Shown here one piece after another: positions 1 through 64,000 of a stretch of 64,000 nt of DNA. The notes under the pieces are model-generated. The model was not told the origin of the DNA, ran no database searches, and was given only the letters and a program-made list of their open reading frames with translations. The stretch is from contig PLZO01000034.1 of assembly GCA_003152165.1 (NCBI GenBank), positions 2,264 to 66,263 on the forward strand, given 5' to 3'. Made by a program: the position numbers and the translations under genes. Source of the stretch: Chloroflexota bacterium. Lineage in GTDB: Bacteria; Chloroflexota; Limnocylindria; Limnocylindrales; CSP1-4. Position 1 is the stretch's first letter. Every line of letters starts with the position of its first letter.

Positions 1-313
1 AAGGCGGCCACGGCCCGCGTGGCCGCCACCAAAGTAATCAAGGGCACCGGGGCAAAGGTCTATGTCAGTAGTCGCCCGGATATGCCCGGGGTGCTGTTAT
101 TCAGTCGGGTCCCGCTGACCGGCCGCCAGGGCAAGAGCTGAAGATCGGACACGGTCCGCCGAGACGCCGGACGCCGACTCCGCCTTGAGGGGATGCCTCG
201 ACCGTCCGCCGGCGAGAGCGATCGGGAGGTAACCACCCGGCCCAGGGGACCCTTCTAAAACAGCTCGTTCGTAACCAGCCGGGTCCTCGGTTCAAATCCG
301 AGCGTCGGCTCCA
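1..313 (+). ncRNA. tmRNA (ssrA)-like 3' domain, partial (5' end lies upstream of window)
   Basis: T-arm ctcgg-ttcaaat-ccgag (286-302), acceptor 3' strand cgtcggc, discriminator t and CCA (303-313). Motif GCCTTGAGGGGATGCC at 183-198 resembles the 3' domain of mycobacterial ssrA. No matching 5' acceptor strand inside the window and too long for a tRNA, so a tmRNA whose 5' part is upstream is favoured. Confidence 0.4.
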
Positions 314-342
314 GCTTGTCCCGATCAAGGAAGCCGAGCCGT

Positions 343-1395
343 ATGCATGCGCTCAACGTCTCGCCGGCGTGCCTGCCCGTGGCCGACGCTCGGCGGCCCC
401 GGATCGGTCGAGCCATCCTCGGGGCGATGCTCGCCGCCGGGCTATTCGAGGTCTTTGCATTCGGAACGAAGGAGTTCCGGCCGCTCGGTGACCACGCGCC
501 ATGGATGGACGATCCGTACGACGTGGTGACCTCGTTCGCGATGTTCTTTCTCCCGATCGTCGGCGGCTTCTCGGCCGTTCGGCTGATGCTCTGCCGGCGC
601 TTAGAGCCCCTGCCACTGAGCCGCCTGGTTGACCTCGTCCACGGTTGCAATGTGCTCCTAGTCATCGCCATCGTCACGGCGGGATCCGATTGGATCGCCG
701 TGATCCTTGGAGCTGATCGCGGGTCCTGGAGCACGGTGACGCCCGCGCTCGTCGGTGCACTCGGCATCTTCACTGCTGGCCTGGCGCTCGGCGCCCTTGG
801 CCTGATCAGCGAGATCCGTCGGATGCCCACATTCGACCGGGCCGACCCGACTGCGTCTGATTGGCTCGCCGACGCCACCGCGCTGGCGAGCCGCATGAGC
901 CAGCGCCTGGGGCCGCTCGAACCGATCGGCACCGGCATCGTTCGGGCCGTCGATCGCTGGGCTTGGGCTTGGGTTCGGCGCCGACCAATCACGGCCGCCG
1001 TGCTGACGGCTGCAGGGTTCGCCGCCCTGTTCGATGTCGGTTCGCTCCGGGAGGGCTATTCGCTCCCGCTCCTTGTCTTCGTGCTCGTCGTCGCCTGGTG
1101 CGGGATGTTCGCCTTCCTCGTTGCTGTCGGGTCGTATCTGGGACTTGTTCGGTCGTCAGCTCGCCGCCCGGGGGCCAGCCGTCGGCAGCTCGACGCTGCG
1201 CTCCTTGGCTGCGCGAGCGTCCCGATCGTGTTGGCCTTCAGAGACTCACTCTGGGGGCTCGTCGGTACTTCGACGAGCCAAGCGGGTCTCGCCGACCTCG
1301 ATCGGCTCTTGATCTTCGTCGCGGCGTCGGTGATCTGCGCGACGCTTGTGACCGAGTCCATCGCCCATGTCCACGAGGCTTTGGGTCCGATGTAG
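343..1395 (+). CDS. polytopic integral membrane protein, unknown function
   Basis: ORF 316..1395 with about 8 hydrophobic segments. ATG at 343 preceded by aaggaag. No recognisable catalytic motif. Confidence 0.55.
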   Translation: MHALNVSPACLPVADARRPRIGRAILGAMLAAGLFEVFAFGTKEFRPLGDHAPWMDDPYDVVTSFAMFFLPIVGGFSAVRLMLCRRLEPLPLSRLVDLVHGCNVLLVIAIVTAGSDWIAVILGADRGSWSTVTPALVGALGIFTAGLALGALGLISEIRRMPTFDRADPTASDWLADATALASRMSQRLGPLEPIGTGIVRAVDRWAWAWVRRRPITAAVLTAAGFAALFDVGSLREGYSLPLLVFVLVVAWCGMFAFLVAVGSYLGLVRSSARRPGASRRQLDAALLGCASVPIVLAFRDSLWGLVGTSTSQAGLADLDRLLIFVAASVICATLVTESIAHVHEALGPM

Positions 1396-1827
1396 GCAGG
1401 CTCAGCCCCGGCCCGGTGCTCGGCCATCCACACAATCAACTCATCGCGTGGCAGCGAGGCTGTCGGCCGGAGCCGGTTCTATGCGGTCCGCCGTTCCAAC
1501 AGAAACAGGACTGCCGCCAATGCGAGCAGAACGAAGCCGGCGATCGCGACCGGCCGCCGCCTGCCGACTTCGGCCGACAGCGATGAGAAACGCAGAGATG
1601 ATCGCGAGGACCCATGCTGCGCGAGCCATCGCTGGACATCCTCCTCCTCGATGGGTGGTTTGAGATCAACGGGATCTGGTCCCGGCGGTCGTCAATGTCG
1701 CCGCGTTTCTCCTCGTCACGCTGATGACTCGGATCCGGCGCCGAGCGGTTCTCATACCCGTCTCAGGACAGCCAGCGATACCCTGAGCGCGAACGGCGCC
1801 CAGCCGACGAAGAAGGAGGCATCTCCG

Positions 1828-2361
1828 ATGGAGCGAGCGCTCGTCCGCGCCGTCATCTTGGCGGCCGGACTGATCCTTGTTGTTGGAGCCTGCACCGCGA
1901 CGGCCTCGCCGTCTCCGACGACCCCGCCGGCAAGTCCGTTGCCGTCCCTGGTGACCGCGGCGTCGCTTCCGCCGGTCCAACCGACGGCGGCCCCGACGGC
2001 GATCTCCTCGCCGGTCCCCTCCGCTTCACCGGCTCCGTCGGCCCCAGCGGGCCTCGCCGGGACGTGGAATGGGACGTGGCAGGACGTGACGCCTGACCAG
2101 GTGGCCGGCACATTCGCCCTGACCTGGACACAGAACGGGAGCACTCTGACTGGCAGCATCCTCGTCAAGGGGACTCCGTGTCTCACCGCCGCGGCCGTGA
2201 GCGGCACCATCAACGGGAGCACGATCAGTTTCGGAGCGGTCTCGGGTACCCAAACAGTCGTCTACGACGGCTCGATCAGCGGCACCACGATGACGGGGAC
2301 CTACACTGCCCCAGCCGCCTGCGTCGATGCCAAGGGCACCTGGACGGCCACCAAGAAGTAG
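1828..2361 (+). CDS. secreted lipoprotein with Pro/Ser/Thr-rich linker
   Basis: ATG 1828 preceded by gaaggagg. Signal peptide MERALVRAVILAAGLILVVGAC with lipobox VGAC, then a PT-rich low-complexity linker and a C-terminal beta-rich domain. Confidence 0.65.
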   Translation: MERALVRAVILAAGLILVVGACTATASPSPTTPPASPLPSLVTAASLPPVQPTAAPTAISSPVPSASPAPSAPAGLAGTWNGTWQDVTPDQVAGTFALTWTQNGSTLTGSILVKGTPCLTAAAVSGTINGSTISFGAVSGTQTVVYDGSISGTTMTGTYTAPAACVDAKGTWTATKK

Positions 2362-2843
2362 GTCGGGCGACCGTCCCGGCTCGGACGGCCGTGGACGTTC
2401 AAATGCCGACACCATTCACTCATAGCGTCGGCGCCAAGAAACCGCCGGGCACGAACCACCCTACTTGCGCCCATGTTGCACAGGCGGCGGAGAATGGCTG
2501 GGGTCGTCGTTAGCAGCAGGAGCGCAAGCGGTGTCAGAAGAACAGACCACAGACCAAGTCGGATCGGTCACCGGGAGTGCCCGCGATGCGACCGCGGCCG
2601 GCGACGCCGATGCCTTGGACCTTGCCAACCGGCTGAAAGCGATCGTAGCCGAACTCGAGACGGGCGTGCCCACCGAGCCGGGTGACCGATTGACGCCGAG
2701 CGAGAAGTTGCGGGCGATCGCCGACCTGATCGACGCGCGGCAACCGCGGCGCCACCGACCGAGAGCTAGGCGGCCTCAGCCGCTGCAACCGCCACCGGAC
2801 GCGACCGAGACAGGCCCCAGGTTCATCCGCAAGGGAGCGAGCA

Positions 2844-3080
2844 ATGAACGCCGAGACCACCGACGAGACCGTCGCCGAGTGGCTGTCGATGGCCGAGAAC
2901 CTGCGGGCGATCACGGCCGGGATCAAGACCGAAATCGAGATCAATGGCGGGGATGTCCGCGAGCCTGGCTACGAGGCGTCGATCAGGAGGCTCGAACAGG
3001 TCGCCGACTCCATCGAACAGCGTGGACGCGAGTACGCTGCGGCCCTCGCGCCTCACGGAGGCTTGGCCGATTCCATTTGA
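2844..3080 (+). CDS. small hypothetical protein (paralogous to a decayed ORF just upstream)
   Basis: 78-aa charged ORF. It shares the motif L-[KR]-A-I-[VT]-A-x-[LI]-[EK]-T with the ORF fragment at about 2531-2790 (LKAIVAELETGV vs LRAITAGIKTEI). Confidence 0.3.
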   Translation: MNAETTDETVAEWLSMAENLRAITAGIKTEIEINGGDVREPGYEASIRRLEQVADSIEQRGREYAAALAPHGGLADSI

Positions 3081-3678
3081 TCTCGGCCCTGCTAACACGA
3101 TGATGTCGTCGTGGGGGCGAGAGGCCGCCTAACGGGTCCCCTGCCTGCGCTCGCCAAGCCGTGGCCCAGCACCGAGGCGTCTGAAACAGCGCCCAGGCGC
3201 AGTGCGTGCCGCCGAAGCAGCCCGCGAGATCCTTGCGCGGCTGGGCGCGGGGCCGTTTCTCGATCGGCTCGAGGCGGCCGTGGCGCGTCCCTCGTCGTTC
3301 CGGATATGGAGTCAGGACTGGAGGACGGCCTGCGCCTCGCGGATCTCCGTAATCGGATCTCCGTGGCGGTGGATGATCTCCCAAGCGGCCTGTTCACGGC
3401 GCAAGACTGAGTCACGCGCACAGCGAGTGGAGCCGGCTGGTCGCGGCCTTCGACCAGCACCTCGCCGCGTTCGATCCACACGGCATAGGCCAGGTCACCG
3501 CTCGCGCCCGCGGCCAGCTCCTCGCTCGCGGACAGCTCACCACCGTCGTCGTCCGGCCGCGGGAAACCCCCGAGCGCATCGCGTCACGCGCTCAGGAGCG
3601 GCCAAGGTCGGTCGCGGCGACCGGTGTGGTCTGCCGCGTAGCTCAATCGCACATGCTGACGGGCCGGTCGACGTTGGG

Positions 3679-4287
3679 TCACAGCTTGCCGAGCGCGTCG
3701 AGGGCGAGGGTCTTGTTGGCGGCCTCGATCGCCCCATCGGACGAGCCGACTGGGAGGACCACCGCCGCCGTGTAGGCCTGTCCGCCTTTCTCAAACGTCA
3801 GGTTCGTCGAAACGCCGAGCCCGGTGATCGAGGAGTAGCAGGCCCCGTTTCCGATGCCGCTCAACTGTGTGATCGTGATCCCAGCCGCGGCATTCGACGT
3901 GCCGCCGCACAGGCTTGAGAAGGCCGTGCCGACGTCGATCGTGATGGTTGCCTGTTCACTCGGCACGCCACTCGACGGATACAACCAGGTACACCCCCGC
4001 GACCCCGAGGGCTGGCCCGGGCCGATCGATACGCCGAGTACGGCGCCGACCTCCGCTGGCGTCAGCAACGAGCAGGGGTCGGCTGTGGATCCGCCGCCCG
4101 GCGCGGCGGTCGCAGCGGATGCCGGTGTGCCGCTCGTGGGGGCCACGCTCGAGCCTCCACCTCCCGCGGCGGTCGGCGTTGGATTGGCACTCGAGCTGCA
4201 GGCGCCCGCTAGGAGACCGACGAGCAGGGCCACCGCGATGCCACGGCCGGCGGCCGTCGCCCATGCTCCGTTTGGGGTCGGGCGTAC
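3679..4287 (-). CDS. DUF3558-like lipoprotein
   Basis: Signal peptide ...GRGIAVALLVGLLAGAC-SSS lipobox. Mature part has DPCSLLTPAEV...GC...C pattern typical of actinobacterial DUF3558 lipoproteins. Start probably GTG near 4287 (the ORF track extends to 4413). Confidence 0.5.
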   Translation of the reverse strand, partial: VRPTPNGAWATAAGRGIAVALLVGLLAGACSSSANPTPTAAGGGGSSVAPTSGTPASAATAAPGGGSTADPCSLLTPAEVGAVLGVSIGPGQPSGSRGCTWLYPSSGVPSEQATITIDVGTAFSSLCGGTSNAAAGITITQLSGIGNGACYSSITGLGVSTNLTFEKGGQAYTAAVVLPVGSSDGAIEAANKTLALDALGKL

Positions 4288-4439
4288 CGAAGGGGGCCCG
4301 GCACGGTGGTCAGCCCAGGCGTCAGGCGAGGTTCCTTCGGCTTCAAGCTGGTGCTCAGGCCCGAGCACGAAGCGATTCATGCGACCCCTCCTTCTGCACC
4401 AAAGTGTCGGCAACCCGGGTCACGGCCCGACGATCATAC

Positions 4440-4770
4440 GAGCCGTATGCCGCTAATCCAAGTGCCCAGATCAAGATCAGTCCGGAGGGTCACCTCGAGC
4501 TGATCCGCTGGGCTCGTCGGTGGCGGGATCGGACGTGGGCGCTCGAGGACTGCCGCCACCTGACCCGACGCCTTGGAGCGGATCTGCTCAAAGGTGGGCG
4601 AGCAGGCGGTGCGCGTGCCACCCAAGCTTATGGCCGGCAGGACGGCGTGGAGCGCGAACTGCGCCTGCTCGTCGACTACCGGGTGGACCTGATCATCGAG
4701 CGGACCCGTCACCAGGCGCGGCTGCGCTGGTTCCTCGTCGAGCCATGTCAAGCGGGGACACAATTGGGGA
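4440..4770 (+). pseudogene. IS110-family transposase, N-terminal-region fragment (decayed)
   Basis: Translation GHLELIRWARRWRDRTWALEDCRHLTRRLGADLL ... PKLMAG (frame break) ... ERELRLLVDYRVDLIIERTRHQARLRWFL matches the conserved N-terminal DEDD-transposase region of IS110/IS116/IS902 elements. It has an internal deletion/frameshift and no start. Confidence 0.6.
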
Positions 4771-4999
4771 TTAGGGGGTCGCCGCCGCACGACCGGGCGG
4801 GCAACATCGCCCCATGAGGGGATAGGAACTCGAGCATCACGACTGGGGCCCGGATCACCCCCCATTTGAGGGATCACAAGGCCCTGCGCGGGTACTCGCC
4901 GACACTCGGCGCGACGAATGGAACCGCTGTGGCACCGGGGGCGTCTCCTGAGCATCCGGCCGCAGGTGCCGATCGCCACTGATCTCAGGAGCTACCTCG

Positions 5000-5677
5000 A
5001 TGGACCGCCTCGGCACTCCCCGAACCCTGATTGCCCGGCGACGCGCCGGCCTGCTCGTTCCCGTCTTGGCTATCCTGCTCGGCGGCTGTTCGGCGGCTGG
5101 GACACCTTCGAGTACACCCCAGTCGACGACTCCTGCCAGCTCCGAGCTGGGTGCCCCAGCCATCGGTGCCCCGGCTGCCAGCCTGGTCGGGCCGGGGGTC
5201 GCCCCGATCTCAAACGGGACGGCAACGAGCGGCGGGAGCGCAGGTGCGGGTTCCTCGGGCAGCGGGTCGGCGAGCGGCGCGATGATCTATCCGTATCCGG
5301 GCTTCGGCGGCAGCGCCGGTCTCGCCCCCGATCATGAGCTCGTCGTCAGCGGGACCGGCTGGGCGAGTGTGAAGGTTGATCTGAGCAACCGTGCCTCGGC
5401 CCAGCGCGATGCTCTGGCGGCCGCCCTGGCCGATGCGAAGTCGCAGGCCGTGGCGGCTGCTTCCGATGCCGGGGTCACCCTCGGCGGGGTCGTCTCGCTG
5501 AGCGTCTCGGTCGGCGGGAACTACGCGGTGCCGATCGGCGTGGTCGAATCGCCCGTGACTGGACCATCGACCGGCGGCGCCACGGCCGTCCCACCCGCGA
5601 CCACCGGATCCGCTCCGAACGAGCCGACAACCGAGCAACTCGAGGTCACGGTCACGGTCGCCTACTCGATCAGCTAG
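5000..5677 (+). CDS. lipoprotein with SIMPL (DUF541)-like domain
   Basis: Lipobox LLGGCSA, Gly/Ser-rich linker, then LVVSGTGWASVKVDLSNRASAQRDALAAALADAKSQAVAAASDAGVTLGGVVSLSV, resembling SIMPL/BP26 family. Confidence 0.55.
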   Translation: MDRLGTPRTLIARRRAGLLVPVLAILLGGCSAAGTPSSTPQSTTPASSELGAPAIGAPAASLVGPGVAPISNGTATSGGSAGAGSSGSGSASGAMIYPYPGFGGSAGLAPDHELVVSGTGWASVKVDLSNRASAQRDALAAALADAKSQAVAAASDAGVTLGGVVSLSVSVGGNYAVPIGVVESPVTGPSTGGATAVPPATTGSAPNEPTTEQLEVTVTVAYSIS

Positions 5678-6015
5678 TGTCGCGAATCGAAATTAGCTGG
5701 GCGCCTGCGGACCGCCTTGGCGAGGATCTCGTCGGCGGTCTTGACCCAGACGAACGGCGTCGCGCCGATGGTCCAGTTGGCGGTGAACAGCTCGATCTTG
5801 GCGATGAGCTCGTTGACCGAACCGACGCTGCCCCGGCGGAGCGCCCCTCGGGTGAGGATCCCGAACCACGTCTCGACCTGGTTCATCCACGACGCCGAGG
5901 TCGGGGTGAAATGGAAGGTGATCCGCGGATGACGCTCGAGCCAGGCGCGAACGTCGGGCGTCTTGTGGGACGACACGCCCTCGAGGACGACGTGGAGGAT
6001 CGTAGTTGCGATCGT
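5674..6015 (-). pseudogene. IS630-family transposase, C-terminal fragment
   Basis: ...SSHKTPDVRAWLERHPRITFHFTPTSASWMNQVETWFGILTRGALRRGSVGSVNELIAKIELFTANW...PFVWVKTADEILAKA is the IS630/Tc1-like DDE C-terminal region. The N-terminal about 230 aa are absent. Confidence 0.7.
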
Positions 6016-6329
6016 CATAATCGTCTCTCTATTTCCGCAAGGTGACACTAGCTGATCGAAACAAACCGCCGGCCCTTGACGCTCAACTAGGAACTGTGAG
6101 GACCAACGCGTCGTGCCCTTGCCGAAAGGGCCCTGTCCATAGAGAAGCATCGTCGGCAGGCAAAAGACCAGTCTTGTCGTGGCGGATCGTGTCTTCTACC
6201 ATGCCCGCGGAGGCACCCGGGCAGTGGGTTGATACTCCGGCATCGTCGGCGGGCAGCTGGATGTGAGCGCGGCACCCCGACCGTGAGAGGTCGTCACCGA
6301 GAAGTTGGTGGCGGCGGAGGGAGGCGGGT

Positions 6330-7772
6330 ATGGTCGAGCCGAGCGGTACTCCCGGACCCGAGGTCGGTGGGGAAGAGATCCTCGAGGCCCTGGGCTACAA
6401 GCAGGAACTGAGCCGAGCGATCGGTGTAGCCGGCACCCTTGCTCTGGTCCTGTCGGACATCACCCCGACCGCGTCCTTGCTGGTGATCGGACCCGTCGTC
6501 ATTGCAACGGCTGGCTCCGGCTCCCTGCTTGCCTATCTGCTCGGCTGCTTTATCGCCATTGCCGTCGCCCTATGCATGGGCGAGCTCGGTTCCATGTTTC
6601 CGGTGGCCGGCGGCCTCTATTCGATCGTGACCCGGGTCCTTGGCCGTCCGCTCGGATTCCTCGCCCTGCTCGACTACATCGGCCAGGCGATTTTCCTGCC
6701 GGCAAGTGTGGCGATCGGCATCGGTGTCTACGTCCAGGCCCTCAACCCGAACATTCCCTCGAACCTCGCCGCGGGCGTTGTGATGGTCTTGGTGACCCTC
6801 CTGGCGATCCTGAAGATCAACTTCAATGCCGTGGTCACTGGGATCTTTCTGTTGATCGAGCTGATCGTGGTGTCGGTGCTTGCCCTTGCCGGGTTCACCC
6901 ACCTCCACCAGCCCCTCTCGATCCTGACCAGCCCAGTGATGAGCGACGGGACCGCGGTTGGACTGGGCCTCGTATTCACCGCCGTCGCAACCGCGATGTT
7001 CTCGGTCAACGGCTACGACTCCGCGATCAACTTCTCAGAGGAGACCAAGGGCTCGGCGGCGCACGTTGGTCAGGCGGTGGTCATCGCGGCCCTGATCGGA
7101 ATCGGGTTCGAACTCATCCCGTTCATCGGGATCGTGTTCGGCGCACCCGACATGGCCAAGTTCATCCAGTCACCAACCCCACTCACCGACGTGGCCCGCT
7201 CGGCCTTTGGCGACACATTCGTCAACATCATCACCTATGGGGCGATCCTGGCGATCTTCAATGCCTCCCTGGCAATCACCCTCCAGTTCGCCCGAATCGT
7301 CTGGTCCAGCGGGCGTGACCGAGCGTGGCCCGGGCCGATTAGCGACGCGATCGCCCGGGTCCATCCGACGCTCCGCTCGCCCTGGGTCGCAACGCTGCTC
7401 GTGGGTGGACTGGCGACCATTCTGTGTATCCAGTCGAGTCTCGTCGCCGTGGTCACCTTCACGGCCGTGCTCCTCATCCTGCTGTACGCCTTGATCGCGA
7501 TCTCGGCCCTCGTCAGCCGGGTCCAGCAGAAGGGCCTGCCCCGACCATACAAGATGCCGTTCTGGCCGATCCCGCCGATCATCGCCCTGGTCGGTACCGG
7601 GATCGCGATCACGCAGCAGAAGCAAACCGACTTGATCATTGTCGGAGTGATCATCGTGGTCGGCGTCATCTACTACTTCGGATTCCTCCAGCCACGCAAG
7701 GACCGCTACTGGAGCATGACGACCGACCCAGCCACTGAACTCGCCAAACTCGAGGCCGAGCGCAAGGGCTGA
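6330..7772 (+). CDS. APC-family amino acid/polyamine permease
   Basis: 480 aa, 12 predicted TM segments, N-terminal region GVAGTLALVLSDITPTASLLVIGPVV...GELGSMFPVAGGLYS typical of the APC superfamily. Confidence 0.85.
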   Translation: MVEPSGTPGPEVGGEEILEALGYKQELSRAIGVAGTLALVLSDITPTASLLVIGPVVIATAGSGSLLAYLLGCFIAIAVALCMGELGSMFPVAGGLYSIVTRVLGRPLGFLALLDYIGQAIFLPASVAIGIGVYVQALNPNIPSNLAAGVVMVLVTLLAILKINFNAVVTGIFLLIELIVVSVLALAGFTHLHQPLSILTSPVMSDGTAVGLGLVFTAVATAMFSVNGYDSAINFSEETKGSAAHVGQAVVIAALIGIGFELIPFIGIVFGAPDMAKFIQSPTPLTDVARSAFGDTFVNIITYGAILAIFNASLAITLQFARIVWSSGRDRAWPGPISDAIARVHPTLRSPWVATLLVGGLATILCIQSSLVAVVTFTAVLLILLYALIAISALVSRVQQKGLPRPYKMPFWPIPPIIALVGTGIAITQQKQTDLIIVGVIIVVGVIYYFGFLQPRKDRYWSMTTDPATELAKLEAERKG

Positions 7773-7774
7773 CC

Positions 7775-8902
7775 ATGTCTCCCTTAGAGGCGACCAACGA
7801 GCCACGCGGGCGGATTCGCGAGTTCGGGTTGGTCGTTGGCCGACATCCGGCCGGCCCGCACAACGCGATCACGGACGTTCCTGGGGTGCGCGTCGGTCAT
7901 CGGACGGTGATCCGGGGCGAGCCCGGTGGTTCGGAATCGGTCATCCGGAGCGGCGTCACTGCGGTGATCCCCCACGGTGGCGACCTGTTCCGCGAGCGCG
8001 TCTACGCCGCGACATCGGTGTTCAACGGCTACGGCGAGGTGACCAGCAACATCGTCATCGACGAGTGGGGCATGATCGGTAGCCCGATCGTGATCACCGA
8101 CACGACCCATATCGGCCTCGGCTACGACGCCGTCTGCCGCTACATGGCCGACCGGGATGCCGCCGTCGGCGACCTCGACGTCGTGATCCCGGTCGTCGCC
8201 GAATGTGACGATGGGTTCCTGAACGATAACCGTGCCTTCGGCTTGGCCCGCGAGGATTTCTTCGCGGCGCTCGACGGAGCATCCGAGGGTCCGGTTCCAG
8301 AAGGCGCGGTGGGCGGCGCGACGGGCACCCAGCAATTCGACTTCAAGGGTGGCATCGGCACCGCCTCGCGGGTCCTCGACCTCAAGGGCCAATCCGTCAC
8401 CGTGGGCGTCCTGGTCAATACGAACTATGCGAACCGGCACCAACTCGAGATCCGGGGCGTCCCGGTCGGGCGCGAGATCACCGACCTGATGCCCGAGTAT
8501 CACAAGGAAGGTTCGTGCATCGCTGTGGTGGCCACCGACGCGCCACTCCATCCGCGCCAGCTCCGCCGGCTCGCCCGGCGGGTCGACGTAGGGCTGGCCC
8601 GGACTGGCTCGGTCGGCAACGATGGCTCGGGCGAGATCTTTATCGCCTTCTCCACGGCGAATCGGATTCCGCGGGAGACTCCTCGCCTGGGCCATCCGGT
8701 GGAGGTGATGGCCGAGGGCCAGTTCTGGACGCAGGGCTCGCCCATGGATCGGCTCTTCGAGGCCGTCGCAGACGCCACCGAGGAGGCCGCCCTCAATGCC
8801 CTGTTCCAGGCAACGACGATGCGCGGCCGGGACGGCCACGTACTCCACGCCCTGCCCATCGGCCGGACGCTCGACCTGCTGCACACCTGGAGGATCCTGT
8901 GA
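7775..8902 (+). CDS. peptidase S58 / DmpA-family L-aminopeptidase (D-Ala esterase/amidase)
   Basis: 375 aa. ITDVPGVRVGH...SGVTAVIPHGG...NGYGEVT...GSPIVITDT pattern of DmpA/ArgJ-fold P1 aminopeptidases. Start 3 nt after the permease stop. Confidence 0.75.
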   Translation: MSPLEATNEPRGRIREFGLVVGRHPAGPHNAITDVPGVRVGHRTVIRGEPGGSESVIRSGVTAVIPHGGDLFRERVYAATSVFNGYGEVTSNIVIDEWGMIGSPIVITDTTHIGLGYDAVCRYMADRDAAVGDLDVVIPVVAECDDGFLNDNRAFGLAREDFFAALDGASEGPVPEGAVGGATGTQQFDFKGGIGTASRVLDLKGQSVTVGVLVNTNYANRHQLEIRGVPVGREITDLMPEYHKEGSCIAVVATDAPLHPRQLRRLARRVDVGLARTGSVGNDGSGEIFIAFSTANRIPRETPRLGHPVEVMAEGQFWTQGSPMDRLFEAVADATEEAALNALFQATTMRGRDGHVLHALPIGRTLDLLHTWRIL

Positions 8903-9936
8903 CTGACTCTCCTGCGCCGCTCGCCGAGCGCTTCGTCCAGGACCCGGCGTCCTACGCCTGGACCTTTGGCGGCTATGACCCGATCCGCCGGGTGAAGCCC
9001 GGCGAGGTTCTCGACTTGTTCGTCGAGGACTGCTTTGCTGGGCGGATCCGGAGTACCGCGGATCTGCCTTCGAAGTCGATTGAGTTCCCGTTCATCAATC
9101 CCCAGACCGGGCCGTTCTACGTGGAGGGTGCCGAACCCGGCGACACGCTCGCGGTCCACCTGATCGACGTCCGGCCGGCCCGCGACTGGGCGGTCAGCGC
9201 TCACGTCCTCTTCTTCGGCTCCCTGACTGGCACGCGCTACACGGCCGGGCTCCAGGAGGCGCTCCCGGAGAAGGTCTGGCTCTACCGGGTCGACGCCGCG
9301 GCCAACGAGCTGACGTTCGATGCCCTTGAATCCGACTTCGAAATGCGCCTGCCGCTCGAGCCGTTCCACGGCACGATCGGGGTGGCACCGGCCGCCTTCG
9401 AGGTCCGCAATGTGCTCGTGCCCGAGGCGTTCGGGGGCAACATGGACTCGCCCGATGTGAAAGCCGGAACCACGATCTACCTCGGGGTGAACGTGCCCGG
9501 AGCGTTGTTCTCGCTCGGCGACGGCCACTACCGGATGGGCGAGGGCGAAGTCTGCGGCGCGGCCGTCGAGGGCGCGATGAACACGATCCTCACCGTCGAA
9601 GTCATCAAGGGCGTCTACTGCGAGTGGCCCCGTTTCGAAGACGACGACTCGATCATGGTCGCGGGTTCGTATCGGCCACTCGAGGACGCCTTCCGAATCG
9701 CCCATAGCCAACTCGTGAAGTGGATTTCGGCATCCGCTGGCCTGTCGATGTCTGACACGTACCAACTGGTCTCACAGATCGCCACGTCGAGGATCGCGAA
9801 CGTGGTCGATCCGAACTACACGATCGTGGCCCGAGCCCCGAAGCGGTTCTTGCCCCGGGACATTCCGTGGATGGGTGGCGTCCACGATCGCCTTCGGACG
9901 ATCGGGCGGACCGTCCTCGCGACCCAGGGACGGTGA
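8899..9936 (+). CDS. acetamidase/formamidase (FmdA_AmdA) family amidohydrolase
   Basis: GTG 8899 after ggagga, overlapping previous stop (GTGA). 345 aa with ...FPFINPQTGPFYVEGAEPGDTLAVHLIDV...NMDSPDVKAGTTIYLGVNVPGALFSLGDGHYRMGEGEVCGAAVE characteristic of formamidases. Confidence 0.8.
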   Translation: MTDSPAPLAERFVQDPASYAWTFGGYDPIRRVKPGEVLDLFVEDCFAGRIRSTADLPSKSIEFPFINPQTGPFYVEGAEPGDTLAVHLIDVRPARDWAVSAHVLFFGSLTGTRYTAGLQEALPEKVWLYRVDAAANELTFDALESDFEMRLPLEPFHGTIGVAPAAFEVRNVLVPEAFGGNMDSPDVKAGTTIYLGVNVPGALFSLGDGHYRMGEGEVCGAAVEGAMNTILTVEVIKGVYCEWPRFEDDDSIMVAGSYRPLEDAFRIAHSQLVKWISASAGLSMSDTYQLVSQIATSRIANVVDPNYTIVARAPKRFLPRDIPWMGGVHDRLRTIGRTVLATQGR

Positions 9937-10190
9937 CCCAGCCGCCCTCCGACGTCGCTGTCATTGGCGGAGGCATCGTCGGTGTCGCGACGGCCGATCG
10001 CGCAACCCAGCCTGTGTCCGGATGCGCCGGAGGCTATCCGGCCAACTAGCACCCCGTCCCGCCAAATCGGCTAGTTCTGATGGGGGAGTGACTCGGGGTC
10101 ATCGAGGGGAAGACCGCGAGCGGTAGACTTGGCGTGCACGAGTGCGGGTTGGAGCCATGCCGACCCGGCGTGCCGGAGGAGGGGTGCGCT

Positions 10191-12542
10191 GTGGACTCCC
10201 GTTTCCTGCGTGCGGCCGTGATGTCCGGCGCGCTGCTGGCCATGGTGGGGCCGGCGCTCAGCCTGGCGCCCTCCGCCTTCGCCCAGAGTGACCCGGCCAC
10301 GCCCACGACGAGCGCCTCGTCGACCGTGTACGACATCGGCTGGCCCCACGACGTCTCCTGGCCCCAGTGCAGTGGGTCGTACCCCGCCGCGCCCGCCTAT
10401 GCCATCGTGGGGGTGAACGGCGGGATCGCGTTCAGCCTCAATCCGTGTCTCGTGAGCGAACTCGCCTGGGCTGGCGGCGCAGGCGCCGGACTCTACGCCA
10501 ACACGGGCAACCCGGGCCCGGCGCTCTCATCACACTGGCCCCTGGGACAGGCGCTCCCGATGCGGTGCGATCCAGCCAATCCCGACACCGCCGCATGCGC
10601 CTATGACTATGGCTACAACGCGGCGGCCGACTCGTACAGCGATGCGGCGGCGGCGTTCGCTGCCCTCGGACTGTCGCAGTCCCCTGCAGGCAGCGCCTGG
10701 TGGCTCGACGTCGAGACGACGAATAGCTGGCGGACCGACGTCTCGCTCAACGTCGCGGATCTCGCGGGTGCGGTCGACTACCTCGGATCGGTGGCGAAGG
10801 TTGCGAGCATCGGGTTCTACTCGACCCAGTACCAGTGGGACGTGATCACCGGCGGGACGAGCACGTTCGCCGCGTACCCGAGCTGGGTCGCCGGCGCTTC
10901 GGACGCGCTCGGTGCGAGCATCAACTGCGGCGGGCCGGGGTTCACCGGCGGCGGGGTCGCGCTCTCGCAATATCCGTCCGCCGGGTTCGACGCGGACCTG
11001 CGCTGCAGCAGCGCCGCACAGGTGCTGACCACCATCACCCTGTCACCCGCCAGCGCCTCGGTGGGGACGGGCGGTTCACGGCTGCTGAGCGCGACGGGCC
11101 TCGACCAGTTCGGCCAACCGCTGTACCCGCAGCCATCGTTCACCTGGAGCGTGAGCGGCGGTGGGACGATCTCCACGGGCGGGCTGTTCACCGCGGCCGC
11201 CGCCGTCGGAGGCCCATTCACGGTGACCGCCTCGAGCGGCGCCCTGAGTGGCACGGCCAGCGTGACGGTGACGGCACCTCCTGTCCTGACCACCATCATC
11301 GTGGCTCCGGCCAGCACCTCGGTGCAGGTTGGTGAGACGCAGCAGTTCAGCGCAACCGGCCTCGATCAGTTCGGGCATCCACTCAACCCGCAGCCGACCT
11401 TCACCTGGTCCGCGAGCGGCGGCGGCACCATCGGCACGTCCGGCTTGTTCACCGCCGGTTCCACAGCGGGCGGGCCGTTCACGGTAACCGCGTCGAGCGG
11501 CAGCATCAGTGGCACGGCCAGCGCGACCGTCATCGTCGTGGGTGATGTTGCGACCGCCACGGGAGGCAACAACGATTACTCGATCGCGTACGGCCTGACC
11601 ACGCAGCCGGCGGGCGGCTCATATGCCCTCGACGGCACGAACGACGCGATCTCGGTTGCCGTCACGGACGCGGCGGGCAGCAGGATCGGGTCACACGTTT
11701 CCTTCAGCTACGCGTACACCCCGGCCCACATCTTCACGCTGGTCCTGGACAAGTACGACTCCACCAACAAGGTCTGGGGCTTCAACGCGACCTGCGCCGC
11801 GAATGGCAGCGCGACCGTGACGATCACGGTGAACAGCACGCTGTCGACCGCGACCGCCACCACGAGCGCGCTGACCCTCACTTGCGCGAAGGTGCTCACG
11901 TCCTCGGCGACCGGCACGTTCACCACGTCGGCCTCCGCGACCACCGTCGCTGCGAACGGGACGGCGACCATCACCGTCGCCGTCAGGGACGACAACGGGC
12001 TCGCCGCCCCTGACGGCACGCCGGTTATCGCCGTGACCAACGGCGTCGGCAACGTCGTCGGCTCCAGCGGGACCGTGGGCAACTCCACGACGTCCGATGG
12101 CGTGGCCACGTTCACCTACCTCGCCCCCGCCAATGCGGGCAGCGGTGCCGTGACCATGTCAGTGGCCAACGCGACGCCGGCCGCCCAGGTGCGCACCTTC
12201 ACCATCAGCACGTCGGCGCCGGCCGTCAGGTCCACGGCCGCCTCGGCCCTCGGAGTCACCAAGAGTGGCCCGTTCACCACGGCGACCAAGATCGCCAAGC
12301 TCGGCACGTACGTTACGCTGGAGGTCTCCCTCGGCGCCGCAGCGGCGGGCAAGCACGTCACCATCCAGGTTGCCGCCAAGACCCGAGGCGTCTGGAGCGC
12401 CTTCACGGCCCTCGCGGGCCTCGTCGCTGACAGCAACGGCCACGTGTTCTTCTACCGGAAGTCTGCATCCGCCGCGTGGCTGTCGATCCGGGGCGAGCTC
12501 GGCGGCGTCCGCTCGAACGCCGTCCAGGTTCGCTGGCGGTAG
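10191..12542 (+). CDS. large secreted protein: GH25/DUF1906-like N-terminal domain + two Big_2 (Ig-like) repeats + C-terminal Ig-like region
   Basis: GTG 10191. Signal peptide ...AAVMSGALLAMVGPALSLAPSAFAQ. N-terminal domain with DxSxxQ ... WWLDVE glycoside-hydrolase-like motifs. Two tandem 87-aa Ig-like repeats. Confidence 0.7.
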   Translation: MDSRFLRAAVMSGALLAMVGPALSLAPSAFAQSDPATPTTSASSTVYDIGWPHDVSWPQCSGSYPAAPAYAIVGVNGGIAFSLNPCLVSELAWAGGAGAGLYANTGNPGPALSSHWPLGQALPMRCDPANPDTAACAYDYGYNAAADSYSDAAAAFAALGLSQSPAGSAWWLDVETTNSWRTDVSLNVADLAGAVDYLGSVAKVASIGFYSTQYQWDVITGGTSTFAAYPSWVAGASDALGASINCGGPGFTGGGVALSQYPSAGFDADLRCSSAAQVLTTITLSPASASVGTGGSRLLSATGLDQFGQPLYPQPSFTWSVSGGGTISTGGLFTAAAAVGGPFTVTASSGALSGTASVTVTAPPVLTTIIVAPASTSVQVGETQQFSATGLDQFGHPLNPQPTFTWSASGGGTIGTSGLFTAGSTAGGPFTVTASSGSISGTASATVIVVGDVATATGGNNDYSIAYGLTTQPAGGSYALDGTNDAISVAVTDAAGSRIGSHVSFSYAYTPAHIFTLVLDKYDSTNKVWGFNATCAANGSATVTITVNSTLSTATATTSALTLTCAKVLTSSATGTFTTSASATTVAANGTATITVAVRDDNGLAAPDGTPVIAVTNGVGNVVGSSGTVGNSTTSDGVATFTYLAPANAGSGAVTMSVANATPAAQVRTFTISTSAPAVRSTAASALGVTKSGPFTTATKIAKLGTYVTLEVSLGAAAAGKHVTIQVAAKTRGVWSAFTALAGLVADSNGHVFFYRKSASAAWLSIRGELGGVRSNAVQVRWR
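11024..11540 (+). repeat. intragenic tandem repeat, 2 x about 260 bp (Big_2-like Ig domains)
   Basis: LTTITLSPASASVGTGGSRLLSATGLDQFGQPLYPQPSFTWSVSGGG...TVTASSGALSGTASVTVT followed by near-identical LTTIIVAPASTSVQVGETQQFSATGLDQFGHPLNPQPTFTWSASGGG...TVTASSGSISGTASATVIV. Confidence 0.8.
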
Positions 12543-13088
12543 GTCCGGGAGCGGGGTCATCCCAGGCGACTACGCCGTCGACTGGTCACCCGGACGGGTC
12601 CCGCAGCGACCCCTAGTGAAACACGTTGCGATCGATGGGCGGACCGAGTCTTGCCGCGTCGGGATCGGCGTGGGGCGATGCGTCCAGCCGCGATGGCCGC
12701 CAACCCCGAGGCCGACCGCTCCGCGACCAAGAGGAGGACAGCTCGGGCCAGTCGTGGTTTCGCTGCCACGCCCGAGAAGTCTAGAGTCGGCCCAGGATGA
12801 TCTTCGCGAGTTGGATCGTCTTGTCGGGGATCACGGTTGGAGCGTAGCCGAATCTCCCGACGGAAACGAGCCGGAGCCTAGCAACCGATTCGGGCCTTGC
12901 AATGCTAGGGTTGGTAGGGACCCTGAGCCAGCGTCGGGTCCGCCGTGGTTGGAGTCAGGGGCCTAGCAACCTACCGGGTGCCCGACGAGCACTCGGGCAG
13001 AGCTCGCCGGACGATTGCGCCGGTGAGAATTCGGGGGTATCGTCCTACCTGACCGCGCGGACAATCCGCGCCTGCAGCACAAGCGAGG

Positions 13089-13628
13089 TTGTTGCGCACA
13101 GCTCCTGATCGCGGAGCCACCGAGGCAACCCTGACGCACCGACCCACGGCCAAGACGGCCGAGGCGACCGGTGCGTTGTCGATTCCCGAGCCGACCAAGC
13201 TCACGGTGCTCGTCCCGACCGACGTGCGGCGCTGCAGCTCGAACCGCCGCGACGGTCAACCGTGCGAGGCGACGCCCGGCCGCGACGCGCCGTTCTGCTT
13301 CGTCCATGACCCGGCCAAGCGGGAGCTCGCCGCCGACGCGCGCCACCTCGGTGGCCTCCGTCGCCGGCGCGACAAGTCGCTCAAGCAGGAGTACGACGTC
13401 GGCGGAATCGAGACCGTCGTGGAGATCGGCCGCTATCTCGAAGTCGCCCTATCCGACTTGTTGGCACTGGACAACTCCGTCGCGCGCAACCGGGCGCTGA
13501 TTGCGGGGGTCCTGGCCGCGGTCCAACTCCACGAGCACGGCGAGCTCGCTGCCGAAGTCAGGGCCATCCGGGCCGAGCTCGATCAGATTGCCGCCGAGGC
13601 AGCCGACGAACAGGACCGCCCAGCATGA
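13089..13628 (+). CDS. phage-associated protein, possible terminase small subunit
   Basis: 179 aa. Cys-rich knuckle (RRCSSNRRDGQPCEATPGRDAPFCFVHDP) then helical C-terminus. Its stop overlaps the start of the terminase large subunit (ATGA). True start uncertain. Confidence 0.35.
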   Translation: MLRTAPDRGATEATLTHRPTAKTAEATGALSIPEPTKLTVLVPTDVRRCSSNRRDGQPCEATPGRDAPFCFVHDPAKRELAADARHLGGLRRRRDKSLKQEYDVGGIETVVEIGRYLEVALSDLLALDNSVARNRALIAGVLAAVQLHEHGELAAEVRAIRAELDQIAAEAADEQDRPA

Positions 13629-15016
13629 ACCTCCGGACCCAGATCGCCCAAGCCCGGCGCCAGCTCGCCAGTCAGGCACGCACCCTCAGTCGATCGCTCG
13701 ACGTCGGTCGCGCCGCCGCCTGGCTCGCCACGGCCCGGCCAGAACAGCTCCTCCCGCCCGGCCCCTGGCGGACCTGGTTCATCCGCGCCGGCCGGGGCTG
13801 GGGCAAGACCGTAACCGGTGCCCAGGCAGTCGCCACCCTCGTGCGCGCCGGGCTCGCCCGACGGATTGCGATCGTGGCTCGAACCGAGGACGACCTTCGG
13901 AACGTCGCGATCGCGGCGCTCCAGGATGCCTATGGCCCCGGCTTGCACTACTACCCGGCAACCCACCGCCTCGTCTTCGCGAACGGAGCGATCGGGTTTG
14001 GCTTCTCCGCCGGTCAGCCCGACGGCCCCCGGGGCTACGAGTTCGACCTCGTCTGGTTCGACGAATTGGCCGCGTTCCCGAATCCGGAGATCTACGACCA
14101 GTTTCAGTTCGCGCTGCGGATGCCGGGCGCCCGCCAGATCATCACCACGACCCCTCGGCCGACGCCATTGATCCGGGCCATCCTTGCGGATCCGACGACC
14201 CACGAAACCACCGGGAGGACAAGCGACAACGCGGTGAACCTCGACCGGGGATCGCTCGTGTCCTACGGGCAATACGAGGGAACGCGTCTCGGTCGTCAGG
14301 AGCTCGAGGGCGAGCTCCTCGACGAGCTCGATGGCGGACTGTGGAAGGCGAGCTGGATCGATGGGAACCGGGTGATGGCGCCACCTGAGTTGGTCCGGAC
14401 GGTTGTCGCGATCGATCCCGCAGTGGGCACCGGCCGCGGCTCGCACGAGGTCGGCATCGTCGTGGCCGCCAAAGGCATTGACGGCCATGCCTTTGTGCTC
14501 GCCGACCTGTCCGGGCGGATGGGCCCCGACGAGTGGGCGCGGCGTGCCGCCCACGCGGCGCGCTTCTGGGGCGCCGACGCTCTCGTCGCCGAACCCAATA
14601 ACGGCGGGGATTTGATCCGGACCGTCATCGAGGGCGTCGACTCGACCCTGCGCTACAAGGCGATCCGCTCGAGCGCGAGCAAGGTCCGCCGAGCCGAGCC
14701 GATCGCCGGATGGTATGAGCTCGGCAGAGTCCACCACGTCGATCGATTTGACCTGCTCGAGGACCAGCTGGTCACAGCTAACCTTGAGCACGACGAAGGG
14801 CCGAATGATCGTCTCGATGCCCTTGTCCTGGCGCTGACCGAGCTCGAACTCGGAGCTTCGGCCGTCGACGAGCCGGGGGTGATCCCATGGCAGTACGGGG
14901 TGTGGCCGTGTGTGTGCGGCCACCCCTTTTATTGGAAGCCGAACCGGCCGTGCCCGAAGTGCGGAACGCCGGCGGCGGCTACCTACGATGCGCCGATCAA
15001 CCGGAGCACTGGCTAG
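13625..15016 (+). CDS. phage terminase large subunit
   Basis: 463 aa. Walker A GRGWGKT. Terminase_6-like nuclease region ...QYEGTRLGRQELEGELLDELDGGLW. C-terminal CxC...CxxC zinc-ribbon extension (CVCGHPFYWKPNRPCPKCG). Confidence 0.85.
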   Translation: MNLRTQIAQARRQLASQARTLSRSLDVGRAAAWLATARPEQLLPPGPWRTWFIRAGRGWGKTVTGAQAVATLVRAGLARRIAIVARTEDDLRNVAIAALQDAYGPGLHYYPATHRLVFANGAIGFGFSAGQPDGPRGYEFDLVWFDELAAFPNPEIYDQFQFALRMPGARQIITTTPRPTPLIRAILADPTTHETTGRTSDNAVNLDRGSLVSYGQYEGTRLGRQELEGELLDELDGGLWKASWIDGNRVMAPPELVRTVVAIDPAVGTGRGSHEVGIVVAAKGIDGHAFVLADLSGRMGPDEWARRAAHAARFWGADALVAEPNNGGDLIRTVIEGVDSTLRYKAIRSSASKVRRAEPIAGWYELGRVHHVDRFDLLEDQLVTANLEHDEGPNDRLDALVLALTELELGASAVDEPGVIPWQYGVWPCVCGHPFYWKPNRPCPKCGTPAAATYDAPINRSTG

Positions 15017-15162
15017 GTCAAGACTCGCCCCAGATTCACCTCGGCGGACAGAGGCGCGCCGATCTTGCCGAGGATCAGGCCGAGCGTGGACAGCCTGCTG
15101 CGAGCGCCCGGCGGGGCATCGTCCACCGGGTCACTTGCAGCGCCGCCCGCCGCCGCTGAGTC

Positions 15163-15750
15163 CTACGGATGGCCGCCTGCGAACGAGCCATTGGCTTGGG
15201 CCGTGGCGCGCTGGAGGATGGCTGCCTTCTGGGCGTCGGCCTGGGCCTGGGTGATCGTGCCCTTGGCGACCTCGGCCGCAAGTTCGTTCGTCCCGTCGGC
15301 GACGAGCGCGTCGATGACGGTCTGCAATGGGACGTTGTGGGCCTTGGCCACGTCGGCGACCGTCTGGCCACCGGCCAGGGCCGTGTTGAGTTCGGCCTCG
15401 GTGATCCCGATCGTCGTGGCAACGACCGAGGTGTCGCTCACCGCTTCGTCATGACCGAAGCCTCCCGGGCCACCGGCGTGGTCGCCATCGTTGTCCGGCG
15501 TCGTACCGGTCGCTCCAGACGCAGGCGTTGCGGCGGGCAAGGAGGTTGTCGTCGTCGGGCTCGGTGAGGCCGCCGCCGCCGAAAGCGGCCCCAAGATCGC
15601 CGCGCCGGCGATCCCGCCAACGACGAGCGCCCCGACGATCTTGGCCCGCGCGGTCTTCCGACCTGGTTTGGGGGAAGCGCCTGATGCGGTCGGCCGCGGC
15701 GGAGCGGTGTAGTCGTCGATCGTCAGGGGATCTTGATCCATGTCATTCAT
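15163..15750 (-). CDS. single-pass membrane-anchored protein, unknown function
   Basis: ATG at 15750 (MNDMDQDP...) with gagga upstream. Pro-rich cytoplasmic N-terminus, one TM (IVGALVVGGIAGAAILGPL), extracytoplasmic PT-rich linker and C-terminal helical domain. Confidence 0.5.
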   Translation of the reverse strand: MNDMDQDPLTIDDYTAPPRPTASGASPKPGRKTARAKIVGALVVGGIAGAAILGPLSAAAASPSPTTTTSLPAATPASGATGTTPDNDGDHAGGPGGFGHDEAVSDTSVVATTIGITEAELNTALAGGQTVADVAKAHNVPLQTVIDALVADGTNELAAEVAKGTITQAQADAQKAAILQRATAQANGSFAGGHP

Positions 15751-15951
15751 TGGGTTCGTCCTCGGGTTCGCATCGCGGAGAGAGTGGGGTCGCTCCGCGG
15801 TCGACGTGAACCGCACGTCACGGTTCGTTGGACGACTCTCTGCCGTCTAGCCTTGCGATCGGATTACGGGTCGACGGACGCCGCAATGCGCGCTGACCCC
15901 ACCTCGATCGACTCGAAGCTGGAGCCCTCGAGCCCACGCCTATTTGTCTGG

Positions 15952-16060
15952 GGCGGGTTCCTGCTCAGCCAAGACCCGACGGAATGCCACCTCGGTCACG
16001 CGGTCGATTAAGGCCTCGAGTTCGGGATCGGTGAACACCCAGGAGCGTCCGCCGGTGCCC
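15952..16060 (-). repeat. copy 1 of a direct repeat encoding a gene 3'-end fragment (...SWVFTDPELEALIDRVTEVAFRRVLAEQEPAPDK*)
   Basis: Core 16001-16052 is about 85% identical at DNA level to 18040-18092. The encoded C-terminal peptides are similar over about 35 aa. The upstream ORF part looks like non-coding read-through. Confidence 0.6.
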
Positions 16061-16498
16061 TCGTAGGACGAGACGAGCTCGGACAAAGTCGGAGGCTCGT
16101 ATTGTCGGGAACGTCGCCCTTCGTCCACGAGCTCGTAGCCGTCTTGCCGATCGGTGCTTGCCCGGTCGAGCTCCGAGCTGAGCTGCCGCTTAACGCATCT
16201 GGACGCTCGCGGCTGAGGAACAGGGAGCTTGATGAGGGATTCTTGACACTTGTGTCCATCTCCAGGTGTCCGTCCGGCGGGCCGGAAGCACGCCAAGCGG
16301 TATCCTCGAGCCCCGGGCGGATGTATGACAATCACTCGGCCTACGGTCTACGTCGCCCTGGCCCAGTGACGCGGTTGCATCTCGCGACAGCCGATGCGGG
16401 GCTGGCCGGGTTCGACTGGGTCGTCGCGGCGGAGCATGCCATGGGTGGACCGCCCGTCCACGGACCCCGCCCTCGACGAAACCGCAAAGGAGTCGCCG

Positions 16499-17230
16499 AT
16501 GAGTGCACCGATCATCCTGGTCCCCGGGTTCTGGTTCGGAGCGTGGGCGTGGGACGAGGTGGCCGAGAAGCTCCGCGCTGACGGCCGTGACGTCACGGCG
16601 CTGACGCTGCCCGGCTTCGAGTCGGCCGACGCCGACCGGTCCTCAATCCATTTCGCCGACCACGTCGAAGCGATCGTCAGGGCGATCGATGCCGACGACG
16701 CTCCGGTCGTCCTTGCGGTCCACAGTGCCACCGGGTACTCGGGCTATGCGGCGAGTGACCGCGTGCCCGAGCGGATCGCCGCGATGGTCTACGTCGACAC
16801 CGCGCCCGGGAAGCCGCCGCTCGACCCCGACTTCGCCGACGTCGAGAAGCCGCTCGTCTGGGACGACCTCGCGGCCGAGGAGAACCTCGATGGCCTGTCC
16901 GAGGAGCAGCAGACCGAGTTCCGCGAGCGAGCGGTCCCGGTCCCCGGCGCCCTGCTGCGCGAGGGCTACGAGTTCACGAATGACGCTCGTCTGGACATCC
17001 CCTCGACGATCATCGCGACCGGGTACTCGGCGGCCGACTACCAGAAGTACGCGAAGGAGCACCCGGAGTGGTCGTTCCTCGCGGGGATCCCCGAGCTCCA
17101 CGATATCACCTGGATCGACCTGCCGACGAGCCACTGGCCGATGTGGTCGCGCCCGGCGGAGGTCTCCGCGATCATCGGTGAGGTTGCGACGAAGGCTGGC
17201 GCGGCGCACGCGGCCGGGGCGTCGCGATGA
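16499..17230 (+). CDS. alpha/beta-fold hydrolase (esterase-like)
   Basis: ATG 16499 after aaggag. MSAPIILVPGFWFGAWAWDEV...LAVHSATGYSGYAA (nucleophile-elbow-like)...SHWPMWSRP. Confidence 0.8.
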   Translation: MSAPIILVPGFWFGAWAWDEVAEKLRADGRDVTALTLPGFESADADRSSIHFADHVEAIVRAIDADDAPVVLAVHSATGYSGYAASDRVPERIAAMVYVDTAPGKPPLDPDFADVEKPLVWDDLAAEENLDGLSEEQQTEFRERAVPVPGALLREGYEFTNDARLDIPSTIIATGYSAADYQKYAKEHPEWSFLAGIPELHDITWIDLPTSHWPMWSRPAEVSAIIGEVATKAGAAHAAGASR

Positions 17231-17342
17231 CCTCGCTCCTCGACGATGCGTTCGCCCGCCACATCCGGGCAACGGAACGACTCCTCGACGCCTGCGCCAG
17301 GATCGAGGCTCCCAAGTTCGACCTGGGGGCCTACGGCGAGGC

Positions 17343-17885
17343 ATGCGGCCGGATGAGGGCCATCGAGGGGTGACGATCCGGCTCTTCTACGACCGCTGGC
17401 CGCAGTACGAGCGGCGTCTCGTCGAATCGATCCGGGACCTCACGCCCGAGCAGCTCGCGCTCCGGGCCGCGCCGGAGCACTGGCCCGTCTGGGCGATCGC
17501 CAGCCACGTGGCCGGCACGCGCGTCTACTGGCTGTGCCACGTGCTGGGCGAGCCGGGCGCCGAGACCACGCCGTTCACCGACCGCGACGGCGCTGGCTGG
17601 GAGGACGACCTCGATCACCCGCGCAGCGCGGCTGAGGTCGTCGGTGCGCTCGAAGTGACGTTCGAGATCATCGACGCTGCCCTCGACCGCTGGACGCCCG
17701 AGATGATGGGCGACACGGTCGAGCGCTCCTCCGGGGATGTGCGCCAGATCCACTCGCGGACGTCGATCCTCCAGCGCCTCCTAACGCATGAGGCGTACCA
17801 CGGTGGCGAGCTGGCCATCGCCCTCGGCAGCCACCATCTGGATCCGACGTTCATTTGGCGCGCGGACGACCCGCTCCAGTCCTGA
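17343..17885 (+). CDS. DinB_2 / DinB-YfiT-like metal-dependent hydrolase family protein
   Basis: ...VTIRLFYDRWPQYERRLVESIRDLTPEQLALRAAPEHWPVWAIASHVAGTRVYW...THEAYHGGELAIALG. Alternative GTG start at 17370. A 48-aa mini-ORF (17227-17373) upstream looks like a duplicated DinB N-terminal fragment. Confidence 0.6.
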   Translation: MRPDEGHRGVTIRLFYDRWPQYERRLVESIRDLTPEQLALRAAPEHWPVWAIASHVAGTRVYWLCHVLGEPGAETTPFTDRDGAGWEDDLDHPRSAAEVVGALEVTFEIIDAALDRWTPEMMGDTVERSSGDVRQIHSRTSILQRLLTHEAYHGGELAIALGSHHLDPTFIWRADDPLQS

Positions 17886-17984
17886 CGGCGTACGGCTCGA
17901 GGTATGCGGTAGATCGAGGCACGGGGTGCCCTGAGATCCAAACAGATCGACTTAAGCCGGATACCCTCGAGAGCTGGCTTACTT

Positions 17985-18098
17985 GTCCTCGGCGCGATTC
18001 TGTTCCGCCAGCACGCGGCGAACTGTCGTCTCGGACACACGATCGATTAGGGCCTCGAGTTCTGGATCGGTAAGTACCCAGGTGCGTCCGCTCGAGCG
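17985..18098 (-). repeat. copy 2 of the direct repeat (encodes ...TWVLTDPELEALIDRVSETTVRRVLAEQNRAEDK*), no start codon
   Basis: See copy 1. This copy has an upstream in-frame stop and no ATG/GTG/TTG, so it is a remnant. Confidence 0.6.
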
Positions 18099-18162
18099 AT
18101 CGTTCGGGTGATCACGATGGCTCGTCTTGTGCCGATCGGCCGAATCAGAAACGGATGCCTGG

Positions 18163-18579
18163 CTAGCTCAGATCCTCGCCCGCAATCCGGAGGAGGAGAT
18201 CGAGCAGGATCGAGCGCTCCTCCTCCGAGAGGCCTGCAAACGAGGCGCCCAGGACGGCGCTCGCGACCGGGAGCCCGGCGGCCAGGATCACCTCTCCGGC
18301 CGGAGTCAGGCGATGCTCGATCCGACGGCCGCGACCCGGTCGGCGGTCGATCAGCCCCTGGGCCACGAGCCGGTTGGCCAGCGTGCCGAACGCCTGGTCG
18401 CTCTGGAACGTCTCGATCGCGAGGGTGTGGGCCGAAGCGCCCGGAATCCGTCCGATCGCCCGCACGGCGTCCCACTGGGCGAGCGTCGTGCCGACCGCCG
18501 CCAGCCGGGAATCGAGGGCCCGGTGATGTCGGTACTGGACCTGCTTGATCCGCCGCCCGAGCGCTTGCACGTCAGCCAT
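18163..18579 (-). CDS. MarR-family transcriptional regulator
   Basis: 138 aa, winged-helix region ...LAQWDAVRAIGRIPGASAHTLAIETFQSDQAFGTLANRLVAQGLIDRRPGRGRRIEHRLTPAGE. Confidence 0.85.
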   Translation of the reverse strand: MADVQALGRRIKQVQYRHHRALDSRLAAVGTTLAQWDAVRAIGRIPGASAHTLAIETFQSDQAFGTLANRLVAQGLIDRRPGRGRRIEHRLTPAGEVILAAGLPVASAVLGASFAGLSEEERSILLDLLLRIAGEDLS

Positions 18580-18628
18580 TGACAGCAGTGTAGGGAGGTA
18601 CTAAGGTTGTGTATATCAGCTAGTTTAG

Positions 18629-19435
18629 ATGACGAGGACGAGGATCCGACCAATGACGACGACCATCCGAACTGTCTCCCTTCGTCCAGACTTGGCGATC
18701 ACCCTGTCCGAAGCCGGGGTTGGACGCACGGTGCTCAATCTCCACGGCGGCGGCGGCCCGTTTACCGTTGCCGCGATCGCTGACCACCTGGCCGAGACGA
18801 TGCGCGTGATCACCCCGACCCATCCGGGCTGGAACGGCACGAGCCGTCCGGACTGGCTGGCGCGGGTCGGCGATCTCGCCGGCGCGTACCTCGAGCTCCT
18901 CGAGGCCGAGGACCTGCGGGACGTCCTGGTCGTGGGCTCCTCACTCGGGGGCTGGATTGGGGCCGAGATCGCCGTTCGCGACCAGGGTGGCCGGGTGAGC
19001 GGCCTGATCCTGCTCGACGCCACGGGAATCCTCGTGGAGGGGCAACCGATCCGCGACTTCTTCGCCCTCGACGCCCGGGGGATCGCGGAGTACGCCTACT
19101 ACGACGCGGACCGCTTCTACTTGGACCCGGCCACGATCCCGCCCGAGCAAGCCGCACGCCAGCGGGCGAATATGGCCACGATGGGGGCCATTGCCGGCCC
19201 GATGTACGACCCCGAGCTTCTCGATCGCCTCGAGCAAGTGAGGATCCCGGTGCTCGTGGTCTGGGGTGAGGCCGACCGGATCGTCACTCCTGCCTACGGC
19301 GCGGCCTACGCCGCGGCATTCCCCGATGCGCGCTTCGAGCGCATCCCGAAGGCCGGCCATCTACCCCACATCGAACAGCCGATAGCGACGTTCACGGTCA
19401 TGGATGACTTCGTGCGCGTCCAGTCCTTGGTCTGA
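18629..19435 (+). CDS. alpha/beta-fold hydrolase
   Basis: LNLHGGGGPF...VVGSSLGGWIGAEIA (GxSxG)...VLVVWGEADRIV...GHLPHIEQP. Divergent from the MarR gene. Confidence 0.8.
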   Translation: MTRTRIRPMTTTIRTVSLRPDLAITLSEAGVGRTVLNLHGGGGPFTVAAIADHLAETMRVITPTHPGWNGTSRPDWLARVGDLAGAYLELLEAEDLRDVLVVGSSLGGWIGAEIAVRDQGGRVSGLILLDATGILVEGQPIRDFFALDARGIAEYAYYDADRFYLDPATIPPEQAARQRANMATMGAIAGPMYDPELLDRLEQVRIPVLVVWGEADRIVTPAYGAAYAAAFPDARFERIPKAGHLPHIEQPIATFTVMDDFVRVQSLV

Positions 19436-19614
19436 CCTGCGTTGCTGGGTCCCAGGAGGAGCCTGCTCGAGCGCCGGAGGCTCCAGGCGCCGGCGAGCAT
19501 GGCGACCCCCGTCCCGACGAAGTTGGTCCGCTGGATCCAGCCAGGTCAAACGTGGAGCCGCGCACTACGTCGGGCTCGGTCCAGGCCGCAGACCTGGCCC
19601 GGGCGAGCGATGCG

Positions 19615-20088
19615 TCAGCGAGTTTCGTCCAGTGGCTGCGGCGAGCCGGCGGCGATGTGGCCCACGAGGTCCGAGAGCAACCCAGTGAGTGTTTGCCGCT
19701 CAGTGAGTGTTAACCCGGCGAGGATCTCGTCGTCGACCTGACGGAACGCGCGGTCGACCTGGGCAAGCAGCTGCTCGCCGGGAGCCGCGAGCGCGACGAT
19801 CGCGCGCCTGCGGTCGGAGCGATCACGACGCCGCTCGATCAAGCCTGCGTCCTCGAGACTATTGAGGACCGCCACCAGGTTGGTGGCGTCGACGCACATC
19901 AGCTCCACCAGGGTCTGCTGGGCGGACGGACCGCGCTCGTGGAGATGCACGAGCGCCAGCACTTCATTGAGTCGGAGCCCGGTCGGCGCGACTGCCTCTT
20001 CGATGCGTCGTCGCGCTCCGCGGACGAGTTGGACCATCAGCAGGCTGCACGCTGCCCCGACGTCTGAGCGGGATTCAACGATGGTCAT
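19615..20088 (-). CDS. MarR-family transcriptional regulator
   Basis: 157 aa, ...LRLNEVLALVHLHERGPSAQQTLVELMCVDATNLVAVLNSLEDAGLIERRRDRSDRRRAIVALAAPGEQLL. Confidence 0.85.
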   Translation of the reverse strand: MTIVESRSDVGAACSLLMVQLVRGARRRIEEAVAPTGLRLNEVLALVHLHERGPSAQQTLVELMCVDATNLVAVLNSLEDAGLIERRRDRSDRRRAIVALAAPGEQLLAQVDRAFRQVDDEILAGLTLTERQTLTGLLSDLVGHIAAGSPQPLDETR

Positions 20089-20108
20089 TGGGGCGAGTGT
20101 ACCACATC

Positions 20109-20133
20109 AATCATTTGCACCGCGCAAATGATT
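20109..20133. promoter_or_regulatory. perfect 10-bp inverted repeat (aatcatttgc-N5-gcaaatgatt), candidate MarR operator, followed by TATAAC -10-like box
   Basis: Located in the 62-bp divergent intergenic region between MarR (19615-20088, -) and the LUD-domain gene (20151, +). Confidence 0.5.
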
Positions 20134-20150
20134 TGTGGTATAACACCACT

Positions 20151-20831
20151 ATGTCAACCGCAACGATCACCCGCGCCGACGGAACAAGCGTCAGCATCAC
20201 CCTTGCCGATCCGGGACCGCCCAACCTCGAATTCGAGCAACCCGCCGATCGGGCGCGGCTCGAACGGGTCGCCGCGGCACTCACGGCGAGGGGGTTTCAA
20301 GCGCAGGTCGCCGACAGCGCGGCCGCCGCGCGCGCGCTCGCTCTGGCCGGCATTCCCGAGGGCGCCGAGGTCCACATCGCCCTCTCGGAGACCATGCGCG
20401 AGCTTGGGATCACAGACGAAGTCGATGAGTCCGGCCGCTACGAGTCGGTCCGGACGCGATTGCGCGCTCTCGATCGCCAGACCCAGGGGCGCGAGATGCG
20501 CAAGCTCGGCGCCGCGCCGGACTACATGCTCGGGAGCGCCGCTGCGGTCACCGACGCCGGCGAAATCCTCGTGGCCTCAGGTTCCGGTAGCCAGCTTGGT
20601 GCGTACGCCTACGCCGCCGGGAGGCTCATCCTCGTGGTCGGCCACCAGAAGCTTGTGCGCGACATTGACGAGGGCCTCCGCCGCCTGCGCGAGTACAGCC
20701 TGCCCCGCGAATACGCGCGGATGCAGGGCCTAGGCCATCCGGGCAGCGCGCTCGGCAAGACCCTCATCCTGCACGAGGAACGTTCCGGTCGAACCCGCGT
20801 CATCCTCGTCCCCGAGACGCTCGGCCACTGA
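20151..20831 (+). CDS. LUD-domain (DUF162, LutC/YkgG-like) protein
   Basis: ...AAAVTDAGEILVASGSGSQLGAYAYAAGRLILVVGHQKLV... typical of LUD (lactate-utilisation) domain proteins. ATG 20151. Confidence 0.65.
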   Translation: MSTATITRADGTSVSITLADPGPPNLEFEQPADRARLERVAAALTARGFQAQVADSAAAARALALAGIPEGAEVHIALSETMRELGITDEVDESGRYESVRTRLRALDRQTQGREMRKLGAAPDYMLGSAAAVTDAGEILVASGSGSQLGAYAYAAGRLILVVGHQKLVRDIDEGLRRLREYSLPREYARMQGLGHPGSALGKTLILHEERSGRTRVILVPETLGH

Positions 20832-21007
20832 TCGAGCATCAGGGCTGCCGCCCCCACGAGGACCACCAGGAAGTCCGGACCCGATGGTCAGCTGGCGAAC
20901 GGGCGGCCGGCGGGCGCCGCCGGCTGGAACGGGGTGTCCTCTGCCGACGCCCGCCCGCAAGAGAAAAGTCCGGTGGGAACGCCCTGCCGTCCATTCCGGC
21001 CCACTCC

Positions 21008-21448
21008 CTAGCCCGCCGCCTGCTTCACCAGCGCGGCGATCCGCTCCTCGACCTGAGGCGTCAGCTCGAGCACCGCGAATGCGTTCGGCCACATCGCGCC
21101 GTCATCGAGGCGCGCGTCTGGCTGGAACCCCAACGTCGCGTACCGCACGTTGAACTTCGACGCCGCCTGGAAGAAGCAGATCGTCTTGCCATCCTTCGTA
21201 TAGGCCGGCATCCCGTACCAGGTCTTGCACGCGAGGGCCGGCGCCGCGGCCTTGACGACCTCGTGGATGCGCGCGGCCAAGGAGCGGTCCGGCTCCGGCA
21301 TCTCGGCGATCTTCGCGACGAGGTCCGCCTCGCCCTCGGCATTGTCGGCGCCGCGCTTGGCGGCCCGTTTGGCTTCCGCGACGGCCTCCTTCATCGCGGC
21401 CCGCTCTTCAGCAGTCCAGACATTGGATTTCGCGGTCTTCTGTGCCAT
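21008..21448 (-). CDS. DUF1801 (YdhG-like) domain protein
   Basis: 146 aa, ...ACKTWYGMPAYTKDGKTICFFQAASKFNVRYATLGF... Confidence 0.7.
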   Translation of the reverse strand: MAQKTAKSNVWTAEERAAMKEAVAEAKRAAKRGADNAEGEADLVAKIAEMPEPDRSLAARIHEVVKAAAPALACKTWYGMPAYTKDGKTICFFQAASKFNVRYATLGFQPDARLDDGAMWPNAFAVLELTPQVEERIAALVKQAAG

Positions 21449-21899
21449 GGCCGGTTTTACTCCTTGATCGGGTTCGTGGACGACAAGACGATGCTAGCCA
21501 CCCGCCGCCGTGTCGACTTCTCGAAACCTGATCGAGTGAAGCCCGGCCCGCCGTGGACGGGCCGTGCCACTCACTGGTGGGGGTCAGATGTCATCCGAGT
21601 GCACAGGTCCATACGCACGAAGCCACCTCATCAGCGAGATTGGTTCTAGGTTCACGTCTAATGCGTGCCGCAGGGCTCCCGGCGCGCGTCGAGGGTCGGC
21701 CTCAGCGGGCGCTTGATGAGCTCGGACGCGAGTCAACGGCGGGCTCAGAAGGACGGCGGGCCCCTTGCAGGCTCCGCCACAGCACCGAACCCGTCTGGGT
21801 CGAGGGGGCGGAGCAGCCCTCAGGAGAGCCGCTCGAAGCGCACCATCTCCGCAAGGGGTCGTCGGGCGGCGCCCAGTGCGGATTTCCCGAACTGTGGGC

Positions 21900-22300
21900 T
21901 TCGACCCTGGCGACGAGCTTGGCGATGGTCGACCTAGCTCGAGGTGCGCATCGACGCCGGTGAACGGGACTGCGGATCCTGCGCGTCGAGGATCGGTACA
22001 TCGCGCTTCTCTGCACTGTGCCCGGCATCAGCTGGGTCCTGGCCTCGACCAGCGCCTCCGAGATCGGCGACATCGAGCGGTTCGCCACGCCCAAGAAGCT
22101 GGCCGGGTCCACGGGCCTTTGCCCGATCGTCCGCCAGTCGGGCAACCGCGACGTCCGCGGGCCGCTCGCCAAGAATGGCCCCAAGTACCTCCGCTGGGCA
22201 CGCATCGAGGCAGCTACACCGGCCTGCCGCAATGCTCGGTATTACGAGCGCTGGCGCAATTGGCAACGGCGGCCCGTGGGCACCTGCCGGCTGAGTCAAG
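21900..22300 (+). pseudogene. IS110-family transposase, C-terminal (Transposase_20) fragment
   Basis: ...ALLCTVPGISWVLASTSASEIGDIERFATPKKLAGSTGLCPIVRQSGNRDVRGPLAKNGPKYLRWARIEAATPACRNARYYERW. Upstream helical part is frameshifted and there is no N-terminal catalytic domain. Confidence 0.65.
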
Positions 22301-22389
22301 TTGGAGCGTTCGCGGCGAGCCGTGCGACCTGGATCCTCAGGATTCCCGCTGCTTCATACTGCCCGTCAGTCCCAGCCGTGAGGAGAGCC

Positions 22390-23547
22390 GTGCGAATCTT
22401 CACTGACGCCGAGATGCGGCGGCGTCTCGAGCTCGTCAGCCGCGGCCTGCAGGAGCGTGGGGTGGAGGTCGCCGTCCTCCATACCCCGGACCACGTCTAC
22501 TACACGACGGCAGTTCCTCTCCTGTCGGCTTGGGGCCGACCGATGTGGGCGGTCGTCTGGGCGGACGGGCGTGTCGCGATCATCGGGGCGATGATCGAGA
22601 ACGAGACGATGGAGCGATACGCCTGGGCGGACGAGATTCGTGCCTACGACGATGAGGAGAACGTCTGGAGCGCGAGCCTCCGGATCGTCTCCGATCTCAT
22701 TGAGGGTCATCGTCGCACCCCTAGACGGATCGGTGTGGAGCGTCGCTTCCTCGCCGTTGACACGCGCGACGCCCTCGCGGGGCTCATCGACGCCGAGCAG
22801 GTCGATGTGGCGGACATCCTGTTTCAGGCTCGCCTCATCAAGAGCGACGAGGAGATCGCGCTCCTTCAGCTCGGCGGCGAGATCGGCAAGATCGGGGCAA
22901 ACGCATTCCTCGAGGCCCTCACCCCGGGCACAACGGAGCTCGCGATCGCGGGCCATGCCGTAGCAGAGATGAACCGCGCACTGGGTGCTCTCCACCCCGA
23001 TGCGGCTACCAGCAGTTACGCATATTGCCAGCTCGGCGAGCACACCCTCTCGCCGCATCGCCACCCTTCGAGCCGGCGTTTACGACCCGGGGACATCGTC
23101 GCACTCAACGTCTTCCCGGTCGTCTGGGGCTACTGCATGGAGCTCGAGCGCACGTATGTGTACGGCGACCCGACAGCGGACCAGCGAGCCGCGCTGACCG
23201 CGGCGACCGAGGCATTCGACGTGGCGAAGGGCCTGTACCGCCCGGGCAAATCGATTGCCGAGCTACATGCCGAAGCAACAGCCGTCCTGGAGCTGGCGGG
23301 TTTCGGCGCCTACGTCCGCCACGGCACGGGCCACGCGCACGGGATCATGGTCGGCGCCGCGGGTCGCGAGGAGCTGGGCGAGCTCCGGAGCTACAACCCA
23401 GGGATCGTGCGGCCGGGCATGGTCAATTCAATCGAGCCAGGGATTTACCTTCCGGGGCTCGGCGGGTTCCGGCACTCGGACGTAATGGTCGCGACGGAAG
23501 ACGGCGCGCGGCTCCTTACCGAGTTCCCGGTCGATGTGGCTTTGTAG
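22390..23547 (+). CDS. M24-family hydrolase (creatinase / Xaa-Pro aminopeptidase-like)
   Basis: GTG 22390 after aggag. N-terminal creatinase_N-like region then pita-bread domain ...HGTGHAHGIMVGAAGREELGELRSYNPGIVRPGMVNSIEPGIYLPGLGGFRHSDVMVATEDG. Confidence 0.75.
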   Translation: MRIFTDAEMRRRLELVSRGLQERGVEVAVLHTPDHVYYTTAVPLLSAWGRPMWAVVWADGRVAIIGAMIENETMERYAWADEIRAYDDEENVWSASLRIVSDLIEGHRRTPRRIGVERRFLAVDTRDALAGLIDAEQVDVADILFQARLIKSDEEIALLQLGGEIGKIGANAFLEALTPGTTELAIAGHAVAEMNRALGALHPDAATSSYAYCQLGEHTLSPHRHPSSRRLRPGDIVALNVFPVVWGYCMELERTYVYGDPTADQRAALTAATEAFDVAKGLYRPGKSIAELHAEATAVLELAGFGAYVRHGTGHAHGIMVGAAGREELGELRSYNPGIVRPGMVNSIEPGIYLPGLGGFRHSDVMVATEDGARLLTEFPVDVAL

Positions 23548-23616
23548 GACGGTGTCAGGTGGGATGGACCGGCGTGTGCCCGCGCTTGATCGGATCGTGC
23601 ACCGGCCGGCCACGCA

Positions 23617-24381
23617 CTACGGGGTAAATTCGCGCCGAATGATTGCTTCGATGCGATCAACGAGGTAGCCGAAGATCCGAGCGCCGATCGCTGGCGAGGC
23701 ACCGGTGGCGCCCCGGAGAACGCCCGAGGGCGGCACGAGCCCCGGCGGTTCGGGCAGCACCGTGTAGGTCGCCAAAGGCCAGCTGACGTCCGGTTCGATC
23801 CGGTCCGCGAGCACCCGGGCCGGGTCGAGAAACATCATGAGCGATGTCTCGACAACTCCAGCGTGCTCGGCCTCCCAGCCAGGGAATTGACCAGCGAAGA
23901 TCTCTTGCAGGTCCCCGATGGGGATCTGTTCCCACCAGTTCACGAGCAGAACTTTGACTTGGTTCCTCGGCAGCATCCGGACCGCGAGATCGATGCCTTC
24001 GATGCCGAAGTAGGTGTTCTCGTAATTGCCATTGAGGAAGAGGAAATTCGCCTGACCCTGGCGGGCCAGGTCGGTGATCAGATCCCGCACACAGCTGATG
24101 AAGGTTTGCCCGTCGAAGCTTGTTGTGCCCGGAAATAGCCCGCCGCCACCACTGCTCGGTTGGGACTTGTAGCCGTACTGGAACGAGGGCATCACAACGC
24201 CGTCGACGCGTTCGGCGAGCGCCAGCGCAAGTCGAGTAGGGACGACATTGTCGGTGTCCAGGGGGAGATGATAGCCGTGCTGCTCGACCGCACCCAACGG
24301 AACCAGGAGCGTCGTCTGTCCCAGGCGATCGCGAAACTCGGGCCAGGTCAGGTCGGCGGCAGAATGCAGGTCGCGCGTCAT
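23617..24381 (-). CDS. creatininase (creatinine amidohydrolase) family protein
   Basis: ATG 24381 after ggaggag. ...LLVPLGAVEQHGYHLPLDTDNVV...EHAGVVETSLMM... hallmark of the creatininase fold. Confidence 0.85.
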   Translation of the reverse strand: MTRDLHSAADLTWPEFRDRLGQTTLLVPLGAVEQHGYHLPLDTDNVVPTRLALALAERVDGVVMPSFQYGYKSQPSSGGGGLFPGTTSFDGQTFISCVRDLITDLARQGQANFLFLNGNYENTYFGIEGIDLAVRMLPRNQVKVLLVNWWEQIPIGDLQEIFAGQFPGWEAEHAGVVETSLMMFLDPARVLADRIEPDVSWPLATYTVLPEPPGLVPPSGVLRGATGASPAIGARIFGYLVDRIEAIIRREFTP

Positions 24382-24502
24382 CGAGACTCCTCCGACATCG
24401 CTCGCAGGGCTTGTCGTCTGGCGGCTACCAGCTCGATCCAAACATTGACACGAGCCGGACGAATCGTCAAAGTTGCACAATTCTTGTAGGTCGGAGGAGT
24501 TC

Positions 24503-25429
24503 GTGCCATCGCAAGGAGTGGGCGGTCTCGAGGGCGAGCCCGACCGCCAGCAACCTGCCGCCGGCACTGGGGTTGGATTCCGAGCGGTCGACCTGCCTGC
24601 GGTATTTGAGTTGCTGGCCAGAATCGGCCGAGCAGCAGTGGCGACGTTGGGGGCAGACTGCGAGGTCGTCGTCCACGATCTGCGCCATCCGGAACATTCC
24701 GTCGTGGCGATCAGCGGGAATTTGACCGGGCGCCAAGTGGGAGCTCCGATTCCCGACCCTCAGCTCCTGCCCGGCGAAGTGGACAAGTACACCGACGACG
24801 ATCTGCGCCATACGGCCACGACCCTCGCCGGACGAGAGCTCTTGGCCTCAACGGCCTGGGTTCGTGATACCCGCGGGCATATCGTCGGGGCGATCTGCAT
24901 CAACGTTGATCGTTCGGGCCTGGTGCAGGCACGTGACTTGATTGACGCCCACCTCGGGTCGGACGAACCCAATACCCGGCTTATCACGAGCTTTGCCTCG
25001 GACGTCGCGGAGTTCACCCAGGCGGCGGTTGCGTCTCTGATCGGACGTGGCCCCCGACGACGCCTCAATCGAGTCGAGCGGGTCGGATTGCTGCGGCGTC
25101 TCGATTCTGATGGCATCTTCGCCCTTCGAGGCGCGGCTGATGCCATCGCGACCGAGTTGGGTATCTCACGCTCGAGTATCTACACCGACCTTCGCGCAGC
25201 GCGAAAGCTGGGGACTGACATAGTTCCGGGAGTCGCGAAACTCAACGCCTCAAGGCCCGAAACCGCTCGGCGCGATTCGCGCGAGCCACGGCGGCTACTC
25301 ATGGCACCGGACAAGGAGGTGCGAGCCTCGCGTCACCTGACGCCTCTGAGCGAAGGAGGAAGAGCAAGGGGAACAGCCGGCAAGAATTCACGACGCGCAG
25401 CACGGGCCGCGCGACCGAAGACCGGATGA
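24503..25429 (+). CDS. YheO/DauR-like transcriptional regulator (PAS-like sensor + C-terminal HTH)
   Basis: GTG 24503 after ggaggag. ...LARIGRAAVATLGADCEVVVHDLRHPEHSVVAISGNLTGRQVGAPI... and C-terminal HTH ...AIATELGISRSSIYTDLRAARKLG. Confidence 0.6.
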   Translation: MPSQGVGGLEGEPDRQQPAAGTGVGFRAVDLPAVFELLARIGRAAVATLGADCEVVVHDLRHPEHSVVAISGNLTGRQVGAPIPDPQLLPGEVDKYTDDDLRHTATTLAGRELLASTAWVRDTRGHIVGAICINVDRSGLVQARDLIDAHLGSDEPNTRLITSFASDVAEFTQAAVASLIGRGPRRRLNRVERVGLLRRLDSDGIFALRGAADAIATELGISRSSIYTDLRAARKLGTDIVPGVAKLNASRPETARRDSREPRRLLMAPDKEVRASRHLTPLSEGGRARGTAGKNSRRAARAARPKTG

Positions 25430-25519
25430 ACGTCTGAACTCGGCTTCGCCGCTCGTCCAACGAGACGGCCGCATTTGTCCTACGCCCGACGGCAAAGAAA
25501 TCGGAGGCAGGAGGATCTC

Positions 25520-27091
25520 ATGGCGGAACCACGGGTAGGGAGCACCCCGGGTCTATTCGTCCGACAAAGCTCGGGGCTCGTTCGAGACATTGGCACGCGC
25601 GACACCATCTTCTACGGCCTCAATGCGATCACGATCGCCTACGTCACCTTCACGATGACCTCATGGGCCTTCTATCCGGGCGCCTCCTATGAGTGGTCGA
25701 CCGTTCTGACTACCGTGGGCGCTATCGGGGTCGGCGTGGTCTACGCGCTCCTCGCGGGTGTTTACCCGCGATCCGGCGGCGAGTATGTCTTCCTCTCCCG
25801 GATTGTCCGGCCCGACCTTGGCTTCGTCGTCAGCTTCGTCCAAACATTCTGGTACATCTTCTACTTCGGGGTGAATGGAGCGTTCTTCTCCATCTATGGC
25901 TTGGCGCCGATGTTCAGCACCCTCGGACTGCAAACGGGCAATACCGCGCTGACGAACATCGGCGCGTGGTTTGCCCAGCCGACCGGAATCTTCGTCGCGG
26001 GCACAGCGGTGCTCGTGGTGGTGGCGTTCATGATCTTCCGCGGCATGCGTTCCTACTTCACGTTCCAGCGTTGGGGAACGATCATCGGGTTGGCGAGCGC
26101 GGCCTTGACGATCTTGGTGCTCGCACTGGGCGCGGTCGGCGTCTTCCATTTCCAGGCGAGCTTCGACGCACTGGCCGGATCAGGTTCGTTCCAGAAGGTG
26201 GTCACCGGGGTGACCGTGCCCGGGTACACCTTGCCGGCCACGCTCAACTTCATGGTCTGGCCGGCCTTCTCGATCATCTTCTCGGTCAACATGGTTGCGT
26301 TCAGTGGCGAGATTAAGCACATTGGCCGAGGCCCCCTACTCGGGATCGTCGGCTCGATGCTGCTCGCGGGGCTGATCTTCATCGCCTTCATGTTTTTCGC
26401 GCGCGGCGCGATGAGTGATCAGTTCATGATCGGGGCCGTCACGACGACGAGTTTCCCCCTGCCGATTGCACCGTTCATCAACTCCCTGGCATCGATTCTG
26501 GTCGGGAATCCTCTCCTGACGATCTTGATGAATCTCTGGGTGATCCTGATCATTCCGTACGCCCTGGGCAGCAACATCATCTACGCTTCGCGTGCGCTGC
26601 TGGCTTGGTCGATCGATGGGATCGCACCGACCAAGTTGGGCGAAGTCTCGGAGCGCTACCACTCACCCGTGGTCGCGATTCTCGTGGTGGCGGTCTTGTC
26701 GGAAGTATGGCTGATCATCTACGCGTTCACCACGCTCGTGACCGTCCTCTCGGGCCTCCTGGGATTTTCCATCGCATTCCTCGTGGTCAGCCTGACCGGA
26801 ATCGCCTTTCCGTACGTCAAGCGCGAAGTCTTTGAGCGATCGCCGGCCGCGGTGCGCGTCGGTGGCGTCCCGGTGATCACGATTGCTGCGGTCGTAGGCG
26901 CAGTCTTCTCCGGGTTCCTGTTCTACCGGGCCATCGTCGACCAGACGTTTGGTGCCAGCACGACGTTCTCGATCGAGGTCACGGTGGCTGCCTTTGTGGG
27001 TGGCTTCGTTTGGTTTTACGGTGCCCGGATGTACCGGCGCGGGCGAGGGACGCCGGTGGACAACGTCTTTAAGGAAATCCCGATCGAGTGA
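25520..27091 (+). CDS. APC-family amino acid permease
   Basis: ATG 25520 after aggagg. 523 aa, 12-13 TM segments. Confidence 0.85.
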   Translation: MAEPRVGSTPGLFVRQSSGLVRDIGTRDTIFYGLNAITIAYVTFTMTSWAFYPGASYEWSTVLTTVGAIGVGVVYALLAGVYPRSGGEYVFLSRIVRPDLGFVVSFVQTFWYIFYFGVNGAFFSIYGLAPMFSTLGLQTGNTALTNIGAWFAQPTGIFVAGTAVLVVVAFMIFRGMRSYFTFQRWGTIIGLASAALTILVLALGAVGVFHFQASFDALAGSGSFQKVVTGVTVPGYTLPATLNFMVWPAFSIIFSVNMVAFSGEIKHIGRGPLLGIVGSMLLAGLIFIAFMFFARGAMSDQFMIGAVTTTSFPLPIAPFINSLASILVGNPLLTILMNLWVILIIPYALGSNIIYASRALLAWSIDGIAPTKLGEVSERYHSPVVAILVVAVLSEVWLIIYAFTTLVTVLSGLLGFSIAFLVVSLTGIAFPYVKREVFERSPAAVRVGGVPVITIAAVVGAVFSGFLFYRAIVDQTFGASTTFSIEVTVAAFVGGFVWFYGARMYRRGRGTPVDNVFKEIPIE

Positions 27092-27215
27092 CAGGCGCGG
27101 CTGGATCGCATTCCTAGGTCATCTTTGTTGAATCGCGCGGAGGCGATCCCAGGGAGGGGGCTTCGGGAGCGGCGGGCAGGCGTGGCCGGCTCGCCGCTCC
27201 CCACGCATTCACAAC

Positions 27216-28202
27216 GTGAAACCGTATTTGTTGGGTCGGGGGACCAAGGCTAGCGTGCGCTTGTACTTTTGTTCCGATATCCACGGCTCCGAGGTGTGCT
27301 GGCGCAAGTTCCTCGCTGCGCCGGCGTTCTACGGGGCCGACGTCATCGTCGTCGGCGGCGACATCACGGGCAAATTCATCGTGCCGATCCAGCGGGAGCG
27401 GAATGGGCACGCTCAGGCAGAATTCCTTGGAGTCGTTCGGCGGACGAGGACCGAAGCGGACTTGGCCACGCTCAAGCGCCGGATCGCCGACGCCGGCCAG
27501 TACGCGTACGAGACGACATCTGAGGAATACGCCGTTTTGGCAGCCGATCCCACAGCGATCGACGGGCTCTTTCAGCGCCTCGTGGCAGAGCGCATCTCGG
27601 GCTGGCTGCAGATGGCCGACGATCGGCTACGGGACTCGGGCGTGCGCTGTTTGGTGAGCGGCGGCAATGACGACTTTTTCTCGGTGGACGAGGCGCTTTC
27701 CCGGTCCTCGCTGATCGAGGATCCGAACGGTCGTCGGCTGGACCTGCCCGACGACGTCGAGATGATCGGAATGGGCTACGGCAACTTGACCCCGTGGGCT
27801 TGCCCACGCGACATCCCGGAGGATGAGCTTGCGGCAAGGATCGCTCCGTTGGCCGAAGCGATCAGGAACCCGAGCCGGGCCGTGTTCAACTTTCACGTGC
27901 CACCTTTTGATAGCGGGCTCGATACGGCGCCGAAACTCGACGCGCAGTTGCGCATGACGATGACCGGGTCGGGACCTGAGATGGTGCCCGTGGGGAGCAC
28001 GGCCGTGCGCGACGCGATCATCCGGTATCGGCCGATGCTGGCGCTGCACGGCCACATCCACGAGTCGAAAGGGGTGCGCCAGGTCGGGCCGACAACGGTC
28101 GTCAACCCAGGTAGCGAATACGCGGAGGGCGTGCTCAACGGTGCGGTGATCGAAATCGACCGCAAGGTGGGTGTCCGAAGCGTGCAACTAGTATCTGGCT
28201 GA
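27216..28202 (+). CDS. calcineurin-like metallophosphoesterase
   Basis: ...RLYFCSDIHGSE...VIVVGGDITGKF...LVSGGNDD...ALHGHIHES motifs (DxH, GDxxD, GNH[DE], GHxH). Confidence 0.75.
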   Translation: MKPYLLGRGTKASVRLYFCSDIHGSEVCWRKFLAAPAFYGADVIVVGGDITGKFIVPIQRERNGHAQAEFLGVVRRTRTEADLATLKRRIADAGQYAYETTSEEYAVLAADPTAIDGLFQRLVAERISGWLQMADDRLRDSGVRCLVSGGNDDFFSVDEALSRSSLIEDPNGRRLDLPDDVEMIGMGYGNLTPWACPRDIPEDELAARIAPLAEAIRNPSRAVFNFHVPPFDSGLDTAPKLDAQLRMTMTGSGPEMVPVGSTAVRDAIIRYRPMLALHGHIHESKGVRQVGPTTVVNPGSEYAEGVLNGAVIEIDRKVGVRSVQLVSG

Positions 28203-29368
28203 TGCCCGACTTGCCGATCGGGCAGTTTGTGGCGCGCGACGGGATGATTGACCTCGCGTGGGGTCATCCGAGTCCCGAGCTGCTGCCTGTAGATGGGTTA
28301 CGCCGGGCAGCCGACCGCGTATTGGACCGCTATGGAACGGATGCCCTGACCTACGGCTACGCTGCAGGCCCCGGGCCACTCATCGACTGGGTCTGCGACC
28401 GTCTTGGCGCGATCGATGACCGCGCGCCGGCGCCGGAGTCGGTCCTGATCACCGGCGGCAACTCTCACGCTCTCGATCAAGTGGCGACGCTTCTCACAGA
28501 GCCTGGTGACTGCGTCCTGGTCGAGTCACCGACGTACCATCTGGCGGTTCGGATCCTCCGTGACCATCCCGTCGAGCTCGTCCCGGTGCCGAGCGACGCC
28601 GAGGGCCTCCGGGTGGATGCGCTTCCCGAGACGACGGCGGCAATCCGGCGTCGCGGCGGTCGGGTGCGCCTACTGTACTGCGTGCCGACCTTCAGTAACC
28701 CGACGGGCGTTTCGTTAGCGCCCGAGCGTCGTCGCCAGCTCGTCGAGTTTGCCGCCGCGGAGGAAGTCGTCATCGTCGAGGATGATGCGTACCGCGAACT
28801 CTCCTACGACGGTCCGGCGCTTCCATCGTTGTGGAGCCTTGCGGCACCGGGAACCGTCGTCCGACTCGGATCGTTCAGCAAGTCGCTCGCTCCTGGGCTC
28901 CGCGCCGGCTACCTCACCGCAAATGCCGACATTGTCGATAGGTTCCGCGACGGCGGCTTGCTCGATTCTGGCGGCGGCGTCAGCCATTTCACCTCCCTCA
29001 TGGTGGCCGAATTCGGGCGCACGGGCGAATACGCCACCAATGTCGAGCACCTCCGAGCGGCCTACTGCGAGCGGCGCGACGCCCTGACTACCGCGTTATT
29101 GGCCGAGCTCGGAAGTGAAGTCGAATGGCGATTGCCCGAGGGCGGGTATTTCTTGTGGATCGCGCTCCGGCGTGAGGTCGATGCCCGCGCCCTGCTACCG
29201 CGGGCCGAAGCGGCCGGCACGTCATTCATGCCCGGCCCAACATTCTTCCTCGAGCCCGACGATGCCGACGGGCGTAGGTCGCTGCGGGTCGCGTTCACCC
29301 GGTATCCCCCGGCCGTGCTTGCCGAGGCAGCCCGACGGCTTGCGCGGGCGATCCACGGGTCGCCCTGA
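28202..29368 (+). CDS. PLP-dependent aminotransferase, class I/II (2-aminoadipate/MocR-C-like)
   Basis: ...LTYGYAAGPGPL...LITGGNSHALDQ...FSNPTGVSL...VIVEDDAYREL...RLGSFSKSLAPGLRAGYL. Confidence 0.85.
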   Translation: MPDLPIGQFVARDGMIDLAWGHPSPELLPVDGLRRAADRVLDRYGTDALTYGYAAGPGPLIDWVCDRLGAIDDRAPAPESVLITGGNSHALDQVATLLTEPGDCVLVESPTYHLAVRILRDHPVELVPVPSDAEGLRVDALPETTAAIRRRGGRVRLLYCVPTFSNPTGVSLAPERRRQLVEFAAAEEVVIVEDDAYRELSYDGPALPSLWSLAAPGTVVRLGSFSKSLAPGLRAGYLTANADIVDRFRDGGLLDSGGGVSHFTSLMVAEFGRTGEYATNVEHLRAAYCERRDALTTALLAELGSEVEWRLPEGGYFLWIALRREVDARALLPRAEAAGTSFMPGPTFFLEPDDADGRRSLRVAFTRYPPAVLAEAARRLARAIHGSP

Positions 29369-29980
29369 CGGCCCAACCCTGATAAGGCCCTCACCGGGAC
29401 GCTGCCGAATCGGCATCCATCATCTATTCGAATCGTGCATCGCGAAGTGCCCGAATAACGACGAGTGGGAGGATCGCGCCGGCGTCCCGTCGACGCGATC
29501 GACGCGAGGGACCCTCGGTGGTGGGGTCGACAGCGGGGATGGCGAACCGTTTGGATCGCCCGAGGCCGCCCACTCACATCTTGGTCGGCTCTGGCATTGC
29601 TCAGACATTTGTGCCGAGCACGTACCGAATGCTTGCCGAGAGCACCCTTGGGGACGGCGACTACTGGTCGTCCGCCAAGTTGGTGCCGGTGCTCCGACCG
29701 TTTCTCGTCAACGGCTGAGGGAGCAAGTGCCGGCGTAGCGTGCCGTTACGGGCCGAACCGCCGGACGCGCATCCACATCGATCGGAATGCGTCGTCTCAG
29801 GCGGCACGTTAGGGGGTGGTTATCGTGAGTCCCGAGGTCCGCTACGGGCGGAGGTGCCTCCGAGGTTCGCCTCAATTGGGATGTTGGCCTGACCGATCTA
29901 GGCAGGGGCGTCAGGTAGCGTGACCGGAGAGTGGCGGCACCGCTACGCTTGCAGAGGTCTCGACAAGCATGTGCACTTAG

Positions 29981-32260
29981 GTGGGGGCCCTCGTGTCAGG
30001 AGACGACCAGCGGCGCCGCCAACTCTGGCAGCTGGCGGATGAGCTCCGCGGTTCCACCGAGGGCCGAAGCCGACTAAGCCTGCTCCGCGAAGCCGCTCTC
30101 CGTGGTTTGATGCCGACCTGGCGTGACCAGGCAGAGCTGGCGGCAGCCGCGGGGGTCGAGGATTCCGTAGATCCGTCGATCGTCGCCGACTTCCTGCTCG
30201 CCCTGACGGACCGCGAGGCGCCGAAACGCGTCCTTGACCCCTGGGCCGGACTCGGCGTGACGCTCGCGGCGCTCGAGTCGGAAGGCCGCGTTCGATCGGG
30301 CGTCGCGATAGAGATCAACCAGGACATCTACGAGCTCGTCATGGCGCTCCGTGGAGGATCGCGGATCCAGTGGCTGCTCGGCGACGCGTCGGAAATTCTG
30401 GCCGATGGACTCGATCCCTTCGATCTGATCGTTGGCTTCCCGCCGATCAACCTTCGGCCTGCGGTGCTCGAGACGCAGAGGCCCCACATCAGACTGAGGT
30501 CGAGCAAGACGTACACGATGCTCGTCCAGGCGGCGCTCGTCCTTGGGCCTGCGGGGGTTCTCGTGGCAGTCCTGCCAGAGAGCTTCTTCGGGAGCCCCAA
30601 CCTGGCGGTGCGCGAGGCGCTCAAGGCCGCGTCCGTCTTCCCAGTCGCCTCTTTTGCGTTGCCGCGCAGGGTCTTCTCGACCTCGATCGCGATGAGCCTG
30701 GTCGTCTTTGGCCGCGAGGCCGACAAATCTCTGTTTGTCGCTGAGCTCGATCCATCAACAGACATGGTGGCGGTCGTCTCTAACTTCCGTGCGCGGAACG
30801 AGGGTGTCCTCCCTCAGCTCGGCCGGCTCGTCACGAGGGCGTCGTTCATATCCTGGCGAGGCGTCATTGGGGACTCGGAGATTCGCGACGCGGCACGGGC
30901 CGCAGGTCTTGAAGCGGTCCCGTTCTCAACGCTCTGCTCTGAGTTCCATGCTCCGCGAAGAGCAGGCGATCCCTTTGCTCCCAAGCCGAACAGCGTCTAT
31001 CTCCCCAAGCTCGGGACGTCGCCAGCCGTCACTACTATCGATCAGCTCGAGATCAAACCGCAGAACTACCTCCAGCTCGTCGTTCGACCCGACCTAGCCG
31101 ATCCCGCATACGTGGCAGGGTTCCTCAACTCGCAACTGGGCCGCAAGATCCGCGACAGATACGCAACTGGAACCTACATCCCGCAGATCTCGCTTATGAG
31201 TCTTCGGGACGGCTTCGCATATCTCCCTCCATCTCTCCATCAGCAACGAGCCACGGTCGTTATCGCGCGAACCTTGACCGAGCTTCGCCACTCGATGCAA
31301 AGCCTCGATCGTGAGCTTTGGGAGCGACCACTCGCGGCCCGCCGAGTCGAGATGGAGCTCCACGAGCTCTTGGAGGGTGACGGGTCGGAGCGGTGGATGG
31401 AGTCGCTTCCGTTTCCTCTGGCGTCGCTCCTCTGGCTCTATCAGGCGACCGACGATCCCGAGCGCCGATGCAGGAATCTGGTTCGTTTCTTCGAGGGTGC
31501 AACCCTATTCCTCGTCGACCTCCACCTTAGTGCGTTGCGGGGCGATCCCGGCTTGCTTGGCAGCGCAATCGGGCACGGGAGACGGGATGCGGAGATCTAC
31601 TCCAGAGGATCGATCGGAATCTGGGCAGACCTACTCGCGCGGCTAGCCAAGCGCACACGCGAGCTTCTGGCCACCGACTCCTCACGCATCCTCGAGCTCT
31701 TCCGGGTCAGTGATCCTTTGCGGCTTGCTTCTGTTGCGAGCAGGCCCGTCGTCACCGCCCTCTTGCAGGATGGCGCCGGGTATCGTCGGGACTGGATAGG
31801 GCATGCTGCGGTGGCAGGCGTGCCAGAGTGGGAGCGCCGACTCTCACAAGCTGAGGCGACCCTTGCTCGATTTCGTGACGGTCTGGGCGAAGCCTTCGTG
31901 GGATGGGACCTCATTCGACCCGGTCAAGGCCGTAACCATGGAGGCGTCATCACAACCGCAATCGAACAGCTTGTCGGGTCGCGGAGCCACTTTCGGGAAG
32001 GCACCGTTGAGCTCCGTCAGCTTCCCGAAGATGGCGGCCTCTATATGCGCGAGGCGGGGGCCAGTCTGCTACTGCAGCTTGGTCCGCTGTTCCGAATGCG
32101 TCGGAGCCCGGAAACCGCGCAAGATGCGTGCTACTTCTACGATCGGCTTCAGCCGGAAGGCGTCCGCTGGGTGTCCCATCACTACGAGCCCCAACCCGAA
32201 GAGGTTCGCCCCGATAGCGAGGTGGTCCAGCTCATCGCGGAGCTCAACGCATTTGGTTGA
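29981..32260 (+). CDS. methyltransferase-like (gamma-class fold, catalytic tetrad FPPI) - HsdS-like TRD - unknown 400-aa C-terminal domain fusion protein
   Basis: Motif I VLDPWAGLGVTLAAL, acidic loop GVAIEINQD, motif IV position DLIVGFPPI (F and I replace the conserved N/D and aromatic residue). TRD-like segment ...IPQISLMSLRDGFAYLPPSLHQQRATVVIARTLTEL (HsdS consensus LPP..EQ..I). Lies immediately upstream of hsdM. Confidence 0.7.
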   Translation: MGALVSGDDQRRRQLWQLADELRGSTEGRSRLSLLREAALRGLMPTWRDQAELAAAAGVEDSVDPSIVADFLLALTDREAPKRVLDPWAGLGVTLAALESEGRVRSGVAIEINQDIYELVMALRGGSRIQWLLGDASEILADGLDPFDLIVGFPPINLRPAVLETQRPHIRLRSSKTYTMLVQAALVLGPAGVLVAVLPESFFGSPNLAVREALKAASVFPVASFALPRRVFSTSIAMSLVVFGREADKSLFVAELDPSTDMVAVVSNFRARNEGVLPQLGRLVTRASFISWRGVIGDSEIRDAARAAGLEAVPFSTLCSEFHAPRRAGDPFAPKPNSVYLPKLGTSPAVTTIDQLEIKPQNYLQLVVRPDLADPAYVAGFLNSQLGRKIRDRYATGTYIPQISLMSLRDGFAYLPPSLHQQRATVVIARTLTELRHSMQSLDRELWERPLAARRVEMELHELLEGDGSERWMESLPFPLASLLWLYQATDDPERRCRNLVRFFEGATLFLVDLHLSALRGDPGLLGSAIGHGRRDAEIYSRGSIGIWADLLARLAKRTRELLATDSSRILELFRVSDPLRLASVASRPVVTALLQDGAGYRRDWIGHAAVAGVPEWERRLSQAEATLARFRDGLGEAFVGWDLIRPGQGRNHGGVITTAIEQLVGSRSHFREGTVELRQLPEDGGLYMREAGASLLLQLGPLFRMRRSPETAQDACYFYDRLQPEGVRWVSHHYEPQPEEVRPDSEVVQLIAELNAFG

Positions 32261-32302
32261 CGTGGCGCTGAAGCGACAAGAGACCGCCGGAGGTTCGATG
32301 CT

Positions 32303-33844
32303 GTGGATGTAGGTCAACTCGAGGGCTGGCTATGGGACGCCGCCTGCGAGATCCGAGGCCCCCTCGACGCCCCCAAGTACAAGGACTACATCCTCCCGCT
32401 CGTCTTCCTCAAGCGTCTCTCCGACGTGTTCGACGACGAGGTGGAAGGGTTGGGAGCGGAGTTCGGCGACCCGAAGGCGGCGGCCAGCCTCGTCGATGGG
32501 GACCATGCCTTGGTCCGCTTCTACCTCCCCGAGGCGGCCCGCTGGCCGAGCATCGCGCGCCGGACGACGGGCCTCGGTGAACACCTGACCGACGCGGTGC
32601 GGGCCGTCGCTCGGGAGAACCCTCGGCTCCAGGGCGTCATCGACGTGGTTGACTTCAACGCCACGACCGCCGGCCAGCGGATCGTTGACGATCAGCGGCT
32701 GGCAGCGTTGGTTCAGGTTCTCGGACGCCACCGCCTCGGCCTCCGCGATGTTGAGCCGGACCTCCTGGGCCGTGCCTACGAGTACCTCCTTCGCAAGTTC
32801 GCAGAGGGTCAAGGCCAGTCCGCCGGGGAGTTCTACACGCCCCGCGAGGTTGGCATCCTCATGGCCCGGCTGCTCGATCCCCAGCCGGGGATGGAAGTCT
32901 ACGACCCCTGCTGTGGCTCGAGCGGCCTCCTCATCAAGTGCCACCTCCGCCTGCTCGAGACCCACGGTGTCGAGGCGAACGGGCATCGACGCTTCCCTTC
33001 GGGCGTGGCTCCTCTTCGCCTGTTCGGACAGGAGATCAACCCATCCACGTTCGCGATAAGCCGGATGAACGCCTTTATCCACGATATGGACGCCGACATC
33101 GCCCTCGGAGACACCATGCGGAGTCCCAAGTTCACGGACGACGATGGTCGGCTTCATCGGTTCGACATAGTCACGGCGAACCCGATGTGGAATCAGGACT
33201 TTCCTCAGTCCACCTATGAGACTGACCCGTACCAAAGGTTCGAGTGGGGTGCGCCTCCGTCATCCACGGCCGACTGGGGCTGGGTCCAGCACATGTATCG
33301 GTCGCTGAACGATCAGGGTCGAATGGCGGTCGTTCTCGACACGGGGGCGGCATCAAGGGGGTCTGGCTCGGAGGGATCGAACCGGGAGCGCGATATTCGC
33401 AAGCGGTTCGTAGAACAGGATCTCGTGGAGGCTGTAGTCCTCCTGCCAGAGAACATGTTCTACAACACCCCGGCACCGGCCATCGTGGCGGTTGTCAACC
33501 GGCGGAAACGCCACCCTGGAGAGATCCTCTTCATCAACGCTTCGGCGCAGTTTGAGAAGGGTAGGCCGAAGAACTATATCGCCGAGAAGCACCTCGACCA
33601 GTTGCGCCAGGTGTTCGAGGACTGGGCTTCGCAGCCAGGACTGTCTGCGGTTGTGGCGACATTGGCCGTATCCGACAACGAATACAACCTCGCACCCAGT
33701 CGATACGTAGCTACCGAGGGTGCCGTCGATGAGTTGCCCCTGGCAGACGCAGTCCTACTTCTGGCTGAGGCCGAGGAAGACCGCGCCGACGCCGACCGTA
33801 GGTTGAAGGCCGTCCTCGACCGACTTGGAGGCGGCATTGAGTGA
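32303..33844 (+). CDS. hsdM: type I restriction-modification system methyltransferase subunit
   Basis: HsdM_N (KYKDYILPLVFLKRLSD), AdoMet motif VYDPCCGSSG, motif IV ANPMW (atypical, usually NPPF). Precedes hsdS and hsdR. Confidence 0.9.
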   Translation: MDVGQLEGWLWDAACEIRGPLDAPKYKDYILPLVFLKRLSDVFDDEVEGLGAEFGDPKAAASLVDGDHALVRFYLPEAARWPSIARRTTGLGEHLTDAVRAVARENPRLQGVIDVVDFNATTAGQRIVDDQRLAALVQVLGRHRLGLRDVEPDLLGRAYEYLLRKFAEGQGQSAGEFYTPREVGILMARLLDPQPGMEVYDPCCGSSGLLIKCHLRLLETHGVEANGHRRFPSGVAPLRLFGQEINPSTFAISRMNAFIHDMDADIALGDTMRSPKFTDDDGRLHRFDIVTANPMWNQDFPQSTYETDPYQRFEWGAPPSSTADWGWVQHMYRSLNDQGRMAVVLDTGAASRGSGSEGSNRERDIRKRFVEQDLVEAVVLLPENMFYNTPAPAIVAVVNRRKRHPGEILFINASAQFEKGRPKNYIAEKHLDQLRQVFEDWASQPGLSAVVATLAVSDNEYNLAPSRYVATEGAVDELPLADAVLLLAEAEEDRADADRRLKAVLDRLGGGIE

Positions 33845-34997
33845 GGGCTGGACAACGGTCCCGTTCGACGAGGCCTTTCGGGGGAAACCGCGTGGCCGTG
33901 AGATACCCCAAATCGAGACTCGCAAAGTACGGTCCAAGGGCCAATGGCCAGTCATTGGGCAGGGTGCTGGTCAGATAGAGGGCTATACCGACGATGGGAC
34001 CTTGTTGTTTCCGGACGATCTCCTGCCGGTGATTCTCTATGGGCCGCACACCAGGCGGATCAAGCTCGTGACCCATCCCTTCGTAGCCGGTCCGAACGTC
34101 CGCTTCATGTGGCCGGCCTCGGACTACGACGCAGAGTTCTCCTACTACATGGCCTCCGCTGCAGATGTGCCTTCGAGGGGATACAACGACCATTTCACGC
34201 TGTTCAGGCAGCAGATGTTTGCGAGACCCACGCTCAGGGAGCAGCGTGTGATTGCTACGGCCCTCCGCGAGGCCAGACTCGCTCATCAAGCTACCGAGCG
34301 TGTCCTGTCGGCCGTTCGTCAGCTCAGGGCCAGCATGCTGGAGCGTCTCTTTGCTGGAGGGGTTGGGTCCACGACTTCTGAGACTGTGGTCGGGGCGTGG
34401 CCGATGCGTTCGCTCGGTCAGATGGTCCATCCGGACCGCCCTATCTGCTACGGGATCGTCCAACCCGGTCCCGACGTTCGCGACGGCGTTCCATTCGTCA
34501 ACCTCACGGATTGCCACGACGGCGAGATTGACGTCGGTCGCCTAAAGCGAACCAGTACAGACATCGCCGCGAGAAACTCGCGATCCCGACTCCAGGCGGG
34601 CGACGTGTTGGTCTCAATTCGGGCCACGGCCGGCAGGATCGCGGTTGTTCCGCCGGAGCTGGACGGTGCCTTCACAACACGCGGGATGGCCCGAGTTAGC
34701 CCGGCCCCATGGGCGGACTCCCATTTCATCTCGTACTACCTGCAGACCTCGGCGGCCCAAGCGTTCCTAAGGTCGTCCATGCGGGGCGTCGCCCTTCGGC
34801 AAGTGAACATCAGAGACCTCAGGCAGATGCCCGCGCCAGCACCCCCGCTTGAGATCCAGACCCAGATCGCAGGTGCCCTCCAGGACGTAGATGCGAAGCT
34901 TCTCGCCGAGAAATCTCGGAGTGCAGCTCTGGAAACCCTGTTCTCCGTCCTTCTGCGTGGCCTGACAAGTGGGCGGATCCAGGTTTCGGATTCGTGA
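33825..34997 (+). CDS. hsdS: type I restriction-modification system specificity subunit
   Basis: Two TRDs separated by conserved helical spacers (...LREQRVIATALREA... and ...PLEIQTQIAGAL...). TTG start overlapping hsdM by 20 nt. Confidence 0.85.
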   Translation: MEAALSEGWTTVPFDEAFRGKPRGREIPQIETRKVRSKGQWPVIGQGAGQIEGYTDDGTLLFPDDLLPVILYGPHTRRIKLVTHPFVAGPNVRFMWPASDYDAEFSYYMASAADVPSRGYNDHFTLFRQQMFARPTLREQRVIATALREARLAHQATERVLSAVRQLRASMLERLFAGGVGSTTSETVVGAWPMRSLGQMVHPDRPICYGIVQPGPDVRDGVPFVNLTDCHDGEIDVGRLKRTSTDIAARNSRSRLQAGDVLVSIRATAGRIAVVPPELDGAFTTRGMARVSPAPWADSHFISYYLQTSAAQAFLRSSMRGVALRQVNIRDLRQMPAPAPPLEIQTQIAGALQDVDAKLLAEKSRSAALETLFSVLLRGLTSGRIQVSDS

Positions 34998-37879
34998 AGT
35001 CGCTCGCCTCGGAACGAGATGTTGTGCAGGCGTCCTTGGTTCGCTATGCGATCAGCGTCGGATGGGAGTACAAGAGCCGTGACGACTCAGTCACCCTCCG
35101 ACGCGGCGAGACAGGGGTCGTATTCCACGACATTCTCGTCGAGCAGCTCCAACGCCTGAACCCCGGTGTGGTGGATCGCGCCCGAGCGGAGGACCTTGTG
35201 GGCCGCCTGGTGCGCGTTCGCCCGACCATCGAGGGGAACCTCGACGCGTGGGAATACCTCCGCGGCCTCAAGACGGTCTTCGTCCCCAATGAGAATCGCG
35301 AACGGAATGTCCGTGTCGCTGACCTGGAGGACATCGGGCGCAACGTATTCCATGTGACAGACGAGTTCTCGTTTACGAACGGGACGAAGACCATCCGCCC
35401 GGACGTAGTTCTCCTTGTCAATGGCATTCCGGTCGTCGTGGTCGAAGCGAAGGCGGTCACGAAGCAGGGTGGAATTGCTGCGGCCCTCGACCAACTGGTC
35501 CGATATCACCGTGAAGGTCCCGAGCTGCTGGCACTCGTCCAGCTTCAGACGCTTACCCAGCTCGTTCGCTTCTACTACGGCGCGACTTGGTCTTTCTCAT
35601 CGAAGTACCTATTCGACTGGCGCGACGAGGCAACGGGGAACTACGAGATGCTCGTTGAGTCGTTCCTTGACCCACGTCGAGTTCTCCGAGTCATCTCGGA
35701 TTTCATCCTCTTCACTCGCACCGACGAGGAGCTGTCCAAGGTCGTCCTGCGTCCCCACCAGATCAGAGCGGTCGAGCATGTCGTTGAGCGGATTGCCGAT
35801 AAGGACCAATCCCGCGGCCTTGTCTGGCACACCCAGGGGAGTGGAAAGACCTACTCGATGCTCGTAGCGGCGAAGAAGGTCATCGAGTCGCCTATCTTCG
35901 AGAACCCGACCGTCCTTATCCTCGTGGACCGCAACGAGCTGGAGGCGCAGCTCTTCGGGAACCTCGAAGCGGTCGGCTTCGGACACGTCGAGCTCGCCGA
36001 GTCGAAGCGCCACCTCCGGGATCTCCTGACCCACGACCACCGAGGGCTGATCGTCTCGACGATCCACAAGTTCGACGGGATGCCACCTCGCGTCACCGAG
36101 CGCGAGAACGTCGTGGTGCTGGTCGATGAAGCCCATCGGACGACCGGGGGCGACCTTGGCAACTACCTAATGGGCGCGCTGCCAAATGCCACCTACATCG
36201 GGTTTACGGGAACGCCTATAGACAGGTCCGCACAGGGCAAAGGCACATTCAAGACCTTTGGGGGAGGCGATCCGAGGGGTTACCTCGACAGGTACTCGAT
36301 CCGCGAGTCGATCACCGATGGCACTACGGTGCCCCTCCACTATGCCCTGGCTCCGAACGAGCTCCAGGTGGACCGTGAGGTACTCGAGCGGGAGTTCCTC
36401 TCGCTGGCTGAGCTCGAGGGTGTCAGCGATATCGACGAGCTGGACCGGGTCCTCCAGCGGGCGGTGACGCTTAGGAACATGCTCAAGAACCCGGATCGGG
36501 TCGAGAAGGTCGCGACCTACGTCGCCGAGCATTTCCGCTCCAACGTGGAGCCGATGGGCTTCAAGGCGTTCCTCGTCGGCGTAGATCGAGACGCCTGTTG
36601 CCGCCTGAAAGTCGCCCTCGATCGGCATTTGCCGCCTGGCTACTCGAAGGTCGTCATCTCCGCAGCTCAGAACGACCCTGCTGAGATTGCCGCCTTCCAC
36701 ATTTCCCACGAGGAAGAGCGACAGGTTCGCCGCTTGTTCCGCAAGGCCGATGAGCTACCCAAGATCCTGATCGTGACGGAGAAGCTCCTTACCGGTTTCG
36801 ACGCCCCGATCCTCTACGCGATGTACCTCGACAAGCCGATGCGTGACCACGTGCTGCTCCAGGCGATTGCACGGGTGAACCGACCCTACGAAGACGGCGA
36901 CGGGCGGCGGAAGACTTCTGGGTTGGTCCTCGACTTCGTCGGCATTTTCGAGAAGCTCGAGCGGGCGCTGGCATTCGACTCCGAGGATGTCGCCGGACTT
37001 GTCGAGGACCTCGACGTTCTCCGCCGGCAGTTCGAGCGGCTGCTCGCAAGCGGTCGGACGAAGTACCTGGCGCTCGGAGAAGGGCTGATGGCTGACAAGA
37101 TCGTCGAGGCTGTCCTCCTCGCCTTCCGGGATGCCGAGGCCCGCGACGCCTTCTACGCCTTCTACCGCGAGCTCGAGGAGCTATACGAGATCCTCTCTCC
37201 CGACCAATTCCTCAGGCCCTTCATCGACGACTTCGGGCGCCTTTCGGAGATCTACCGCCTGCTTCGCGCCTCCTACGAGCCCAGCTTGGACGTGACCCAC
37301 AGCTTCCTCCGCAAGACGGCCGCCCTCGTCCAGGAGCAGACCCACACAGGCACGATCCGTGAGGTCGAGGAGGTCTACGTCCTCAATGAGGGCGTGATTG
37401 ACGTCCTCGCGGACCCAGACAAGCCCGAGGTGATCAAGGTCTTCAACCTTCTGAAGGTGCTGGATCAGCAGGCTCGCGATCGTTCTAAGGAGGCTCCGTA
37501 CCTCATCCCGATCGGGGAACGGGCGGAAGAGGTGGCTCGAGCGTTCGAGGATCGGCAACTTACGACGCAGCAGGCTCTCGATGAGCTGACCGGGCTGCTC
37601 AACGAAGCACGCGAAGCCGACTCCTCTCGGGAGGCATCCGACTTTTCCGTGGAAGGGTTTTCGGTCTTCTGGCTCCTAAAGCGCATTGGAGTGGTCGACG
37701 CTGAACCCATCGCCAGATCTGTCGAGGCGGTCTTCGTCGAGCATCCGTACTGGCGGCAGAGCGCGACGCAAGAACGCGACGTGCGTCGCGACCTCTATAA
37801 GTCGCTCATCGAAGCCAAGGTGACGGAGGTCGGGGACGTTGTTGGATATCTCCTGAGCGTCCTTCGCAGGTCAGCGTGA
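34994..37879 (+). CDS. hsdR: type I restriction enzyme endonuclease/helicase subunit
   Basis: 961 aa. N-terminal PD-(D/E)xK region, Walker A HTQGSGKTYSM, DEAH (LVDEAHRT), helicase C motifs. Overlaps hsdS stop. Confidence 0.9.
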   Translation: MKSLASERDVVQASLVRYAISVGWEYKSRDDSVTLRRGETGVVFHDILVEQLQRLNPGVVDRARAEDLVGRLVRVRPTIEGNLDAWEYLRGLKTVFVPNENRERNVRVADLEDIGRNVFHVTDEFSFTNGTKTIRPDVVLLVNGIPVVVVEAKAVTKQGGIAAALDQLVRYHREGPELLALVQLQTLTQLVRFYYGATWSFSSKYLFDWRDEATGNYEMLVESFLDPRRVLRVISDFILFTRTDEELSKVVLRPHQIRAVEHVVERIADKDQSRGLVWHTQGSGKTYSMLVAAKKVIESPIFENPTVLILVDRNELEAQLFGNLEAVGFGHVELAESKRHLRDLLTHDHRGLIVSTIHKFDGMPPRVTERENVVVLVDEAHRTTGGDLGNYLMGALPNATYIGFTGTPIDRSAQGKGTFKTFGGGDPRGYLDRYSIRESITDGTTVPLHYALAPNELQVDREVLEREFLSLAELEGVSDIDELDRVLQRAVTLRNMLKNPDRVEKVATYVAEHFRSNVEPMGFKAFLVGVDRDACCRLKVALDRHLPPGYSKVVISAAQNDPAEIAAFHISHEEERQVRRLFRKADELPKILIVTEKLLTGFDAPILYAMYLDKPMRDHVLLQAIARVNRPYEDGDGRRKTSGLVLDFVGIFEKLERALAFDSEDVAGLVEDLDVLRRQFERLLASGRTKYLALGEGLMADKIVEAVLLAFRDAEARDAFYAFYRELEELYEILSPDQFLRPFIDDFGRLSEIYRLLRASYEPSLDVTHSFLRKTAALVQEQTHTGTIREVEEVYVLNEGVIDVLADPDKPEVIKVFNLLKVLDQQARDRSKEAPYLIPIGERAEEVARAFEDRQLTTQQALDELTGLLNEAREADSSREASDFSVEGFSVFWLLKRIGVVDAEPIARSVEAVFVEHPYWRQSATQERDVRRDLYKSLIEAKVTEVGDVVGYLLSVLRRSA

Positions 37880-38340
37880 CACCCGAACTTCAGCAGGTCG
37901 AAGCCGTCTCCGCCGCCAGCTTTAGGCGGGACGTTAGGGTCTGGTCAAAGCGGGTCGGCGTCGAGATCCGCGAGATTCGGCTTCGGCCCATGAAGCGAAA
38001 GGTCGCGTCGGCATCGTCAAGTGGCCGGCTCACGTTCGATGTCGGGCTTCTTACCGAGCCTGCCGATCGTCGAGCCGAGGTCGTCGTTCATGAACTCGTC
38101 CATCTGCGGGTCGGCAACCACGGCGTGCTATTCCGGAGCCTCGTCCGTGCTCACCTCGCTGAGCAACAGCTGGGTCACCGTCGACGCGACAGAACCCATG
38201 TGCCGCCTCGAAACGAGGTTCGAGCGCCTTCGCAGACGAGGGGCCGAGCTGGCGCAACGGGATTTGCAAAACCCGAGCAGGTACGTCTCGATTCGTGTCG
38301 TCATCGTTTGGGAACGTCAGAGAACAGGCCGACTCGGTAG
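37876..38340 (+). CDS. YgjP/DUF45-like metal-dependent hydrolase, C-terminal half only
   Basis: ...WSKRVGVEIREIRLRPMKRKVASASSSGRLTFDVGLLTEP...VVVHELVHLRVGNHG (HExxH). Family often accompanies type I R-M operons. N-terminal half absent and C-terminal tail looks degenerate. Confidence 0.55.
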   Translation: MTPELQQVEAVSAASFRRDVRVWSKRVGVEIREIRLRPMKRKVASASSSGRLTFDVGLLTEPADRRAEVVVHELVHLRVGNHGVLFRSLVRAHLAEQQLGHRRRDRTHVPPRNEVRAPSQTRGRAGATGFAKPEQVRLDSCRHRLGTSENRPTR

Positions 38341-38634
38341 AGTCCGACCATCGGCTGGCTCCGGCCAGAATGGGCCCAACTAGGGCCACCCCGGGGCCGC
38401 CCTGCCGGAGTTTGCAACGGCGAGCGGACGTTCGGCGCGTCGCTGGCGGCGACTTCGACGGCCTTGGCGACGTCGCGCCCGTCGACAGGGCACCCGCGCT
38501 GACCACGAAGGCCGCCTCGGTCTACTTTCCGGACGCGCTCATGCCCATTGCTTCCCACGCCCACCTCGAGCACTTCTGGGTCCTCCTGGGAGGTGCGAAT
38601 GTCAAGCGAAAACAGGACCACTCGTGATGGCGAA

Positions 38635-39976
38635 AAGCAGGACCACCTTGACGTTGCGTGGACCTGGGTTAGCTGAGCGTTGGCGACCTCCTTCGATCAG
38701 TCGGGGTTGGGCGTGACGGGGACCTCGTCGAACCGGCCCTCGCGGGCCGCGAGGCTCTCGCGGAAGCGGTAGGACGAGCCCCGGAACTCGAGCACGTGGC
38801 AGCGGTGGGTGAGCCGGTCGAGGAGCACCGCGGTCAGCCGCTCATCGCCGGCGAAGACGCTCGTCCAGTCGGCGAACTCGAGGTTGCTCGTGATGATCAG
38901 GGCACCCCGGGTATAGCGGTGGGCAAGCAGGGTGAAGAGCAGCTGACTTTGGGCGTGCTCAAGGAGCTCGGGCACCAGGGCGCTCATGGGCGAGACCCGA
39001 GCAGACGGCTGTACAGACCGACATCGCCGGCCGGGACGCCACGTTGACCAATGCCGCTGGGAACGGGATGCGTGGGCTGCTCGTGGCCAGCGTCCCGGTG
39101 AGCGCCGCGCGGACGCCCGCGGCCGTCACGTCGCCCCGGGCCAGGGCGGTGGCGCAGGCCGCCCGCGAGCGGACCGGCTCGACGTCGGCGCCCAGAGCGC
39201 AGATCGCGAGGAACGCGCGATGGGCCTGTCGCCGGTCATCGGGGTGGGCCGCCTCGAGGGCGTCGAGGATGGCCTACGCTTCGGCCGGGAAGGCCGCCTG
39301 GCGGACCGGGATCGCGTTGGCGAAGGCACCGGGCTTGCCCACGAGTGCCGGCAGGTAATGCCAGAAGTCGGTGGTGAGCGTCCCCTTGGCCGTCGCCCGC
39401 GGGTGACTCGCGACCTGGCCCGTCCCCGTCCACAGCTCGACCGATCTGGCGTACGCCCGCAGCCACAGGGCGGCGCCGGCATGGCGGACCGGGACCGAGT
39501 AGCGGCTGCCGTCGACGGCGACGAGGGCCTGGGCCGATGCCCGGACCGGATGACGGGTGCACGGCAGGAACGGTCGGACCGGGAGCGGGGCGAGCAGGGG
39601 CCGCTCGGCGGCGAAGCGCTGGCCGACGGTGTCGGTCTGGCGCGCCCGGTGCTTCCGTTCGTCGGCCGCGGTCTCGCGGGCCAGACGCGCGTTGAGCTCG
39701 TCGAACGAGTCAACCTCGGGGACCGGCACGAGGTACATCCGCCGGGCATAGCCGACGAGCCCCTCGACGAGGCCCTTCTCATGACCCTCGCCCGTCGTGC
39801 AGTCCGGCTGTGGTGGAAGGCTCGGGCGAGCTCGCGGATGCTCGACCCTTCACGGAAATGGGCGTACCGGATCCGCTCGATATCGACCATCTTGATCAAC
39901 CTTTCCTCCAGGACGGCTGCGGCGTTGAACACCGGCACCGTACTGGTTGACTGGGGGGTCAAGGTGGTCCTGCTTT
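38635..39976 (-). mobile_element. IS21-family insertion sequence, internally deleted (defective istA + istB fragment) with intact terminal inverted repeats
   Basis: 18/18-bp terminal inverted repeats: aaagcaggaccaccttga (38635-38652) and tcaaggtggtcctgcttt (39959-39976). IstA N-terminal HTH (MVDIERIRYAHFREGSSIRELARAF) and C-terminal region (...YSVPVRHAGAALWLRAY...) in different frames. IstB only as C-terminal 96 aa (QLLFTLLAHRYTRGALIITSNLEFADWTSVFAGDERLTAVLLDRLTHRCHVLEF). Element is about 1.3 kb versus more than 2 kb expected. Confidence 0.75.
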
Positions 39977-40142
39977 AGGCGATCATTCCGCCCCTGAGTG
40001 GGTCCGTTTCACGCTATCACTCACATGTACTGGTTCACGAGCGAGTCGGTGACCCCACGCGCGAGGTCTCGGACGAACCGTTGGACAGAGTCGGCCATGG
40101 GCGAAATCGTAGCGGTGCGTTTCGGCCACGAGAGGAGGTGAT

Positions 40143-40484
40143 GTGGCACCCGAAGGCTGGGCCGTCACGATAGACCCACTTATCGTTACAAGCGCGAGGG
40201 CCTTGCGGGCGGAGCAGGGTCCGCGGGGTATCGTCGGGCACAGCAATCATAGGCCCGTGCTTGCACAGTGCCTCGAGGTTCTCGTCAGGGGCGATCGTTG
40301 GCGATCGATGCCCTACGTCGCCGCGGCGGAGCTGGGCCGGGCATCGGAGTTCTTGAGGGTTGCAGATCCCGACACTCAGGCCGTGGCCGGGCGGATCGTG
40401 AAACTCCTCAGTGAGCAGGGCTTCCCCGACTACCGCGACCTGCTCCCGTCCGCCGGCGAATGTCGCTATTCACCCGTAGCGTGA
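40143..40484 (+). CDS. hypothetical protein
   Basis: 113-aa ORF, GTG 40143 after gaggagg. No recognisable motif. Convergent with and overlapping the 3' end of the GmrSD-like gene by 19 nt. Confidence 0.35.
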   Translation: MAPEGWAVTIDPLIVTSARALRAEQGPRGIVGHSNHRPVLAQCLEVLVRGDRWRSMPYVAAAELGRASEFLRVADPDTQAVAGRIVKLLSEQGFPDYRDLLPSAGECRYSPVA

Positions 40485-43438
40485 ACCTGGGGCTCGCTGG
40501 TGCCCACGCCAAGAGCTCGCTCGAGGTAGGCGATGGTTTCGGGGTCCCGCAACTTGCACGCCGGCATCTCGTTGGTGAACAGACCGGTCCGCCAGATCGC
40601 CCCGGTGATCGGGCGCGTCGCACTCCACTCCACCCGAACGAGGTACTCACGGAGGGCGGGGTCCTCAGCGTTATGCGACAGCTTCGCTCGGTCGACTAGC
40701 GGTGCCTCCAGGATCGGCACGGTCCGCCCGTCGACTTGGACGGCGTACTCAGTCACAGGTCGCAGCGCGTCCTTGACGATGCCGACGCCGACGTAACCCT
40801 GGACCGGGTACGGCTTGTAGAGGAACACGCGAGCCCCCGGAACGAGGTTCTCGAAGGGCTTCGAGTAAAAGGTGCCGCCGCCGGCGGAGACGAAACCGTA
40901 CCGCTCGGCATCCTCCCACGAGCGATCCCCGATCGTGACGTAGAAGTCGCGTCCATTCCACGGCGGCCGCGGCGTATCTTCGGTCGCTACCGTAACCGCG
41001 TCGGCCATCAGCTCCTCGAGGCGATCGACAATGGCCTCGATTTCTCGGGCATACAGCTGCGTCGGGCCGGCCGGCCCAAGGAGTCGCTCGACCGACGCTG
41101 GCTCAAGCCCAAAGAAGGTTTGGAACGCCTGGGCAGCGCACCAGAGGTCGACACGGTCGTCTCCGCGGATCGATAGCGTGAAGAGGGCCCGCGACCGGTT
41201 GGCCAGGGGCGCAAACATCAGGCTGCGCTTCCAGGGCCGTGGATAGAGGCCGCAGCTGACCGCGCCCTCAACCACCGCCAGAAGAGCGGTCCGAATGGCG
41301 GGGTCGTTCGCCTCGTCAACCACACGCTCGACCCCGACTCGCGACCATTGCAGCTCCTCGTGGCCGTCTTCGGTTTGCCGCTCGAACGATTGTCGGATGA
41401 GCGCCATGACGTCTTCGAGGTCGTCGAAGGTCACGAGACGTACCTCGACCCTCCCTGTGCCCCAGCGACCGACGCCGGTGACATCCCGACCGAGGCCCGC
41501 GGGGTCGTCGAGCTGGTCAATCGCAATGTCGAGATACAGCTTGAGATCGTTGAGCTGCGGAACGACCTCGACGAAGTTCGACGAGAACTTGAAAGCGATG
41601 TACTGCTTACGCACCTCCTCGAGGACGCCGGTATCGAGGTTGTAGATGCGCTTGCGAAGCTCGTCGTAGAGGGGGCCCAACGGGCCGCCGAGCGACGGGT
41701 GATCGTCCAGTGTGTACACGGCACCCGGTTTGGTCTTCCGGTACTTCGCCAGCGTTTCCTCTGAGAGCTTGGGCGCGGGCCAGATCTGGAGCGCCAGGTC
41801 GGCGAGCAGCTCGGCACGTTGCTGGATCTCCTGCTCATTCCAGTGGTCGAGTTTCGCGAGATACTGGTTGAGCCGAAGATGGCTGTCCCGGAACCCTCCC
41901 TTGATCGTCAACTTCTCGGCGAACGGCCTATCGCTGAGCTCCGAGTTGTACCCGGTTAGGGTCACGTTGCCAACCGTGTGCAGCCATCGCTCGTGCACCG
42001 CCTTCCAGTCGATCCCTAGTTCTTCCTGCCACTCCGGGGACAGGTCAGGGTTCTGGGGCATGACGTGCTCGATCGTGTAGCTGTCGACGTCGATTGGTTC
42101 CTTGTGGTCGAAGTTCTCGAGCTTACGCAGGAGGTAGTTGCGACTGCGGAAGTTGTAGACATCCTTGACGATGAAGGCGTTTCTGAACTCTTCGTCGGTT
42201 GGCATCCGAGCGTACGATTCCCTGAGCAGGAAGGCGGCCTTCAGACTCTCGACGTAGTGGGTCCCGTCGATCTCCGTCGCGAGCGCGGCAAAGGTCTTGT
42301 TGAGAATGTTGGTCGGGATTCCTGTGATCGCCCGACGAAAGACATAACTCTCCACGAGCCTGACGACCTCGATCAGCTCGGAATCATCGATCGTGCCGGT
42401 TTCGTGGTCGTGCAGGACGTCGAGGAGGAACGGATACGCGACATCAACCTTCAGCTGATTGAGATCAGCGATAGCGGCGTGGAGAACCATGTCCTCGGCG
42501 CGGCCGAAGGCGAGCTTGACCCAGTTCTTCGAGTGAGAGTAGGCGTCCGCGACGAGCTCCGCCTTGGATGACTCCTTCGCCCGATCCAGCAACTTGAAGC
42601 TCTCGTAGACGCGGTCGATCCGCGGGATCTGACCCGTCTTCATTGTCAGGTAGTCACGCATGAAGCGGTCGAATAGGTCCTGCTGGTCAGCCGGGAAGGA
42701 CTGCTCGAGCGGATACCACGACGTGGAGTAGATCTGGGCTTGTTCCTTGGACGGCAGACCCATGAGCACGTAGTTACGGATCAGGTCTGCCTGTGAGAGA
42801 TCGAGACCGGTCGAGTTCAGGCTCTCGAAAATGAGCTGCGGATTGTCGTGGTCGCGCTCAAGGGCGATGTCGACGATTAGCAGTTTCTCGATGCCCGTCA
42901 GCACGGATGGGAGCGGCAGGGTTGTCCGTCGCAACTGATCCACGAACAGGCGGTAGGTATCGACGAGTCTGGGCGCCTGGCCAGGATCGATCTCCCGACC
43001 GTCGACGAGCCGCATGAAGGTGTCGCGATCCCCTTTTGTGAGGAGGAGTTTGTAGCGAGCCTCGACACCCGCGTCCTCATCGTCCTCCTGCAGCAAGTAA
43101 TCCCTGACGATCCGATGGGCCGTCGCCTTTGACGCCTCCTCGCCTCCGTTGAGCGCGTGAGCCAGAGCAAGCAGAATGAGCGAGACCGTGGTCAGTCGTT
43201 GCTGACCATCGATGACTTCGATCCGATTCGATCCGGTTACGACGTAGATACCGGTATCGATGTAGACGATCGAGCCGACGAAGTGGGCGCCCACGTCTCC
43301 ACTCGAGGCGCGGACGATATCGCTCCAGAGTTGGTCGCACTGCTCGCGCGTCCAGCTGTACGTGCGCTGATAGATCGGAATCTCAAGCTGGTCGCTCTTC
43401 TTCAGAAACTTGAGGAAGTTGGCCTCGGCTGCTTTCAC
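40466..43438 (-). CDS. GmrSD-like type IV (modification-dependent) restriction endonuclease, DUF262 + DUF1524, with about 400-aa C-terminal extension
   Basis: N-terminal DUF262/ParB-like (IPIYQRTYSWTREQCDQLWSDI...IDGQQRLTTVSLIL), DUF1524 HNH-like (TIEHVMPQNPD...WLHTVGNVTLTGYN). C-terminal region contains a beta-rich module (WNGRDFYVTIGDRSWEDAERYGFVSAGGG...GYVGVGIV) of unknown function. Confidence 0.85.
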   Translation of the reverse strand: MKAAEANFLKFLKKSDQLEIPIYQRTYSWTREQCDQLWSDIVRASSGDVGAHFVGSIVYIDTGIYVVTGSNRIEVIDGQQRLTTVSLILLALAHALNGGEEASKATAHRIVRDYLLQEDDEDAGVEARYKLLLTKGDRDTFMRLVDGREIDPGQAPRLVDTYRLFVDQLRRTTLPLPSVLTGIEKLLIVDIALERDHDNPQLIFESLNSTGLDLSQADLIRNYVLMGLPSKEQAQIYSTSWYPLEQSFPADQQDLFDRFMRDYLTMKTGQIPRIDRVYESFKLLDRAKESSKAELVADAYSHSKNWVKLAFGRAEDMVLHAAIADLNQLKVDVAYPFLLDVLHDHETGTIDDSELIEVVRLVESYVFRRAITGIPTNILNKTFAALATEIDGTHYVESLKAAFLLRESYARMPTDEEFRNAFIVKDVYNFRSRNYLLRKLENFDHKEPIDVDSYTIEHVMPQNPDLSPEWQEELGIDWKAVHERWLHTVGNVTLTGYNSELSDRPFAEKLTIKGGFRDSHLRLNQYLAKLDHWNEQEIQQRAELLADLALQIWPAPKLSEETLAKYRKTKPGAVYTLDDHPSLGGPLGPLYDELRKRIYNLDTGVLEEVRKQYIAFKFSSNFVEVVPQLNDLKLYLDIAIDQLDDPAGLGRDVTGVGRWGTGRVEVRLVTFDDLEDVMALIRQSFERQTEDGHEELQWSRVGVERVVDEANDPAIRTALLAVVEGAVSCGLYPRPWKRSLMFAPLANRSRALFTLSIRGDDRVDLWCAAQAFQTFFGLEPASVERLLGPAGPTQLYAREIEAIVDRLEELMADAVTVATEDTPRPPWNGRDFYVTIGDRSWEDAERYGFVSAGGGTFYSKPFENLVPGARVFLYKPYPVQGYVGVGIVKDALRPVTEYAVQVDGRTVPILEAPLVDRAKLSHNAEDPALREYLVRVEWSATRPITGAIWRTGLFTNEMPACKLRDPETIAYLERALGVGTSEPQVHATGE

Positions 43439-43899
43439 CCGTGCTCCCTTGAGCTTCGACAGCGGCCGGGCGACATTCCGACCGGACCCTCAACGAGGTG
43501 AGCGCGGACCATGCTTCCTCGATCCCAGGCCTCGATCTGAGGGCGAATGGCATCTCGGTCCCAGGCGGCAAGCGCCTCAGCGAACGTTCGAGTCGAGACA
43601 GCCATCACAACCCCATGCGGTGCTCCCGTGCCAGCGCGGGAGCACTAGCTTACGCGACCGAGTTTAGACGGCGTCAGAGATCATTCGTGCCTAGCTTTCC
43701 GTTCACGCACAGCCGGAAGATCAAAGAGGCGACCTCAAAGGGAGGAGGCTCATGGCGATTGCCCACTCCGCCCAGGCGACCCCGAACGCGGCCGCATCCC
43801 GCTAGTCTTTGCCAGGCAGCGCAGCACGACGAGGCGCCTGAGTTCCTGGATCTCGGCGGTCGACAGCACTCGTGGTTGCCCCCGGATGTACAGAGGAAG

Positions 43900-44340
43900 G
43901 CCACGCCCGGAGACGATCCGAATGCCGGCCACGCTCCGGAGGAAGAAGGGCAGGTCAGCCCGGTGCGCACAGACGACCGGAATGACCCGCGACGAAACCC
44001 TCAGACGCCAGCGGGTCAAGGTGGTCCGCAGTCCGCTGCTCGCCCGCCGCTCCGGTCGCCCACGCCGTGGTCGACTGTCGGGGCACGATCGCTTCGAGCA
44101 GGTCCGCCGCCCACGAGCGCGTCCGACACCACCTCGCGGCCTCACTCTCGCCGAAGTCGCGCGGCTGCTCGCGGTCATCCCCGAGATACCGACGGGCTTG
44201 CTCGATCGCGTGGTCACCATCACGGCGCTCCTCACCGGGCTCCGCCGCACGGAGCTTCGGGATTTGCGCATCGTCGGCCTGGTACCCGGACAGGCCGCCC
44301 GCTACGAGGTCTCGACCAAGGGGAGTGGCCTCCGCGCTGG
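43900..44340 (+). pseudogene. tyrosine recombinase/integrase fragment
   Basis: ...RGLTLAEVARLLAVIPEIPTGLLDRVVTITALLTGLRRTELRDLRI... = start of the catalytic domain of phage-type integrases. Truncated after about 70 aa and N-terminal domain degraded. Confidence 0.45.
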
Positions 44341-44388
44341 GGACTCCCGGCTCCCGCGTAGCAGGCCACCCTAGCCGCCAGGCTCGCC

Positions 44389-44778
44389 TTGGGCCGGGGC
44401 GTCGTGTGGGCGGCGGCCGATCGGACGGATCTTCTCCCAATTACCCTGAATAAGTCGGACACCGATTACTCCGTTACCACCAGGTACGACGACTACCCAA
44501 TCTCGCAGACCCGATTTCATTGGGAATCTCAGTCATGGACCGCGACAGCCTCTCCGACCGGGCAGCGATACATCAACCACGTCGCGCGCGGGTCGAAGGT
44601 CGTCCTCTTCGTGCGAAAGAGCCGCCCCGACGAGCGTGACGTGACTGGTCCGTATCTCTCATTGGGTCTAGCGCGGCACGTCGGTCACAAATCAGACCCA
44701 CCTATGCAGATCGACTGGGAACTTGACCGACTGATGCCGGTTGAGATCTACGAACACGCCAGGGTTGCTGCTGGGTAG
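44389..44778 (+). pseudogene. DUF3427-like C-terminal fragment (remnant of a PLD-helicase-DUF3427 type III-like restriction protein)
   Basis: ...FHWESQSWTA...QRYINHVARGSKVVLFVRKSRPDERDVTGPYLSLGLARHVGHKSDPPMQIDWELDRLMPVEIY resembles the C-terminus of DUF3427 domains. No upstream helicase/PLD part is present. Confidence 0.35.
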
Positions 44779-44896
44779 ATAGCCGCGAAAATAGGCCTAC
44801 CTCCAGCCCTGGATGCATCCCGGCAGCCGCGCGAGCCGTGTACCTTTGGGGCAGCTCTACCTTGCCTATCGGCCGAAATCGCAGGAGGGACGATCG

Positions 44897-45673
44897 TTGA
44901 CCACGTTCGAGCAGGGCTTCGAAGACACGGAGCGCGCCGCTGATGCAGCCGCGAAAGCCGTGGGGAGCCTTCTTGCCGCGGCCAAGCAGCTCAAGAAGGC
45001 TGCCCACGAAGGGGACACCGGGGCGATCCGCAAGTCCTCGGAACGCCTGGGCCTCGCGATCGACGCGGTCCGCCAGGAAGTGGTGAACGCGCGTGGCACG
45101 TGGCCGTTCGGCGAGGACGCTGAGGACGAGTATTTGAGGAATGAATACGAGTCGGAGCTGATGGCGGCTGCGCGCGCGTCGGGGCTGCGCATGGATCAGC
45201 GCGATGGCCGCCTGCTCGCGTTCCCATCGATCGTGCGCGTTATCCCGGCCGATAGGTCTCTTCGGATCGACCGAAAACGGGTTCTGTCGATCCGGCCGTC
45301 TCGGATCATTGCGGCGCTGAAGGCCAATCAGACGAAGAAGCCGCGGTTCGCGCCGGATAGGTTCCTCGAGTCCCTGTTCCGCGCCTATCGCTTGATTGCT
45401 GGCCCAGACACTCAAGGCTCGACCCAAGCCTTGGCCGACGTCTACGAGGCCTTCACGCTACTGCCCGGTGCGACTGCCGAATATGGGCAGAGTGACTTTG
45501 CAAGGGATCTTTTCATCCTCGATCGAAGTGGTCTAACCAGAACAAAGTCGGGTGCCTCGTTCTCATTGCCCGCGAGCACGGGCACGAAAGGCGCGAAGGG
45601 AACCTTCACGTTCGTCGCCCCTGAAGGCGAATTGATCACCTACTTCGGCGTATGGTTCGGGCCGGCGTTGTGA
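44897..45673 (+). CDS. hypothetical protein, first gene of BrxD-like four-gene operon (gene A)
   Basis: TTG 44897 after caggaggga (ORF track extends to ATG 44813). Helical N-terminus, no known motif. Stop overlaps start of gene B (GTGA). Confidence 0.55.
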   Translation: MTTFEQGFEDTERAADAAAKAVGSLLAAAKQLKKAAHEGDTGAIRKSSERLGLAIDAVRQEVVNARGTWPFGEDAEDEYLRNEYESELMAAARASGLRMDQRDGRLLAFPSIVRVIPADRSLRIDRKRVLSIRPSRIIAALKANQTKKPRFAPDRFLESLFRAYRLIAGPDTQGSTQALADVYEAFTLLPGATAEYGQSDFARDLFILDRSGLTRTKSGASFSLPASTGTKGAKGTFTFVAPEGELITYFGVWFGPAL

Positions 45674-46647
45674 CCCTCTCGATGGGCGCTGATGCCTGGG
45701 TTGAGTTTCTCGAGTCGGAATACATGGCCAGTTTCATCAAGGACGGTGGCTCCGCGATCAAGTTCGCGGTCCCGCTCGACGGGGACGCTGCTGGTGCCCT
45801 ATCCAACGCCATCGACGAGCGCGCAACTCAACTCGGCTACGTCGTCGCTGGCGTCGATTCCGCCTTGACGCGGGTGCACATGGTCGACCAGTTGTTCTTC
45901 TCGGTAGCCGAGCAGGTCCCTTGGCGCGAGACAGTCGAGCGTGTCGTGGCCCGTCTGGCCGAAGCCGAGCGATACGCTCCGGCTACGTCAGGTGACGGAC
46001 CCTTGTTTCGGCGATTAGCCGAGGCGAACGACCTTGATCCGGATTTTCTGCTCATGAACCTGCGTCGCAAGATCGAGTCCCACGTCTTCCGCCATAAGGG
46101 CATGGCAAAGGATTTTCGTGTCGCGATGACCCAACTCGCGGTCGCCGAACTCGCGGGGGCACAGGAGGCCACGACGGTTCATAGCGTTCTGACCGATTGG
46201 CTCTGCGGACGCAATCGAGCGGTCAGCGCGGTCAAGCCGTACCACATCTTCACCCGAATCAATCGTACGAACGCTCGCTACTTTTTCGAATCGCTTCTGG
46301 TGTGGCTGGCGTTTGCAGGGTACTCAGGTCTGATCCTCACGCTCGACATCAGCCGTCTCTCCGTGGTTCGGAACCCGCGAGATGAGCGCGTCTATTACAC
46401 CAAGGCGGGCGTACTCGACGCCTACGAACTCCTCCGCCAATTCATCGATGGCACGGACCGACTCGAACATTGTTTGATCGTCGTTGTGCCCGATCCGGCT
46501 TTTCTTGACGAGGACCTCAACGGGCGCGGGATCGGTGCCTACGAGGCCCTCAAGTTTCGCGTTTACGATGAGGTTCGCGATCGAACGCTCGTCAATCCGA
46601 TGGCGTCTTTGGTTCGCCTAACGCGATCCGAGGGGGAAGCCCAATGA
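45670..46647 (+). CDS. hypothetical protein, gene B. Possible degenerate P-loop/Walker-B-like paralogue of the BrxD-like ATPase
   Basis: About 325 aa. DGGSAIKFAVPLDG (degenerate P-loop-like), LILTLDISRL (Walker-B-like hhhhD). Stop overlaps start of gene C (ATGA). Confidence 0.6.
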   Translation: MTLSMGADAWVEFLESEYMASFIKDGGSAIKFAVPLDGDAAGALSNAIDERATQLGYVVAGVDSALTRVHMVDQLFFSVAEQVPWRETVERVVARLAEAERYAPATSGDGPLFRRLAEANDLDPDFLLMNLRRKIESHVFRHKGMAKDFRVAMTQLAVAELAGAQEATTVHSVLTDWLCGRNRAVSAVKPYHIFTRINRTNARYFFESLLVWLAFAGYSGLILTLDISRLSVVRNPRDERVYYTKAGVLDAYELLRQFIDGTDRLEHCLIVVVPDPAFLDEDLNGRGIGAYEALKFRVYDEVRDRTLVNPMASLVRLTRSEGEAQ

Positions 46648-47963
46648 CCAGCAACCTGGCGAGTATCCCGGATCGACGCGCGATTGAAGCCTTAAGAAAC
46701 GGTGTTCCGAACCGAGATGCGGTTCGAGTTCTCGGCTGCAACCAGCCCGACGTGGAGGCGCGGTTCTCAGCCCAGCTCTCCGGAGTTCCGGCGGCGACCG
46801 ACGCCGATAGTCAGGTCCCCGGAATGCTTGTGGCCGGTGGCTTCGGCAGTGGCAAGTCCCACTTGCTCGAGTACCTCGAGCACCTCGGGCTGTCCGAAAA
46901 CTTTGTCGTCAGTCGAGTGGTCATCAGCAAGGAGACGCCGCTCTTCGACCCCGCCAAAGTATTCCGAGCAGCCGTTGAATCCGCTTCTGTCCCAGGTCAA
47001 ACTGGCATAGCGATCCCAGAGGTTGCCCTTCGACTGCGGCCGGATTCCCATTCATATGCCAGCCTGTACAAGTGGGCGAATCACCCGGATTCCAATATGG
47101 CGGCGATCTTTCCCGCGACCCTGATGCTCCATGAGCGTCTGAATAACGACCCAGAGCTGACCGAACTGATCCAGAATTTCTGGGCGGGTGATCCCCTTCC
47201 AATCGCGAAGCTGCGTGATGGGCTTCGACAGATTGGGGAGGCGGCGGCGTTTTCCCTCAAGGCCGTCAAAGCCAAGGAACTCACGGAGCAGAGGTTTCGG
47301 TTTGTCGCTCGCCTGATGCAGGGAGCCGGTTACCGGGGCTGGATCCTGCTGATTGACGAAGTGGAACTCGTCGGCCGGTACAGCCTTGTACAGCGCGGCA
47401 GGTCCTACGCGGAGCTGGCCCGCTGGATGGGCAAGATCGAAGGCCTACAAATCCCCGGGATCACCACGGTAGCGGCGATCACGGACGACTTTGCGTTGGC
47501 TGTCCTGAAAAGGAAGGGCGATGGCGACTACGTAGGGCCCAGGCTTCGCGACAAAGGTACCGATGAGTACCTCGCGTTGGCGCCGCGAGCCGAGGCCGGG
47601 ATGAGGATCATCGAGCGCGACGCAATAACGCTCCAACCCCCAACCGAAGAGATGCTTCTCGAGACGTACGAGCGACTGAAGGGCATTCATGCGCGCGCGT
47701 ACACGTGGGACCCACCTTCCATCGCAGCTGCTGACCTTGCAATGCGCCGAGCAATGCGTTCTCACGTCCGTCGTTGGATGAACGAATGGGACCTCAAGCG
47801 ACTCTACCCGGGCGCATCCGTTAGCACCGAGGAGCAGGAGTTGCGCCCGACCTACGAGGAGGACGTCGTGCTCGAAGAGCAGTCGCCCGACGACGAGGAG
47901 CGCGAGGTGAAGCCCGACGTAGGCTATGAGGCTCTGATCCGCGCCTTGGAGGAACAGCCCTGA
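46644..47963 (+). CDS. BrxD (DUF2791)-like P-loop ATPase, gene C
   Basis: 439 aa. N-terminal AIEALRNGVPNRDAVRVLGCNQ motif, Walker A VAGGFGSGKSHLL, Walker B GWILLIDEVELVG. Matches BREX BrxD family, but no pglZ/pglX/brxC in the window. Confidence 0.8.
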   Translation: MTSNLASIPDRRAIEALRNGVPNRDAVRVLGCNQPDVEARFSAQLSGVPAATDADSQVPGMLVAGGFGSGKSHLLEYLEHLGLSENFVVSRVVISKETPLFDPAKVFRAAVESASVPGQTGIAIPEVALRLRPDSHSYASLYKWANHPDSNMAAIFPATLMLHERLNNDPELTELIQNFWAGDPLPIAKLRDGLRQIGEAAAFSLKAVKAKELTEQRFRFVARLMQGAGYRGWILLIDEVELVGRYSLVQRGRSYAELARWMGKIEGLQIPGITTVAAITDDFALAVLKRKGDGDYVGPRLRDKGTDEYLALAPRAEAGMRIIERDAITLQPPTEEMLLETYERLKGIHARAYTWDPPSIAAADLAMRRAMRSHVRRWMNEWDLKRLYPGASVSTEEQELRPTYEEDVVLEEQSPDDEEREVKPDVGYEALIRALEEQP

Positions 47964-48016
47964 GCATTCCGTTTCGCGACCTGCGGGAAGAGGCGCCCCG
48001 AGGTCTGATTGGGTAT

Positions 48017-48502
48017 TTGAAGTTCGTCGAAGAAGCCGAGTTCCGAGGAATGCGAGGTGCCTTATTCGTCGTCAACAGCCGGGCTGAGCCCCTCGACTTC
48101 AGTTTTGCCCGGATCGACATCCACGCGTCCTTTCTGTGGCGGGCCGGGGAACTGAAGCGCCAAGCTGTCGCGGCGCTGATGCGCACGCTTTTTACAGCCG
48201 CGATCCACGTCCCGGATCTGCTGATCGCATTGGCAGATGAGGTACCCCCAACGATCTTCGCCGAGGACCTCGCCGTCATGATCGCGGTCTGTCGGGTGGC
48301 TGGCGCAGGTGCGCTGGCCTACGCCTCAACGGAGGCCCTCGAGGAACTGCCCGATGCGCAGCACATCTTCTGGGCGGGCCCACCCCCGGTTAGCGGCTCG
48401 GTCGTTCGCGAGTTGTTGGACGCGCTGGTGGCTCGCGGCGGACTGATCGAGCCATTTGATCGGGCTGAACTGGGTCTTGGGGAGGCCTACGCATCGAGCT
48501 GA
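48017..48502 (+). CDS. hypothetical small protein, gene D
   Basis: 161 aa (alternative ATG 48050). No recognisable motif. 54 nt downstream of gene C. Confidence 0.5.
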   Translation: MKFVEEAEFRGMRGALFVVNSRAEPLDFSFARIDIHASFLWRAGELKRQAVAALMRTLFTAAIHVPDLLIALADEVPPTIFAEDLAVMIAVCRVAGAGALAYASTEALEELPDAQHIFWAGPPPVSGSVVRELLDALVARGGLIEPFDRAELGLGEAYASS

Positions 48503-48822
48503 GCAGCTGGTGGCGCGACCGGAGGCCGCCCGAGCGCGCGAACTGGTGGAGTCGACGGCGGCGAGCGACGCCTGAGCCAGCTTTACATTGGGCGCTCCTG
48601 TCAACCACGCCTTTGCCGGCCTCGACGCAGCGCATCGAATTGGGGGGCACCACTCAGGCTGCCTGGCTGCTAACGAGGGATCGCGTAGCCGAAGTTACGG
48701 GTTCGACCGTCCGGATCGATGTCAGACCTCTAACGACAGGGCAGATTTCCGGCCGAACCTCCGGCGCCCAGCGAGACTCGGAAATGGCAACTGGGGCTCG
48801 TCCGGAGGCAAAGGAGTCTGAG

Positions 48823-50634
48823 ATGTCCCTCACGGATCGCCTCAGACTTGTGCTCGCTCCGCCTCTCGAGAGTTTCCTGCCCGGATCCGGGACTGCGCTC
48901 GAATGGCCCGCCGACCTCCTGCCTTTTCAACTCGAAGGCGTCAGAACCCTGATCGGCTCGGATCGACTGCTCCTCGCTGACGACATGGGCCTCGGGAAGA
49001 CCGTTCAGGCGATTGCGGCGATGAGGGTTCTGTGCCACCAAGGGGTCGTGACACACGCTTTTCTCGTCGTGCCTGCAAGCCTGCTGGACCAATGGCGACG
49101 AGAAATCGACAAATGGGCGCCAGAACTCCGAGCAATCATCGTCCGGGGAAGCCCAACCGAGCGCGCCTGGCAGTGGCGGGCCGAGGCGCACGTGACGCTC
49201 GTTGGTTACGAAACCCTCAGGGCCGATTACACAGAGAATCCTGACTCGCCCCCGCGTCGCCGCCTTTGGGATCTAGTCGTTCTAGACGAAGCGCAGAAGA
49301 TCAAGAATCGCGACGTCGAAGTCAGTCGGGAAACGAAGGGTCTACGAAGGCGGCGGTCCTGGGCGATGACCGGCACCCCGCTTGAGAACAGAATCGACGA
49401 TCTCGCCTCGATCCTCGAGTTTGTCGACCACATCGACGGTGAGCCGGTACCGCATTTCGTTCCAGGCCCCGAATTGCTCGCCCGGCACGCTGAACTTCAG
49501 CTACGGCGCCGCAAGGCGGACGTACTTACTCAACTACCTCCGAAGCAGGTGATCGATATCACTCTGCCCTTGTTGCCGCGACAACAGGAGACCTACGCGA
49601 GAGCTGAGCGAGATGGGATTGTTGAGTTGACCGCGAAGGGTGAAACGATTCAGATCCAGCACGTTCTTGCCCTGATCACTCGGCTCAAGCAAATCTGCAA
49701 TATCGACCCAACGTCGAACGAGTCCGCCAAGCTATCAGACGTCCGCGAGCGGCTGCGGGTGCTCGGCGAGGAAGGTCACCGAGCACTCTTGTTCTCCCAA
49801 TACACCGACGACACCTTCGGCGTAGCCGCAATCGCCCGCGAACTTGACGAGTTCCGCCCCCTGACGTTTACCGGGGGAATGAGTAGTGCCACCAGAGACC
49901 AGACCATCCGAGACTTCAAGGAGGATCCGCTTCGCAAGATCCTGATCCTGTCGCTCAAGGCAGGTGGCGTTGGCTTGAACCTGCAAGAAGCCTCGTATGT
50001 CTTTCACATCGATCGGTGGTGGAACCCGGCCGTTGAGCGACAGGCAGAGGATCGAACTCACCGAATGGGTCAATTGGTCCCCGTCACGGTATTCAAGTAC
50101 ACCTGCGAAGCCACAATTGAAGAGCGAATACAAACGATCCTCGCGACCAAGCAGCAGCTCTTCGATGAGATCATCGACGATGTGAGTCTCGACGTGGCTT
50201 CACGACTGACTTCGGATGAGTTGTTTGGGCTATTCGGACTCACGAGGCCGGGCAAGACGCCTGACCCGGACCCGACCAAGCGATCGTCCGGCGTGGAGTT
50301 CGAGGAGCGATGCGCACGGGTTCTTGAGGCTCGGGGTTGGAAGGTCACACGGACCCCGCGGAGCCGGGACGGGGGTGTCGATCTGATCGCGGACCACGTC
50401 GACGAGGTCGGACTCGCACAAAGGCTCTTCGTGCAGTGCAAGGATCACGCCCGCCCTGTCGGGGTCGAAGTGGTTCGAGAACTGATTGGGGTTCTACCCG
50501 CGGGCCAGCCAATTCATGCAATCCTCGCCGCTCGGAGCGGAGTCACAGCTGATGCTCAGGCGCTTGCCAATCGCCGAGGAGTGAAGGTTTGGGACGAGGA
50601 CGAGCTCGCGAACCTCGAACGTCAAGGCACTTAG
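48823..50634 (+). CDS. SNF2-family helicase fused to C-terminal Mrr-like (Mrr_cat) restriction endonuclease domain
   Basis: ATG 48823 after aaggag. SNF2 motifs LADDMGLGKTVQ, DEAQ (VVLDEAQKIKN), QAEDRTHRMGQ. C-terminal ...GWKVTRTPRSRDGGVDLIADHVDEVGLAQRLFVQCKDHARPVGVEVVREL = Mrr catalytic core. Confidence 0.85.
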   Translation: MSLTDRLRLVLAPPLESFLPGSGTALEWPADLLPFQLEGVRTLIGSDRLLLADDMGLGKTVQAIAAMRVLCHQGVVTHAFLVVPASLLDQWRREIDKWAPELRAIIVRGSPTERAWQWRAEAHVTLVGYETLRADYTENPDSPPRRRLWDLVVLDEAQKIKNRDVEVSRETKGLRRRRSWAMTGTPLENRIDDLASILEFVDHIDGEPVPHFVPGPELLARHAELQLRRRKADVLTQLPPKQVIDITLPLLPRQQETYARAERDGIVELTAKGETIQIQHVLALITRLKQICNIDPTSNESAKLSDVRERLRVLGEEGHRALLFSQYTDDTFGVAAIARELDEFRPLTFTGGMSSATRDQTIRDFKEDPLRKILILSLKAGGVGLNLQEASYVFHIDRWWNPAVERQAEDRTHRMGQLVPVTVFKYTCEATIEERIQTILATKQQLFDEIIDDVSLDVASRLTSDELFGLFGLTRPGKTPDPDPTKRSSGVEFEERCARVLEARGWKVTRTPRSRDGGVDLIADHVDEVGLAQRLFVQCKDHARPVGVEVVRELIGVLPAGQPIHAILAARSGVTADAQALANRRGVKVWDEDELANLERQGT

Positions 50635-50685
50635 TGGATCCAGAGATCTACTCAGTTTCCCGACCTGAGCGAGAGTAGGTGCGTC

Positions 50686-51942
50686 GTGACCAGTGACTTC
50701 TCCTGGCTCGACTACTCGGCGCGGGACCAGAGGCTCATGCTGGAGCTGATCGATCAGATCCGCGAGCCGGGCACCCTCGACGAGCTCGGCCTCGGCACCA
50801 TCCGCGACGGGTTCGCCGACTACCTATTCCCTGGCGTCAGCACACTGCAGACGCGGGCCCGGTATCTACTCTTCATCCCCTGGATTTTCCGGCAGCTGGA
50901 GGATGACCGACAGGTCTCCAGCGCCGTCATCGGCCGCCTATCTCGGGACCGGCAGGCGGACCTCGTGGACGCGCTCGAGAACGGGAACGAGTCCGAGGGC
51001 GTCATCGGGATCTCCGCCCGACGAAGACTTCGGCGACCGCCTGCTGACATCTACTGGGGCGCGCTCGGTCAGTACGGGATCAGGCGCTATCCCGGGTCAC
51101 TTGGCGCGTACTTCGCGTGGATCGATCGGTGGCGCGAGGGACACGTCCGTTTCAGGCAGACTCGCCGCGGCGACGGCGGCGAGCTGGTCGACGTCTCCGA
51201 GCCGAACTGGCACGCCCTGCCAAACCGACCTTCTGACCTGCTCACCGAAGCCACCTTCGCGCTGTCGTCCGAAGAGGCGCGGTTCCTCGGGGAGAGGATC
51301 CTCCTGTCCTGCCCGGGATCGCTGCTAGCGTATTGTCTGCGAAACAGGGACGTAACCCTCCAGGCCATCGAGCGCCCCGCCGACATTCCCGGGCTCGACG
51401 GGGAATTGGCGTCCGTGGCCCGCGAATCTGGCAACTTCGCTCGCGTGCTTCGGGGCGCAATGCTCCTTTACAACCTCATGCTTGCAGAGCAGCGTCACGA
51501 GGACGCCGATCCGAACGCCGCATCCCGCGCCCAGGATGCGGACCGGATCGAACGATTCCGGGCGAGGTTGGGTGAGTGGGCTGCCCTTGAGATCTCACCG
51601 CGACTCGGGGAGCTTCGGACGTGGCTTTCCAGCGGCACTTTCCGCGCCATGGTCCCGATGATTGCCTCCAGATCCGGGCAGGCGGCCGACTTCGCGAACG
51701 ACTGGATCAGCATCGCGTTGGTCGATCCGAGCGTCCTCGCAGACAACCCTGCTGCCCGTGCCGCCGTGAGCCACCGCGAGCGAAGGGTCAAACGCCTGCG
51801 TTCGCGCTTCGCCAACGCCACTGCCCTCGCGAACTGGAGCGGGGGCTCCGGGACAGGCGAAATGACCTACCGCTGGACCAACGCTCGGTTGCTTCTGACG
51901 GACATTGCTGCGGGGATTGCCCAGGAGCGCGTGGGTGGCTGA
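50686..51942 (+). CDS. hypothetical protein (418 aa), no recognised domain
   Basis: GTG 50686. Conserved-looking N-terminus SWLDYSARDQRLMLELIDQIREPGTLDELGLGTIRDGFADYLFPGVSTLQTRARYLLFIPWIF. Stop overlaps start of PLD gene by 8 nt. Confidence 0.6.
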   Translation: MTSDFSWLDYSARDQRLMLELIDQIREPGTLDELGLGTIRDGFADYLFPGVSTLQTRARYLLFIPWIFRQLEDDRQVSSAVIGRLSRDRQADLVDALENGNESEGVIGISARRRLRRPPADIYWGALGQYGIRRYPGSLGAYFAWIDRWREGHVRFRQTRRGDGGELVDVSEPNWHALPNRPSDLLTEATFALSSEEARFLGERILLSCPGSLLAYCLRNRDVTLQAIERPADIPGLDGELASVARESGNFARVLRGAMLLYNLMLAEQRHEDADPNAASRAQDADRIERFRARLGEWAALEISPRLGELRTWLSSGTFRAMVPMIASRSGQAADFANDWISIALVDPSVLADNPAARAAVSHRERRVKRLRSRFANATALANWSGGSGTGEMTYRWTNARLLLTDIAAGIAQERVGG

Positions 51943-53851
51943 GGGCACTCTCACGGGTGCGGAGCGCGATTCCTCTCCCGTGCTCCAGCCTCGCCACCGG
52001 GGGCTCCTATTCGAGGCGTTGCGGCCGCCCGCCGGATATCAGCTCGAACGAGCCGTCGGGACGACGTTCACGCTCGACCTCCTCGCGCTGCTCGTGCCAC
52101 CGGTGGCATTCGCCAACTTCGATACCGAGGGCGTCGACGGCACGCCGCTGGCGAATCCTGTCGCCATCTTTGAGGCCGCCCGTCGCAACGCTCCTTTGAT
52201 CACGGTGTTCTGCCAAGCGGGCGAGATCCGTGTCCCCGCCTTCCGACCCGAGTTCGCCTTCCTTGAGCAGGCGGTAGTCGCGGTCAGGCCGCCTCGACCC
52301 GGCGGCATCTTCCACCCGAAGGTCTGGGTGGTCCGCTACGGACCAACGGCCGAGCTCCGTGCCGCCTCGAGTGCTGGGCTGCGCTACCGGTTCCTTTGCC
52401 TATCGCGGAACCTGACCTTCGATCACTCGTGGGACACGCTTCTTCGGCTTGATGGCGTTGCAGCATCCAAGCCCAGATACGTGAACCGGTCGCTCTCCGC
52501 ATTCGTGCGGGCACTCCCTGGGCTCGCCGTCCAACCGATCGGAGACCGAGGTCGGGCAGTGGGTGAGCTCGCCGGTGACCTCGAGACCGTGGATTGGGAC
52601 CGGCTGCCAGATCCGCTGCGGCTCTCGTCGTTCTGGCCCATGGGGCTCGACGGGCGTGCGCCAGCACCTTTTGGCAGCCATCCCGACGGTCGGATGCTGG
52701 TGGTGTCTCCATTTGCGACCGGAAGAGCACTCGACGCTCTCCTCCGAGGTCGCCCCGATTCCGTGCTCGTCACGCGCGCGTCGACCTTGCGTGCCCTGGG
52801 CCGCGAGGGTGTGGCACCTGCCGAGCGGACGTGCGTGCTCCAGCCGGGTCTCGCGATGGCCGCCGACGATGACGAGGCAGGGGCGGGGCCACAGACGGTC
52901 GAGGCATCCGACCTCCAGGATCTCCACGCCAAGCTGTACGCGATTGACACGCCTGAAGGCGCCCGGGTGTGGACCGGCTCAGCCAATGCGACTGATGCCG
53001 GGTTCGGGGGCAACGTCGAGTTCCTTGTCGAGATGCGCTCGGCGGACTCGCGGCACACGGTCGCGGCCATGCTCGAGCCCGGTCCTCCCGACGAGCCGAG
53101 TTTTGGCAGCATGCTCGAGGACTGGGCGGTCCAGGGTCAGCCTGAGGAGGAGACGGAGGCCGACAAGGCCGATCGGACGCTCGGGGCGATCGCAAGGGTA
53201 CTGGGCGGGCTGGACTGGCAGGCACGGGTACGCCGGACAGGTGACGACAAGTTCACCGTGGCGGTGAGGGCGAGCGGGGCCGGCCTGCCCATCAAGCTGC
53301 CCGGCCTGACGGCCTCCCTCAACATGATGGCGTCCGACGGCCGACCGGGCGAAGCTATCAACCTCCGCGCCCGGACGGTCCGCTCGTCGTTCAACTGCAC
53401 GTTCCAGCACCTAAGCGCGTTCTTCGCGGTCCGCCTCCACTTGGCGACCGGCACAGCGGAGAGGACCCGATCGATCCTGATCGTCACGGAGTTTGTCGGG
53501 GCGCCCGCTGACCGTCTCGCCCGCCTCCAGGCGGCGGGCCTCCGGGGCGACGGCTTCTACCGCCTCATGCTCCTCCTCCTTGGGGCTGCGGACCCAACCG
53601 GTGGAGACGCCGTCGAGCTGAACAATGGGGGCGGGTGGTTCGGATCACCCACCTCCTCACCCGGCGGCCAGGAGACGCTGCTGGAGCCGTTGCTTCAGAT
53701 GCTGGCAAGGGCGCCCGAGCGTCTCGATGAGCTTGAGAAGGTGCTTGCTGGTCTGCGTCGGACGCCCGAGGGCAGGAACATACTGCCGCCCGGCTGGACC
53801 GACCTTTGGGATGCCGTGACCACGGCCAGGCGGGGGAGACGCCGCCCGTGA
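51935..53851 (+). CDS. phospholipase D-family nuclease with two HKD motifs (648 aa)
   Basis: HKD-1 GIFHPKVWVVRY, HKD-2 LHAKLYAIDTPEGARVWTGSANATDAGF. Long non-PLD N- and C-terminal regions. Stop overlaps helicase start (GTGA). Confidence 0.8.
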   Translation: MAEGTLTGAERDSSPVLQPRHRGLLFEALRPPAGYQLERAVGTTFTLDLLALLVPPVAFANFDTEGVDGTPLANPVAIFEAARRNAPLITVFCQAGEIRVPAFRPEFAFLEQAVVAVRPPRPGGIFHPKVWVVRYGPTAELRAASSAGLRYRFLCLSRNLTFDHSWDTLLRLDGVAASKPRYVNRSLSAFVRALPGLAVQPIGDRGRAVGELAGDLETVDWDRLPDPLRLSSFWPMGLDGRAPAPFGSHPDGRMLVVSPFATGRALDALLRGRPDSVLVTRASTLRALGREGVAPAERTCVLQPGLAMAADDDEAGAGPQTVEASDLQDLHAKLYAIDTPEGARVWTGSANATDAGFGGNVEFLVEMRSADSRHTVAAMLEPGPPDEPSFGSMLEDWAVQGQPEEETEADKADRTLGAIARVLGGLDWQARVRRTGDDKFTVAVRASGAGLPIKLPGLTASLNMMASDGRPGEAINLRARTVRSSFNCTFQHLSAFFAVRLHLATGTAERTRSILIVTEFVGAPADRLARLQAAGLRGDGFYRLMLLLLGAADPTGGDAVELNNGGGWFGSPTSSPGGQETLLEPLLQMLARAPERLDELEKVLAGLRRTPEGRNILPPGWTDLWDAVTTARRGRRRP

Positions 53852-56800
53852 CGTACGAACCGATCGCACCCCGGTCCCTCGCGGCGCTCAAGCCCTTCCA
53901 GCGGGAGACGGTGCGCTACGTGTTCGAACGCCTGCACGGCGACGACGAGCCGGTCGACCGGTTCCTCGTCGCCGACGAGGTTGGGCTGGGCAAGACGCTC
54001 GTCGCGCGCGGTGTCATCGCGCGAACGATCGACCGCATTCGCGAAGGCGGCGAGCGCCGGATCGACATTGTCTACATCAGCTCGAACGCCGACATCGCGG
54101 CCCAGAACCTGCAGAAGCTCCATCCCGACGGCCACACCGCCCGTGACTTCGCGATGCGAGTCACGTTGCTGCCCGCGCGAACTGGGTCGCTCGATAGCAG
54201 TGACCTCAACTTCGTCTCCTTCACTCCTGGGACGAGCTTCAGCCTCGGCGACCAGTTTGGGCGCCGGGACGAGCGGCTCGTCTTGTACCGGATGCTGCGC
54301 TCCGCCTGGGGCGGTGACGCCATGGACGCACCAGGCGTGGCTCGGATCCTGCGAGGTGACGCTGGTCTTGACGCGTTCCTGCGAGACGCCGCGTGGTTCC
54401 GCGAGCACCCGGCTGGGCTGGACGCCACGATGGTGTCGGCATTCGCCGCGGAGCTGGCGCGACGGGAGGTCGAGGACCTGATGCCCGGGGGACGGCCGAT
54501 CCGGAGGGAGTTTGCCGAGCTCGCGGCGACCCTCACCTCGGATGACGACGACCAACGGCATCGAGCCGAGCGGGCCCACCTCGTCGGCGGGCTCCGGGCG
54601 ATCCTCGCCAGGACATGCATCACGGCAATGCAGCCAGCGCTGATCATCCTCGACGAGTTCCAGCGCTACCGTTCCGTACTTGTGTTGCCTGAGCAGCCGA
54701 CCGAGGATCAGCGGCTTGCGCATGCGCTCTTCCTCGAGCTGGGCGCGAACTCGAAGACCCTTCTCCTTTCGGCGACCCCATATCGGATGTACACGCTGTC
54801 AGATGAGACCGACTCCGACGACCACTACGGCGACTTCATCAAGACGATGGAGTATCTGCTTGGGGGCGAAGGAGCCCGAGCCCTGGGTGACAACCTCCGG
54901 GCCTATCGAGATGCGCTCCTGGCCATCGACCGCCTAGACCCCGACGAGCTAGCGACGGTGCGGGACGCGGTCGTTGCGAGGCTGCGGCGCGTGATGTGTC
55001 GGACCGAGCGTCTCGCCGTGGAAGACAAGCGCGGGGGAATGCTCGACGCTGGCGAGCCCCGGACGTCCGCAGTCACTCCGGCCGACCTGCGCGCGTTCGT
55101 GGCCCTGGACACTGTCAGCCGCGACCTCAAGGCTGCGGGCGACGCCGTCGAATACTGGAAGTCGACGCCGTATGCCCTGTCCTTCATGGAGTCCTACGAC
55201 GTGCGGGCGCGACTGAACGCCCGCCGCTCGAGCCTCTCCCCGGCAGTCGAGAACGTGCTGCGCCTGGGCGACGGCATCCTCCGCACCCGCAACATCAGGG
55301 GCTACCGCCCGGTCGACGAAGGGAACCCTCGTCTTCGCGCCCTGGCGTCAGAGCTCCTTCGTACCGACACGACACAGCCGATCTGGATCCCGCCGTCCCT
55401 GGCCTACTACGGCCTGGAGGGGCACTTTGCGCCTGCGGCGGCCATTGGGTTCACCAAGCGCCTTGTCTTCTCCGCCTGGACCGCGGTCCCACAAGCCATC
55501 GCGTCCCTGCTGTCGTATCGCGTGGAGCGCGGGATGCTCCACCAGCATTTCGAGACCAACCAGCTCGTCGAGGGCGAGCACAAGCCGAGGACGCTGCTCA
55601 CCTTCAGGAGCCTGGACGAGCGCGCTGCTTCGATGACCTCGTTCCTCCTGCTCTACCCGAGCCTGGCCCTCGCCCGGTTGGGTGACCCGCTCCTGCTCGG
55701 CGCCGCAGGCACGCGATCGGCGTCCGAGGTTCGGGACCTGGCGGCGTCCGCGATCGCCGCCGCGCTCGACGAGATTCTGCCGCCCGAGGACGAGAGCGAC
55801 GATCGGACGAACCCCGCTTGGTACTGGGTCGCCCCGCTGCTCCTCGATCGTGCACTCGTCCCCGACACGGTCAGGGGCTTCTTCGGGCCGAACCATCGCG
55901 AAACGGCCGGCTCCTGGGCGACCCTGAAGCCGGGCGCTGAGGAGCGCGATGACGCCGGTAATCTCGCGCTCCACGTGGCCGCCGCAGCGGACGTGCTCGG
56001 TGGAAACCTCCCGAATGGCCGGCGTCCGCGAGACCTCGCGAGCGTCCTCGCCCGCCTTGCCGTCGGTGGGCCTGCAGTCTGCGCCCTGCGGGCACTCTGG
56101 CGGCCTCTCTCGGAGGCTGATCGCGCGGACCCCAGGACTCTACGTGCCGCCGCCCGGGTCGCTTGGGGGTTCAGGAGCCTCTACCGGCAGCCCGAGGTCG
56201 CCGCGATGATCCGCGGTTCCACGCCCGAGGATGCCTATTGGCGTAGCGTCACGGACTACAACATCGGGGGCTGCCTGCAGGCCGTGCTCGACGAGTACGC
56301 CCACGTTCTGCCCGACGTTATGGGCCACCTCCCAGGCGACAGCACGCTCCTCGACGTGGCCGACGCGATAGCTGCCGCGATGTACCGGGCGCTGACTTTG
56401 CGCACTGCCCGCTACGGCTTCACGGACCTCACGACCAAGACCTGGCATAAGGAGCGACGGCGACCCACGATCGGAGCCCGGTTCGCACTTCGGTTTGGAG
56501 TGGACGCAACCGACGAAGCCAACGAGATCCAGCGCTCGACGAACGTGCGGGAGGCCTTCAATTCGCCGTTCTGGCCGTTCGTCCTCGCCACGACGTCGAT
56601 CGGCCAGGAAGGCCTTGACTTCCACGTCTACTGCCACCGGGTGGTGCATTGGAACCTGCCGGCCAACCCAGTCGATCTGGAGCAGCGGGAAGGAAGGGTT
56701 CATCGCTACAAGGGCCACGCTCTTCGCCGCAACATCGCGGACCGCTACGCCGCGGCCGCATTCGACGGCGGGGCCGACCCGTGGGGTCAGTTGTTCCGTG

Positions 56801-57141
56801 CCGCGGCGGACACGGACGAGGCAAGGGCGAGCAACGGCTTGATCCCGTTCTGGATCTCCACAGGCCCGTTCAAGATCGAGCGTGACATCCCGGTCCTGCC
56901 TTTCAGTCGCGAGATTGAGCGCTATGAGCGCTTGCGAAGGTCACGAGCCGTCTACCGGCAGGTGATCGGGCAGGTCGCGCAGGAGGATCTCGTGGACTAC
57001 CTGCTTCGTCTGGGATCGGCTCGCGAGGTGCGGATGTCCCAGGCGGACCTCGCCGTTCGGCTCGAGGCGCTGCGGATCGACCTAGCGCCGCCGCCTCCGT
57101 CCGCACCCGACGGAGCGGTGGGCGACCCAATCGTCGAGTGA
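53848..57141 (+). CDS. large SNF2-like SF2 helicase (1111 aa)
   Basis: Motif I VADEVGLGKTLVA, motif II LIILDEFQRYRS, helicase-C/motif VI SIGQEGLDFH...QREGRVHRYKG. About 600-aa insertion between motifs II and VI. Confidence 0.8.
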   Translation: MTYEPIAPRSLAALKPFQRETVRYVFERLHGDDEPVDRFLVADEVGLGKTLVARGVIARTIDRIREGGERRIDIVYISSNADIAAQNLQKLHPDGHTARDFAMRVTLLPARTGSLDSSDLNFVSFTPGTSFSLGDQFGRRDERLVLYRMLRSAWGGDAMDAPGVARILRGDAGLDAFLRDAAWFREHPAGLDATMVSAFAAELARREVEDLMPGGRPIRREFAELAATLTSDDDDQRHRAERAHLVGGLRAILARTCITAMQPALIILDEFQRYRSVLVLPEQPTEDQRLAHALFLELGANSKTLLLSATPYRMYTLSDETDSDDHYGDFIKTMEYLLGGEGARALGDNLRAYRDALLAIDRLDPDELATVRDAVVARLRRVMCRTERLAVEDKRGGMLDAGEPRTSAVTPADLRAFVALDTVSRDLKAAGDAVEYWKSTPYALSFMESYDVRARLNARRSSLSPAVENVLRLGDGILRTRNIRGYRPVDEGNPRLRALASELLRTDTTQPIWIPPSLAYYGLEGHFAPAAAIGFTKRLVFSAWTAVPQAIASLLSYRVERGMLHQHFETNQLVEGEHKPRTLLTFRSLDERAASMTSFLLLYPSLALARLGDPLLLGAAGTRSASEVRDLAASAIAAALDEILPPEDESDDRTNPAWYWVAPLLLDRALVPDTVRGFFGPNHRETAGSWATLKPGAEERDDAGNLALHVAAAADVLGGNLPNGRRPRDLASVLARLAVGGPAVCALRALWRPLSEADRADPRTLRAAARVAWGFRSLYRQPEVAAMIRGSTPEDAYWRSVTDYNIGGCLQAVLDEYAHVLPDVMGHLPGDSTLLDVADAIAAAMYRALTLRTARYGFTDLTTKTWHKERRRPTIGARFALRFGVDATDEANEIQRSTNVREAFNSPFWPFVLATTSIGQEGLDFHVYCHRVVHWNLPANPVDLEQREGRVHRYKGHALRRNIADRYAAAAFDGGADPWGQLFRAAADTDEARASNGLIPFWISTGPFKIERDIPVLPFSREIERYERLRRSRAVYRQVIGQVAQEDLVDYLLRLGSAREVRMSQADLAVRLEALRIDLAPPPPSAPDGAVGDPIVE

Positions 57142-57281
57142 CAAGGCCACGACCCGCAGCCAATTGCCGACACAAGAGACGCCTCGTGGGAGTGCGCTTC
57201 GTCGACGGGTGTCCGGCCACTCATTCGGAAAGAGCTCGCATTACTCCGTGCTCGTTCGATGGTTTCTCGCGCCACGCCCAC

Positions 57282-57509
57282 CTACGCTGCCTCGTCGAGC
57301 ACCGGACTCTCCGGGCTCGGCGACCTTGCGGAGCGGACCAGCGGAGGATCGCGGACGTAGAGGCAGAGCGGGGCCGCAGGAGTGGCACCACAAGTCCCTT
57401 GGTTCGACTCGACGGGGCCTCGCTCGAGCGAGATTCCAGCGAGCTCGGTGGCGGTCATCTCGAGACCCGTCTTCTTGAGGAAGGCAATCGCCGGCCTCAT
57501 CAATGACAT
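57282..57509 (-). CDS. small ORF, possible HTH-like protein (uncertain, maybe frameshifted)
   Basis: MSLMRPAIAFLKKTGLEMTATELAGISLERG... in the 594-bp gap between the helicase gene and the GIY-YIG gene. Low-complexity C-terminus. Confidence 0.2.
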   Translation of the reverse strand: MSLMRPAIAFLKKTGLEMTATELAGISLERGPVESNQGTCGATPAAPLCLYVRDPPLVRSARSPSPESPVLDEAA

Positions 57510-57734
57510 TCTCTGCCTCGGAAGCCTGTATTGGCCTGGCGCGGGGAAGAACAGGCGTTATGGTTGCCCTTCACCCGGAAATGGCCTGGTGGCACACGAG
57601 ATGGATGTCGGCGCGCCTGAAGGCCTGCTCCACGGGTACACGCGGAGCAGGTAGCCGTTCGCCTTCGACGTTGTCGTGGTGGACTCGACCAAGTCCTACA
57701 TGTCGTTGTGCTTGCCGCCGGTCTTAGAGGTCTG

Positions 57735-59816
57735 ATGAACAAAGAAGTCGAATTATTTCTACATCCAGCCCAGGTCCTGCGTCGTACCGAGGCTCTCGCG
57801 TCTCCGAGCCCAGTACCGACGGTCGGCGGTGTTTACGGCTGGTGGTTTCGAACCCTTCCAGCCCCGCTGGACACCGCTGCCTGCGCCACTCAGGATGGCC
57901 TGACCCTACTGTACGTGGGGATCAGCCCGACTATCCCGCCGGCGACGGGTCGGCCGGCCAGCCAGCAGACACTGCGAGCCAGGATCCGGACCCACTACAC
58001 CGGCAATGCTGAGGCTTCGACCCTCCGAAAGACATTGGGCTGCCTGCTGGCCGATGAGCTCGGCATCGAGCTCAGGCGTGTTGGCTCCGGCACTCGGATG
58101 ACCTTCCTGGCCGGCGAGGCCAACTTGTCAGCCTGGATGGCCGAGAACGCCCTCGTGAGCTGGGTCACGCACCCGAGTCCCTGGGAGTTCGAGGACGAGT
58201 TGATCGCAACCTTGGATCTCCCGCTCAACCTCCTTGGTAACTCTAGGCACGCCTTCCACCCAGAGCTATCCCAAATTCGGTCGGCCGCCGTCGGCCGAGC
58301 CAAGGCTCTGCCTGTGATCCCCAATCCGGGCGTAGGGGGTCACTTTGTGGAGGAGCCATCAGGGACTAGCAATCGCTTCGGGGCACGGATTGTCGCTGAC
58401 GGGGCAGGAGAAGATTGCGCTGCCCTCGGACGTCTGGTGCTAACGGGTGTGGCAGCTAGAGCAGATCGTGCCTCGATCGACGATTCGCGGCTCATGCTCG
58501 CCGCAGCTCTCCGAGCACTACGCCAGGACGAGCGGCGCATCGACATCCTCGTGACTCCTGCGGGCTTTGTCGAACGGAGCCTGGACGGGGCGTGGTCCGG
58601 CGAACAGGGCTGGGACTCGAGCCAGGCTGACTTCGATCGCCTTGCAACCAGTGCCGCGTCGGTCGCGACCGAGCTGATGACTCCTGACTTGTGCGAGTTG
58701 GCCCTCGAAGTGGTTGACCACATTGTGCTGGGGATCGACGTCTGGCCGACTGACGATCCCGAACTTCATGGTGAGGTCGCTTGCCTCTATGACGTCCAGA
58801 CGGGCGCCGTTCGCCCCGTCACAGGGAAGTCGTACCCAACCACGGGTCAGCAACGCGACCTCATTCGGAATCCCGGCGCGCAATCCCATGTCATTGAGGT
58901 TGGCGACGAGCGCCTGGCAATCTTGGTTTGCTTCGATCTGGCCGCCTGGAGCCCGCGAGCTAATGCCAACGCAAAAGGCATCCGGGCGGGCACCTGGCAG
59001 GCGATGCAGGAGGCCGTCTCTAAGTCCCGGCCCACCCTGGCCGTCCAGCTGCCGCACACGGTGAGTAACTCCCGAACGTGGACTGCCGCTTGGGCTGCGT
59101 TCGAACGAAATGCGGGACCGGAGTTCCGAGCAGGTACGACTGCAATTCGTCACCTCGACCAGCAGTACAAGCCCGTTCCTGGTCCATTCGATCCGACACT
59201 ATTGGAAGGATCGGGTACCGGTGAGCGCGTGGTGGATATTGTCGTCGGCGGCAGGATCGAAATGATGACCCCAGCTGGCTCGTCGAGTCGAGGGCGCCAG
59301 CCAGTCAAGCGGTCGTCGACTGCGTCACGAGCTCGCACGCCGGGCAGGAACCCTGAGCGTGGAGTCGGGCTCGCGCGCACCGCACTCGAAGTCTTCCAAG
59401 CACGAATCGGCGCGTATCCGGATGGGATCCGGATTAAGGAGCTCGCGGACGAGCTGGGTCGGGCGGACAAGCCAATCTTCGGCGCCCGCCCACTCGTGAC
59501 GCTGCAAAGTGCCCTCAATGCTTCGCAGGCGCACGGCGTCTGGCACCGCAAGGCGGGGGCACTCTGGGTTGCCGGCAGCGGAAACTCCAGGATGGAGAGT
59601 GGTCTGTCCGGGCGAGCCCTGGCGGAAGCCCTCTACGGTTTCGTGGTGGTGCACTATCCCGATCATATCTTCCACTACGGGAAGACCCTAGATGAACTCG
59701 AGCGTTCAGGGATAAAGGTCAGAGGGACGGGCAACACGATGCGAGCGGCCCTAGCTGGAGCGCCGAAACGCTTCGAGCACATCCCAGGTCGTAGCGGCAA
59801 CTGGCGCTGGAAGTAA
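57735..59816 (+). CDS. three-domain protein: GIY-YIG-like nuclease domain + carbon-nitrogen hydrolase-like domain + C-terminal HARE-HTH-like domain
   Basis: N-term GVYGWWF...LLYVGIS...LRARIRTHY...STLRKTLGCLL (GIY-YIG/T5orf172-like). Middle IDILVTPAGFV / TGKSYPT / RLAILVCFDLAAW resembles CN-hydrolase E-K-C triad positions with Glu replaced by Ala. C-term GIRIKELADELGRADKPIFGARPLVTLQSAL (HARE-HTH-like). Confidence 0.6.
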   Translation: MNKEVELFLHPAQVLRRTEALASPSPVPTVGGVYGWWFRTLPAPLDTAACATQDGLTLLYVGISPTIPPATGRPASQQTLRARIRTHYTGNAEASTLRKTLGCLLADELGIELRRVGSGTRMTFLAGEANLSAWMAENALVSWVTHPSPWEFEDELIATLDLPLNLLGNSRHAFHPELSQIRSAAVGRAKALPVIPNPGVGGHFVEEPSGTSNRFGARIVADGAGEDCAALGRLVLTGVAARADRASIDDSRLMLAAALRALRQDERRIDILVTPAGFVERSLDGAWSGEQGWDSSQADFDRLATSAASVATELMTPDLCELALEVVDHIVLGIDVWPTDDPELHGEVACLYDVQTGAVRPVTGKSYPTTGQQRDLIRNPGAQSHVIEVGDERLAILVCFDLAAWSPRANANAKGIRAGTWQAMQEAVSKSRPTLAVQLPHTVSNSRTWTAAWAAFERNAGPEFRAGTTAIRHLDQQYKPVPGPFDPTLLEGSGTGERVVDIVVGGRIEMMTPAGSSSRGRQPVKRSSTASRARTPGRNPERGVGLARTALEVFQARIGAYPDGIRIKELADELGRADKPIFGARPLVTLQSALNASQAHGVWHRKAGALWVAGSGNSRMESGLSGRALAEALYGFVVVHYPDHIFHYGKTLDELERSGIKVRGTGNTMRAALAGAPKRFEHIPGRSGNWRWK

Positions 59817-59834
59817 TGCAAGGCGGGGGGTCAT

Positions 59835-62800
59835 TTGCGCACTGTTGACGGCGAGGTTCTCTTCAGCCCGACCGACCTGGTCGGGTTTCTCGCCTGCGGC
59901 CACCTCACGCAGCTTGATCGAGCAAGCTTTGCCGGACTGATCGAGAAGTCCAAGAAGGTCGATGAGGAGCTGCAACTCCTCATCGATAAGGGCCGCGAGC
60001 ACGAGACGAGGTACTTGGGGCTGCTTGCGGCCGAAGGGCTCGGCGTTACCGATATCGACGACGGCGACCACTCGGCCGCCGGTCTCCTCGCGGCTCGCGA
60101 GCGGACCATCGAGGCGATGCATCGCGGGGACGATGTGATCTACCAGGCCACATTCATCGAGGGTGGCTGGTCAGGCCAGGCGGACTTTCTCCGTCGCATC
60201 GATCAGCCAGGGGCCCCTAGCCGTCTCGGGGCATGGATCTATGAGCCCGAGGACACCAAGCTCGCGCTATCGGCGAAAGCGGGAGCTCTCGTCCAGCTTC
60301 TGACCTACGCGAGGATGGTTGAGGCCGTCCAAGGAATTGCGCCCGAGCGTGTGCACGTTGTGCTCGGTCGGGCGGAGGTCACGAAGGCATCATTCCGAGT
60401 TGCTGACTACGGTGCTTATCACCGGCTCGTCACACGCAGGTTCGAGGACCTTGTCCTCCGCGGCGAGCCTCCTACCGCCGAACTCCTTCATGTGGTTCCT
60501 GATCCGGTCGAGCACTGTGGCGTTTGCTCTTGGGCTCAGCACTGCCGTGATTTGCGCTATCGAGCAGGCCACCTGTCGAGGGTCTCGTTCATCCGACGCG
60601 ACCAGATCGAGGATCTCCGTGCGGCCGGGATCCCCACGATATGGGTGCTGGGCGGGCTTGGCGATCCTCTTCCTCGGGTCAAAGGCATCGCCGTTGACGT
60701 CCTGGCCCGACTCCAGGACCAGGCGGGTATGCAGCTCGAAGAAGCCCGGACTCGCGTCCGGTTCCACAAGATCCTCGAACACCCCGAACCGCCGCCAGAA
60801 CGCGGCCTTCTCAGCCTCCCTGAGCCATCGCCACTCGACGTCTTCTTTGATTTTGAGGGCGACCGGTTCGCACTCGACGATGGCTTGGAGTACCTCTTTG
60901 GTTGGGTCGAAGCCCCCGGCCCTGGCACTGAGCCGGCGGACGCTGCCTTCAGCACGCTCTGGGCACACGACCGAGTGCAAGAGAAGCAGGCGCTCGAAGC
61001 CTTCGTCGACTACGTGTCCGAACGCCGAGTGCGCGACCCCGGAATGCATGTCTACCACTACGCGCCATATGAGCCGACCACCCTCCACCGGCTGACGCAG
61101 CTCCACGGGACGCGCCAGGAGGAGCTCGACGTTCTGCTCCGTGCTGGCGTGTTCGTCGACCTCTACCGAGTCGTGCGTCAGGGGGTCCGCGTTTCGTCCG
61201 AGTCGTATTCGATCAAACGTCTCGAGCCGCTCTACGCACTCACCCGTGACGCGGACGGGATCGCCAAGGCACTCTCGAGCATGATCGCTTACGAGCGCTG
61301 GCTGCGTGATCGAGACCAGGCGATCCTCGACGACATCGCCGACTACAACCGGGACGACTGCGTGTCGACCCTGATGCTGCGCGACTGGCTCGAGGAGCGC
61401 CGTATCGAGTTGATCCAACGGCTCGGCCGAGACCCAGGCCGGCCGGTCCCGGGCTCTAGTGAGCCGTCAGATGCGCTACGAGCGACCGATGACGAGACTG
61501 CCAGCGTACGCGCCGCGCTCACCGCCGACATTCCGCCGGAAACGCTGGACACAGACGCACTCGATCCCGAACGTCAGGCGCGACGCCTTCTTGCGAACCT
61601 GCTGGGTTGGCACCGGCGTGAAGCGCGGGCGGACTGGTTCGAATGGTTCCGCCTTCGCGACCTGGGCGCCGACGATCTCGTCCGTGACAGCACCGCGCTC
61701 GGCGTCAATGGCTTCGAGGGCCAGGTCGGGCTGGAGGCGAAGTCGAAGCTCTTCCGTTGGCTCTTCGATCCAGAGCAGGAAACGAAGCTTCGCGAAGGCG
61801 CAGAGGTCGTTGCCGCTCCCGGACTTGACCCGACCAACATGAGCACGATCGGCGTAGTCCGTCGCCTTGATCTTGACCTGGGTGTGATTGAGATCAAGAT
61901 CGGGCCGAAAAAGGAGCGCCTGGACCTGGACCAGATCACCGGATTCCTCCCCGATACGCCGTTCCGATCAGGCCCACAGTCCGATTCGGTCTTGGGGCTC
62001 GGCAAATGGGTCGTTGAAAACGCGATCGCCGCCGATGGGCCGAGTCGGGCGGTTCGCGACGTCCTACTCGATCGGCCACCGCGGATTTCTGGGATCACTC
62101 CCGGGGCGCCACTAGTCCCGGACGGTCACGCTCCCAACCTCGCGGCTCGCGAACTTGCGCTGGCTCTTGACCATTCGTATCTGGCGATTCAAGGTCCGCC
62201 GGGCTCGGGAAAGACGTATGTCGGGGCAGCTATCGTCCTCGACCTCGTGCGTCCGCGCCCGGGCCACCAGAGGCGGGTCGTGGGCATTACGGCGTTCAGC
62301 CACGCAGCGATTGGCAACCTGCTGGCGGAGATCGTCCGCCAATCGAAAGGGCAATCGCCCGTCCGGATTCTCCAGAAGGCCGGCGAGAACGAGTGGTGTC
62401 GACTCGACGCGGTCGAGTGTACGAACGACAACCAAGTAGTGGAAGCCCGCTTGGCCGCGGGGGATGTCGACATCGTCGCTGGGACCTCCTGGCTTTGGAG
62501 TCGGCCCGAGCTGGTCGAAGCGGTCGATACGCTCGTCGTCGACGAGGCGGGGCAGGTGTCGCTCGCGAACCTGGTTGCGTCCGGCCGGGCAGCCCGCAAC
62601 CTCGTCCTTCTTGGGGATCCCCAGCAGCTGTCACAGCCGGTCAAGGGAGCCCATCCTCCCGGCGCCGAGAAGAGCGCTCTCGAGCATGTCGTAGGGAATC
62701 ACGAGGCGATTCCGGCGGATCGCGGGGTGTTCCTCGCGACCACTCGCCGCCTTCACCCGTCGATTTGCTCGTTCACGTCAGAGCTCTTCTATGACGGACG

Positions 62801-63365
62801 GCTGAGGTCGATGGACGGTCTCGAGCTGCAGTCAATTCTTTCGGACGACCCAATCCTCGGTGGTGACGGGTTGCGGTGGGTCCCCGTGGAGCACGTCGGG
62901 CGGACGAACTTCTCGTCTGAGGAGGTCGACGTTGTTGCGTCGCTCGTCAGCGAGTTGCTTACCAAGAAGTGGCGCGACCGCGACAAGAATGTCCAGCCTA
63001 TTCAGCCGAAGGACATCCTCGTTGTCTCGCCGTACAACGCTCAAGTGGTGCTGCTGCACAAGGCGCTGCCGGCCCATGTCCGCGTCGGCACTGTCGACAA
63101 GTTCCAGGGCAAGGAAGCGCCGGTCGTCATTTATTCGATGGCGACGTCGACTCCGGACGACATGCCTCGCGACATGTCGTTTCTCTTTAGCCGGAACCGC
63201 TTCAACGTGGCCACATCGCGCGCCCAGGCCCACGTCATCCTTGTTTGCAACCCGGCGCTCCTCACCGTCCCCTGCAAAACCCCGGAGCAGATGCGTTTGG
63301 CGAACGTCCTTGCGCGTTTCGTCGAGCTGGCGGGCGAATCGGCTACACGAACCGATCCCACCTAA
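59835..63365 (+). CDS. TM0106-family RecB-like nuclease + RNase H-like domain + C-terminal Upf1/DNA2-like SF1 helicase (1176 aa)
   Basis: N-terminal Cas4/RecB-like PD-(D/E)xK with CxxC...C cluster, central ...VYHYAPYEPTTL... exonuclease-like fold, C-terminal AAA_11/AAA_12: QGPPGSGKTYV, DEAGQ, GDPQQL, VDKFQGKEAPVVIYS, RFNVATSRAQ. Confidence 0.85.
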   Translation: MRTVDGEVLFSPTDLVGFLACGHLTQLDRASFAGLIEKSKKVDEELQLLIDKGREHETRYLGLLAAEGLGVTDIDDGDHSAAGLLAARERTIEAMHRGDDVIYQATFIEGGWSGQADFLRRIDQPGAPSRLGAWIYEPEDTKLALSAKAGALVQLLTYARMVEAVQGIAPERVHVVLGRAEVTKASFRVADYGAYHRLVTRRFEDLVLRGEPPTAELLHVVPDPVEHCGVCSWAQHCRDLRYRAGHLSRVSFIRRDQIEDLRAAGIPTIWVLGGLGDPLPRVKGIAVDVLARLQDQAGMQLEEARTRVRFHKILEHPEPPPERGLLSLPEPSPLDVFFDFEGDRFALDDGLEYLFGWVEAPGPGTEPADAAFSTLWAHDRVQEKQALEAFVDYVSERRVRDPGMHVYHYAPYEPTTLHRLTQLHGTRQEELDVLLRAGVFVDLYRVVRQGVRVSSESYSIKRLEPLYALTRDADGIAKALSSMIAYERWLRDRDQAILDDIADYNRDDCVSTLMLRDWLEERRIELIQRLGRDPGRPVPGSSEPSDALRATDDETASVRAALTADIPPETLDTDALDPERQARRLLANLLGWHRREARADWFEWFRLRDLGADDLVRDSTALGVNGFEGQVGLEAKSKLFRWLFDPEQETKLREGAEVVAAPGLDPTNMSTIGVVRRLDLDLGVIEIKIGPKKERLDLDQITGFLPDTPFRSGPQSDSVLGLGKWVVENAIAADGPSRAVRDVLLDRPPRISGITPGAPLVPDGHAPNLAARELALALDHSYLAIQGPPGSGKTYVGAAIVLDLVRPRPGHQRRVVGITAFSHAAIGNLLAEIVRQSKGQSPVRILQKAGENEWCRLDAVECTNDNQVVEARLAAGDVDIVAGTSWLWSRPELVEAVDTLVVDEAGQVSLANLVASGRAARNLVLLGDPQQLSQPVKGAHPPGAEKSALEHVVGNHEAIPADRGVFLATTRRLHPSICSFTSELFYDGRLRSMDGLELQSILSDDPILGGDGLRWVPVEHVGRTNFSSEEVDVVASLVSELLTKKWRDRDKNVQPIQPKDILVVSPYNAQVVLLHKALPAHVRVGTVDKFQGKEAPVVIYSMATSTPDDMPRDMSFLFSRNRFNVATSRAQAHVILVCNPALLTVPCKTPEQMRLANVLARFVELAGESATRTDPT

Positions 63366-63426
63366 GGACTCGCCGAGAGCGCGGAACCTTGTACTCACCG
63401 GTCTCACCTGCACGTAGACTGCGAAT

Positions 63427-63864
63427 ATGGCCAGATACCCAGAACGCCCCCTTCCGTGGGTCTCGAAGCCCTATGGTCCTGACGAGGACGCTTGGGACGA
63501 GGCCAAGGACCAAGCCCGTCGTACCATCTATCGTTGGGCCGCCGAAGGCCGTTACGGCACATACACCGATCTCGTCCGCGAGGTCACCGCCATCGAGTGG
63601 CTGGATGGTGCATTTACCCACCACGGCACACAAATAGGAGTGCTCCTGGGACAGGTGTCGATGGAGGAGCTGGACCGAATCGAGGATCGTCCGCTGCTAT
63701 CTGCTCTCGTGGTTGGCAAGGAGGAGAGCATGCCAACAAGCGGCTTCTGGGGGATGCTCCAGGAGCTCGGTATCGAGGATCCGGCCACCGAAATGGGTAG
63801 GCTCGAATTCTGGTCGAATGAGGTTAAGTTGGCGTTGGGCTACTACGGCTCCCGCCTCCCGTGA
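63427..63864 (+). CDS. hypothetical protein
   Basis: 145-aa ORF co-oriented 62 nt after the RecB/SF1 gene. No recognised motif. Confidence 0.45.
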   Translation: MARYPERPLPWVSKPYGPDEDAWDEAKDQARRTIYRWAAEGRYGTYTDLVREVTAIEWLDGAFTHHGTQIGVLLGQVSMEELDRIEDRPLLSALVVGKEESMPTSGFWGMLQELGIEDPATEMGRLEFWSNEVKLALGYYGSRLP

Positions 63865-64000
63865 CAGCAGGGAGATCTCTTGGCGTCTTCGCGGTCGACA
63901 GTGGAACGCTGGGAGTCCGCGATCCGGCCAGGACAGGCCTCAAAGCGGAGTGGAGATGCCGAAACCAGATATAGCTTCGCGTGAGCTCCCGCTTGATGAG

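Follow-up and report, generated by a model that had tools for sequence, protein, structure and literature searches.

What might a protein do that resembles a DNA methyltransferase fused to a target-recognition domain (TRD), has lost the residues of the catalytic motif, and is encoded directly ahead of a type I restriction-modification (R-M) operon? The gene, which we call X together with its product, occupies 29981..32260 on the + strand of the window, the whole stretch of 64,000 nt that we analysed; all features described below lie on the same strand. It opens with GTG, and its translation is intact and free of stops for the 759 aa given in the initial annotation, matching the ORF list. For three metagenome contigs of identical sequence the gene callers chose a start four codons later, at 29993, giving 755 aa. 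Downstream come the cognate hsdM (32303..33844, 513 aa; N6_Mtase at 3.6e-85 plus HsdM_N, with the motif IV variant NPMW), hsdS (33825..34997, 390 aa) and hsdR (34994..37879, 961 aa, in which GSGKT and DEAH motifs are present). The order in the window is X-M-S-R and the R-M set is complete as first described, except that the gap between X and hsdM is 42 nt and not 43. Upstream of X, a 66-aa ORF (29518-29718) matched no family. A scan for sigma-70 promoters and terminators gave no useful signal in the window DNA (62-68% GC), and the base composition around the locus has no sharp island boundary. IS fragments are present in the window.

Public databases label the family "N-6 DNA methylase" and assign it the GO term "DNA methylation". 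Sequence searches with the whole X protein found no match in Pfam, NCBIfam or the PDB, with no score above the Pfam or NCBIfam cut-offs, and 21 of 38 relatives matched N6_Mtase (PF02384) at E <= 0.1. The large, as yet unnamed family numbers at least 847 clusters (about 850) at 50% identity with E <= 1e-30, spread across phyla in bacteria and archaea. X is a genuine gene under selection: it has 61 full-length homologues (25-63% identity), and the C-terminal profile is matched by 1669 clusters at 50% identity. Computation, including an AF2 model of mean pLDDT 89.4, shows the following architecture: a fold derived from HsdM that lacks the catalytic tetrad, one HsdS-type TRD with its spacer helices, a HEPN domain and a beta domain.

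The protein begins with a helical segment (residues 1-62, 29981..30166) whose HsdM-like start, 'LWxLADELRG', aligns weakly by profile to residues 3-36 of EcoR124 HsdM; a full HsdM_N domain is missing, and Pfam HsdM_N gave no match. The Rossmann methyltransferase-like domain follows (residues 63-290, 30167..30850). It is matched by the PADLOC mad2 MTase model at 1.4e-14 and, in Foldseek, by 7eew, M.TaqI, CamA and HsdM; the family profile matches the HsdM chains of EcoR124, EcoKI and others at 2.7e-14 to 1e-5, and by profile the closest solved relatives of X are type I HsdM proteins. Model, Foldseek and profile thus agree with the gamma-class order proposed initially, motif I to motif IV to TRD, on a fold of HsdM lineage. 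Motif I, the predicted AdoMet-binding loop, is kept as DPWAGLG (residues 86-92, 30236..30256), in line with the pattern D/E-x-x-x-G-x-G, and is near-invariant among the 129 family members in which we counted residues (D in 120, P in 121, G90 in 111, G92 in 119). At the position of motif IV, X reads FPPI (residues 153-156, 30437..30448), with F153 to I156 lying within FDLIVGFPPINL; it has neither the catalytic N/D nor a stacking aromatic residue there. The initial annotation had reported this replacement of (N/D)PP(Y/F/W) and had conceded that the motif might be misplaced. The placement is correct: the family profile 'FDlvVsspPig' aligns to 'FDAIVSNPPYS' of EcoR124 HsdM, and no further [NDS]PP[YFW] exists anywhere in the X protein.

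The canonical [ND]PP[YFW] occurs in four of the 129 relatives and SPP[YFW] in five, whereas N-P-[PM]-aromatic is kept in all 33 of the HsdM proteins that neighbour X relatives (33 loci), which means that the loss is not a private decay of this one gene. By these alignments the catalytic tetrad was lost long ago and across the family. We did weigh whether X could still transfer methyl groups by means of a non-canonical motif, working on DNA (N4-cytosine or N6-adenine) or on RNA. Serine as the first tetrad residue is the signature of N4-cytosine methyltransferases and is the commonest residue there in this family (44/129); motif I is retained, and [NDS]PP[YFW] is found in 9/129. However, tetrad positions 1 and 4 are hypervariable across the family (S, C, I, A, F, V, E and F, I, L, M, W, V, respectively), which cannot be squared with a conserved role in catalysis; X itself has F and I there; and motif II is degenerate. 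We therefore rejected activity of this kind, which we regard as very improbable. Judged from these residues, the family almost certainly does not methylate, and methylome and R-M inventories that count X as a methylase would accordingly be in error.

The TRD of the initial annotation also held up. It is single, conserved in the family, and spans residues 300-418 (30878..31234), with matches to PADLOC Specificity_I (6.2e-5), S.BsaXI (6.3e-6) and HsdS chains (3e-4 to 3e-3). It ends in HsdS style, 'YLPPSLHQQR' being followed by a helix at 419-448, and the HsdS hallmark YLPPSLHQQRATVVIAR is found at residues 413-429. The 'LPPSLHQQR' junction and two spacer helices (419-448 and 450-465 in the AF2 model) together form the equivalent of an HsdS conserved region (residues 414-465, 31220..31375). 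In the model X has one TRD and one pair of spacer helices, as against the two TRDs and two conserved regions of HsdS, whose Pfam family is Methylase_S (PF01420). A close solved counterpart is PDB 7eew, a minimal type I methyltransferase of Vibrio vulnificus YJ016 in which M is fused to half of S; it is the top Foldseek match (1.4e-12) and the second profile match (1.8e-13). Like X it carries an HsdM domain, a single TRD, the 'LPSLEKQ' motif and the CR helix in one chain, and by profile its 'LPSLEKQRE' aligns with the 'LPPSLHQQR' region of X; it differs in its longer N-terminal domain, in having no HEPN+beta module, and in reading GVPF at the motif IV position of the profile alignment. The title of the 7eew entry describes a co-crystal with the DNA mimic Ocr.

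Might X provide a second specificity to the neighbouring enzyme, as had been suggested? TRD identity among X relatives tracks that of the whole protein (0.55-0.65 where X is 0.58-0.68), unlike that of the neighbouring HsdS, which is about 0.35 identical even where HsdM is about 0.8. The TRD changes in step with the rest of X, HsdS-like swapping of TRDs is not seen in the family, and we discarded this reading.

The other early suggestion, a decaying type IIG or BREX PglX-like pseudogene, draws on a real likeness: PglX/BrxX and type IIG enzymes also run from methyltransferase to TRD to double-helix spacer to C-terminal extension in one chain. Those proteins keep NPPY/F and methylate DNA, and they end in a wHTH, coiled coil or the like. 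X is nearest by profile to HsdM, the PglX model matching only marginally and in one relative, and the partners that BREX or type IIG would bring (PglZ and BrxC genes, a nuclease domain) are absent from the locus. The frame is intact, and in bacterial phyla and archaea alike the protein is conserved over its full length (25-63% identity), with invariant motifs. These conservation data refute the pseudogene, to which we give next to no credence.

What follows the spacer had been described as an uncharacterised domain of about 400 aa. It is shorter, about 310 aa (residues 450-759, with a sharp module boundary near residue 450), and far from featureless. Residues 466-636 (31376..31888) form a HEPN domain, a predicted RNase: a four-helix up-down bundle made of helices 478-489 (with the LPFPLAS motif), 493-519 (FFE), 588-607 and 614-635, with a helical insert (520-587) between the second and third. 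At the end of helix 588-607 in the AF2 model sits the dyad R602-x5-H608 (31784..31804), a position that agrees with the HEPN rule as defined in PMC3710099. Its R and H are invariant in 129 of 129 relatives; the residue after R is N in 101 of them and R in X. E505 of helix 2 shows conservation of at least 90%. A helix-capped, beta-rich domain with ACYFY and RWVSYH motifs completes the protein (residues 640-759, 31898..32257). No curated library covers the module. Searches of Pfam, NCBIfam, PHROGs, PADLOC and PDB sequences yielded no curated HEPN family that matches it by sequence profile; the C-terminal profile matched nothing in the PDB, NCBIfam or PHROGs, nor did the C-terminal sequence of X match anything in PADLOC; and Foldseek of the C-terminal model against the PDB returned nothing significant, only weak DH-PH-like matches. 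We predict that the C-terminus of X is a HEPN-type RNase.

In defence islands the HEPN+beta module also turns up in fusions with Ser/Thr kinases and with a retron-type reverse transcriptase (RT), which marks it out as a mobile effector. Fusions of HEPN to regulatory domains are familiar from RNase L/Ire1 (kinase-KEN), AbiA (RT-HEPN) and Csm6/Csx1 (CARF-HEPN), and the kinase-fused relatives have an RNase L/Ire1-like layout; the module differs from HEPN superfamily RNases in its additional conserved beta domain and its LPFPLAS, FFE and ACYFY motifs. The cassette ties together three classes of defence gene that are unrelated in other respects (pseudo-methylase, Ser/Thr kinase and retron-RT fusions), all three of which current defence-system finders overlook because it stands outside all curated libraries. 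The 2013 HEPN census described R-M-linked HEPN domains as fused to nucleases, helicases and ATPases 'but not to the methylases'; the X fusion is an exception to this published rule that such domains never join methylase-type subunits. The architecture goes unmentioned in the BREX and HEPN surveys consulted, and we found no description of it in the literature searched, mostly outside subscription journals.

With a HEPN dyad kept in every relative, the C-terminus recasts the methylation-dead recognition module of the initial annotation: the loss of the catalytic residues stands and the idea of a decoy comes close to the mechanism that we prefer, while the adaptor gives way to a sensor-effector fusion. 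Lost catalytic residues at one end and a predicted HEPN RNase at the other make X most likely a back-up anti-phage effector. The M/S-like half would be the sensor and the HEPN half a toxic RNase, providing abortive infection or a back-up to the adjacent type I system. We speculate that the M/S-like half may act as bait by resembling a type I methyltransferase; a phage anti-restriction DNA mimic of the Ocr or ArdA type, or an invariant DNA feature, might bind it, and binding might change the conformation or oligomeric state of X so that the HEPN active site is assembled and cellular RNA is cut. Taken whole, from sensor and effector to bait trigger, this is the proposal towards which we lean, if by a modest measure.

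Two known systems resemble parts of it. PrrC of the EcoprrI type Ic R-M locus (and likewise RloC) is, as predicted for X, a HEPN-type RNase whose gene lies inside a type I R-M operon, and HEPN proteins linked to R-M have been predicted to act as latent RNases that a block of restriction sets free. The PrrC slot corresponds to the hsdS-X-hsdR position most frequent in the X family, whereas in the window X stands upstream of hsdM. PrrC has an N-terminal ABC-type NTPase domain where X has the pair derived from HsdM and HsdS, and we detected no sequence similarity between the two. Ronin (bioRxiv 10.1101/2023.04.06.535777) is a decoy system of HsdS, HsdM and the 61-aa RonA, in which R-M methyltransferase-like proteins that need not transfer methyl groups bait anti-restriction proteins and are coupled to a cell-killing effector, much as we propose for X. 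Ronin, however, uses three genes, a small membrane effector and a catalytically intact HsdM, usually without hsdR; in X a dead methyltransferase and a HEPN effector share one polypeptide, normally beside a complete hsdMSR set. X would merge the R-M decoy plus toxin of Ronin with the R-M-guarded HEPN RNase of PrrC in a single chain, and as a candidate for immunity of the decoy or guard kind within one polypeptide it can be tested directly. A more specific form of the idea we put forward only tentatively, as a minority view of our own: that the family consists of single-chain 'integrated decoy' immune receptors of prokaryotes, in which dead M plus half S baits anti-restriction proteins or phage DNA and switches on the fused HEPN RNase, the HEPN+beta part being an unrecognised mobile effector shared with kinase and retron-RT defence genes.

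Gene neighbourhoods, counted at 45 well-flanked loci, bear on the remaining alternatives. At 32 of these X lies on the same strand within a type I R-M operon, most commonly in the order hsdM-hsdS-X-hsdR. The coupling with hsdR is tight, as this order and 4-nt overlaps indicate. X also frequently co-occurs with the type IV enzyme GmrSD. Together with the HsdM-lineage fold and TRD of X, this would suit an alternative M+S module that docks HsdR and steers restriction to a fixed DNA feature, such as modified phage DNA, without methylation, the HEPN part being auxiliary. Several findings make such docking unlikely. X has neither the HsdM_N domain nor the C-terminal tail; hsdR is absent nearby at 13 of the 45 loci; the same C-terminal module serves kinase and RT partners unrelated to HsdR; and the invariance of R-x5-H points to the RNase as the activity under selection. 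X also co-evolves only weakly with HsdM and HsdR (rho 0.23-0.27), and we therefore claim no physical complex of X with the R-M enzyme.

Alternatively, X could be an addiction toxin that holds an R-M island or plasmid by post-segregational killing, with no phage trigger. HEPN toxins are common in toxin-antitoxin systems, and X loci have a mobile character, some being on mobilizable plasmids besides the IS fragments of the window. Against this, only hsdM, hsdS, hsdR and GmrSD recur beside X; a conserved small partner gene of the antitoxin type was looked for and not found. We hold this to be quite improbable, if less so than an active methylase.

A further rival makes X a cofactor sensor, its retained AdoMet pocket reporting SAM depletion or SAH build-up (as caused, for instance, by phage SAM-degrading anti-restriction enzymes) and thereby de-repressing HEPN. 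Type I R-M requires SAM, motif I has stayed near-invariant despite the loss of catalysis, and X retains E111 of motif II and D135 of motif III. Across the family, though, the acidic residue of motif II is E or D in only 55/129 and motif III varies too, and a conserved TRD would be needless for pure cofactor sensing. We rate a cofactor sensor as improbable, a little below HsdR docking and a little above the addiction toxin. Six loci have X near AdoHcyase, but most of this linkage is synteny conserved in a single archaeal order.

The gene X (29981-32260, forward strand), taken from a mechanical ORF listing, encodes 759 aa without an internal stop, and its product joins methyltransferase-like, target-recognition (TRD), HEPN and beta domains; confidence is high for this architecture and moderate for a sensor-effector role in defence. 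An identical protein is encoded on three metagenome contigs, where the neighbours are also the same and the start is called 4 codons later (755 aa); its closest relative in the genome collection, from a Candidatus Dormiibacterota MAG, has 55% identity. Downstream on the same strand follow hsdM (32303-33844), hsdS (33825-34997) and hsdR (34994-37879), and then a truncated YgjP-like metallopeptidase ORF (37876-38340; 154 aa, covering only positions 114-195 of a 207-position profile) that overlaps the hsdR stop codon by 4 nt. Neighbours in this series overlap or nearly abut, the X-hsdM gap being 42 nt. On the reverse strand, 2.6 kb downstream of hsdR, is a type IV restriction gene, GmrSD (GmrSD_N, GmrSD_C, DUF5655; 40466-43438); the region is a defence island beside ordinary metabolic genes. 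YgjP-like ORFs also follow hsdR at four other collected loci (L024, L025, L037, L049) and are absent from sister contig L082. On L081 and L082, contigs with the identical X gene, an IstB/IS21 fragment is called between hsdR and GmrSD, matched in the window by a 96-aa ORF (38697-38987, reverse strand); the hsdR-GmrSD stretch differs among the sister contigs.

A family profile built from 38 members and compared with solved structures matched type I HsdM (EcoR124, 2.7e-14; 7eew, 1.8e-13; EcoKI, 1e-5; also 3ufb, 5ybb and 2okc) and, over residues 362-476, S.BsaXI and HsdS chains; PADLOC models hit X as MTase (1.4e-14) and Specificity_I (6.2e-5). The AF2 model of X is confident (pLDDT 89.4), and in Foldseek its N-terminal half resembles gamma-class MTase+TRD structures, the top match being 7eew. 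This V. vulnificus protein is a type I MTase in fused form, crystallized, according to the entry title, with the DNA mimic Ocr; the authors of that structure reportedly describe a dimer, (M-half-S)2, whose TRD cleft holds Ocr. The initial annotation had correctly recognized and placed motif I (DPWAGLG, residues 86-92), motif IV (within FDLIVGFPPINL, residues 147-158) and the HsdS hallmark (YLPPSLHQQRATVVIAR, residues 413-429). A possible objection is that motif IV, reading FPPI, was misplaced. The family consensus 'FDlvVsspPig' aligns with 'FDAIVSNPPYS' of EcoR124 HsdM, so FPPI does occupy the true motif IV position, and a scan of the whole protein found no [NDS]PP[YFW] elsewhere. In the profile alignment 7eew reads 'YDFVISGVPFG', which gives GVPF, likewise a departure from the canonical tetrad and similar to VLPF and ILPM in the X family.

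We collected 61 full-length homologues of X, at 25-63% identity; the genome loci number 80 and span many bacterial phyla as well as the Methanomicrobiales. Over an alignment of 129 family members motif I hardly varies, the acidic position of motif II carries E or D in only 55, and [ND]PP[YFW] occurs in only four, with SPP[YFW] in five. The first tetrad position is most often S (44), then C (18), I (12), A (9), F (8), V (8) and E (7), and the fourth F (38), I (25), L (16), M (16), W (15) and V (12). The cognate HsdM proteins at the same loci keep their tetrad in 33 of 33 cases (NPPF 20, NPPY 8, NPMW 5), and X always comes on top of an hsdM and an hsdS. Together these patterns argue that methyl transfer is not the function under selection in X. 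Decay of a former methyltransferase had been one suggestion; we reject it, since the loss runs through the whole family at such divergence and, judged from the alignment, is ancient. The suggestion of a second specificity provider was likewise rejected, while a methylation-dead, R-M-associated protein, possibly a decoy, stands; the HEPN effector had been missed.

In the window HsdM itself, the motif IV region (FDIVTANPMWNQD) has NPMW in place of NPPF or NPPY. The four loci whose HsdM is closest (L025, L037, L039, L049) share this variant, which is thus a trait of this HsdM lineage; the other 28 cognate HsdM have NPPF or NPPY. The best PADLOC model for the window HsdM, PDLC03028, has 1236 positions of which that protein covers only 724-1232, so members with an N-terminal extension of ~720 residues seem to exist; X itself did not match this model.

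The C-terminus of X, previously described as uncharacterized, probably contains a HEPN domain. R602 and H608 are invariant in 129/129 members, the residue after R602 is N in 101/129, and the LPFPLAS (helix 1) and FFE (helix 2, with acidic E505) motifs are essentially invariant. In the model the R-x5-H dyad lies where helix 588-607 ends and the loop toward helix 614-635 begins, precisely the position that a HEPN survey gives for Rx4-6H, at the helix 3 end/loop start with a polar residue after R; according to that survey, helix 2 also bears an acidic residue and an insert separates it from helix 3 (PMC3710099). The beta domain follows (residues 640-745, motifs ACYFY and RWVSYH), capped by a C-terminal helix. 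Conservation peaks in these two domains, with 15-17% of columns at least 80% conserved vs 7% in the methyltransferase-like domain. Foldseek of the C-terminal model gave no significant match, and no curated sequence model from Pfam, NCBIfam, PHROGs, PADLOC or PDB sequences matched the HEPN region. A 2013 HEPN census stated that R-M-linked HEPN domains are fused to nucleases, helicases and ATPases "but not to the methylases"; the X family, for which we found no description in the searchable literature and no curated model, is an exception, albeit with a dead methylase.

A profile of the HEPN+beta module (residues 450-759) matched 1669 clusters at 50% identity, 847 of them at E <= 1e-30; among the best 150 of the 1669, most are 735-800 aa long and carry the module at their C-terminus. 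In a second search the module lay behind Ser/Thr kinase domains in 34 of 72 matches (~580 aa), and also behind a reverse transcriptase (RT). All invariant module residues are common to the X, kinase and RT fusions, and the boundary is sharp, at profile position ~452 (X residue ~450). In PADLOC the kinase halves are similar to two defence kinases, PD-T4-6 and mad6, and the kinase-HEPN layout recalls RNase L/Ire1. One kinase-HEPN gene (L085, 8001-9731 of a 17731-nt locus) sits in a DISARM-like locus with an SNF2 helicase, Eco57I/MmeI-type MTase, helicase, MZB, PLD and HNH genes; others (further fusions are at L084 and L090-L092) are in defence or mobile-element contexts. The RT fusion, P0275 (L087), adjoins a DUF433/DUF5615 pair; its RT is of retron type and scores best against PADLOC models of single-gene retron fusions (RT-Protease, RT-TIR and RT-Toprim), placing the module in the effector slot. 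The HEPN+beta unit is thus a predicted mobile effector cassette; its sharing among these fusions suggests that it is the toxic output, served by N-terminal sensors or regulators that can be exchanged for one another.

Among the 45 genome loci flanked by 4 kb or more on both sides, X was linked to type I R-M (at least two hsd genes on its strand within 8 kb) in 32. The orders were M-S-X-R (15), R-M-S-X (4), M-S-R-X (4), X-M-S-R (2, the window order) and others (7), and X lay <=75 nt from an hsd gene in 25 of the 32, with a 4-nt overlap in 11. The M-S-X-R slot is the position of PrrC in EcoprrI. The only other recurrent neighbour was GmrSD, at 13 other loci besides the window. Plasmids also carry X: Gordonia mobilizable pJH63-1 (L093, 7381-9900; hsdM-hsdS-hsdR-X-...-SIR2), where a frameshift or mis-call divides it into two CDS, and Streptomyces plasmids, where it is solitary near a Pycsar effector gene (L094, 7114-9945; 943 aa). 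RefSeq names these copies 'N-6 DNA methylase' and assigns them the GO term 'DNA methylation'. Covariation of X with HsdM and HsdR is weak (rho 0.23-0.27; HsdM-HsdR, 0.66), and X pairs with unrelated type I lineages; together with the 13 unlinked loci, this marks X as a putative portable accessory rather than an obligate R-M subunit.

What the sensor half detects can be assigned only with low confidence. True HsdS proteins swap TRDs, being ~35% identical where HsdM is ~80% identical; the X TRD follows the whole protein (identity 0.55-0.65 at whole-X values of 0.58-0.68) and has motifs found throughout the family, which favours a single unchanging ligand over a range of DNA sequences. HEPN RNases generally dimerize to build their active site, so a ligand-driven rearrangement or dimerization of the M/S-like half would be a plausible, if speculative, switch for the HEPN domain. 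Precedents for such logic are the PrrC model for R-M-linked HEPN domains, the 7eew-Ocr complex and Ronin, in which HsdMS is a decoy, Ocr, ArdA or Aop1 causes toxin release, and a motif IV mutant remains active (bioRxiv 10.1101/2023.04.06.535777). X would then be a variant within R-M-linked HEPN back-up effectors and decoy immunity.

The Methanomicrobiales homologues (L041, 9815-12798; L044, 3793-6749; L061, 8317-11432; L076, 3-3646; and L052) lie outside type I R-M operons in conserved synteny. In the first four, X abuts or overlaps by 4 nt a downstream OGG_N/HhH-GPD glycosylase-like gene (~284-295 aa). An AdoHcyase gene on the opposite strand, beside X, is also part of the synteny. This synteny, among X proteins with a mutual identity of only 32-57%, could point to a DNA-base-sensing role.

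Follow-up and report, generated by a model that had tools for sequence, protein, structure and literature searches.

The DNA from position 29,503 to beyond 64,000 is very probably a strain-specific defense island put together stepwise from six or more independent modules, among them a five-gene cassette; the modules would together give layered immunity, and debris of earlier cargo is still present. Positions refer to the window, i.e., the whole 64,000-nt stretch of DNA that was analyzed. Defense families make up nearly all of the genes from 29,503 to the end of the window, and these genes, mostly of familiar kinds, form a real, strain-specific anti-phage cluster. As an island it is ordinary; the five-gene cassette is the item worth experiment. 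The features are listed below in order along the window.

29503..29980, no strand: left junction of the island (related contigs lose homology after 29502)
29981..32260, +: divergent N6-methyltransferase-like protein, 759 aa, with a TRD-like segment, immediately 5' of hsdM (PADLOC mad2 1.4e-14)
32303..33844, +: hsdM, type I methyltransferase (HsdM_N and N6_Mtase; PADLOC MTase_I 3e-225)
33825..34997, +: hsdS, type I specificity subunit (Methylase_S; PADLOC Specificity_I models on both halves)
34994..37879, +: hsdR, type I restriction subunit (HSDR_N, SWI2_SNF2, ResIII, T1R_D3-like; PADLOC REase_I 3e-105)
37876..38340, +: short YgjP-like metallopeptidase ORF (Pfam YgjP-like 4.7e-15, profile 114-195 of 207 only; tail non-homologous)
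38625..39985, -: IS21-family element, internally deleted, 1.36 kb (inverted repeats 38625-38652 and 39958-39985)
38697-38987, -: IstB C-terminal fragment within the IS21 remnant (profile 167-236 of 238)
39274-39738, -: IstA C-terminal fragment within the IS21 remnant
40466..43438, -: GmrSD-family type IV enzyme, 990 aa, with fused DUF5655 and PDC-S11-like C-terminal domain (GmrSD_N 2.5e-34, GmrSD_C 2.9e-26)
about 44000..44374, +: possible tyrosine-recombinase fragment, LTGLRRTELRDL ... STKGSGLR segment (XerC-like)
44389..44778, +: 3' fragment of a decayed helicase/DUF3427 gene (Pfam DUF3427 3.9e-17, profile 164-278 of 280)
44897..45673, +: g1, 258 aa, helical hairpin (coiled-coil) plus novel alpha/beta domain, no known relative
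45652..46647, +: g2, BrxD-like AAA+ paralog (Pfam BrxC_BrxD 2.9e-12; PADLOC BrxD 4.7e-11)
46644..47963, +: g3, BrxD-like AAA+ ATPase (Pfam BrxC_BrxD 2.1e-18)
48017..48502, +: g4, 161 aa, RNase H-like, endonuclease-V-like fold
48613..50634, +: g5, SNF2 helicase with C-terminal Mrr_cat nuclease (SNF2-rel_dom 3e-45, Helicase_C, Mrr_cat 1.8e-25)
50686..51942, +: zacA, DUF6361 (PADLOC ZacA 2e-109, residues 1-411 against 1-394 of 396; Pfam DUF6361)
51905..53851, +: zacB, PLD nuclease (PADLOC ZacB 4e-142; PLDc_2)
53806..57141, +: zacC, SF2 helicase (PADLOC ZacC E = 0, 1053 bits)
57708..59816, +: GIY-YIG nuclease protein, 702 aa, with about 500 aa of uncharacterized C-terminus (Pfam GIY_YIG_2 3e-31)
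59835..63365, +: TM0106-type RecB-like nuclease fused to an Upf1-like SF1 helicase, 1176 aa (TIGR03491 7.8e-70; AAA_11, AAA_12, RNase_H_2)
63427..63864, +: 145-aa protein without a family match in profile searches; the island continues past it

Modules of familiar kinds

Type I R-M systems cut unmodified foreign DNA following ATP-driven translocation, and the GmrSD-family type IV enzymes target DNA with modified bases. By their predicted products, HsdM, HsdS and HsdR are all full-length and would constitute a type I R-M system. The 759-aa protein that precedes them has no match in Pfam or NCBIfam and weak ones to the PADLOC models MTase_II and Specificity_I; its motif I reads LDPWAGLG, "GFPPI" stands in place of NPPF/Y, and its C-terminal half is 27% identical to a Streptomyces "N-6 DNA methylase". 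The 990-aa protein can be assigned to the GmrSD type IV family by its N-terminal DUF262 and C-terminal DUF1524 nuclease domains; its translation shows the DGQQR and EHVMPQ motifs, and its PADLOC matches are Orf5 (1e-168), HEC-06 and PDC-S11 (3e-47). A preliminary description of this DNA had named both of these systems, as well as a GIY-YIG gene and a RecB/SF1 gene, and all were recovered in their expected places by profile searches (Pfam and PADLOC for the first two; GIY_YIG_2, and TM0106 RecB-like with SF1 helicase, for the others). Its "PLD/helicase" pair was likewise found where it had been placed, with its identity refined by PADLOC: the region 50686-57141 is predicted to encode a complete and ordinary Azaca system, ZacABC. 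In vitro, phage T4 DNA containing glucosyl-hmC is cleaved by a homologous Azaca system that requires all three proteins (bioRxiv 10.1101/2025.07.10.664194). With R-M on one side and the type IV enzyme and Azaca on the other, both unmodified and modified phage DNA would be covered, the sense in which the immunity may be layered.

The GIY-YIG protein belongs to a rare family, with only 21 homologs in 5.8e9 proteins. That it and the RecB-like/SF1 helicase are a single two-gene nuclease-helicase system is a tentative reading, short of an even chance: the genes lie 18 bp apart here, they abut in reversed order on another contig, and nuclease-NTPase pairs are a frequent defense design, but in four of six contexts the GIY-YIG gene stands alone beside unrelated defense genes. 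The 83 loci surveyed for the cassette described below are uninformative on this pairing, since no homolog of either gene occurs near them.

The five-gene cassette

What had been described as two items, a "BrxD-like operon" and an "SNF2-Mrr" gene, are both present, and they are better described as one conserved cassette extending from 44,897 to 50,634. Genes g1 and g2 overlap by 22 nt and g2 and g3 by 4 nt. The Walker A (GxGKSH) and Walker B (DEVE) motifs of g3 are invariant among its homologs, which number more than 4253 and share 45-65% identity across phyla, a level above that of many defense proteins. Its weak hhalign match, g2, is probably inactive as an ATPase, because Walker A GK[ST] and Walker B DE are missing; the motifs are degenerate across its homologs. 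Against the NCBIfam BrxD model (NF033438, cut-off 350) the scores are only 40.5 bits for g2 and 54.9 bits for g3. The PADLOC matches of g5 are ZorD-like and DpdE-like, with every NCBIfam match far under its cut-off, and g1 and g4 match no PADLOC model. Because the scores fall so far under the family cut-offs, and g1 and g4 lack PADLOC matches, the cassette is placed, as judged from its sequence, outside known systems.

The block is a widespread and conserved unit that is undescribed in the catalogues and literature searched (PADLOC 2.0, NCBIfam 2026 and publications). Genes g2 and g3 are adjacent in all 83 loci, which span many phyla, and g1 precedes them in 81, i.e., in every locus where the contig reaches that far. 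Distribution is rare and patchy: of 185,579 species genomes, at least 511 carry the cassette. Its association with defense genes across loci is modest, and homologs of hsdM, hsdR or GmrSD lie within 10 kb in only 4 of the 83 loci.

We propose that an ORC/Cdc6-type ATPase pair formed by g2 and g3, held by g1, would recognize foreign DNA and then load or license the g4-g5 translocase-nuclease, which would degrade the recognized DNA. Such a scheme would have its counterparts in the BrxD-BrxHI dyad of type 2 BREX and in ZorD of Zorya; BrxD is described as an ORC/Cdc6 AAA+ protein that forms a dyad with a helicase (PMC12839542). That most SNF2 partners lack Mrr counts against the scheme. The cassette might instead be an accessory module for DNA repair or other DNA transactions, composed of an EndoV-like lesion binder, an SNF2 translocase and ORC/Cdc6-type loaders, or a module for the maintenance of mobile elements. 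This we regard as unlikely but not negligible. The endonuclease V / UvrC C-terminal fold of g4, the high conservation across phyla, the predominance of metabolic families among the 136 sampled neighbors (the commonest in Pfam) and the absence of the cassette from phage, plasmid and viral-contig collections all favor it, whereas the patchy distribution speaks against it, as do the Mrr restriction-nuclease domain in a quarter to a third of the SNF2 partners (present in 16 and absent from 39 of the 55 complete SNF2 genes), the matches to R-M, BrxHI, Cas1, DrmMI, MADS and PDC in a sample of neighbors, and the position of the cassette inside defense clusters, both here and in loci with BREX, with SIR2 and NERD, and with toxin-antitoxin genes.

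It is improbable that the SNF2-Mrr gene is a system of its own that happens to lie beside the BrxD-like genes. In support of separateness, g4 and g5 are both missing after g1-g3 in 19 of the 76 loci whose sequence extends far enough downstream, so the core can exist alone; no partner gene is conserved in those 19. In the other 57, however, the SNF2 gene follows g1-g3, with g4 and g5 after g3 in the same order and on the same strand across many phyla; no other neighbors are conserved, GC3 is uniform from g1 to g5, and all five genes recur together in three loci of otherwise unrelated context. Nearly all complete SNF2 genes are accompanied by g4, and about 12 loci carry g4 and g5 as a single in-frame fusion. 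Helicase loading cannot be the general role across all loci, because 19 of them have g1-g3 without a conserved partner.

Borders, composition and debris of the island

Three related metagenome contigs match the window at 96.7-97.4% nucleotide identity over 22241-29502 (blastn), and all three alignments stop at 29502, beyond which the relatives carry different cargo (a 213-aa gene, a ClpP-like gene and an IS1-like transposase) and lack the R-M operon. Since the relatives share the flank up to 29502 and then differ, the left border is placed at 29502/29503, and the comparison with close relatives on which the preliminary description had staked its island thus came out in its favor. The slot that holds the island is variable and comes right after an aminotransferase gene; the bacterial host, of high G+C content, derives from a metagenome associated with wood. 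The left border alone is mapped; the earlier end point of 63864 has to be abandoned, as defense-like genes go on along the parent contig past the window. Nor does the 6-29 kb region serve as the "core-like" reference it had been taken for: it is itself a mosaic, with a terminase gene, IS110 and DDE_3 fragments and three segments missing from a relative, and GC3 falls already from about 22.4 kb. Within the island GC3 differs by module (0.68-0.75 in the cassette, 0.79-0.83 in Azaca, 0.91 in the IS21 scraps), and truncated genes stand between intact systems; both observations fit, and lend support to, the repeated gain and erosion of defense cargo that had been proposed.

The internally deleted IS21 element and the DUF3427 C-terminal fragment of that proposal were borne out. 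The inverted repeats of the former measure 28 nt at 89%, with a 19-nt perfect core that occurs exactly twice in the window against none expected by chance; no target-site duplication was seen. An autonomous IS21 was rejected, as the repeats are kept and IstA and IstB are C-terminal fragments only. In alignment, the DUF3427 fragment matches the C-termini of 355-aa DUF3427 proteins and of DEAD/DEAH helicases, full-length genes for which are found on plasmids. The integrase fragment was not established, its best match being a weak XerC-like one (E = 0.32 over 60 residues) with none in Pfam or among plasmids. Two plus-strand ORFs were rejected as genes in the absence of a coding GC3 pattern, 38986-39978, which is antisense to the IS21 remnant, and 43498-44361. 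Earlier cargo, and the mobile elements that brought it in, very probably left behind as debris the IS21 remnant, the DUF3427 fragment and the truncated YgjP-like ORF. No tRNA, Rfam RNA or tandem repeat was found in the window, and no intact integrase, att site or flanking direct repeat was identified for the island. The lack of a tRNA, an intact integrase and flanking direct repeats would suit a stretch of conserved chromosome with no island, a reading made hardly credible by relatives that part exactly at 29502 (contradicting it at the left border), the mosaic composition and the transposon debris.

Comparison with known systems

Type 2 BREX BrxD-BrxHI (PMC12839542) resembles the cassette in the tight linkage of an SF2 helicase to a BrxD-family ATPase of ORC/Cdc6 type that stands alone. 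The cassette differs in that it lacks PglZ, PglX, BrxC/PglY and PglW, its ATPase is duplicated into one active and one degenerate copy, its helicase is SNF2 rather than Lhr/Ski2-like, and it adds an EndoV-fold protein and a novel coiled-coil protein. BREX of any type was rejected, as PglZ, the PglX/BrxX methyltransferase (PAPS reductase in type 4) and BrxC/PglY are absent among the 21 ORFs of 30-64 kb. With ZorD of type I Zorya, DpdE and DrmD, g5 shares the SNF2 core and, with ZorD, a C-terminal Mrr-type nuclease, but it has 673 aa against more than 1000 and the ZorABC, Dpd and DISARM partners are absent. Type I Zorya was rejected, with no matches to ZorA, ZorB (MotAB-like) or ZorC and 144 bits against a cut-off of 1500 for the NCBIfam ZorD model, as was Shango (SngA (TerB), SngB, SngC), the only link to which is that g3 matches SngB over a 38-residue P-loop segment.

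Of the 1176-aa protein, the helicase core alone resembles MkoA of Mokosh (1e-44); the protein differs in its N-terminal TM0106 RecB-like nuclease and in having no PLD nuclease, and Mokosh (MkoA with the PLD nuclease MkoB, or the fused MkoC) was rejected with PLD absent in or beside the gene. The GmrSD protein shares DUF262 and DUF1524 with the DGQQR and His-Me motifs of GmrSD / BrxU and adds C-terminal DUF5655 and PDC-S11-like domains. The Azaca genes match the three PADLOC models end to end in canonical order, with no differences detected. At least six unrelated modules stand within 34 kb, their presence varies among close relatives (three contigs, at the left border), and a mobile-element remnant, IS21 with its inverted repeats, is present; in kind the island differs in nothing from known defense islands, which it resembles in its dense R-M, type IV, helicase-nuclease and ATPase systems, the transposon remnants between them, its variable cargo and its mosaic composition.

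A variable chromosomal slot and its borders

The preliminary description read window positions 29,981-63,864 as a 34-kb defense island, and the comparison with close relatives that had been set beforehand as the refutation test for this reading favors it. Proteins identical to those of the window occur on contigs of wood-associated metagenomes, the longest of 115 kb (ENA ERZ27254241 k141_1400134). Three contigs of close relatives (L101, L102 and L103), reached via the protein cluster (90% identity) to which the flanking aminotransferase belongs, match window 22,241-29,502 at 96.7-97.4% nucleotide identity, and in all three the homology stops exactly at 29,502, 134 bp past the aminotransferase stop codon. 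Past this breakpoint the relatives have genes for a 213-aa protein, a ClpP-like protein and an IS1-like transposase, and PADLOC matches none of them. The slot holds different cargo in different strains. The observation of a defense island is confirmed by these results, and its interpretation is supported with corrections that concern the flank, the right end, the cassette, the Azaca genes and the integrase fragment. The right end at 63,864 has to be given up, since the parent contig (L004) goes on with further defense-like genes; its next 10 kb (L004:10530-20438) contain orphan genes, an ADP-ribosylglycohydrolase-phosphatase fusion, an HD_4 protein and a NERD-UvrD helicase that matches PADLOC RTasNERD-Hel (8e-50) and resembles DRT-associated helicases. 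A search for att sites or a tRNA as markers of the island borders found none, and the window as a whole holds no tRNA, Rfam RNA or tandem array.

On the left, the 6-29 kb region had been taken as core-like, a view that is contradicted by its transposase fragments (DDE_3 and IS110), by its terminase gene and by three segments (9955-12859, 13739-16258 and 17903-22240) that are missing from L101. GC3 is 0.78-0.91 for the genes at 6-21.5 kb and 0.64-0.83 from ~22.4 kb onward, so that the fall begins ahead of the defense genes. Inside the island each module has its own GC3 level, 0.68-0.75 in the cassette, 0.79-0.83 in Azaca and 0.91 in the IS21 scraps.

Several smaller observations can be recorded for the same flank. 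The interval 9955-16258 is a prophage scrap that encodes an Ig-domain protein of 783 aa (10191-12542) together with the large subunit of a terminase (13625-15016), both of its segments being missing from L101; the 4.3 kb at 17903-22240 encode MarR, hydrolase, MarR, LUD and DUF1801 proteins. At the end of this 4.3-kb segment, the ORF 22018-23547 joins an IS110 Transposase_20 fragment in frame to a creatinase gene. The cluster at 22400-29368 (creatinase, creatininase, YheO-type regulator, amino-acid permease and aminotransferase) has a GC3 below that of the genes on its left, yet is conserved in the relatives. Close to the left end of the window, the sequence at positions 276-313 (+), GGGTCCTCGGTTCAAATCCGAGCGTCGGCTCCA, recalls the T-arm and 3' acceptor strand found in a tRNA or tmRNA. 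An alanine racemase gene outside the window, immediately to its left, lies ~0.8 kb upstream of this stretch, which neither ARAGORN nor Rfam recognized and which may be an old att-type remnant. The 64-bp segment 208-271 recurs with 97% identity at L101:14078-14141, 2.8 kb past the island breakpoint.

Recognized systems and debris within the island

The interval 29,981-63,864 was mapped without gaps from an ORF listing and family scans (Pfam, PADLOC and NCBIfam), and its genes are, from left to right:

29981-32260 (+): first gene, 759-aa methyltransferase-like protein (PADLOC mad2, 1.4e-14)
From 43 bp after the 759-aa gene: hsdM, hsdS and hsdR, full length (PADLOC MTase_I 3e-225, REase_I 3e-105)
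37876-38340: YgjP-like ORF, 154 aa, overlapping the hsdR stop codon
Minus strand: GmrSD enzyme, 990 aa, with GmrSD_N, GmrSD_C, DUF5655 and a PDC-S11-like C-terminus
44,897-50,634, after the GmrSD gene: cassette of five co-directional genes
After the cassette: zacA, zacB and zacC, with end-to-end PADLOC matches (E 2e-109 to 0)
After zacC: GIY_YIG_2 protein, 702 aa
After the GIY-YIG gene: fusion of a TM0106 RecB-like nuclease and an Upf1-like SF1 helicase, 1176 aa
Last gene of the mapped interval: orphan protein, 145 aa

The 759-aa protein, for which Pfam gave no match, resembles solitary 943-aa "N-6 DNA methylases" of Streptomyces plasmids; it keeps AdoMet motif I and has GFPPI in place of the N6-methyltransferase motif (D/N/S)PP(F/Y/W). 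Attached to the type I operon, this protein may be a methyltransferase that is inactive or atypical. The genes first described as "PLD/helicase" are indeed present, and the end-to-end matches of zacABC refine their identity to a complete Azaca system, which here is an ordinary member of its kind. In Azaca all three proteins are needed and the Walker A motif of ZacC is essential, and the homologous system BmAzaca favors glucosyl-hmC T4 DNA (preprint 10.1101/2025.07.10.664194). Azaca and GmrSD would give the island two nucleases that depend on DNA modification, next to a type I enzyme that modification blocks, a layering that appears sensible.

Homologs of the GIY-YIG protein are rare, 21 among 5.8 billion proteins, and a metagenome scan with the protein returned two short loci that were uninformative. 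Its gene adjoins the RecB-like/SF1 helicase in two of six contexts, in opposite gene order, and stands without this partner in the other four, where its neighbors are SNF2/Dcm/RelA-SpoT genes, a DUF499-DUF1156-SNF2 system, a PIN-MazE pair, or NACHT and NERD-UvrD genes. At one such homolog context (L100:1575-9393) the protein next to the GIY-YIG homolog is a 1216-aa NACHT protein, accompanied by the NERD-UvrD helicase, in what is another defense cluster. Recurring as it does near defense genes, the GIY-YIG protein is a second, smaller lead.

Between these systems lies the debris of earlier elements. The internally deleted IS21 element of the preliminary description is borne out by its inverted repeats and by leftover C-terminal pieces of IstA and IstB. 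The repeats, at 38625-38652 and 39958-39985, are 28 nt long and 89% complementary, and their perfect 19-nt core has exactly two copies in the window as against none in 100 shuffles. Of the coding content, this 1.36-kb remnant keeps only the final 70 residues of IstB (profile positions 167-236 of 238) and the IstA C-terminal domain, and no target-site duplication was seen around it. A 330-aa ORF at 38986-39978 runs antisense to the IstA/IstB fragments and was rejected as a gene. The neighboring YgjP-like ORF matches only the C-terminal half of its family profile and has a non-homologous tail; it may have been cut by the IS21 insertion. The DUF3427 fragment likewise stands, as a 3' stump: the ORF 44389-44778 covers profile positions 164-278 of 280 and aligns with the 3' end of full-length DUF3427/DEAD-box helicase genes on plasmids of Streptomyces, Hymenobacter and others. 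The unproven integrase fragment (~44,000-44,374) recalls the motifs with which the catalytic domain of a tyrosine recombinase opens; its closest match, XerC-like, is weak (E = 0.32), and it had no Pfam match and no counterpart among 72,556 plasmids.

The island belongs to a well-known kind and is in itself unsurprising; alone it adds little beyond a further case of a variable chromosomal slot in which layers of immunity cargo erode. What gives it value is the conserved cassette to which it points, placed between two of its recognized systems.

A conserved five-gene cassette

What had been described as a separate "BrxD-like operon" and "SNF2-Mrr" gene is one cassette, found with the same genes in the same order in other loci. 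Its members in the window, with g1-g3 as the core, are:

44897-45673 (+): g1, long helical hairpin and alpha/beta domain (model pLDDT 95.7)
45652-46647 (+): g2, same Pfam family as g3, with GGAAVKF and LDI at the Walker positions
46644-47963 (+): g3, 439-aa ATPase with Walker A (GxGKSH) and Walker B (DEVE), both invariant
48017-48502 (+): g4, EndoV-fold protein
48613-50634 (+): g5, SNF2 protein with a full Mrr_cat domain

The first gene starts at a TTG (44897) preceded by AGGAGG, and the core genes overlap by 22 nt (g1/g2) and 4 nt (g2/g3). Because GGAAVKF and LDI replace its Walker motifs, g2 is probably an inactive paralog; in a profile-profile comparison it resembles g3 weakly (E 1.4e-3). 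Neither g1 nor g4 has a match in Pfam, PADLOC, NCBIfam or PHROGs. Fold searches with g1 gave coiled-coil matches only and no significant structural neighbor, and sequence searches of g1, g3, g4 and the 759-aa protein against solved structures gave nothing informative. The invariant residues of g4 are E75, D84, E145 and E156; no canonical active site was established.

The cassette is widespread, with >4,000 protein clusters; g3 has >4,253 homologs at E <= 1e-5, at 45-88% identity across phyla, and the cassette genes recur in the same order in three unrelated contigs. When one genome per species was scanned, relatives turned up in at least 511 of them, and the 80 with the best matches are all metagenome-assembled genomes (Chloroflexota, Acidobacteriota, Binatia, Dehalococcoidia, Bacillota, Gemmatimonadota and others); that these are uncultured lineages would account for the failure of model-host screens to find the cassette. 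It was not found in plasmid, phage or viral-contig collections.

In all 83 loci compared g2 and g3 are adjacent, and g1 precedes them in 81, that is, wherever the contig permits. A SNF2 gene follows in 57 of the 76 loci with sufficient downstream sequence, the other 19 consisting of g1-g3 only; 16 of the 57 have Mrr, 39 lack it and two are cut by a contig end. Nearly all SNF2 genes are accompanied by g4, and in ~12 loci the two share a reading frame as a natural fusion (a single ORF, at ~11.3-13.4 kb in each of L051, L053, L055, L056, L064-L066, L068, L070, L083, L088 and L092). No sixth conserved gene was found downstream.

Across loci the neighbors of the cassette are mostly metabolic genes, and those sampled include R-M, BrxHI, Cas1, DrmMI, MADS and PDC matches. 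A tie to the other systems of this island was rejected, there being no Azaca match and four R-M/GmrSD matches in the 83 loci. In one locus (L010:6239-17278) the three-gene form and a type 2 BREX system (pglY, pglZ, brxD and brxHI) are arranged tail to tail. The three-gene form as an accessory of type 2 BREX was also rejected, since BrxHI, BrxD and PglZ homologs adjoin only this one of 19 such loci.

Possible action and relation to known systems

We put roughly even weight on the cassette being an undescribed anti-phage system, whose core, made up of g1 (a novel protein with a coiled coil and an alpha/beta domain) and of g2 and g3 as the degenerate and the active BrxD-like AAA+ protein, would sense invading DNA and load or license g4 and the SNF2 translocase, with or without Mrr, to destroy it. 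In this scheme g1 would serve as the scaffold for the g2/g3 pair, an ATP-dependent sensor or loader on foreign DNA, and the effector would be g4 with g5, a translocase that has an Mrr nuclease and/or uses the EndoV-fold protein. Several caveats apply to this scheme: the 19 loci without g4-g5 show no substitute partner, the BREX-adjacent L010 being a single case; the majority of the SNF2 partners lack Mrr; the neighbors across loci are mostly metabolic; and the plasmid, phage and viral-contig collections yielded no copy of the cassette. A repair-type or other accessory role in DNA transactions is possible and less probable. Should the cassette indeed restrict phages, it would be a new system largely confined to uncultured soil and groundwater phyla, in which an endonuclease-V fold is put to defensive use.

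No description of the cassette was found in PADLOC 2.0, NCBIfam 2026 or the literature searched. It differs from BREX, the BrxD model giving its genes 40-55 bits against a cut-off of 350, and from Zorya, the ZorD model giving g5 144 bits against a cut-off of 1500; family scans of the island genes found no PglZ, PglX, BrxC or ZorABC. Other conflict systems are on record in which an active ORC/Cdc6 gene is paired with a degenerate one (PMC10853773). The closest idea in print concerns BrxD: this ORC/Cdc6-type AAA+ protein is the partner of the BrxHI helicase in a dyad, with a possible role in loading that helicase (PMC12839542); the BREX-related systems of that study are, unlike the cassette, centered on DUF499. 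If the cassette restricts phages, it would offer a second setting of the partnership between a BrxD-type ATPase and a helicase, and would bear on the role of BrxD in BREX itself.

What the first reader, a model, noticed from the sequence alone, without database searches (positions are those of the whole stretch)
44813..48502. BrxD-like P-loop ATPase embedded in a translationally coupled four-gene operon with no BREX core genes: candidate undescribed defence module
Gene C (46644-47963) carries the N-terminal EALRNGVP motif and the Walker A/B of BrxD (DUF2791), a protein so far tied to type 2 BREX (pglW-X-Y-Z-brxD-brxHI). Here it is preceded by two unrelated proteins (A, about 258 aa; B, about 325 aa with degenerate P-loop/Walker-B-like motifs, possibly an inactive paralogue) and followed by a 161-aa protein. 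The A/B and B/C junctions are GTGA/ATGA overlaps. No PglZ, PglX, BrxC/PglY or PglW is present anywhere in 64 kb. The operon sits inside a defence island and directly upstream of an SNF2-Mrr gene, echoing the brxD-brxH adjacency. I cannot match the four-gene composition to any named system (BREX, DISARM, Druantia, Zorya, Septu, Menshen, Shango, etc.).
Basis: partly seen in the sequence, partly recalled or inferred. Interest (0 to 1): 0.8.

Follow-up and report, generated by a model that had tools for sequence, protein, structure and literature searches.

The report
Unnamed five-gene BrxD-like defence module
A tightly packed five-gene operon recurs in hundreds of uncultured soil and sediment bacteria without any BREX genes: an unknown protein, a dead and a live BrxD-type ATPase, a small nuclease-fold protein and a helicase-nuclease, which makes it a credible but untested new anti-phage system.

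Summary
It is a five-gene operon at 44897-50634 (+):
- A: 258 aa, from a large family with no annotation.
- B: a PF10923 ATPase paralogue lacking Walker A.
- C: a PF10923 ATPase with intact Walker A and B.
- D: 180 aa with an RNase H / endonuclease V-like fold. It starts at a CTG that overlaps C's stop.
- E: an SNF2 helicase fused to an Mrr nuclease.

In 122 related loci the order A-B-C is invariant (89/89 for B, 77/77 for C, where the contig is long enough).
- In a divergent metagenomic clade, D follows in 29/30 loci and the SNF2 gene in 25/25. No sixth gene is conserved.
- In an Acidobacteria subclade, D and E are missing. A ParB-like gene sits beside A-B-C in 13 loci, directly upstream in 12 of them.

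No PglZ, PglX, PglY or PglW lies in the 64 kb window, in about 10 kb beyond either end, or in any related locus.

B and C pass the Pfam threshold for PF10923 but score far below the BrxD equivalog cut-off. A and D match nothing in Pfam, NCBIfam, PADLOC or PHROGs, and no paper describing the module was found.

Best reading: an unnamed BREX-related defence module without a methyltransferase. An A/B/C ATP switch would recruit or load a helicase-nuclease effector. The defence role and the mechanism are inferred, not shown.

The parts
44897..45673 (+). Gene A, 258 aa. Founding member here of a large unannotated family. It has an N-terminal long helical hairpin, a beta-meander, a helical region and a C-terminal beta-sheet. 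A conserved flexible loop SLPASTGTKG is encoded at 45563-45592.
45670..46647 (+). Gene B, 325 aa from the GTG that overlaps A's stop (alternative start ATG 45652). A catalytically dead PF10923 (BrxC/BrxD-type, ORC/Cdc6-like AAA+) paralogue. The degenerate P-loop region GGSAIKFAVP is at 45745-45774 and the degenerate Walker B LILTLDIS at 46330-46353.
   Evidence: Pfam PF10923 2.9e-12; PADLOC BrxD 4.7e-11; NCBIfam BrxD 40.5 bits against a cut-off of 350. Motif conservation in 35 orthologues. hhalign of B against C aligns the Walker B regions, E 7e-4.
46644..47963 (+). Gene C, 439 aa. A predicted active PF10923 ATPase. N-terminal AIEALRNGVP at 46680-46709, Walker A GGFGSGKSH at 46836-46862, Walker B LLIDEVE at 47346-47366, and an acidic C-terminal tail.
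   Evidence: Pfam PF10923 2.1e-18; PADLOC BrxD 1.9e-14 and SngB 8e-8 (P-loop region only); NCBIfam BrxD 54.9 bits against a cut-off of 350. Motifs conserved in 36 orthologues. ATGA overlap with B.
47960..48502 (+). Small protein with an RNase H-like, endonuclease V-like fold. Conserved acidic residues are D7, E43, E94, D103, E164 and E175.
48499..50634 (+). Gene E, an SNF2-family helicase fused to a C-terminal Mrr-type PD-(D/E)xK nuclease. It is 711 aa from CTG 48499, which overlaps D's stop; alternative starts are TTG 48613 (673 aa) and ATG 48823 (603 aa, as called on sister contigs). Helicase motif I DDMGLGKT at 48979-49002, motif II LDEAQ at 49282-49296, nuclease motifs GGVDLIAD at 50371-50394 and VQCKD at 50431-50445.
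   Evidence: Pfam SNF2-rel_dom 3.3e-45, Helicase_C 8.6e-19, Mrr_cat 1.8e-25. PADLOC ZorD 2.6e-71 and DpdE 4.6e-64. The N-terminal extension aligns with L006 (43%, E 2e-28), L004 and L039. Homologues carry ATG at the -4 position. The gene follows A-B-C(-D) in 8 of 42 and 25 of 25 loci. It co-diverges with A, C and D.

Best explanation
This is a self-contained five-gene module, most likely for anti-phage or anti-plasmid defence, and it is related to BREX only through its ATPases.

Proposed mechanism:
- A, B and C form the invariant core. B (dead) and C (live) are ORC/Cdc6-type AAA+ proteins of the BrxC/BrxD family. They would assemble into an asymmetric ATP-driven switch on DNA.
- A is a family-specific protein with a coiled-coil hairpin and would act as adaptor or sensor.
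- When the core recognises foreign DNA, it recruits, loads or releases the effectors encoded downstream.
- E is an SNF2 translocase fused to an Mrr-type nuclease. It would track along the DNA and cut it.
- D is an endonuclease V-like protein. It would nick the DNA or provide an entry or recognition site.
- There is no methyltransferase, so self/non-self discrimination cannot be BREX-like methylation.

Shown here: gene content, order, coupling, domain identities, motif integrity, conservation, co-divergence and the absence of BREX genes.

Inferred only: complex formation, the loader role, nuclease activity of D and E, and the defence function itself.
For: Conservation:
- A-B-C occurs in this order in 41/41 GTDB loci and, in metagenome loci with enough sequence, B in 48/48 and C in 36/36.
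- In the metagenomic clade D follows in 29/30 and the SNF2 gene in 25/25. No sixth gene is conserved.
- Identity to the window proteins co-varies across loci: Spearman A-E 0.58, C-E 0.64, D-E 0.62, all p<=7e-4.

Operon structure:
- Start and stop codons overlap or nearly touch at all four junctions, here and in homologues.

Modularity, as in known sensor-plus-effector defence systems:
- The Mrr domain is absent in 9 loci and degenerate in 2.
- D and E are absent in the Acidobacteria subclade. There a ParB-like protein matching PADLOC PDC-M38A and PD-Lambda-5_A lies beside A-B-C in 13 loci, directly upstream of A in 12 and downstream of C in one.

Predicted activities:
- C has conserved Walker A and B motifs and B lacks them.
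- E has intact helicase and Mrr motifs.
- D has an RNase H/EndoV-like fold with invariant acidic residues.

Context:
- The window copy lies between GmrSD and Azaca, with a type I RM system upstream.
- L006 is flanked by an HNH protein, Mrr and a NERD-UvrD helicase. L004 has SIR2 and NERD genes downstream.
- In L039 the five genes are bounded by what appear to be housekeeping genes: pyruvate dehydrogenase E1-type genes downstream by Pfam, and upstream a protein that looks like an isocitrate or isopropylmalate dehydrogenase by eye.
- The module is patchily distributed across Chloroflexota, Acidobacteriota, Bacillota, Eremiobacterota and Pseudomonadota at 33-79% identity.

Precedent:
- BrxD forms a tightly linked dyad with the BrxHI helicase in type 2 BREX and has been proposed to load it (PMC12839542).
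Against: - There is no experimental evidence of defence for any member.
- All relatives come from uncultured organisms.
- Roughly half of the GTDB loci carry A-B-C alone among housekeeping genes, with no recognisable nuclease. Either the core acts with effectors encoded elsewhere, or it works without cutting DNA, or its function is not defence.
- A has no recognisable fold relative, so its sensor or adaptor role is a guess.
- The catalytic geometry of D was not verified. The AF2 model lacked the N-terminal 19 residues, which include the invariant Asp7.
- The CTG start codons for D and E are inferred from homology only.
- DefenseFinder and PADLOC releases later than v2.0.0 could not be run.
Confidence: 0.6

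Rival explanations
1. It is a fragment or degenerate remnant of a type 2 BREX (Pgl) system: brxD plus a helicase left behind after the loss of pglW, pglX, pglY and pglZ.
For: B and C best match the BrxD models in PADLOC and NCBIfam. The ATPase-next-to-helicase layout echoes brxD-brxHI. The island contains other decayed genes, including a DUF3427 remnant just upstream.
Against: No PglZ, PglX, PglY or PglW is present in 64 kb, in about 10 kb beyond either end, or in any of 122 related loci. C scores 54.9 bits against the BrxD equivalog cut-off of 350. E is an SNF2 helicase fused to Mrr, not the Ski2/Lhr-like BrxHI. The five genes are intact, coupled and conserved as a unit across phyla.
Confidence: 0.02
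2. Two independent units lie side by side by chance in a defence island. SNF2-Mrr, with or without D, would be a stand-alone type IV-like restriction enzyme, and A-B-C would be a separate system.
For: A-B-C occurs without D and E in most Acidobacteria loci. SNF2-nuclease fusions do exist as solitary defence genes. Gene callers on sister contigs start E 320 nt after D.
Against: The SNF2 gene follows A-B-C(-D) in 25/25 metagenome loci and in 8 GTDB loci from four phyla, always on the same strand and in the same order. Its divergence tracks that of A, C and D. Its reading frame is open from D's stop, with ATG at -4 in many homologues. In L039 the five genes are bounded by what appear to be housekeeping genes.
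Confidence: 0.08
3. It is a divergent Shango-type system (TerB protein, ATPase, helicase), with A standing in for SngA.
For: C hits the PADLOC SngB model at 8e-8. Both systems combine an ATPase with an SF2 helicase and a small accessory protein.
Against: The SngB match covers only 38 residues around the P-loop. A and D have no TerB hit and no other Pfam or PADLOC hit. No SngC model appears among E's 25 best PADLOC hits, which are dominated by ZorD, DpdE and DrmD. Shango has neither a dead ATPase paralogue nor an EndoV-like protein (my own knowledge of Millman et al. 2022).
Confidence: 0.05
4. It is not an immune system. It could be a horizontally mobile DNA-repair, replication-restart or chromatin-remodelling module of soil bacteria, with an ORC-like loader, an SNF2 remodeller and an EndoV-like repair nuclease.
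For: Many A-B-C loci sit among housekeeping genes with no mobile-element or defence neighbours. Endonuclease V and SNF2 proteins such as RapA have housekeeping roles. No relative was found in viral contigs.
Against: The distribution is very patchy: 42 of 185,579 species representatives for the window-like clade. Similar sequences occur across distant phyla. Effector genes are swapped or lost. The Mrr restriction-nuclease fusion and the ParB-like partner match defence models. The window and its closest relatives lie in defence islands.
Confidence: 0.15

Closest known systems
BrxD-BrxHI dyad of type 2 BREX (Pgl)
   Same: A stand-alone ORC/Cdc6-type AAA+ ATPase of Pfam PF10923 is encoded next to an SF2 helicase. 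The proposed logic is that the ATPase loads or activates the helicase (PMC12839542). BrxD is the best-scoring named model for both B and C.
   Different: There is no PglZ, PglX, PglY or PglW and no methyltransferase. There are two ATPase paralogues, one of them dead, rather than one. The helicase is SNF2 fused to Mrr rather than Ski2/Lhr-like. Proteins A and D are additional. C scores far below the BrxD equivalog threshold (54.9 against 350 bits).
DUF499-centred BREX-related (BR) systems (Rakesh & Krishnan, NAR 2026)
   Same: A BrxC-like ORC/Cdc6 ATPase is combined with a Swi2/Snf2 helicase that carries a fused PD-(D/E)xK or HKD nuclease as effector.
   Different: BR systems always include an N6-methyltransferase and use DUF499. 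This module has no methyltransferase, uses PF10923 paralogues, and adds A and an EndoV-like protein.
ZorD effector of type I Zorya
   Same: E's best PADLOC hits are ZorD models described as 'SWI2/SNF2 helicase, Mrr-like nuclease' (2.6e-71). In both cases a helicase-nuclease effector is presumably recruited by a separate sensor complex.
   Different: No ZorA, ZorB or ZorC is present. E is 600-710 aa, against about 1,000-1,200 aa for ZorD, and matches only the ZorD C-terminal half. NCBIfam ZorD scores 144 bits against a cut-off of 1500.
Shango (SngABC)
   Same: A three-part logic of accessory protein, ATPase and helicase. There is a weak P-loop match of C to SngB.
   Different: No TerB domain, no SngC-like helicase hit, and the extra components B and D.
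Endonuclease V / UPF0215 (DUF99) family
   Different: There is no sequence-level hit to any Pfam family. D is shorter, at 180 aa against about 220-240 aa. Catalytic residue equivalence has not been established.

Membership tests
Type 2 BREX / Pgl | PglZ alkaline-phosphatase-fold protein present in the locus | tested here: not met
   No PglZ hit among all large ORFs of the window. None on the flanks of sister contigs. No conserved extra gene in 122 related loci.
Type 2 BREX / Pgl | PglX methyltransferase, PglY/BrxC large ATPase and PglW kinase-nuclease | tested here: not met
   All stop-free frames of at least 450 codons are accounted for by other families or have no hit. The only methyltransferase is the type I HsdM at 32303-33844.
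Type 2 BREX / Pgl | BrxD orthologue (NCBIfam NF033438 equivalog, cut-off 350 bits) | tested here: not met
   C scores 54.9 bits and B 40.5 bits.
Type 2 BREX / Pgl | BrxHI (Ski2/Lhr-like) helicase adjacent to BrxD | tested here: not met
   E is SNF2-rel_dom plus Helicase_C plus Mrr_cat. Its PADLOC BrxHI hit (2.8e-24) is far weaker than ZorD or DpdE.
Pfam PF10923 BrxC_BrxD (ORC/Cdc6-like AAA+) | Score above the Pfam gathering threshold of 22.2 bits | tested here: met
   C scores 66.9 bits and B 46.7 bits. Precomputed PF10923 hits are also recorded on orthologues in L001-L005.
Pfam PF10923 BrxC_BrxD (ORC/Cdc6-like AAA+) | Intact Walker A (GxxGxGKS/T) and Walker B (hhhhDE) | tested here: met
   Met for C: GGFGSGKSH and LLIDEVE are conserved in 36 sequences. 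Not met for B: it has no GKS/T, and its Walker B reads LTLDIS.
Shango | TerB-domain protein SngA | tested here: not met
   A and D have no Pfam or PADLOC hit at E<=0.01.
Shango | SngB ATPase and SngC helicase orthologues | tested here: inconclusive
   C matches SngB at 8e-8 over residues 61-98 only. SngC is not among the 25 best of E's 47 PADLOC hits.
Zorya type I | ZorA/ZorB MotAB-like membrane complex and ZorC | tested here: not met
   No such hit for any gene scanned from 24 kb onwards, nor for the 10134-12542 frame. The other ORFs of the first 24 kb were scanned with Pfam only and gave no flagellar-motor-type hit. Related loci hold no such conserved gene.
Zorya type I | ZorD equivalog (NCBIfam NF041790, cut-off 1500 bits) | tested here: not met
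   E scores 144 bits. The PADLOC ZorD match covers only the C-terminal half of the model.
Azaca (adjacent system) | ZacA (DUF6361), ZacB and ZacC present and linked to the module | tested here: not met
   ZacABC are present at 50686-57141 (E from 1e-109 to 0). tblastn with ZacA finds nothing in any related locus. Azaca is therefore a neighbour, not a part of the module.
Endonuclease V family (for protein D) | Endonuclease V fold with catalytic Asp/Glu/Asp and the lesion-recognition wedge | tested here: inconclusive
Known or candidate systems in PADLOC-DB v2.0.0 | All components match models of one system | tested here: not met
   A and D have no hit, B and C hit only BrxD, and E hits generic SNF2 effector models. 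DefenseFinder and later PADLOC releases were not available.

The most novel reading that the evidence does not exclude
A-B-C would be a previously unrecognised, self-sufficient DNA-sensing immune switch. It would consist of a live/dead pair of ORC/Cdc6-type ATPases and a sensor protein with no recognisable fold relative. It would plug into interchangeable effectors: EndoV-like D with SNF2-Mrr, SNF2 alone, or a ParB-like protein. It would discriminate foreign DNA without any modification enzyme. Because it is a stripped-down version of the BrxD-helicase pairing, it would also reveal what BrxD does in type 2 BREX.
Probability: 0.35. Interest if true: 0.75.

Novelty: new variant of a known kind. 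Interest (0 to 1): 0.62.

Why it matters
1. It defines a candidate defence system that current annotation misses. At least 591 loci were confirmed in metagenomes for one clade alone, and the A family has 872 clusters at 50% identity. All members are in uncultured soil, sediment and groundwater bacteria, which phage-defence screens based on E. coli or Bacillus do not sample.

2. The role of BrxD in type 2 BREX is unknown. Here a BrxD-type ATPase, duplicated into a live/dead pair, is coupled directly to a helicase-nuclease without methyltransferase, PglZ or PglW. That makes the proposed helicase-loader or activator role testable in a five-gene context.

3. Protein A is a large, well-folded family (pLDDT 90.8) with no detectable relative among solved structures.

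4. The swapping of effectors around a fixed A-B-C core gives a natural experiment on sensor-effector modularity.

Tried and rejected
- A profile search of A against PDB sequences gave nothing. C and the ParB-like protein gave no match to any PDB sequence.
- A viral-contig scan with the A alignment found no relative.
- The broad alignment of divergent A sequences (A4) was too variable for pattern scanning. I replaced it with one clade (A5).
- Housekeeping-like gene clusters recurring near A-B-C (an SDR, a GFO/IDH oxidoreductase, GGT, an FtsX-type permease) were judged coincidental. This rests on their variable position and strand, and on their sequences read by eye rather than by an HMM scan.
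- Sigma-70 promoter and intrinsic terminator scans across 44.3-51.0 kb were no better than shuffled controls.
- Literature searches for DUF2791, BrxD, PF10923, Shango/SngB, and ORC/Cdc6 with SNF2, Mrr or EndoV found no description of this module.
- I considered and rejected a link between SNF2-Mrr and the downstream Azaca system. ZacA is absent from all related loci.
- No remaining question depended on it.

Full report
**1. What is in the sequence**

- Gene A. It has 771 homologues, almost all about 257 aa, and a GGAGGG ribosome-binding site upstream. These fix its start at TTG 44897, giving 258 aa.
- A/B junction. A's stop overlaps a GTG (GTGA, 45670-45673), which gives a B of 325 aa.
- B/C junction. 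B's stop overlaps C's ATG (ATGA, 46644-46647).
The D frame is open from 47930. The peptide SIPFRDLREEAPRGLIGYL, which forms the conserved N-terminus of D homologues, is encoded immediately after C's stop. The only start-like codon there is CTG 47960, in a CTGA overlap. This segment contains an Asp that is invariant in 37 sequences.
- Gene E. The same CTGA arrangement links D's stop to the SNF2-Mrr frame at 48499. The 114 residues encoded upstream of the usually annotated ATG 48823 align with L006 (43%, E 2e-28) and more weakly with L004 and L039. Many homologues have ATG at this -4 position.
- Conclusion. The unit is five genes at 44897-50634, with overlapping or abutting stop and start codons throughout. 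The CTG starts are inferred from homology and have not been shown experimentally.

**2. Domain identities**

- C hits Pfam PF10923 (BrxC_BrxD) at 2.1e-18, PADLOC BrxD at 1.9e-14 and NCBIfam BrxD at 54.9 bits.
- B hits the same models more weakly: PF10923 at 2.9e-12.
- Both exceed the Pfam gathering threshold of 22.2 bits. Both are far below the NCBIfam BrxD equivalog cut-off of 350 bits. They are therefore family members but not BrxD orthologues.
- In 36 orthologues, C keeps Walker A (GGFGSGKSH) and Walker B (LLIDEVE). In 35 orthologues, B has no Walker A and a degenerate Walker B.
- Profile-profile comparison of B and C is weak (E 7e-4) but aligns the Walker B regions. The two are ancient paralogues, not a recent duplication.
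- E carries SNF2-rel_dom, Helicase_C and Mrr_cat, with intact helicase and nuclease motifs. Its best PADLOC hits are ZorD and DpdE.
- A and D hit nothing in Pfam, NCBIfam, PADLOC or PHROGs.

**3. Structure predictions**

- D's conserved acidic residues D7, E43, E94, D103, E164 and E175 are compatible with an active site. Equivalence with the endonuclease V catalytic residues was not established.
- A (pLDDT 90.8) has a long N-terminal helical hairpin, a beta-meander, a helical region and a C-terminal sheet. It also has a conserved flexible loop, SLPASTGTKG.

**4. Conservation elsewhere: species-representative genomes**

- A scan of 185,579 species-representative genomes with an A alignment returned 42 loci. 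All are metagenome-assembled genomes from Acidobacteriota (mainly Bryobacterales), Chloroflexota, Bacillota, Eremiobacterota and one Pseudomonadota.
- A-B-C is present in this order in all 41 loci that have downstream sequence.
- The SNF2 gene follows in 8 loci, counting the window itself. D lies between C and SNF2 in 5 of them.
- In 13 Acidobacteria loci a 333-aa protein accompanies A-B-C. It lies directly upstream of A in 12 of them, with stop and start overlapping in L001, and downstream of C in one (L009). Its N-terminal domain matches PADLOC PDC-M38A (3e-16), PD-Lambda-5_A and PHROG ParB-like families.
- The remaining loci have A-B-C alone among what look like housekeeping genes. That reading of the flanking proteins was made by eye and by Pfam for a subset.

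**5. Conservation elsewhere: metagenomes**

- The A family is much larger than these 42 loci suggest. It has 872 representatives at 50% identity with E<=1e-3, and the listed matches are almost all stand-alone proteins of 250-290 aa, apart from truncated fragments.
- A metagenome scan with a divergent clade (32-41% identical to window A) confirmed at least 591 loci.
- Among the 80 loci fetched, where the contig was long enough, B was present in 48/48, C in 36/36, D in 29/30 and SNF2 in 25/25. Order and strand were always the same.
- Clustering all ORFs in these loci found no sixth conserved gene.
- Identities of A, C, D and E to the window proteins co-vary across 30 loci (Spearman 0.58-0.70, p<=7e-4).
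- The Mrr domain on E is facultative. It is intact in the window and in about 20 other loci, absent in 9, and degenerate in L046 and L047.

**6. Not BREX and not Azaca**

- Every stop-free frame of at least 450 codons in the window was scanned with Pfam. Most were also scanned with PADLOC, but several in the first 24 kb were not. None is PglZ, PglX, PglY or PglW.
- The window derives from contigs of a wood metagenome that are up to 115 kb long.
- The 10 kb beyond the 3' end encodes small hypothetical proteins, an ADP-ribosylglycohydrolase/phosphatase fusion, an HD_4 protein and a NERD-UvrD helicase.
- The 10 kb beyond the 5' end encodes alanine racemase, a DUF3558 protein and a transposase.
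- Azaca (ZacABC, 50686-57141) begins 52 nt after E. ZacA has no match in any related locus, so Azaca is a neighbour and not a component.

**7. Mechanism**

- I commit to a sensor/loader-plus-effector model.
- B (dead) and C (live) would form an asymmetric ORC/Cdc6-like ATP switch on DNA, with A as adaptor or specificity subunit.
- The complex would recruit, load or release the SNF2-Mrr translocase-nuclease. The EndoV-like D would nick DNA or create an entry site.
- The supporting analogy is the BrxD-BrxHI dyad, for which a helicase-loading role has been proposed (PMC12839542).
- A second analogy is the DUF499-centred BREX-related systems, which combine a BrxC-like ATPase with an SNF2-nuclease.
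- Every mechanistic step here is inference. A-B-C also exists without D and E, so the core must either have activity of its own or use partners encoded elsewhere.

**8. Novelty and score**

- No library available here names this gene set, and no paper found describes it.
- Most of its parts belong to known kinds: a PF10923 ATPase, an SNF2-Mrr fusion and an RNase H fold. Its general logic resembles known ATPase-helicase-nuclease defence systems.
- I therefore rate it a new variant of a known kind that contains one novel protein family (A).
- Interest is 0.62. It is a well-supported, widespread, unnamed candidate system and a simplified context in which to study BrxD-type ATPases. Against that, it is untested, and new defence systems of this general kind are reported frequently.

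Noticed in passing
window 50686-57141 (+): A complete Azaca system lies immediately downstream of the module: ZacA/DUF6361 at 50686-51942, ZacB (PLD-like) at 51905-53851 and ZacC (helicase) at 53806-57141. PADLOC E-values run from 1e-109 to 0. The ZacA/ZacB and ZacB/ZacC ORFs overlap.
   Followed up: partly
window 40466-43438 (-): A 990-aa GmrSD-type type IV restriction enzyme (GmrSD_N plus GmrSD_C). It has an added DUF5655 domain and a C-terminal region matching the PADLOC candidate PDC-S11.
   Followed up: no
window 29981-38340 (+): A type I RM operon: hsdM 32303-33844, hsdS 33825-34997 and hsdR 34994-37879. It is preceded by a 759-aa protein with no Pfam hit and a weak PADLOC 'mad2' match (1.4e-14). 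It is followed by a YgjP-like metallopeptidase at 37876-38340. This could be a MADS-like or otherwise extended RM variant.
   Followed up: no
window 43886-44778 (+): Decayed genes lie directly upstream of gene A. One is a 129-aa C-terminal fragment of a DUF3427 protein at 44389-44778 (Pfam 3.9e-17, matching only positions 164-278 of a 280-position model). The other, at 43886-44374, looks by eye like a tyrosine-recombinase fragment but has no Pfam hit. Together they suggest past insertion and decay at this site.
   Followed up: partly
window 57708-63365 (+): A gene pair: a 702-aa GIY-YIG_2 protein at 57708-59816 and a 1,176-aa SF1 helicase with an RNase_H_2 domain at 59835-63365. The helicase gives partial PADLOC MkoA/MkoC hits. 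The GIY-YIG protein has no PADLOC hit, so this may be another unnamed defence pair.
   Followed up: no
window 47960 and 48499: Two consecutive genes (D and E) appear to start at CTG inside a CTGA stop-start overlap. Homologues carry ATG or GTG at the same -4 position. The closest relative, L006, also has CTG at -4 for D. Two non-canonical starts in a row in one operon is unusual.
   Followed up: partly
L047 3514-8397: In an Eremiobacterota MAG, gene C is split by an insertion of about 3.7 kb. The halves lie at 3514-4122 and 7873-8397. In its sister locus L046 the gene is intact. In both loci the Mrr motifs of E are degenerate.
   Followed up: no
L001 9003-10004 and 12 other Acidobacteria loci: A 333-aa protein with a ParB-like N-terminal domain accompanies A-B-C where D and E are missing. 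It hits PADLOC PDC-M38A at 3e-16 and PD-Lambda-5_A. It lies directly upstream of A in 12 loci and downstream of C in L009. Its stop overlaps A's start in L001. It may be an alternative partner or effector.
   Followed up: partly
L006 7718-9834 and 15920-18711: The closest relative of the module, in a Chloroflexia MAG, is flanked upstream by a 485-aa HNH protein carrying a DGQHK motif and by a 220-aa protein that looks like a uracil-DNA glycosylase by eye. Downstream lie an Mrr_N-Mrr_cat enzyme and a NERD-UvrD helicase. This is a second defence-island context.
   Followed up: partly
window 13625-15016 and 22018-23547 (+): A lone terminase large subunit gene (Terminase_6N/6C) sits among metabolic genes. 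Separately, one ORF begins with an IS110-family Transposase_20 fragment and continues into a creatinase/M24 peptidase. Both are signs of old mobile-element activity in the left half of the window.
   Followed up: no
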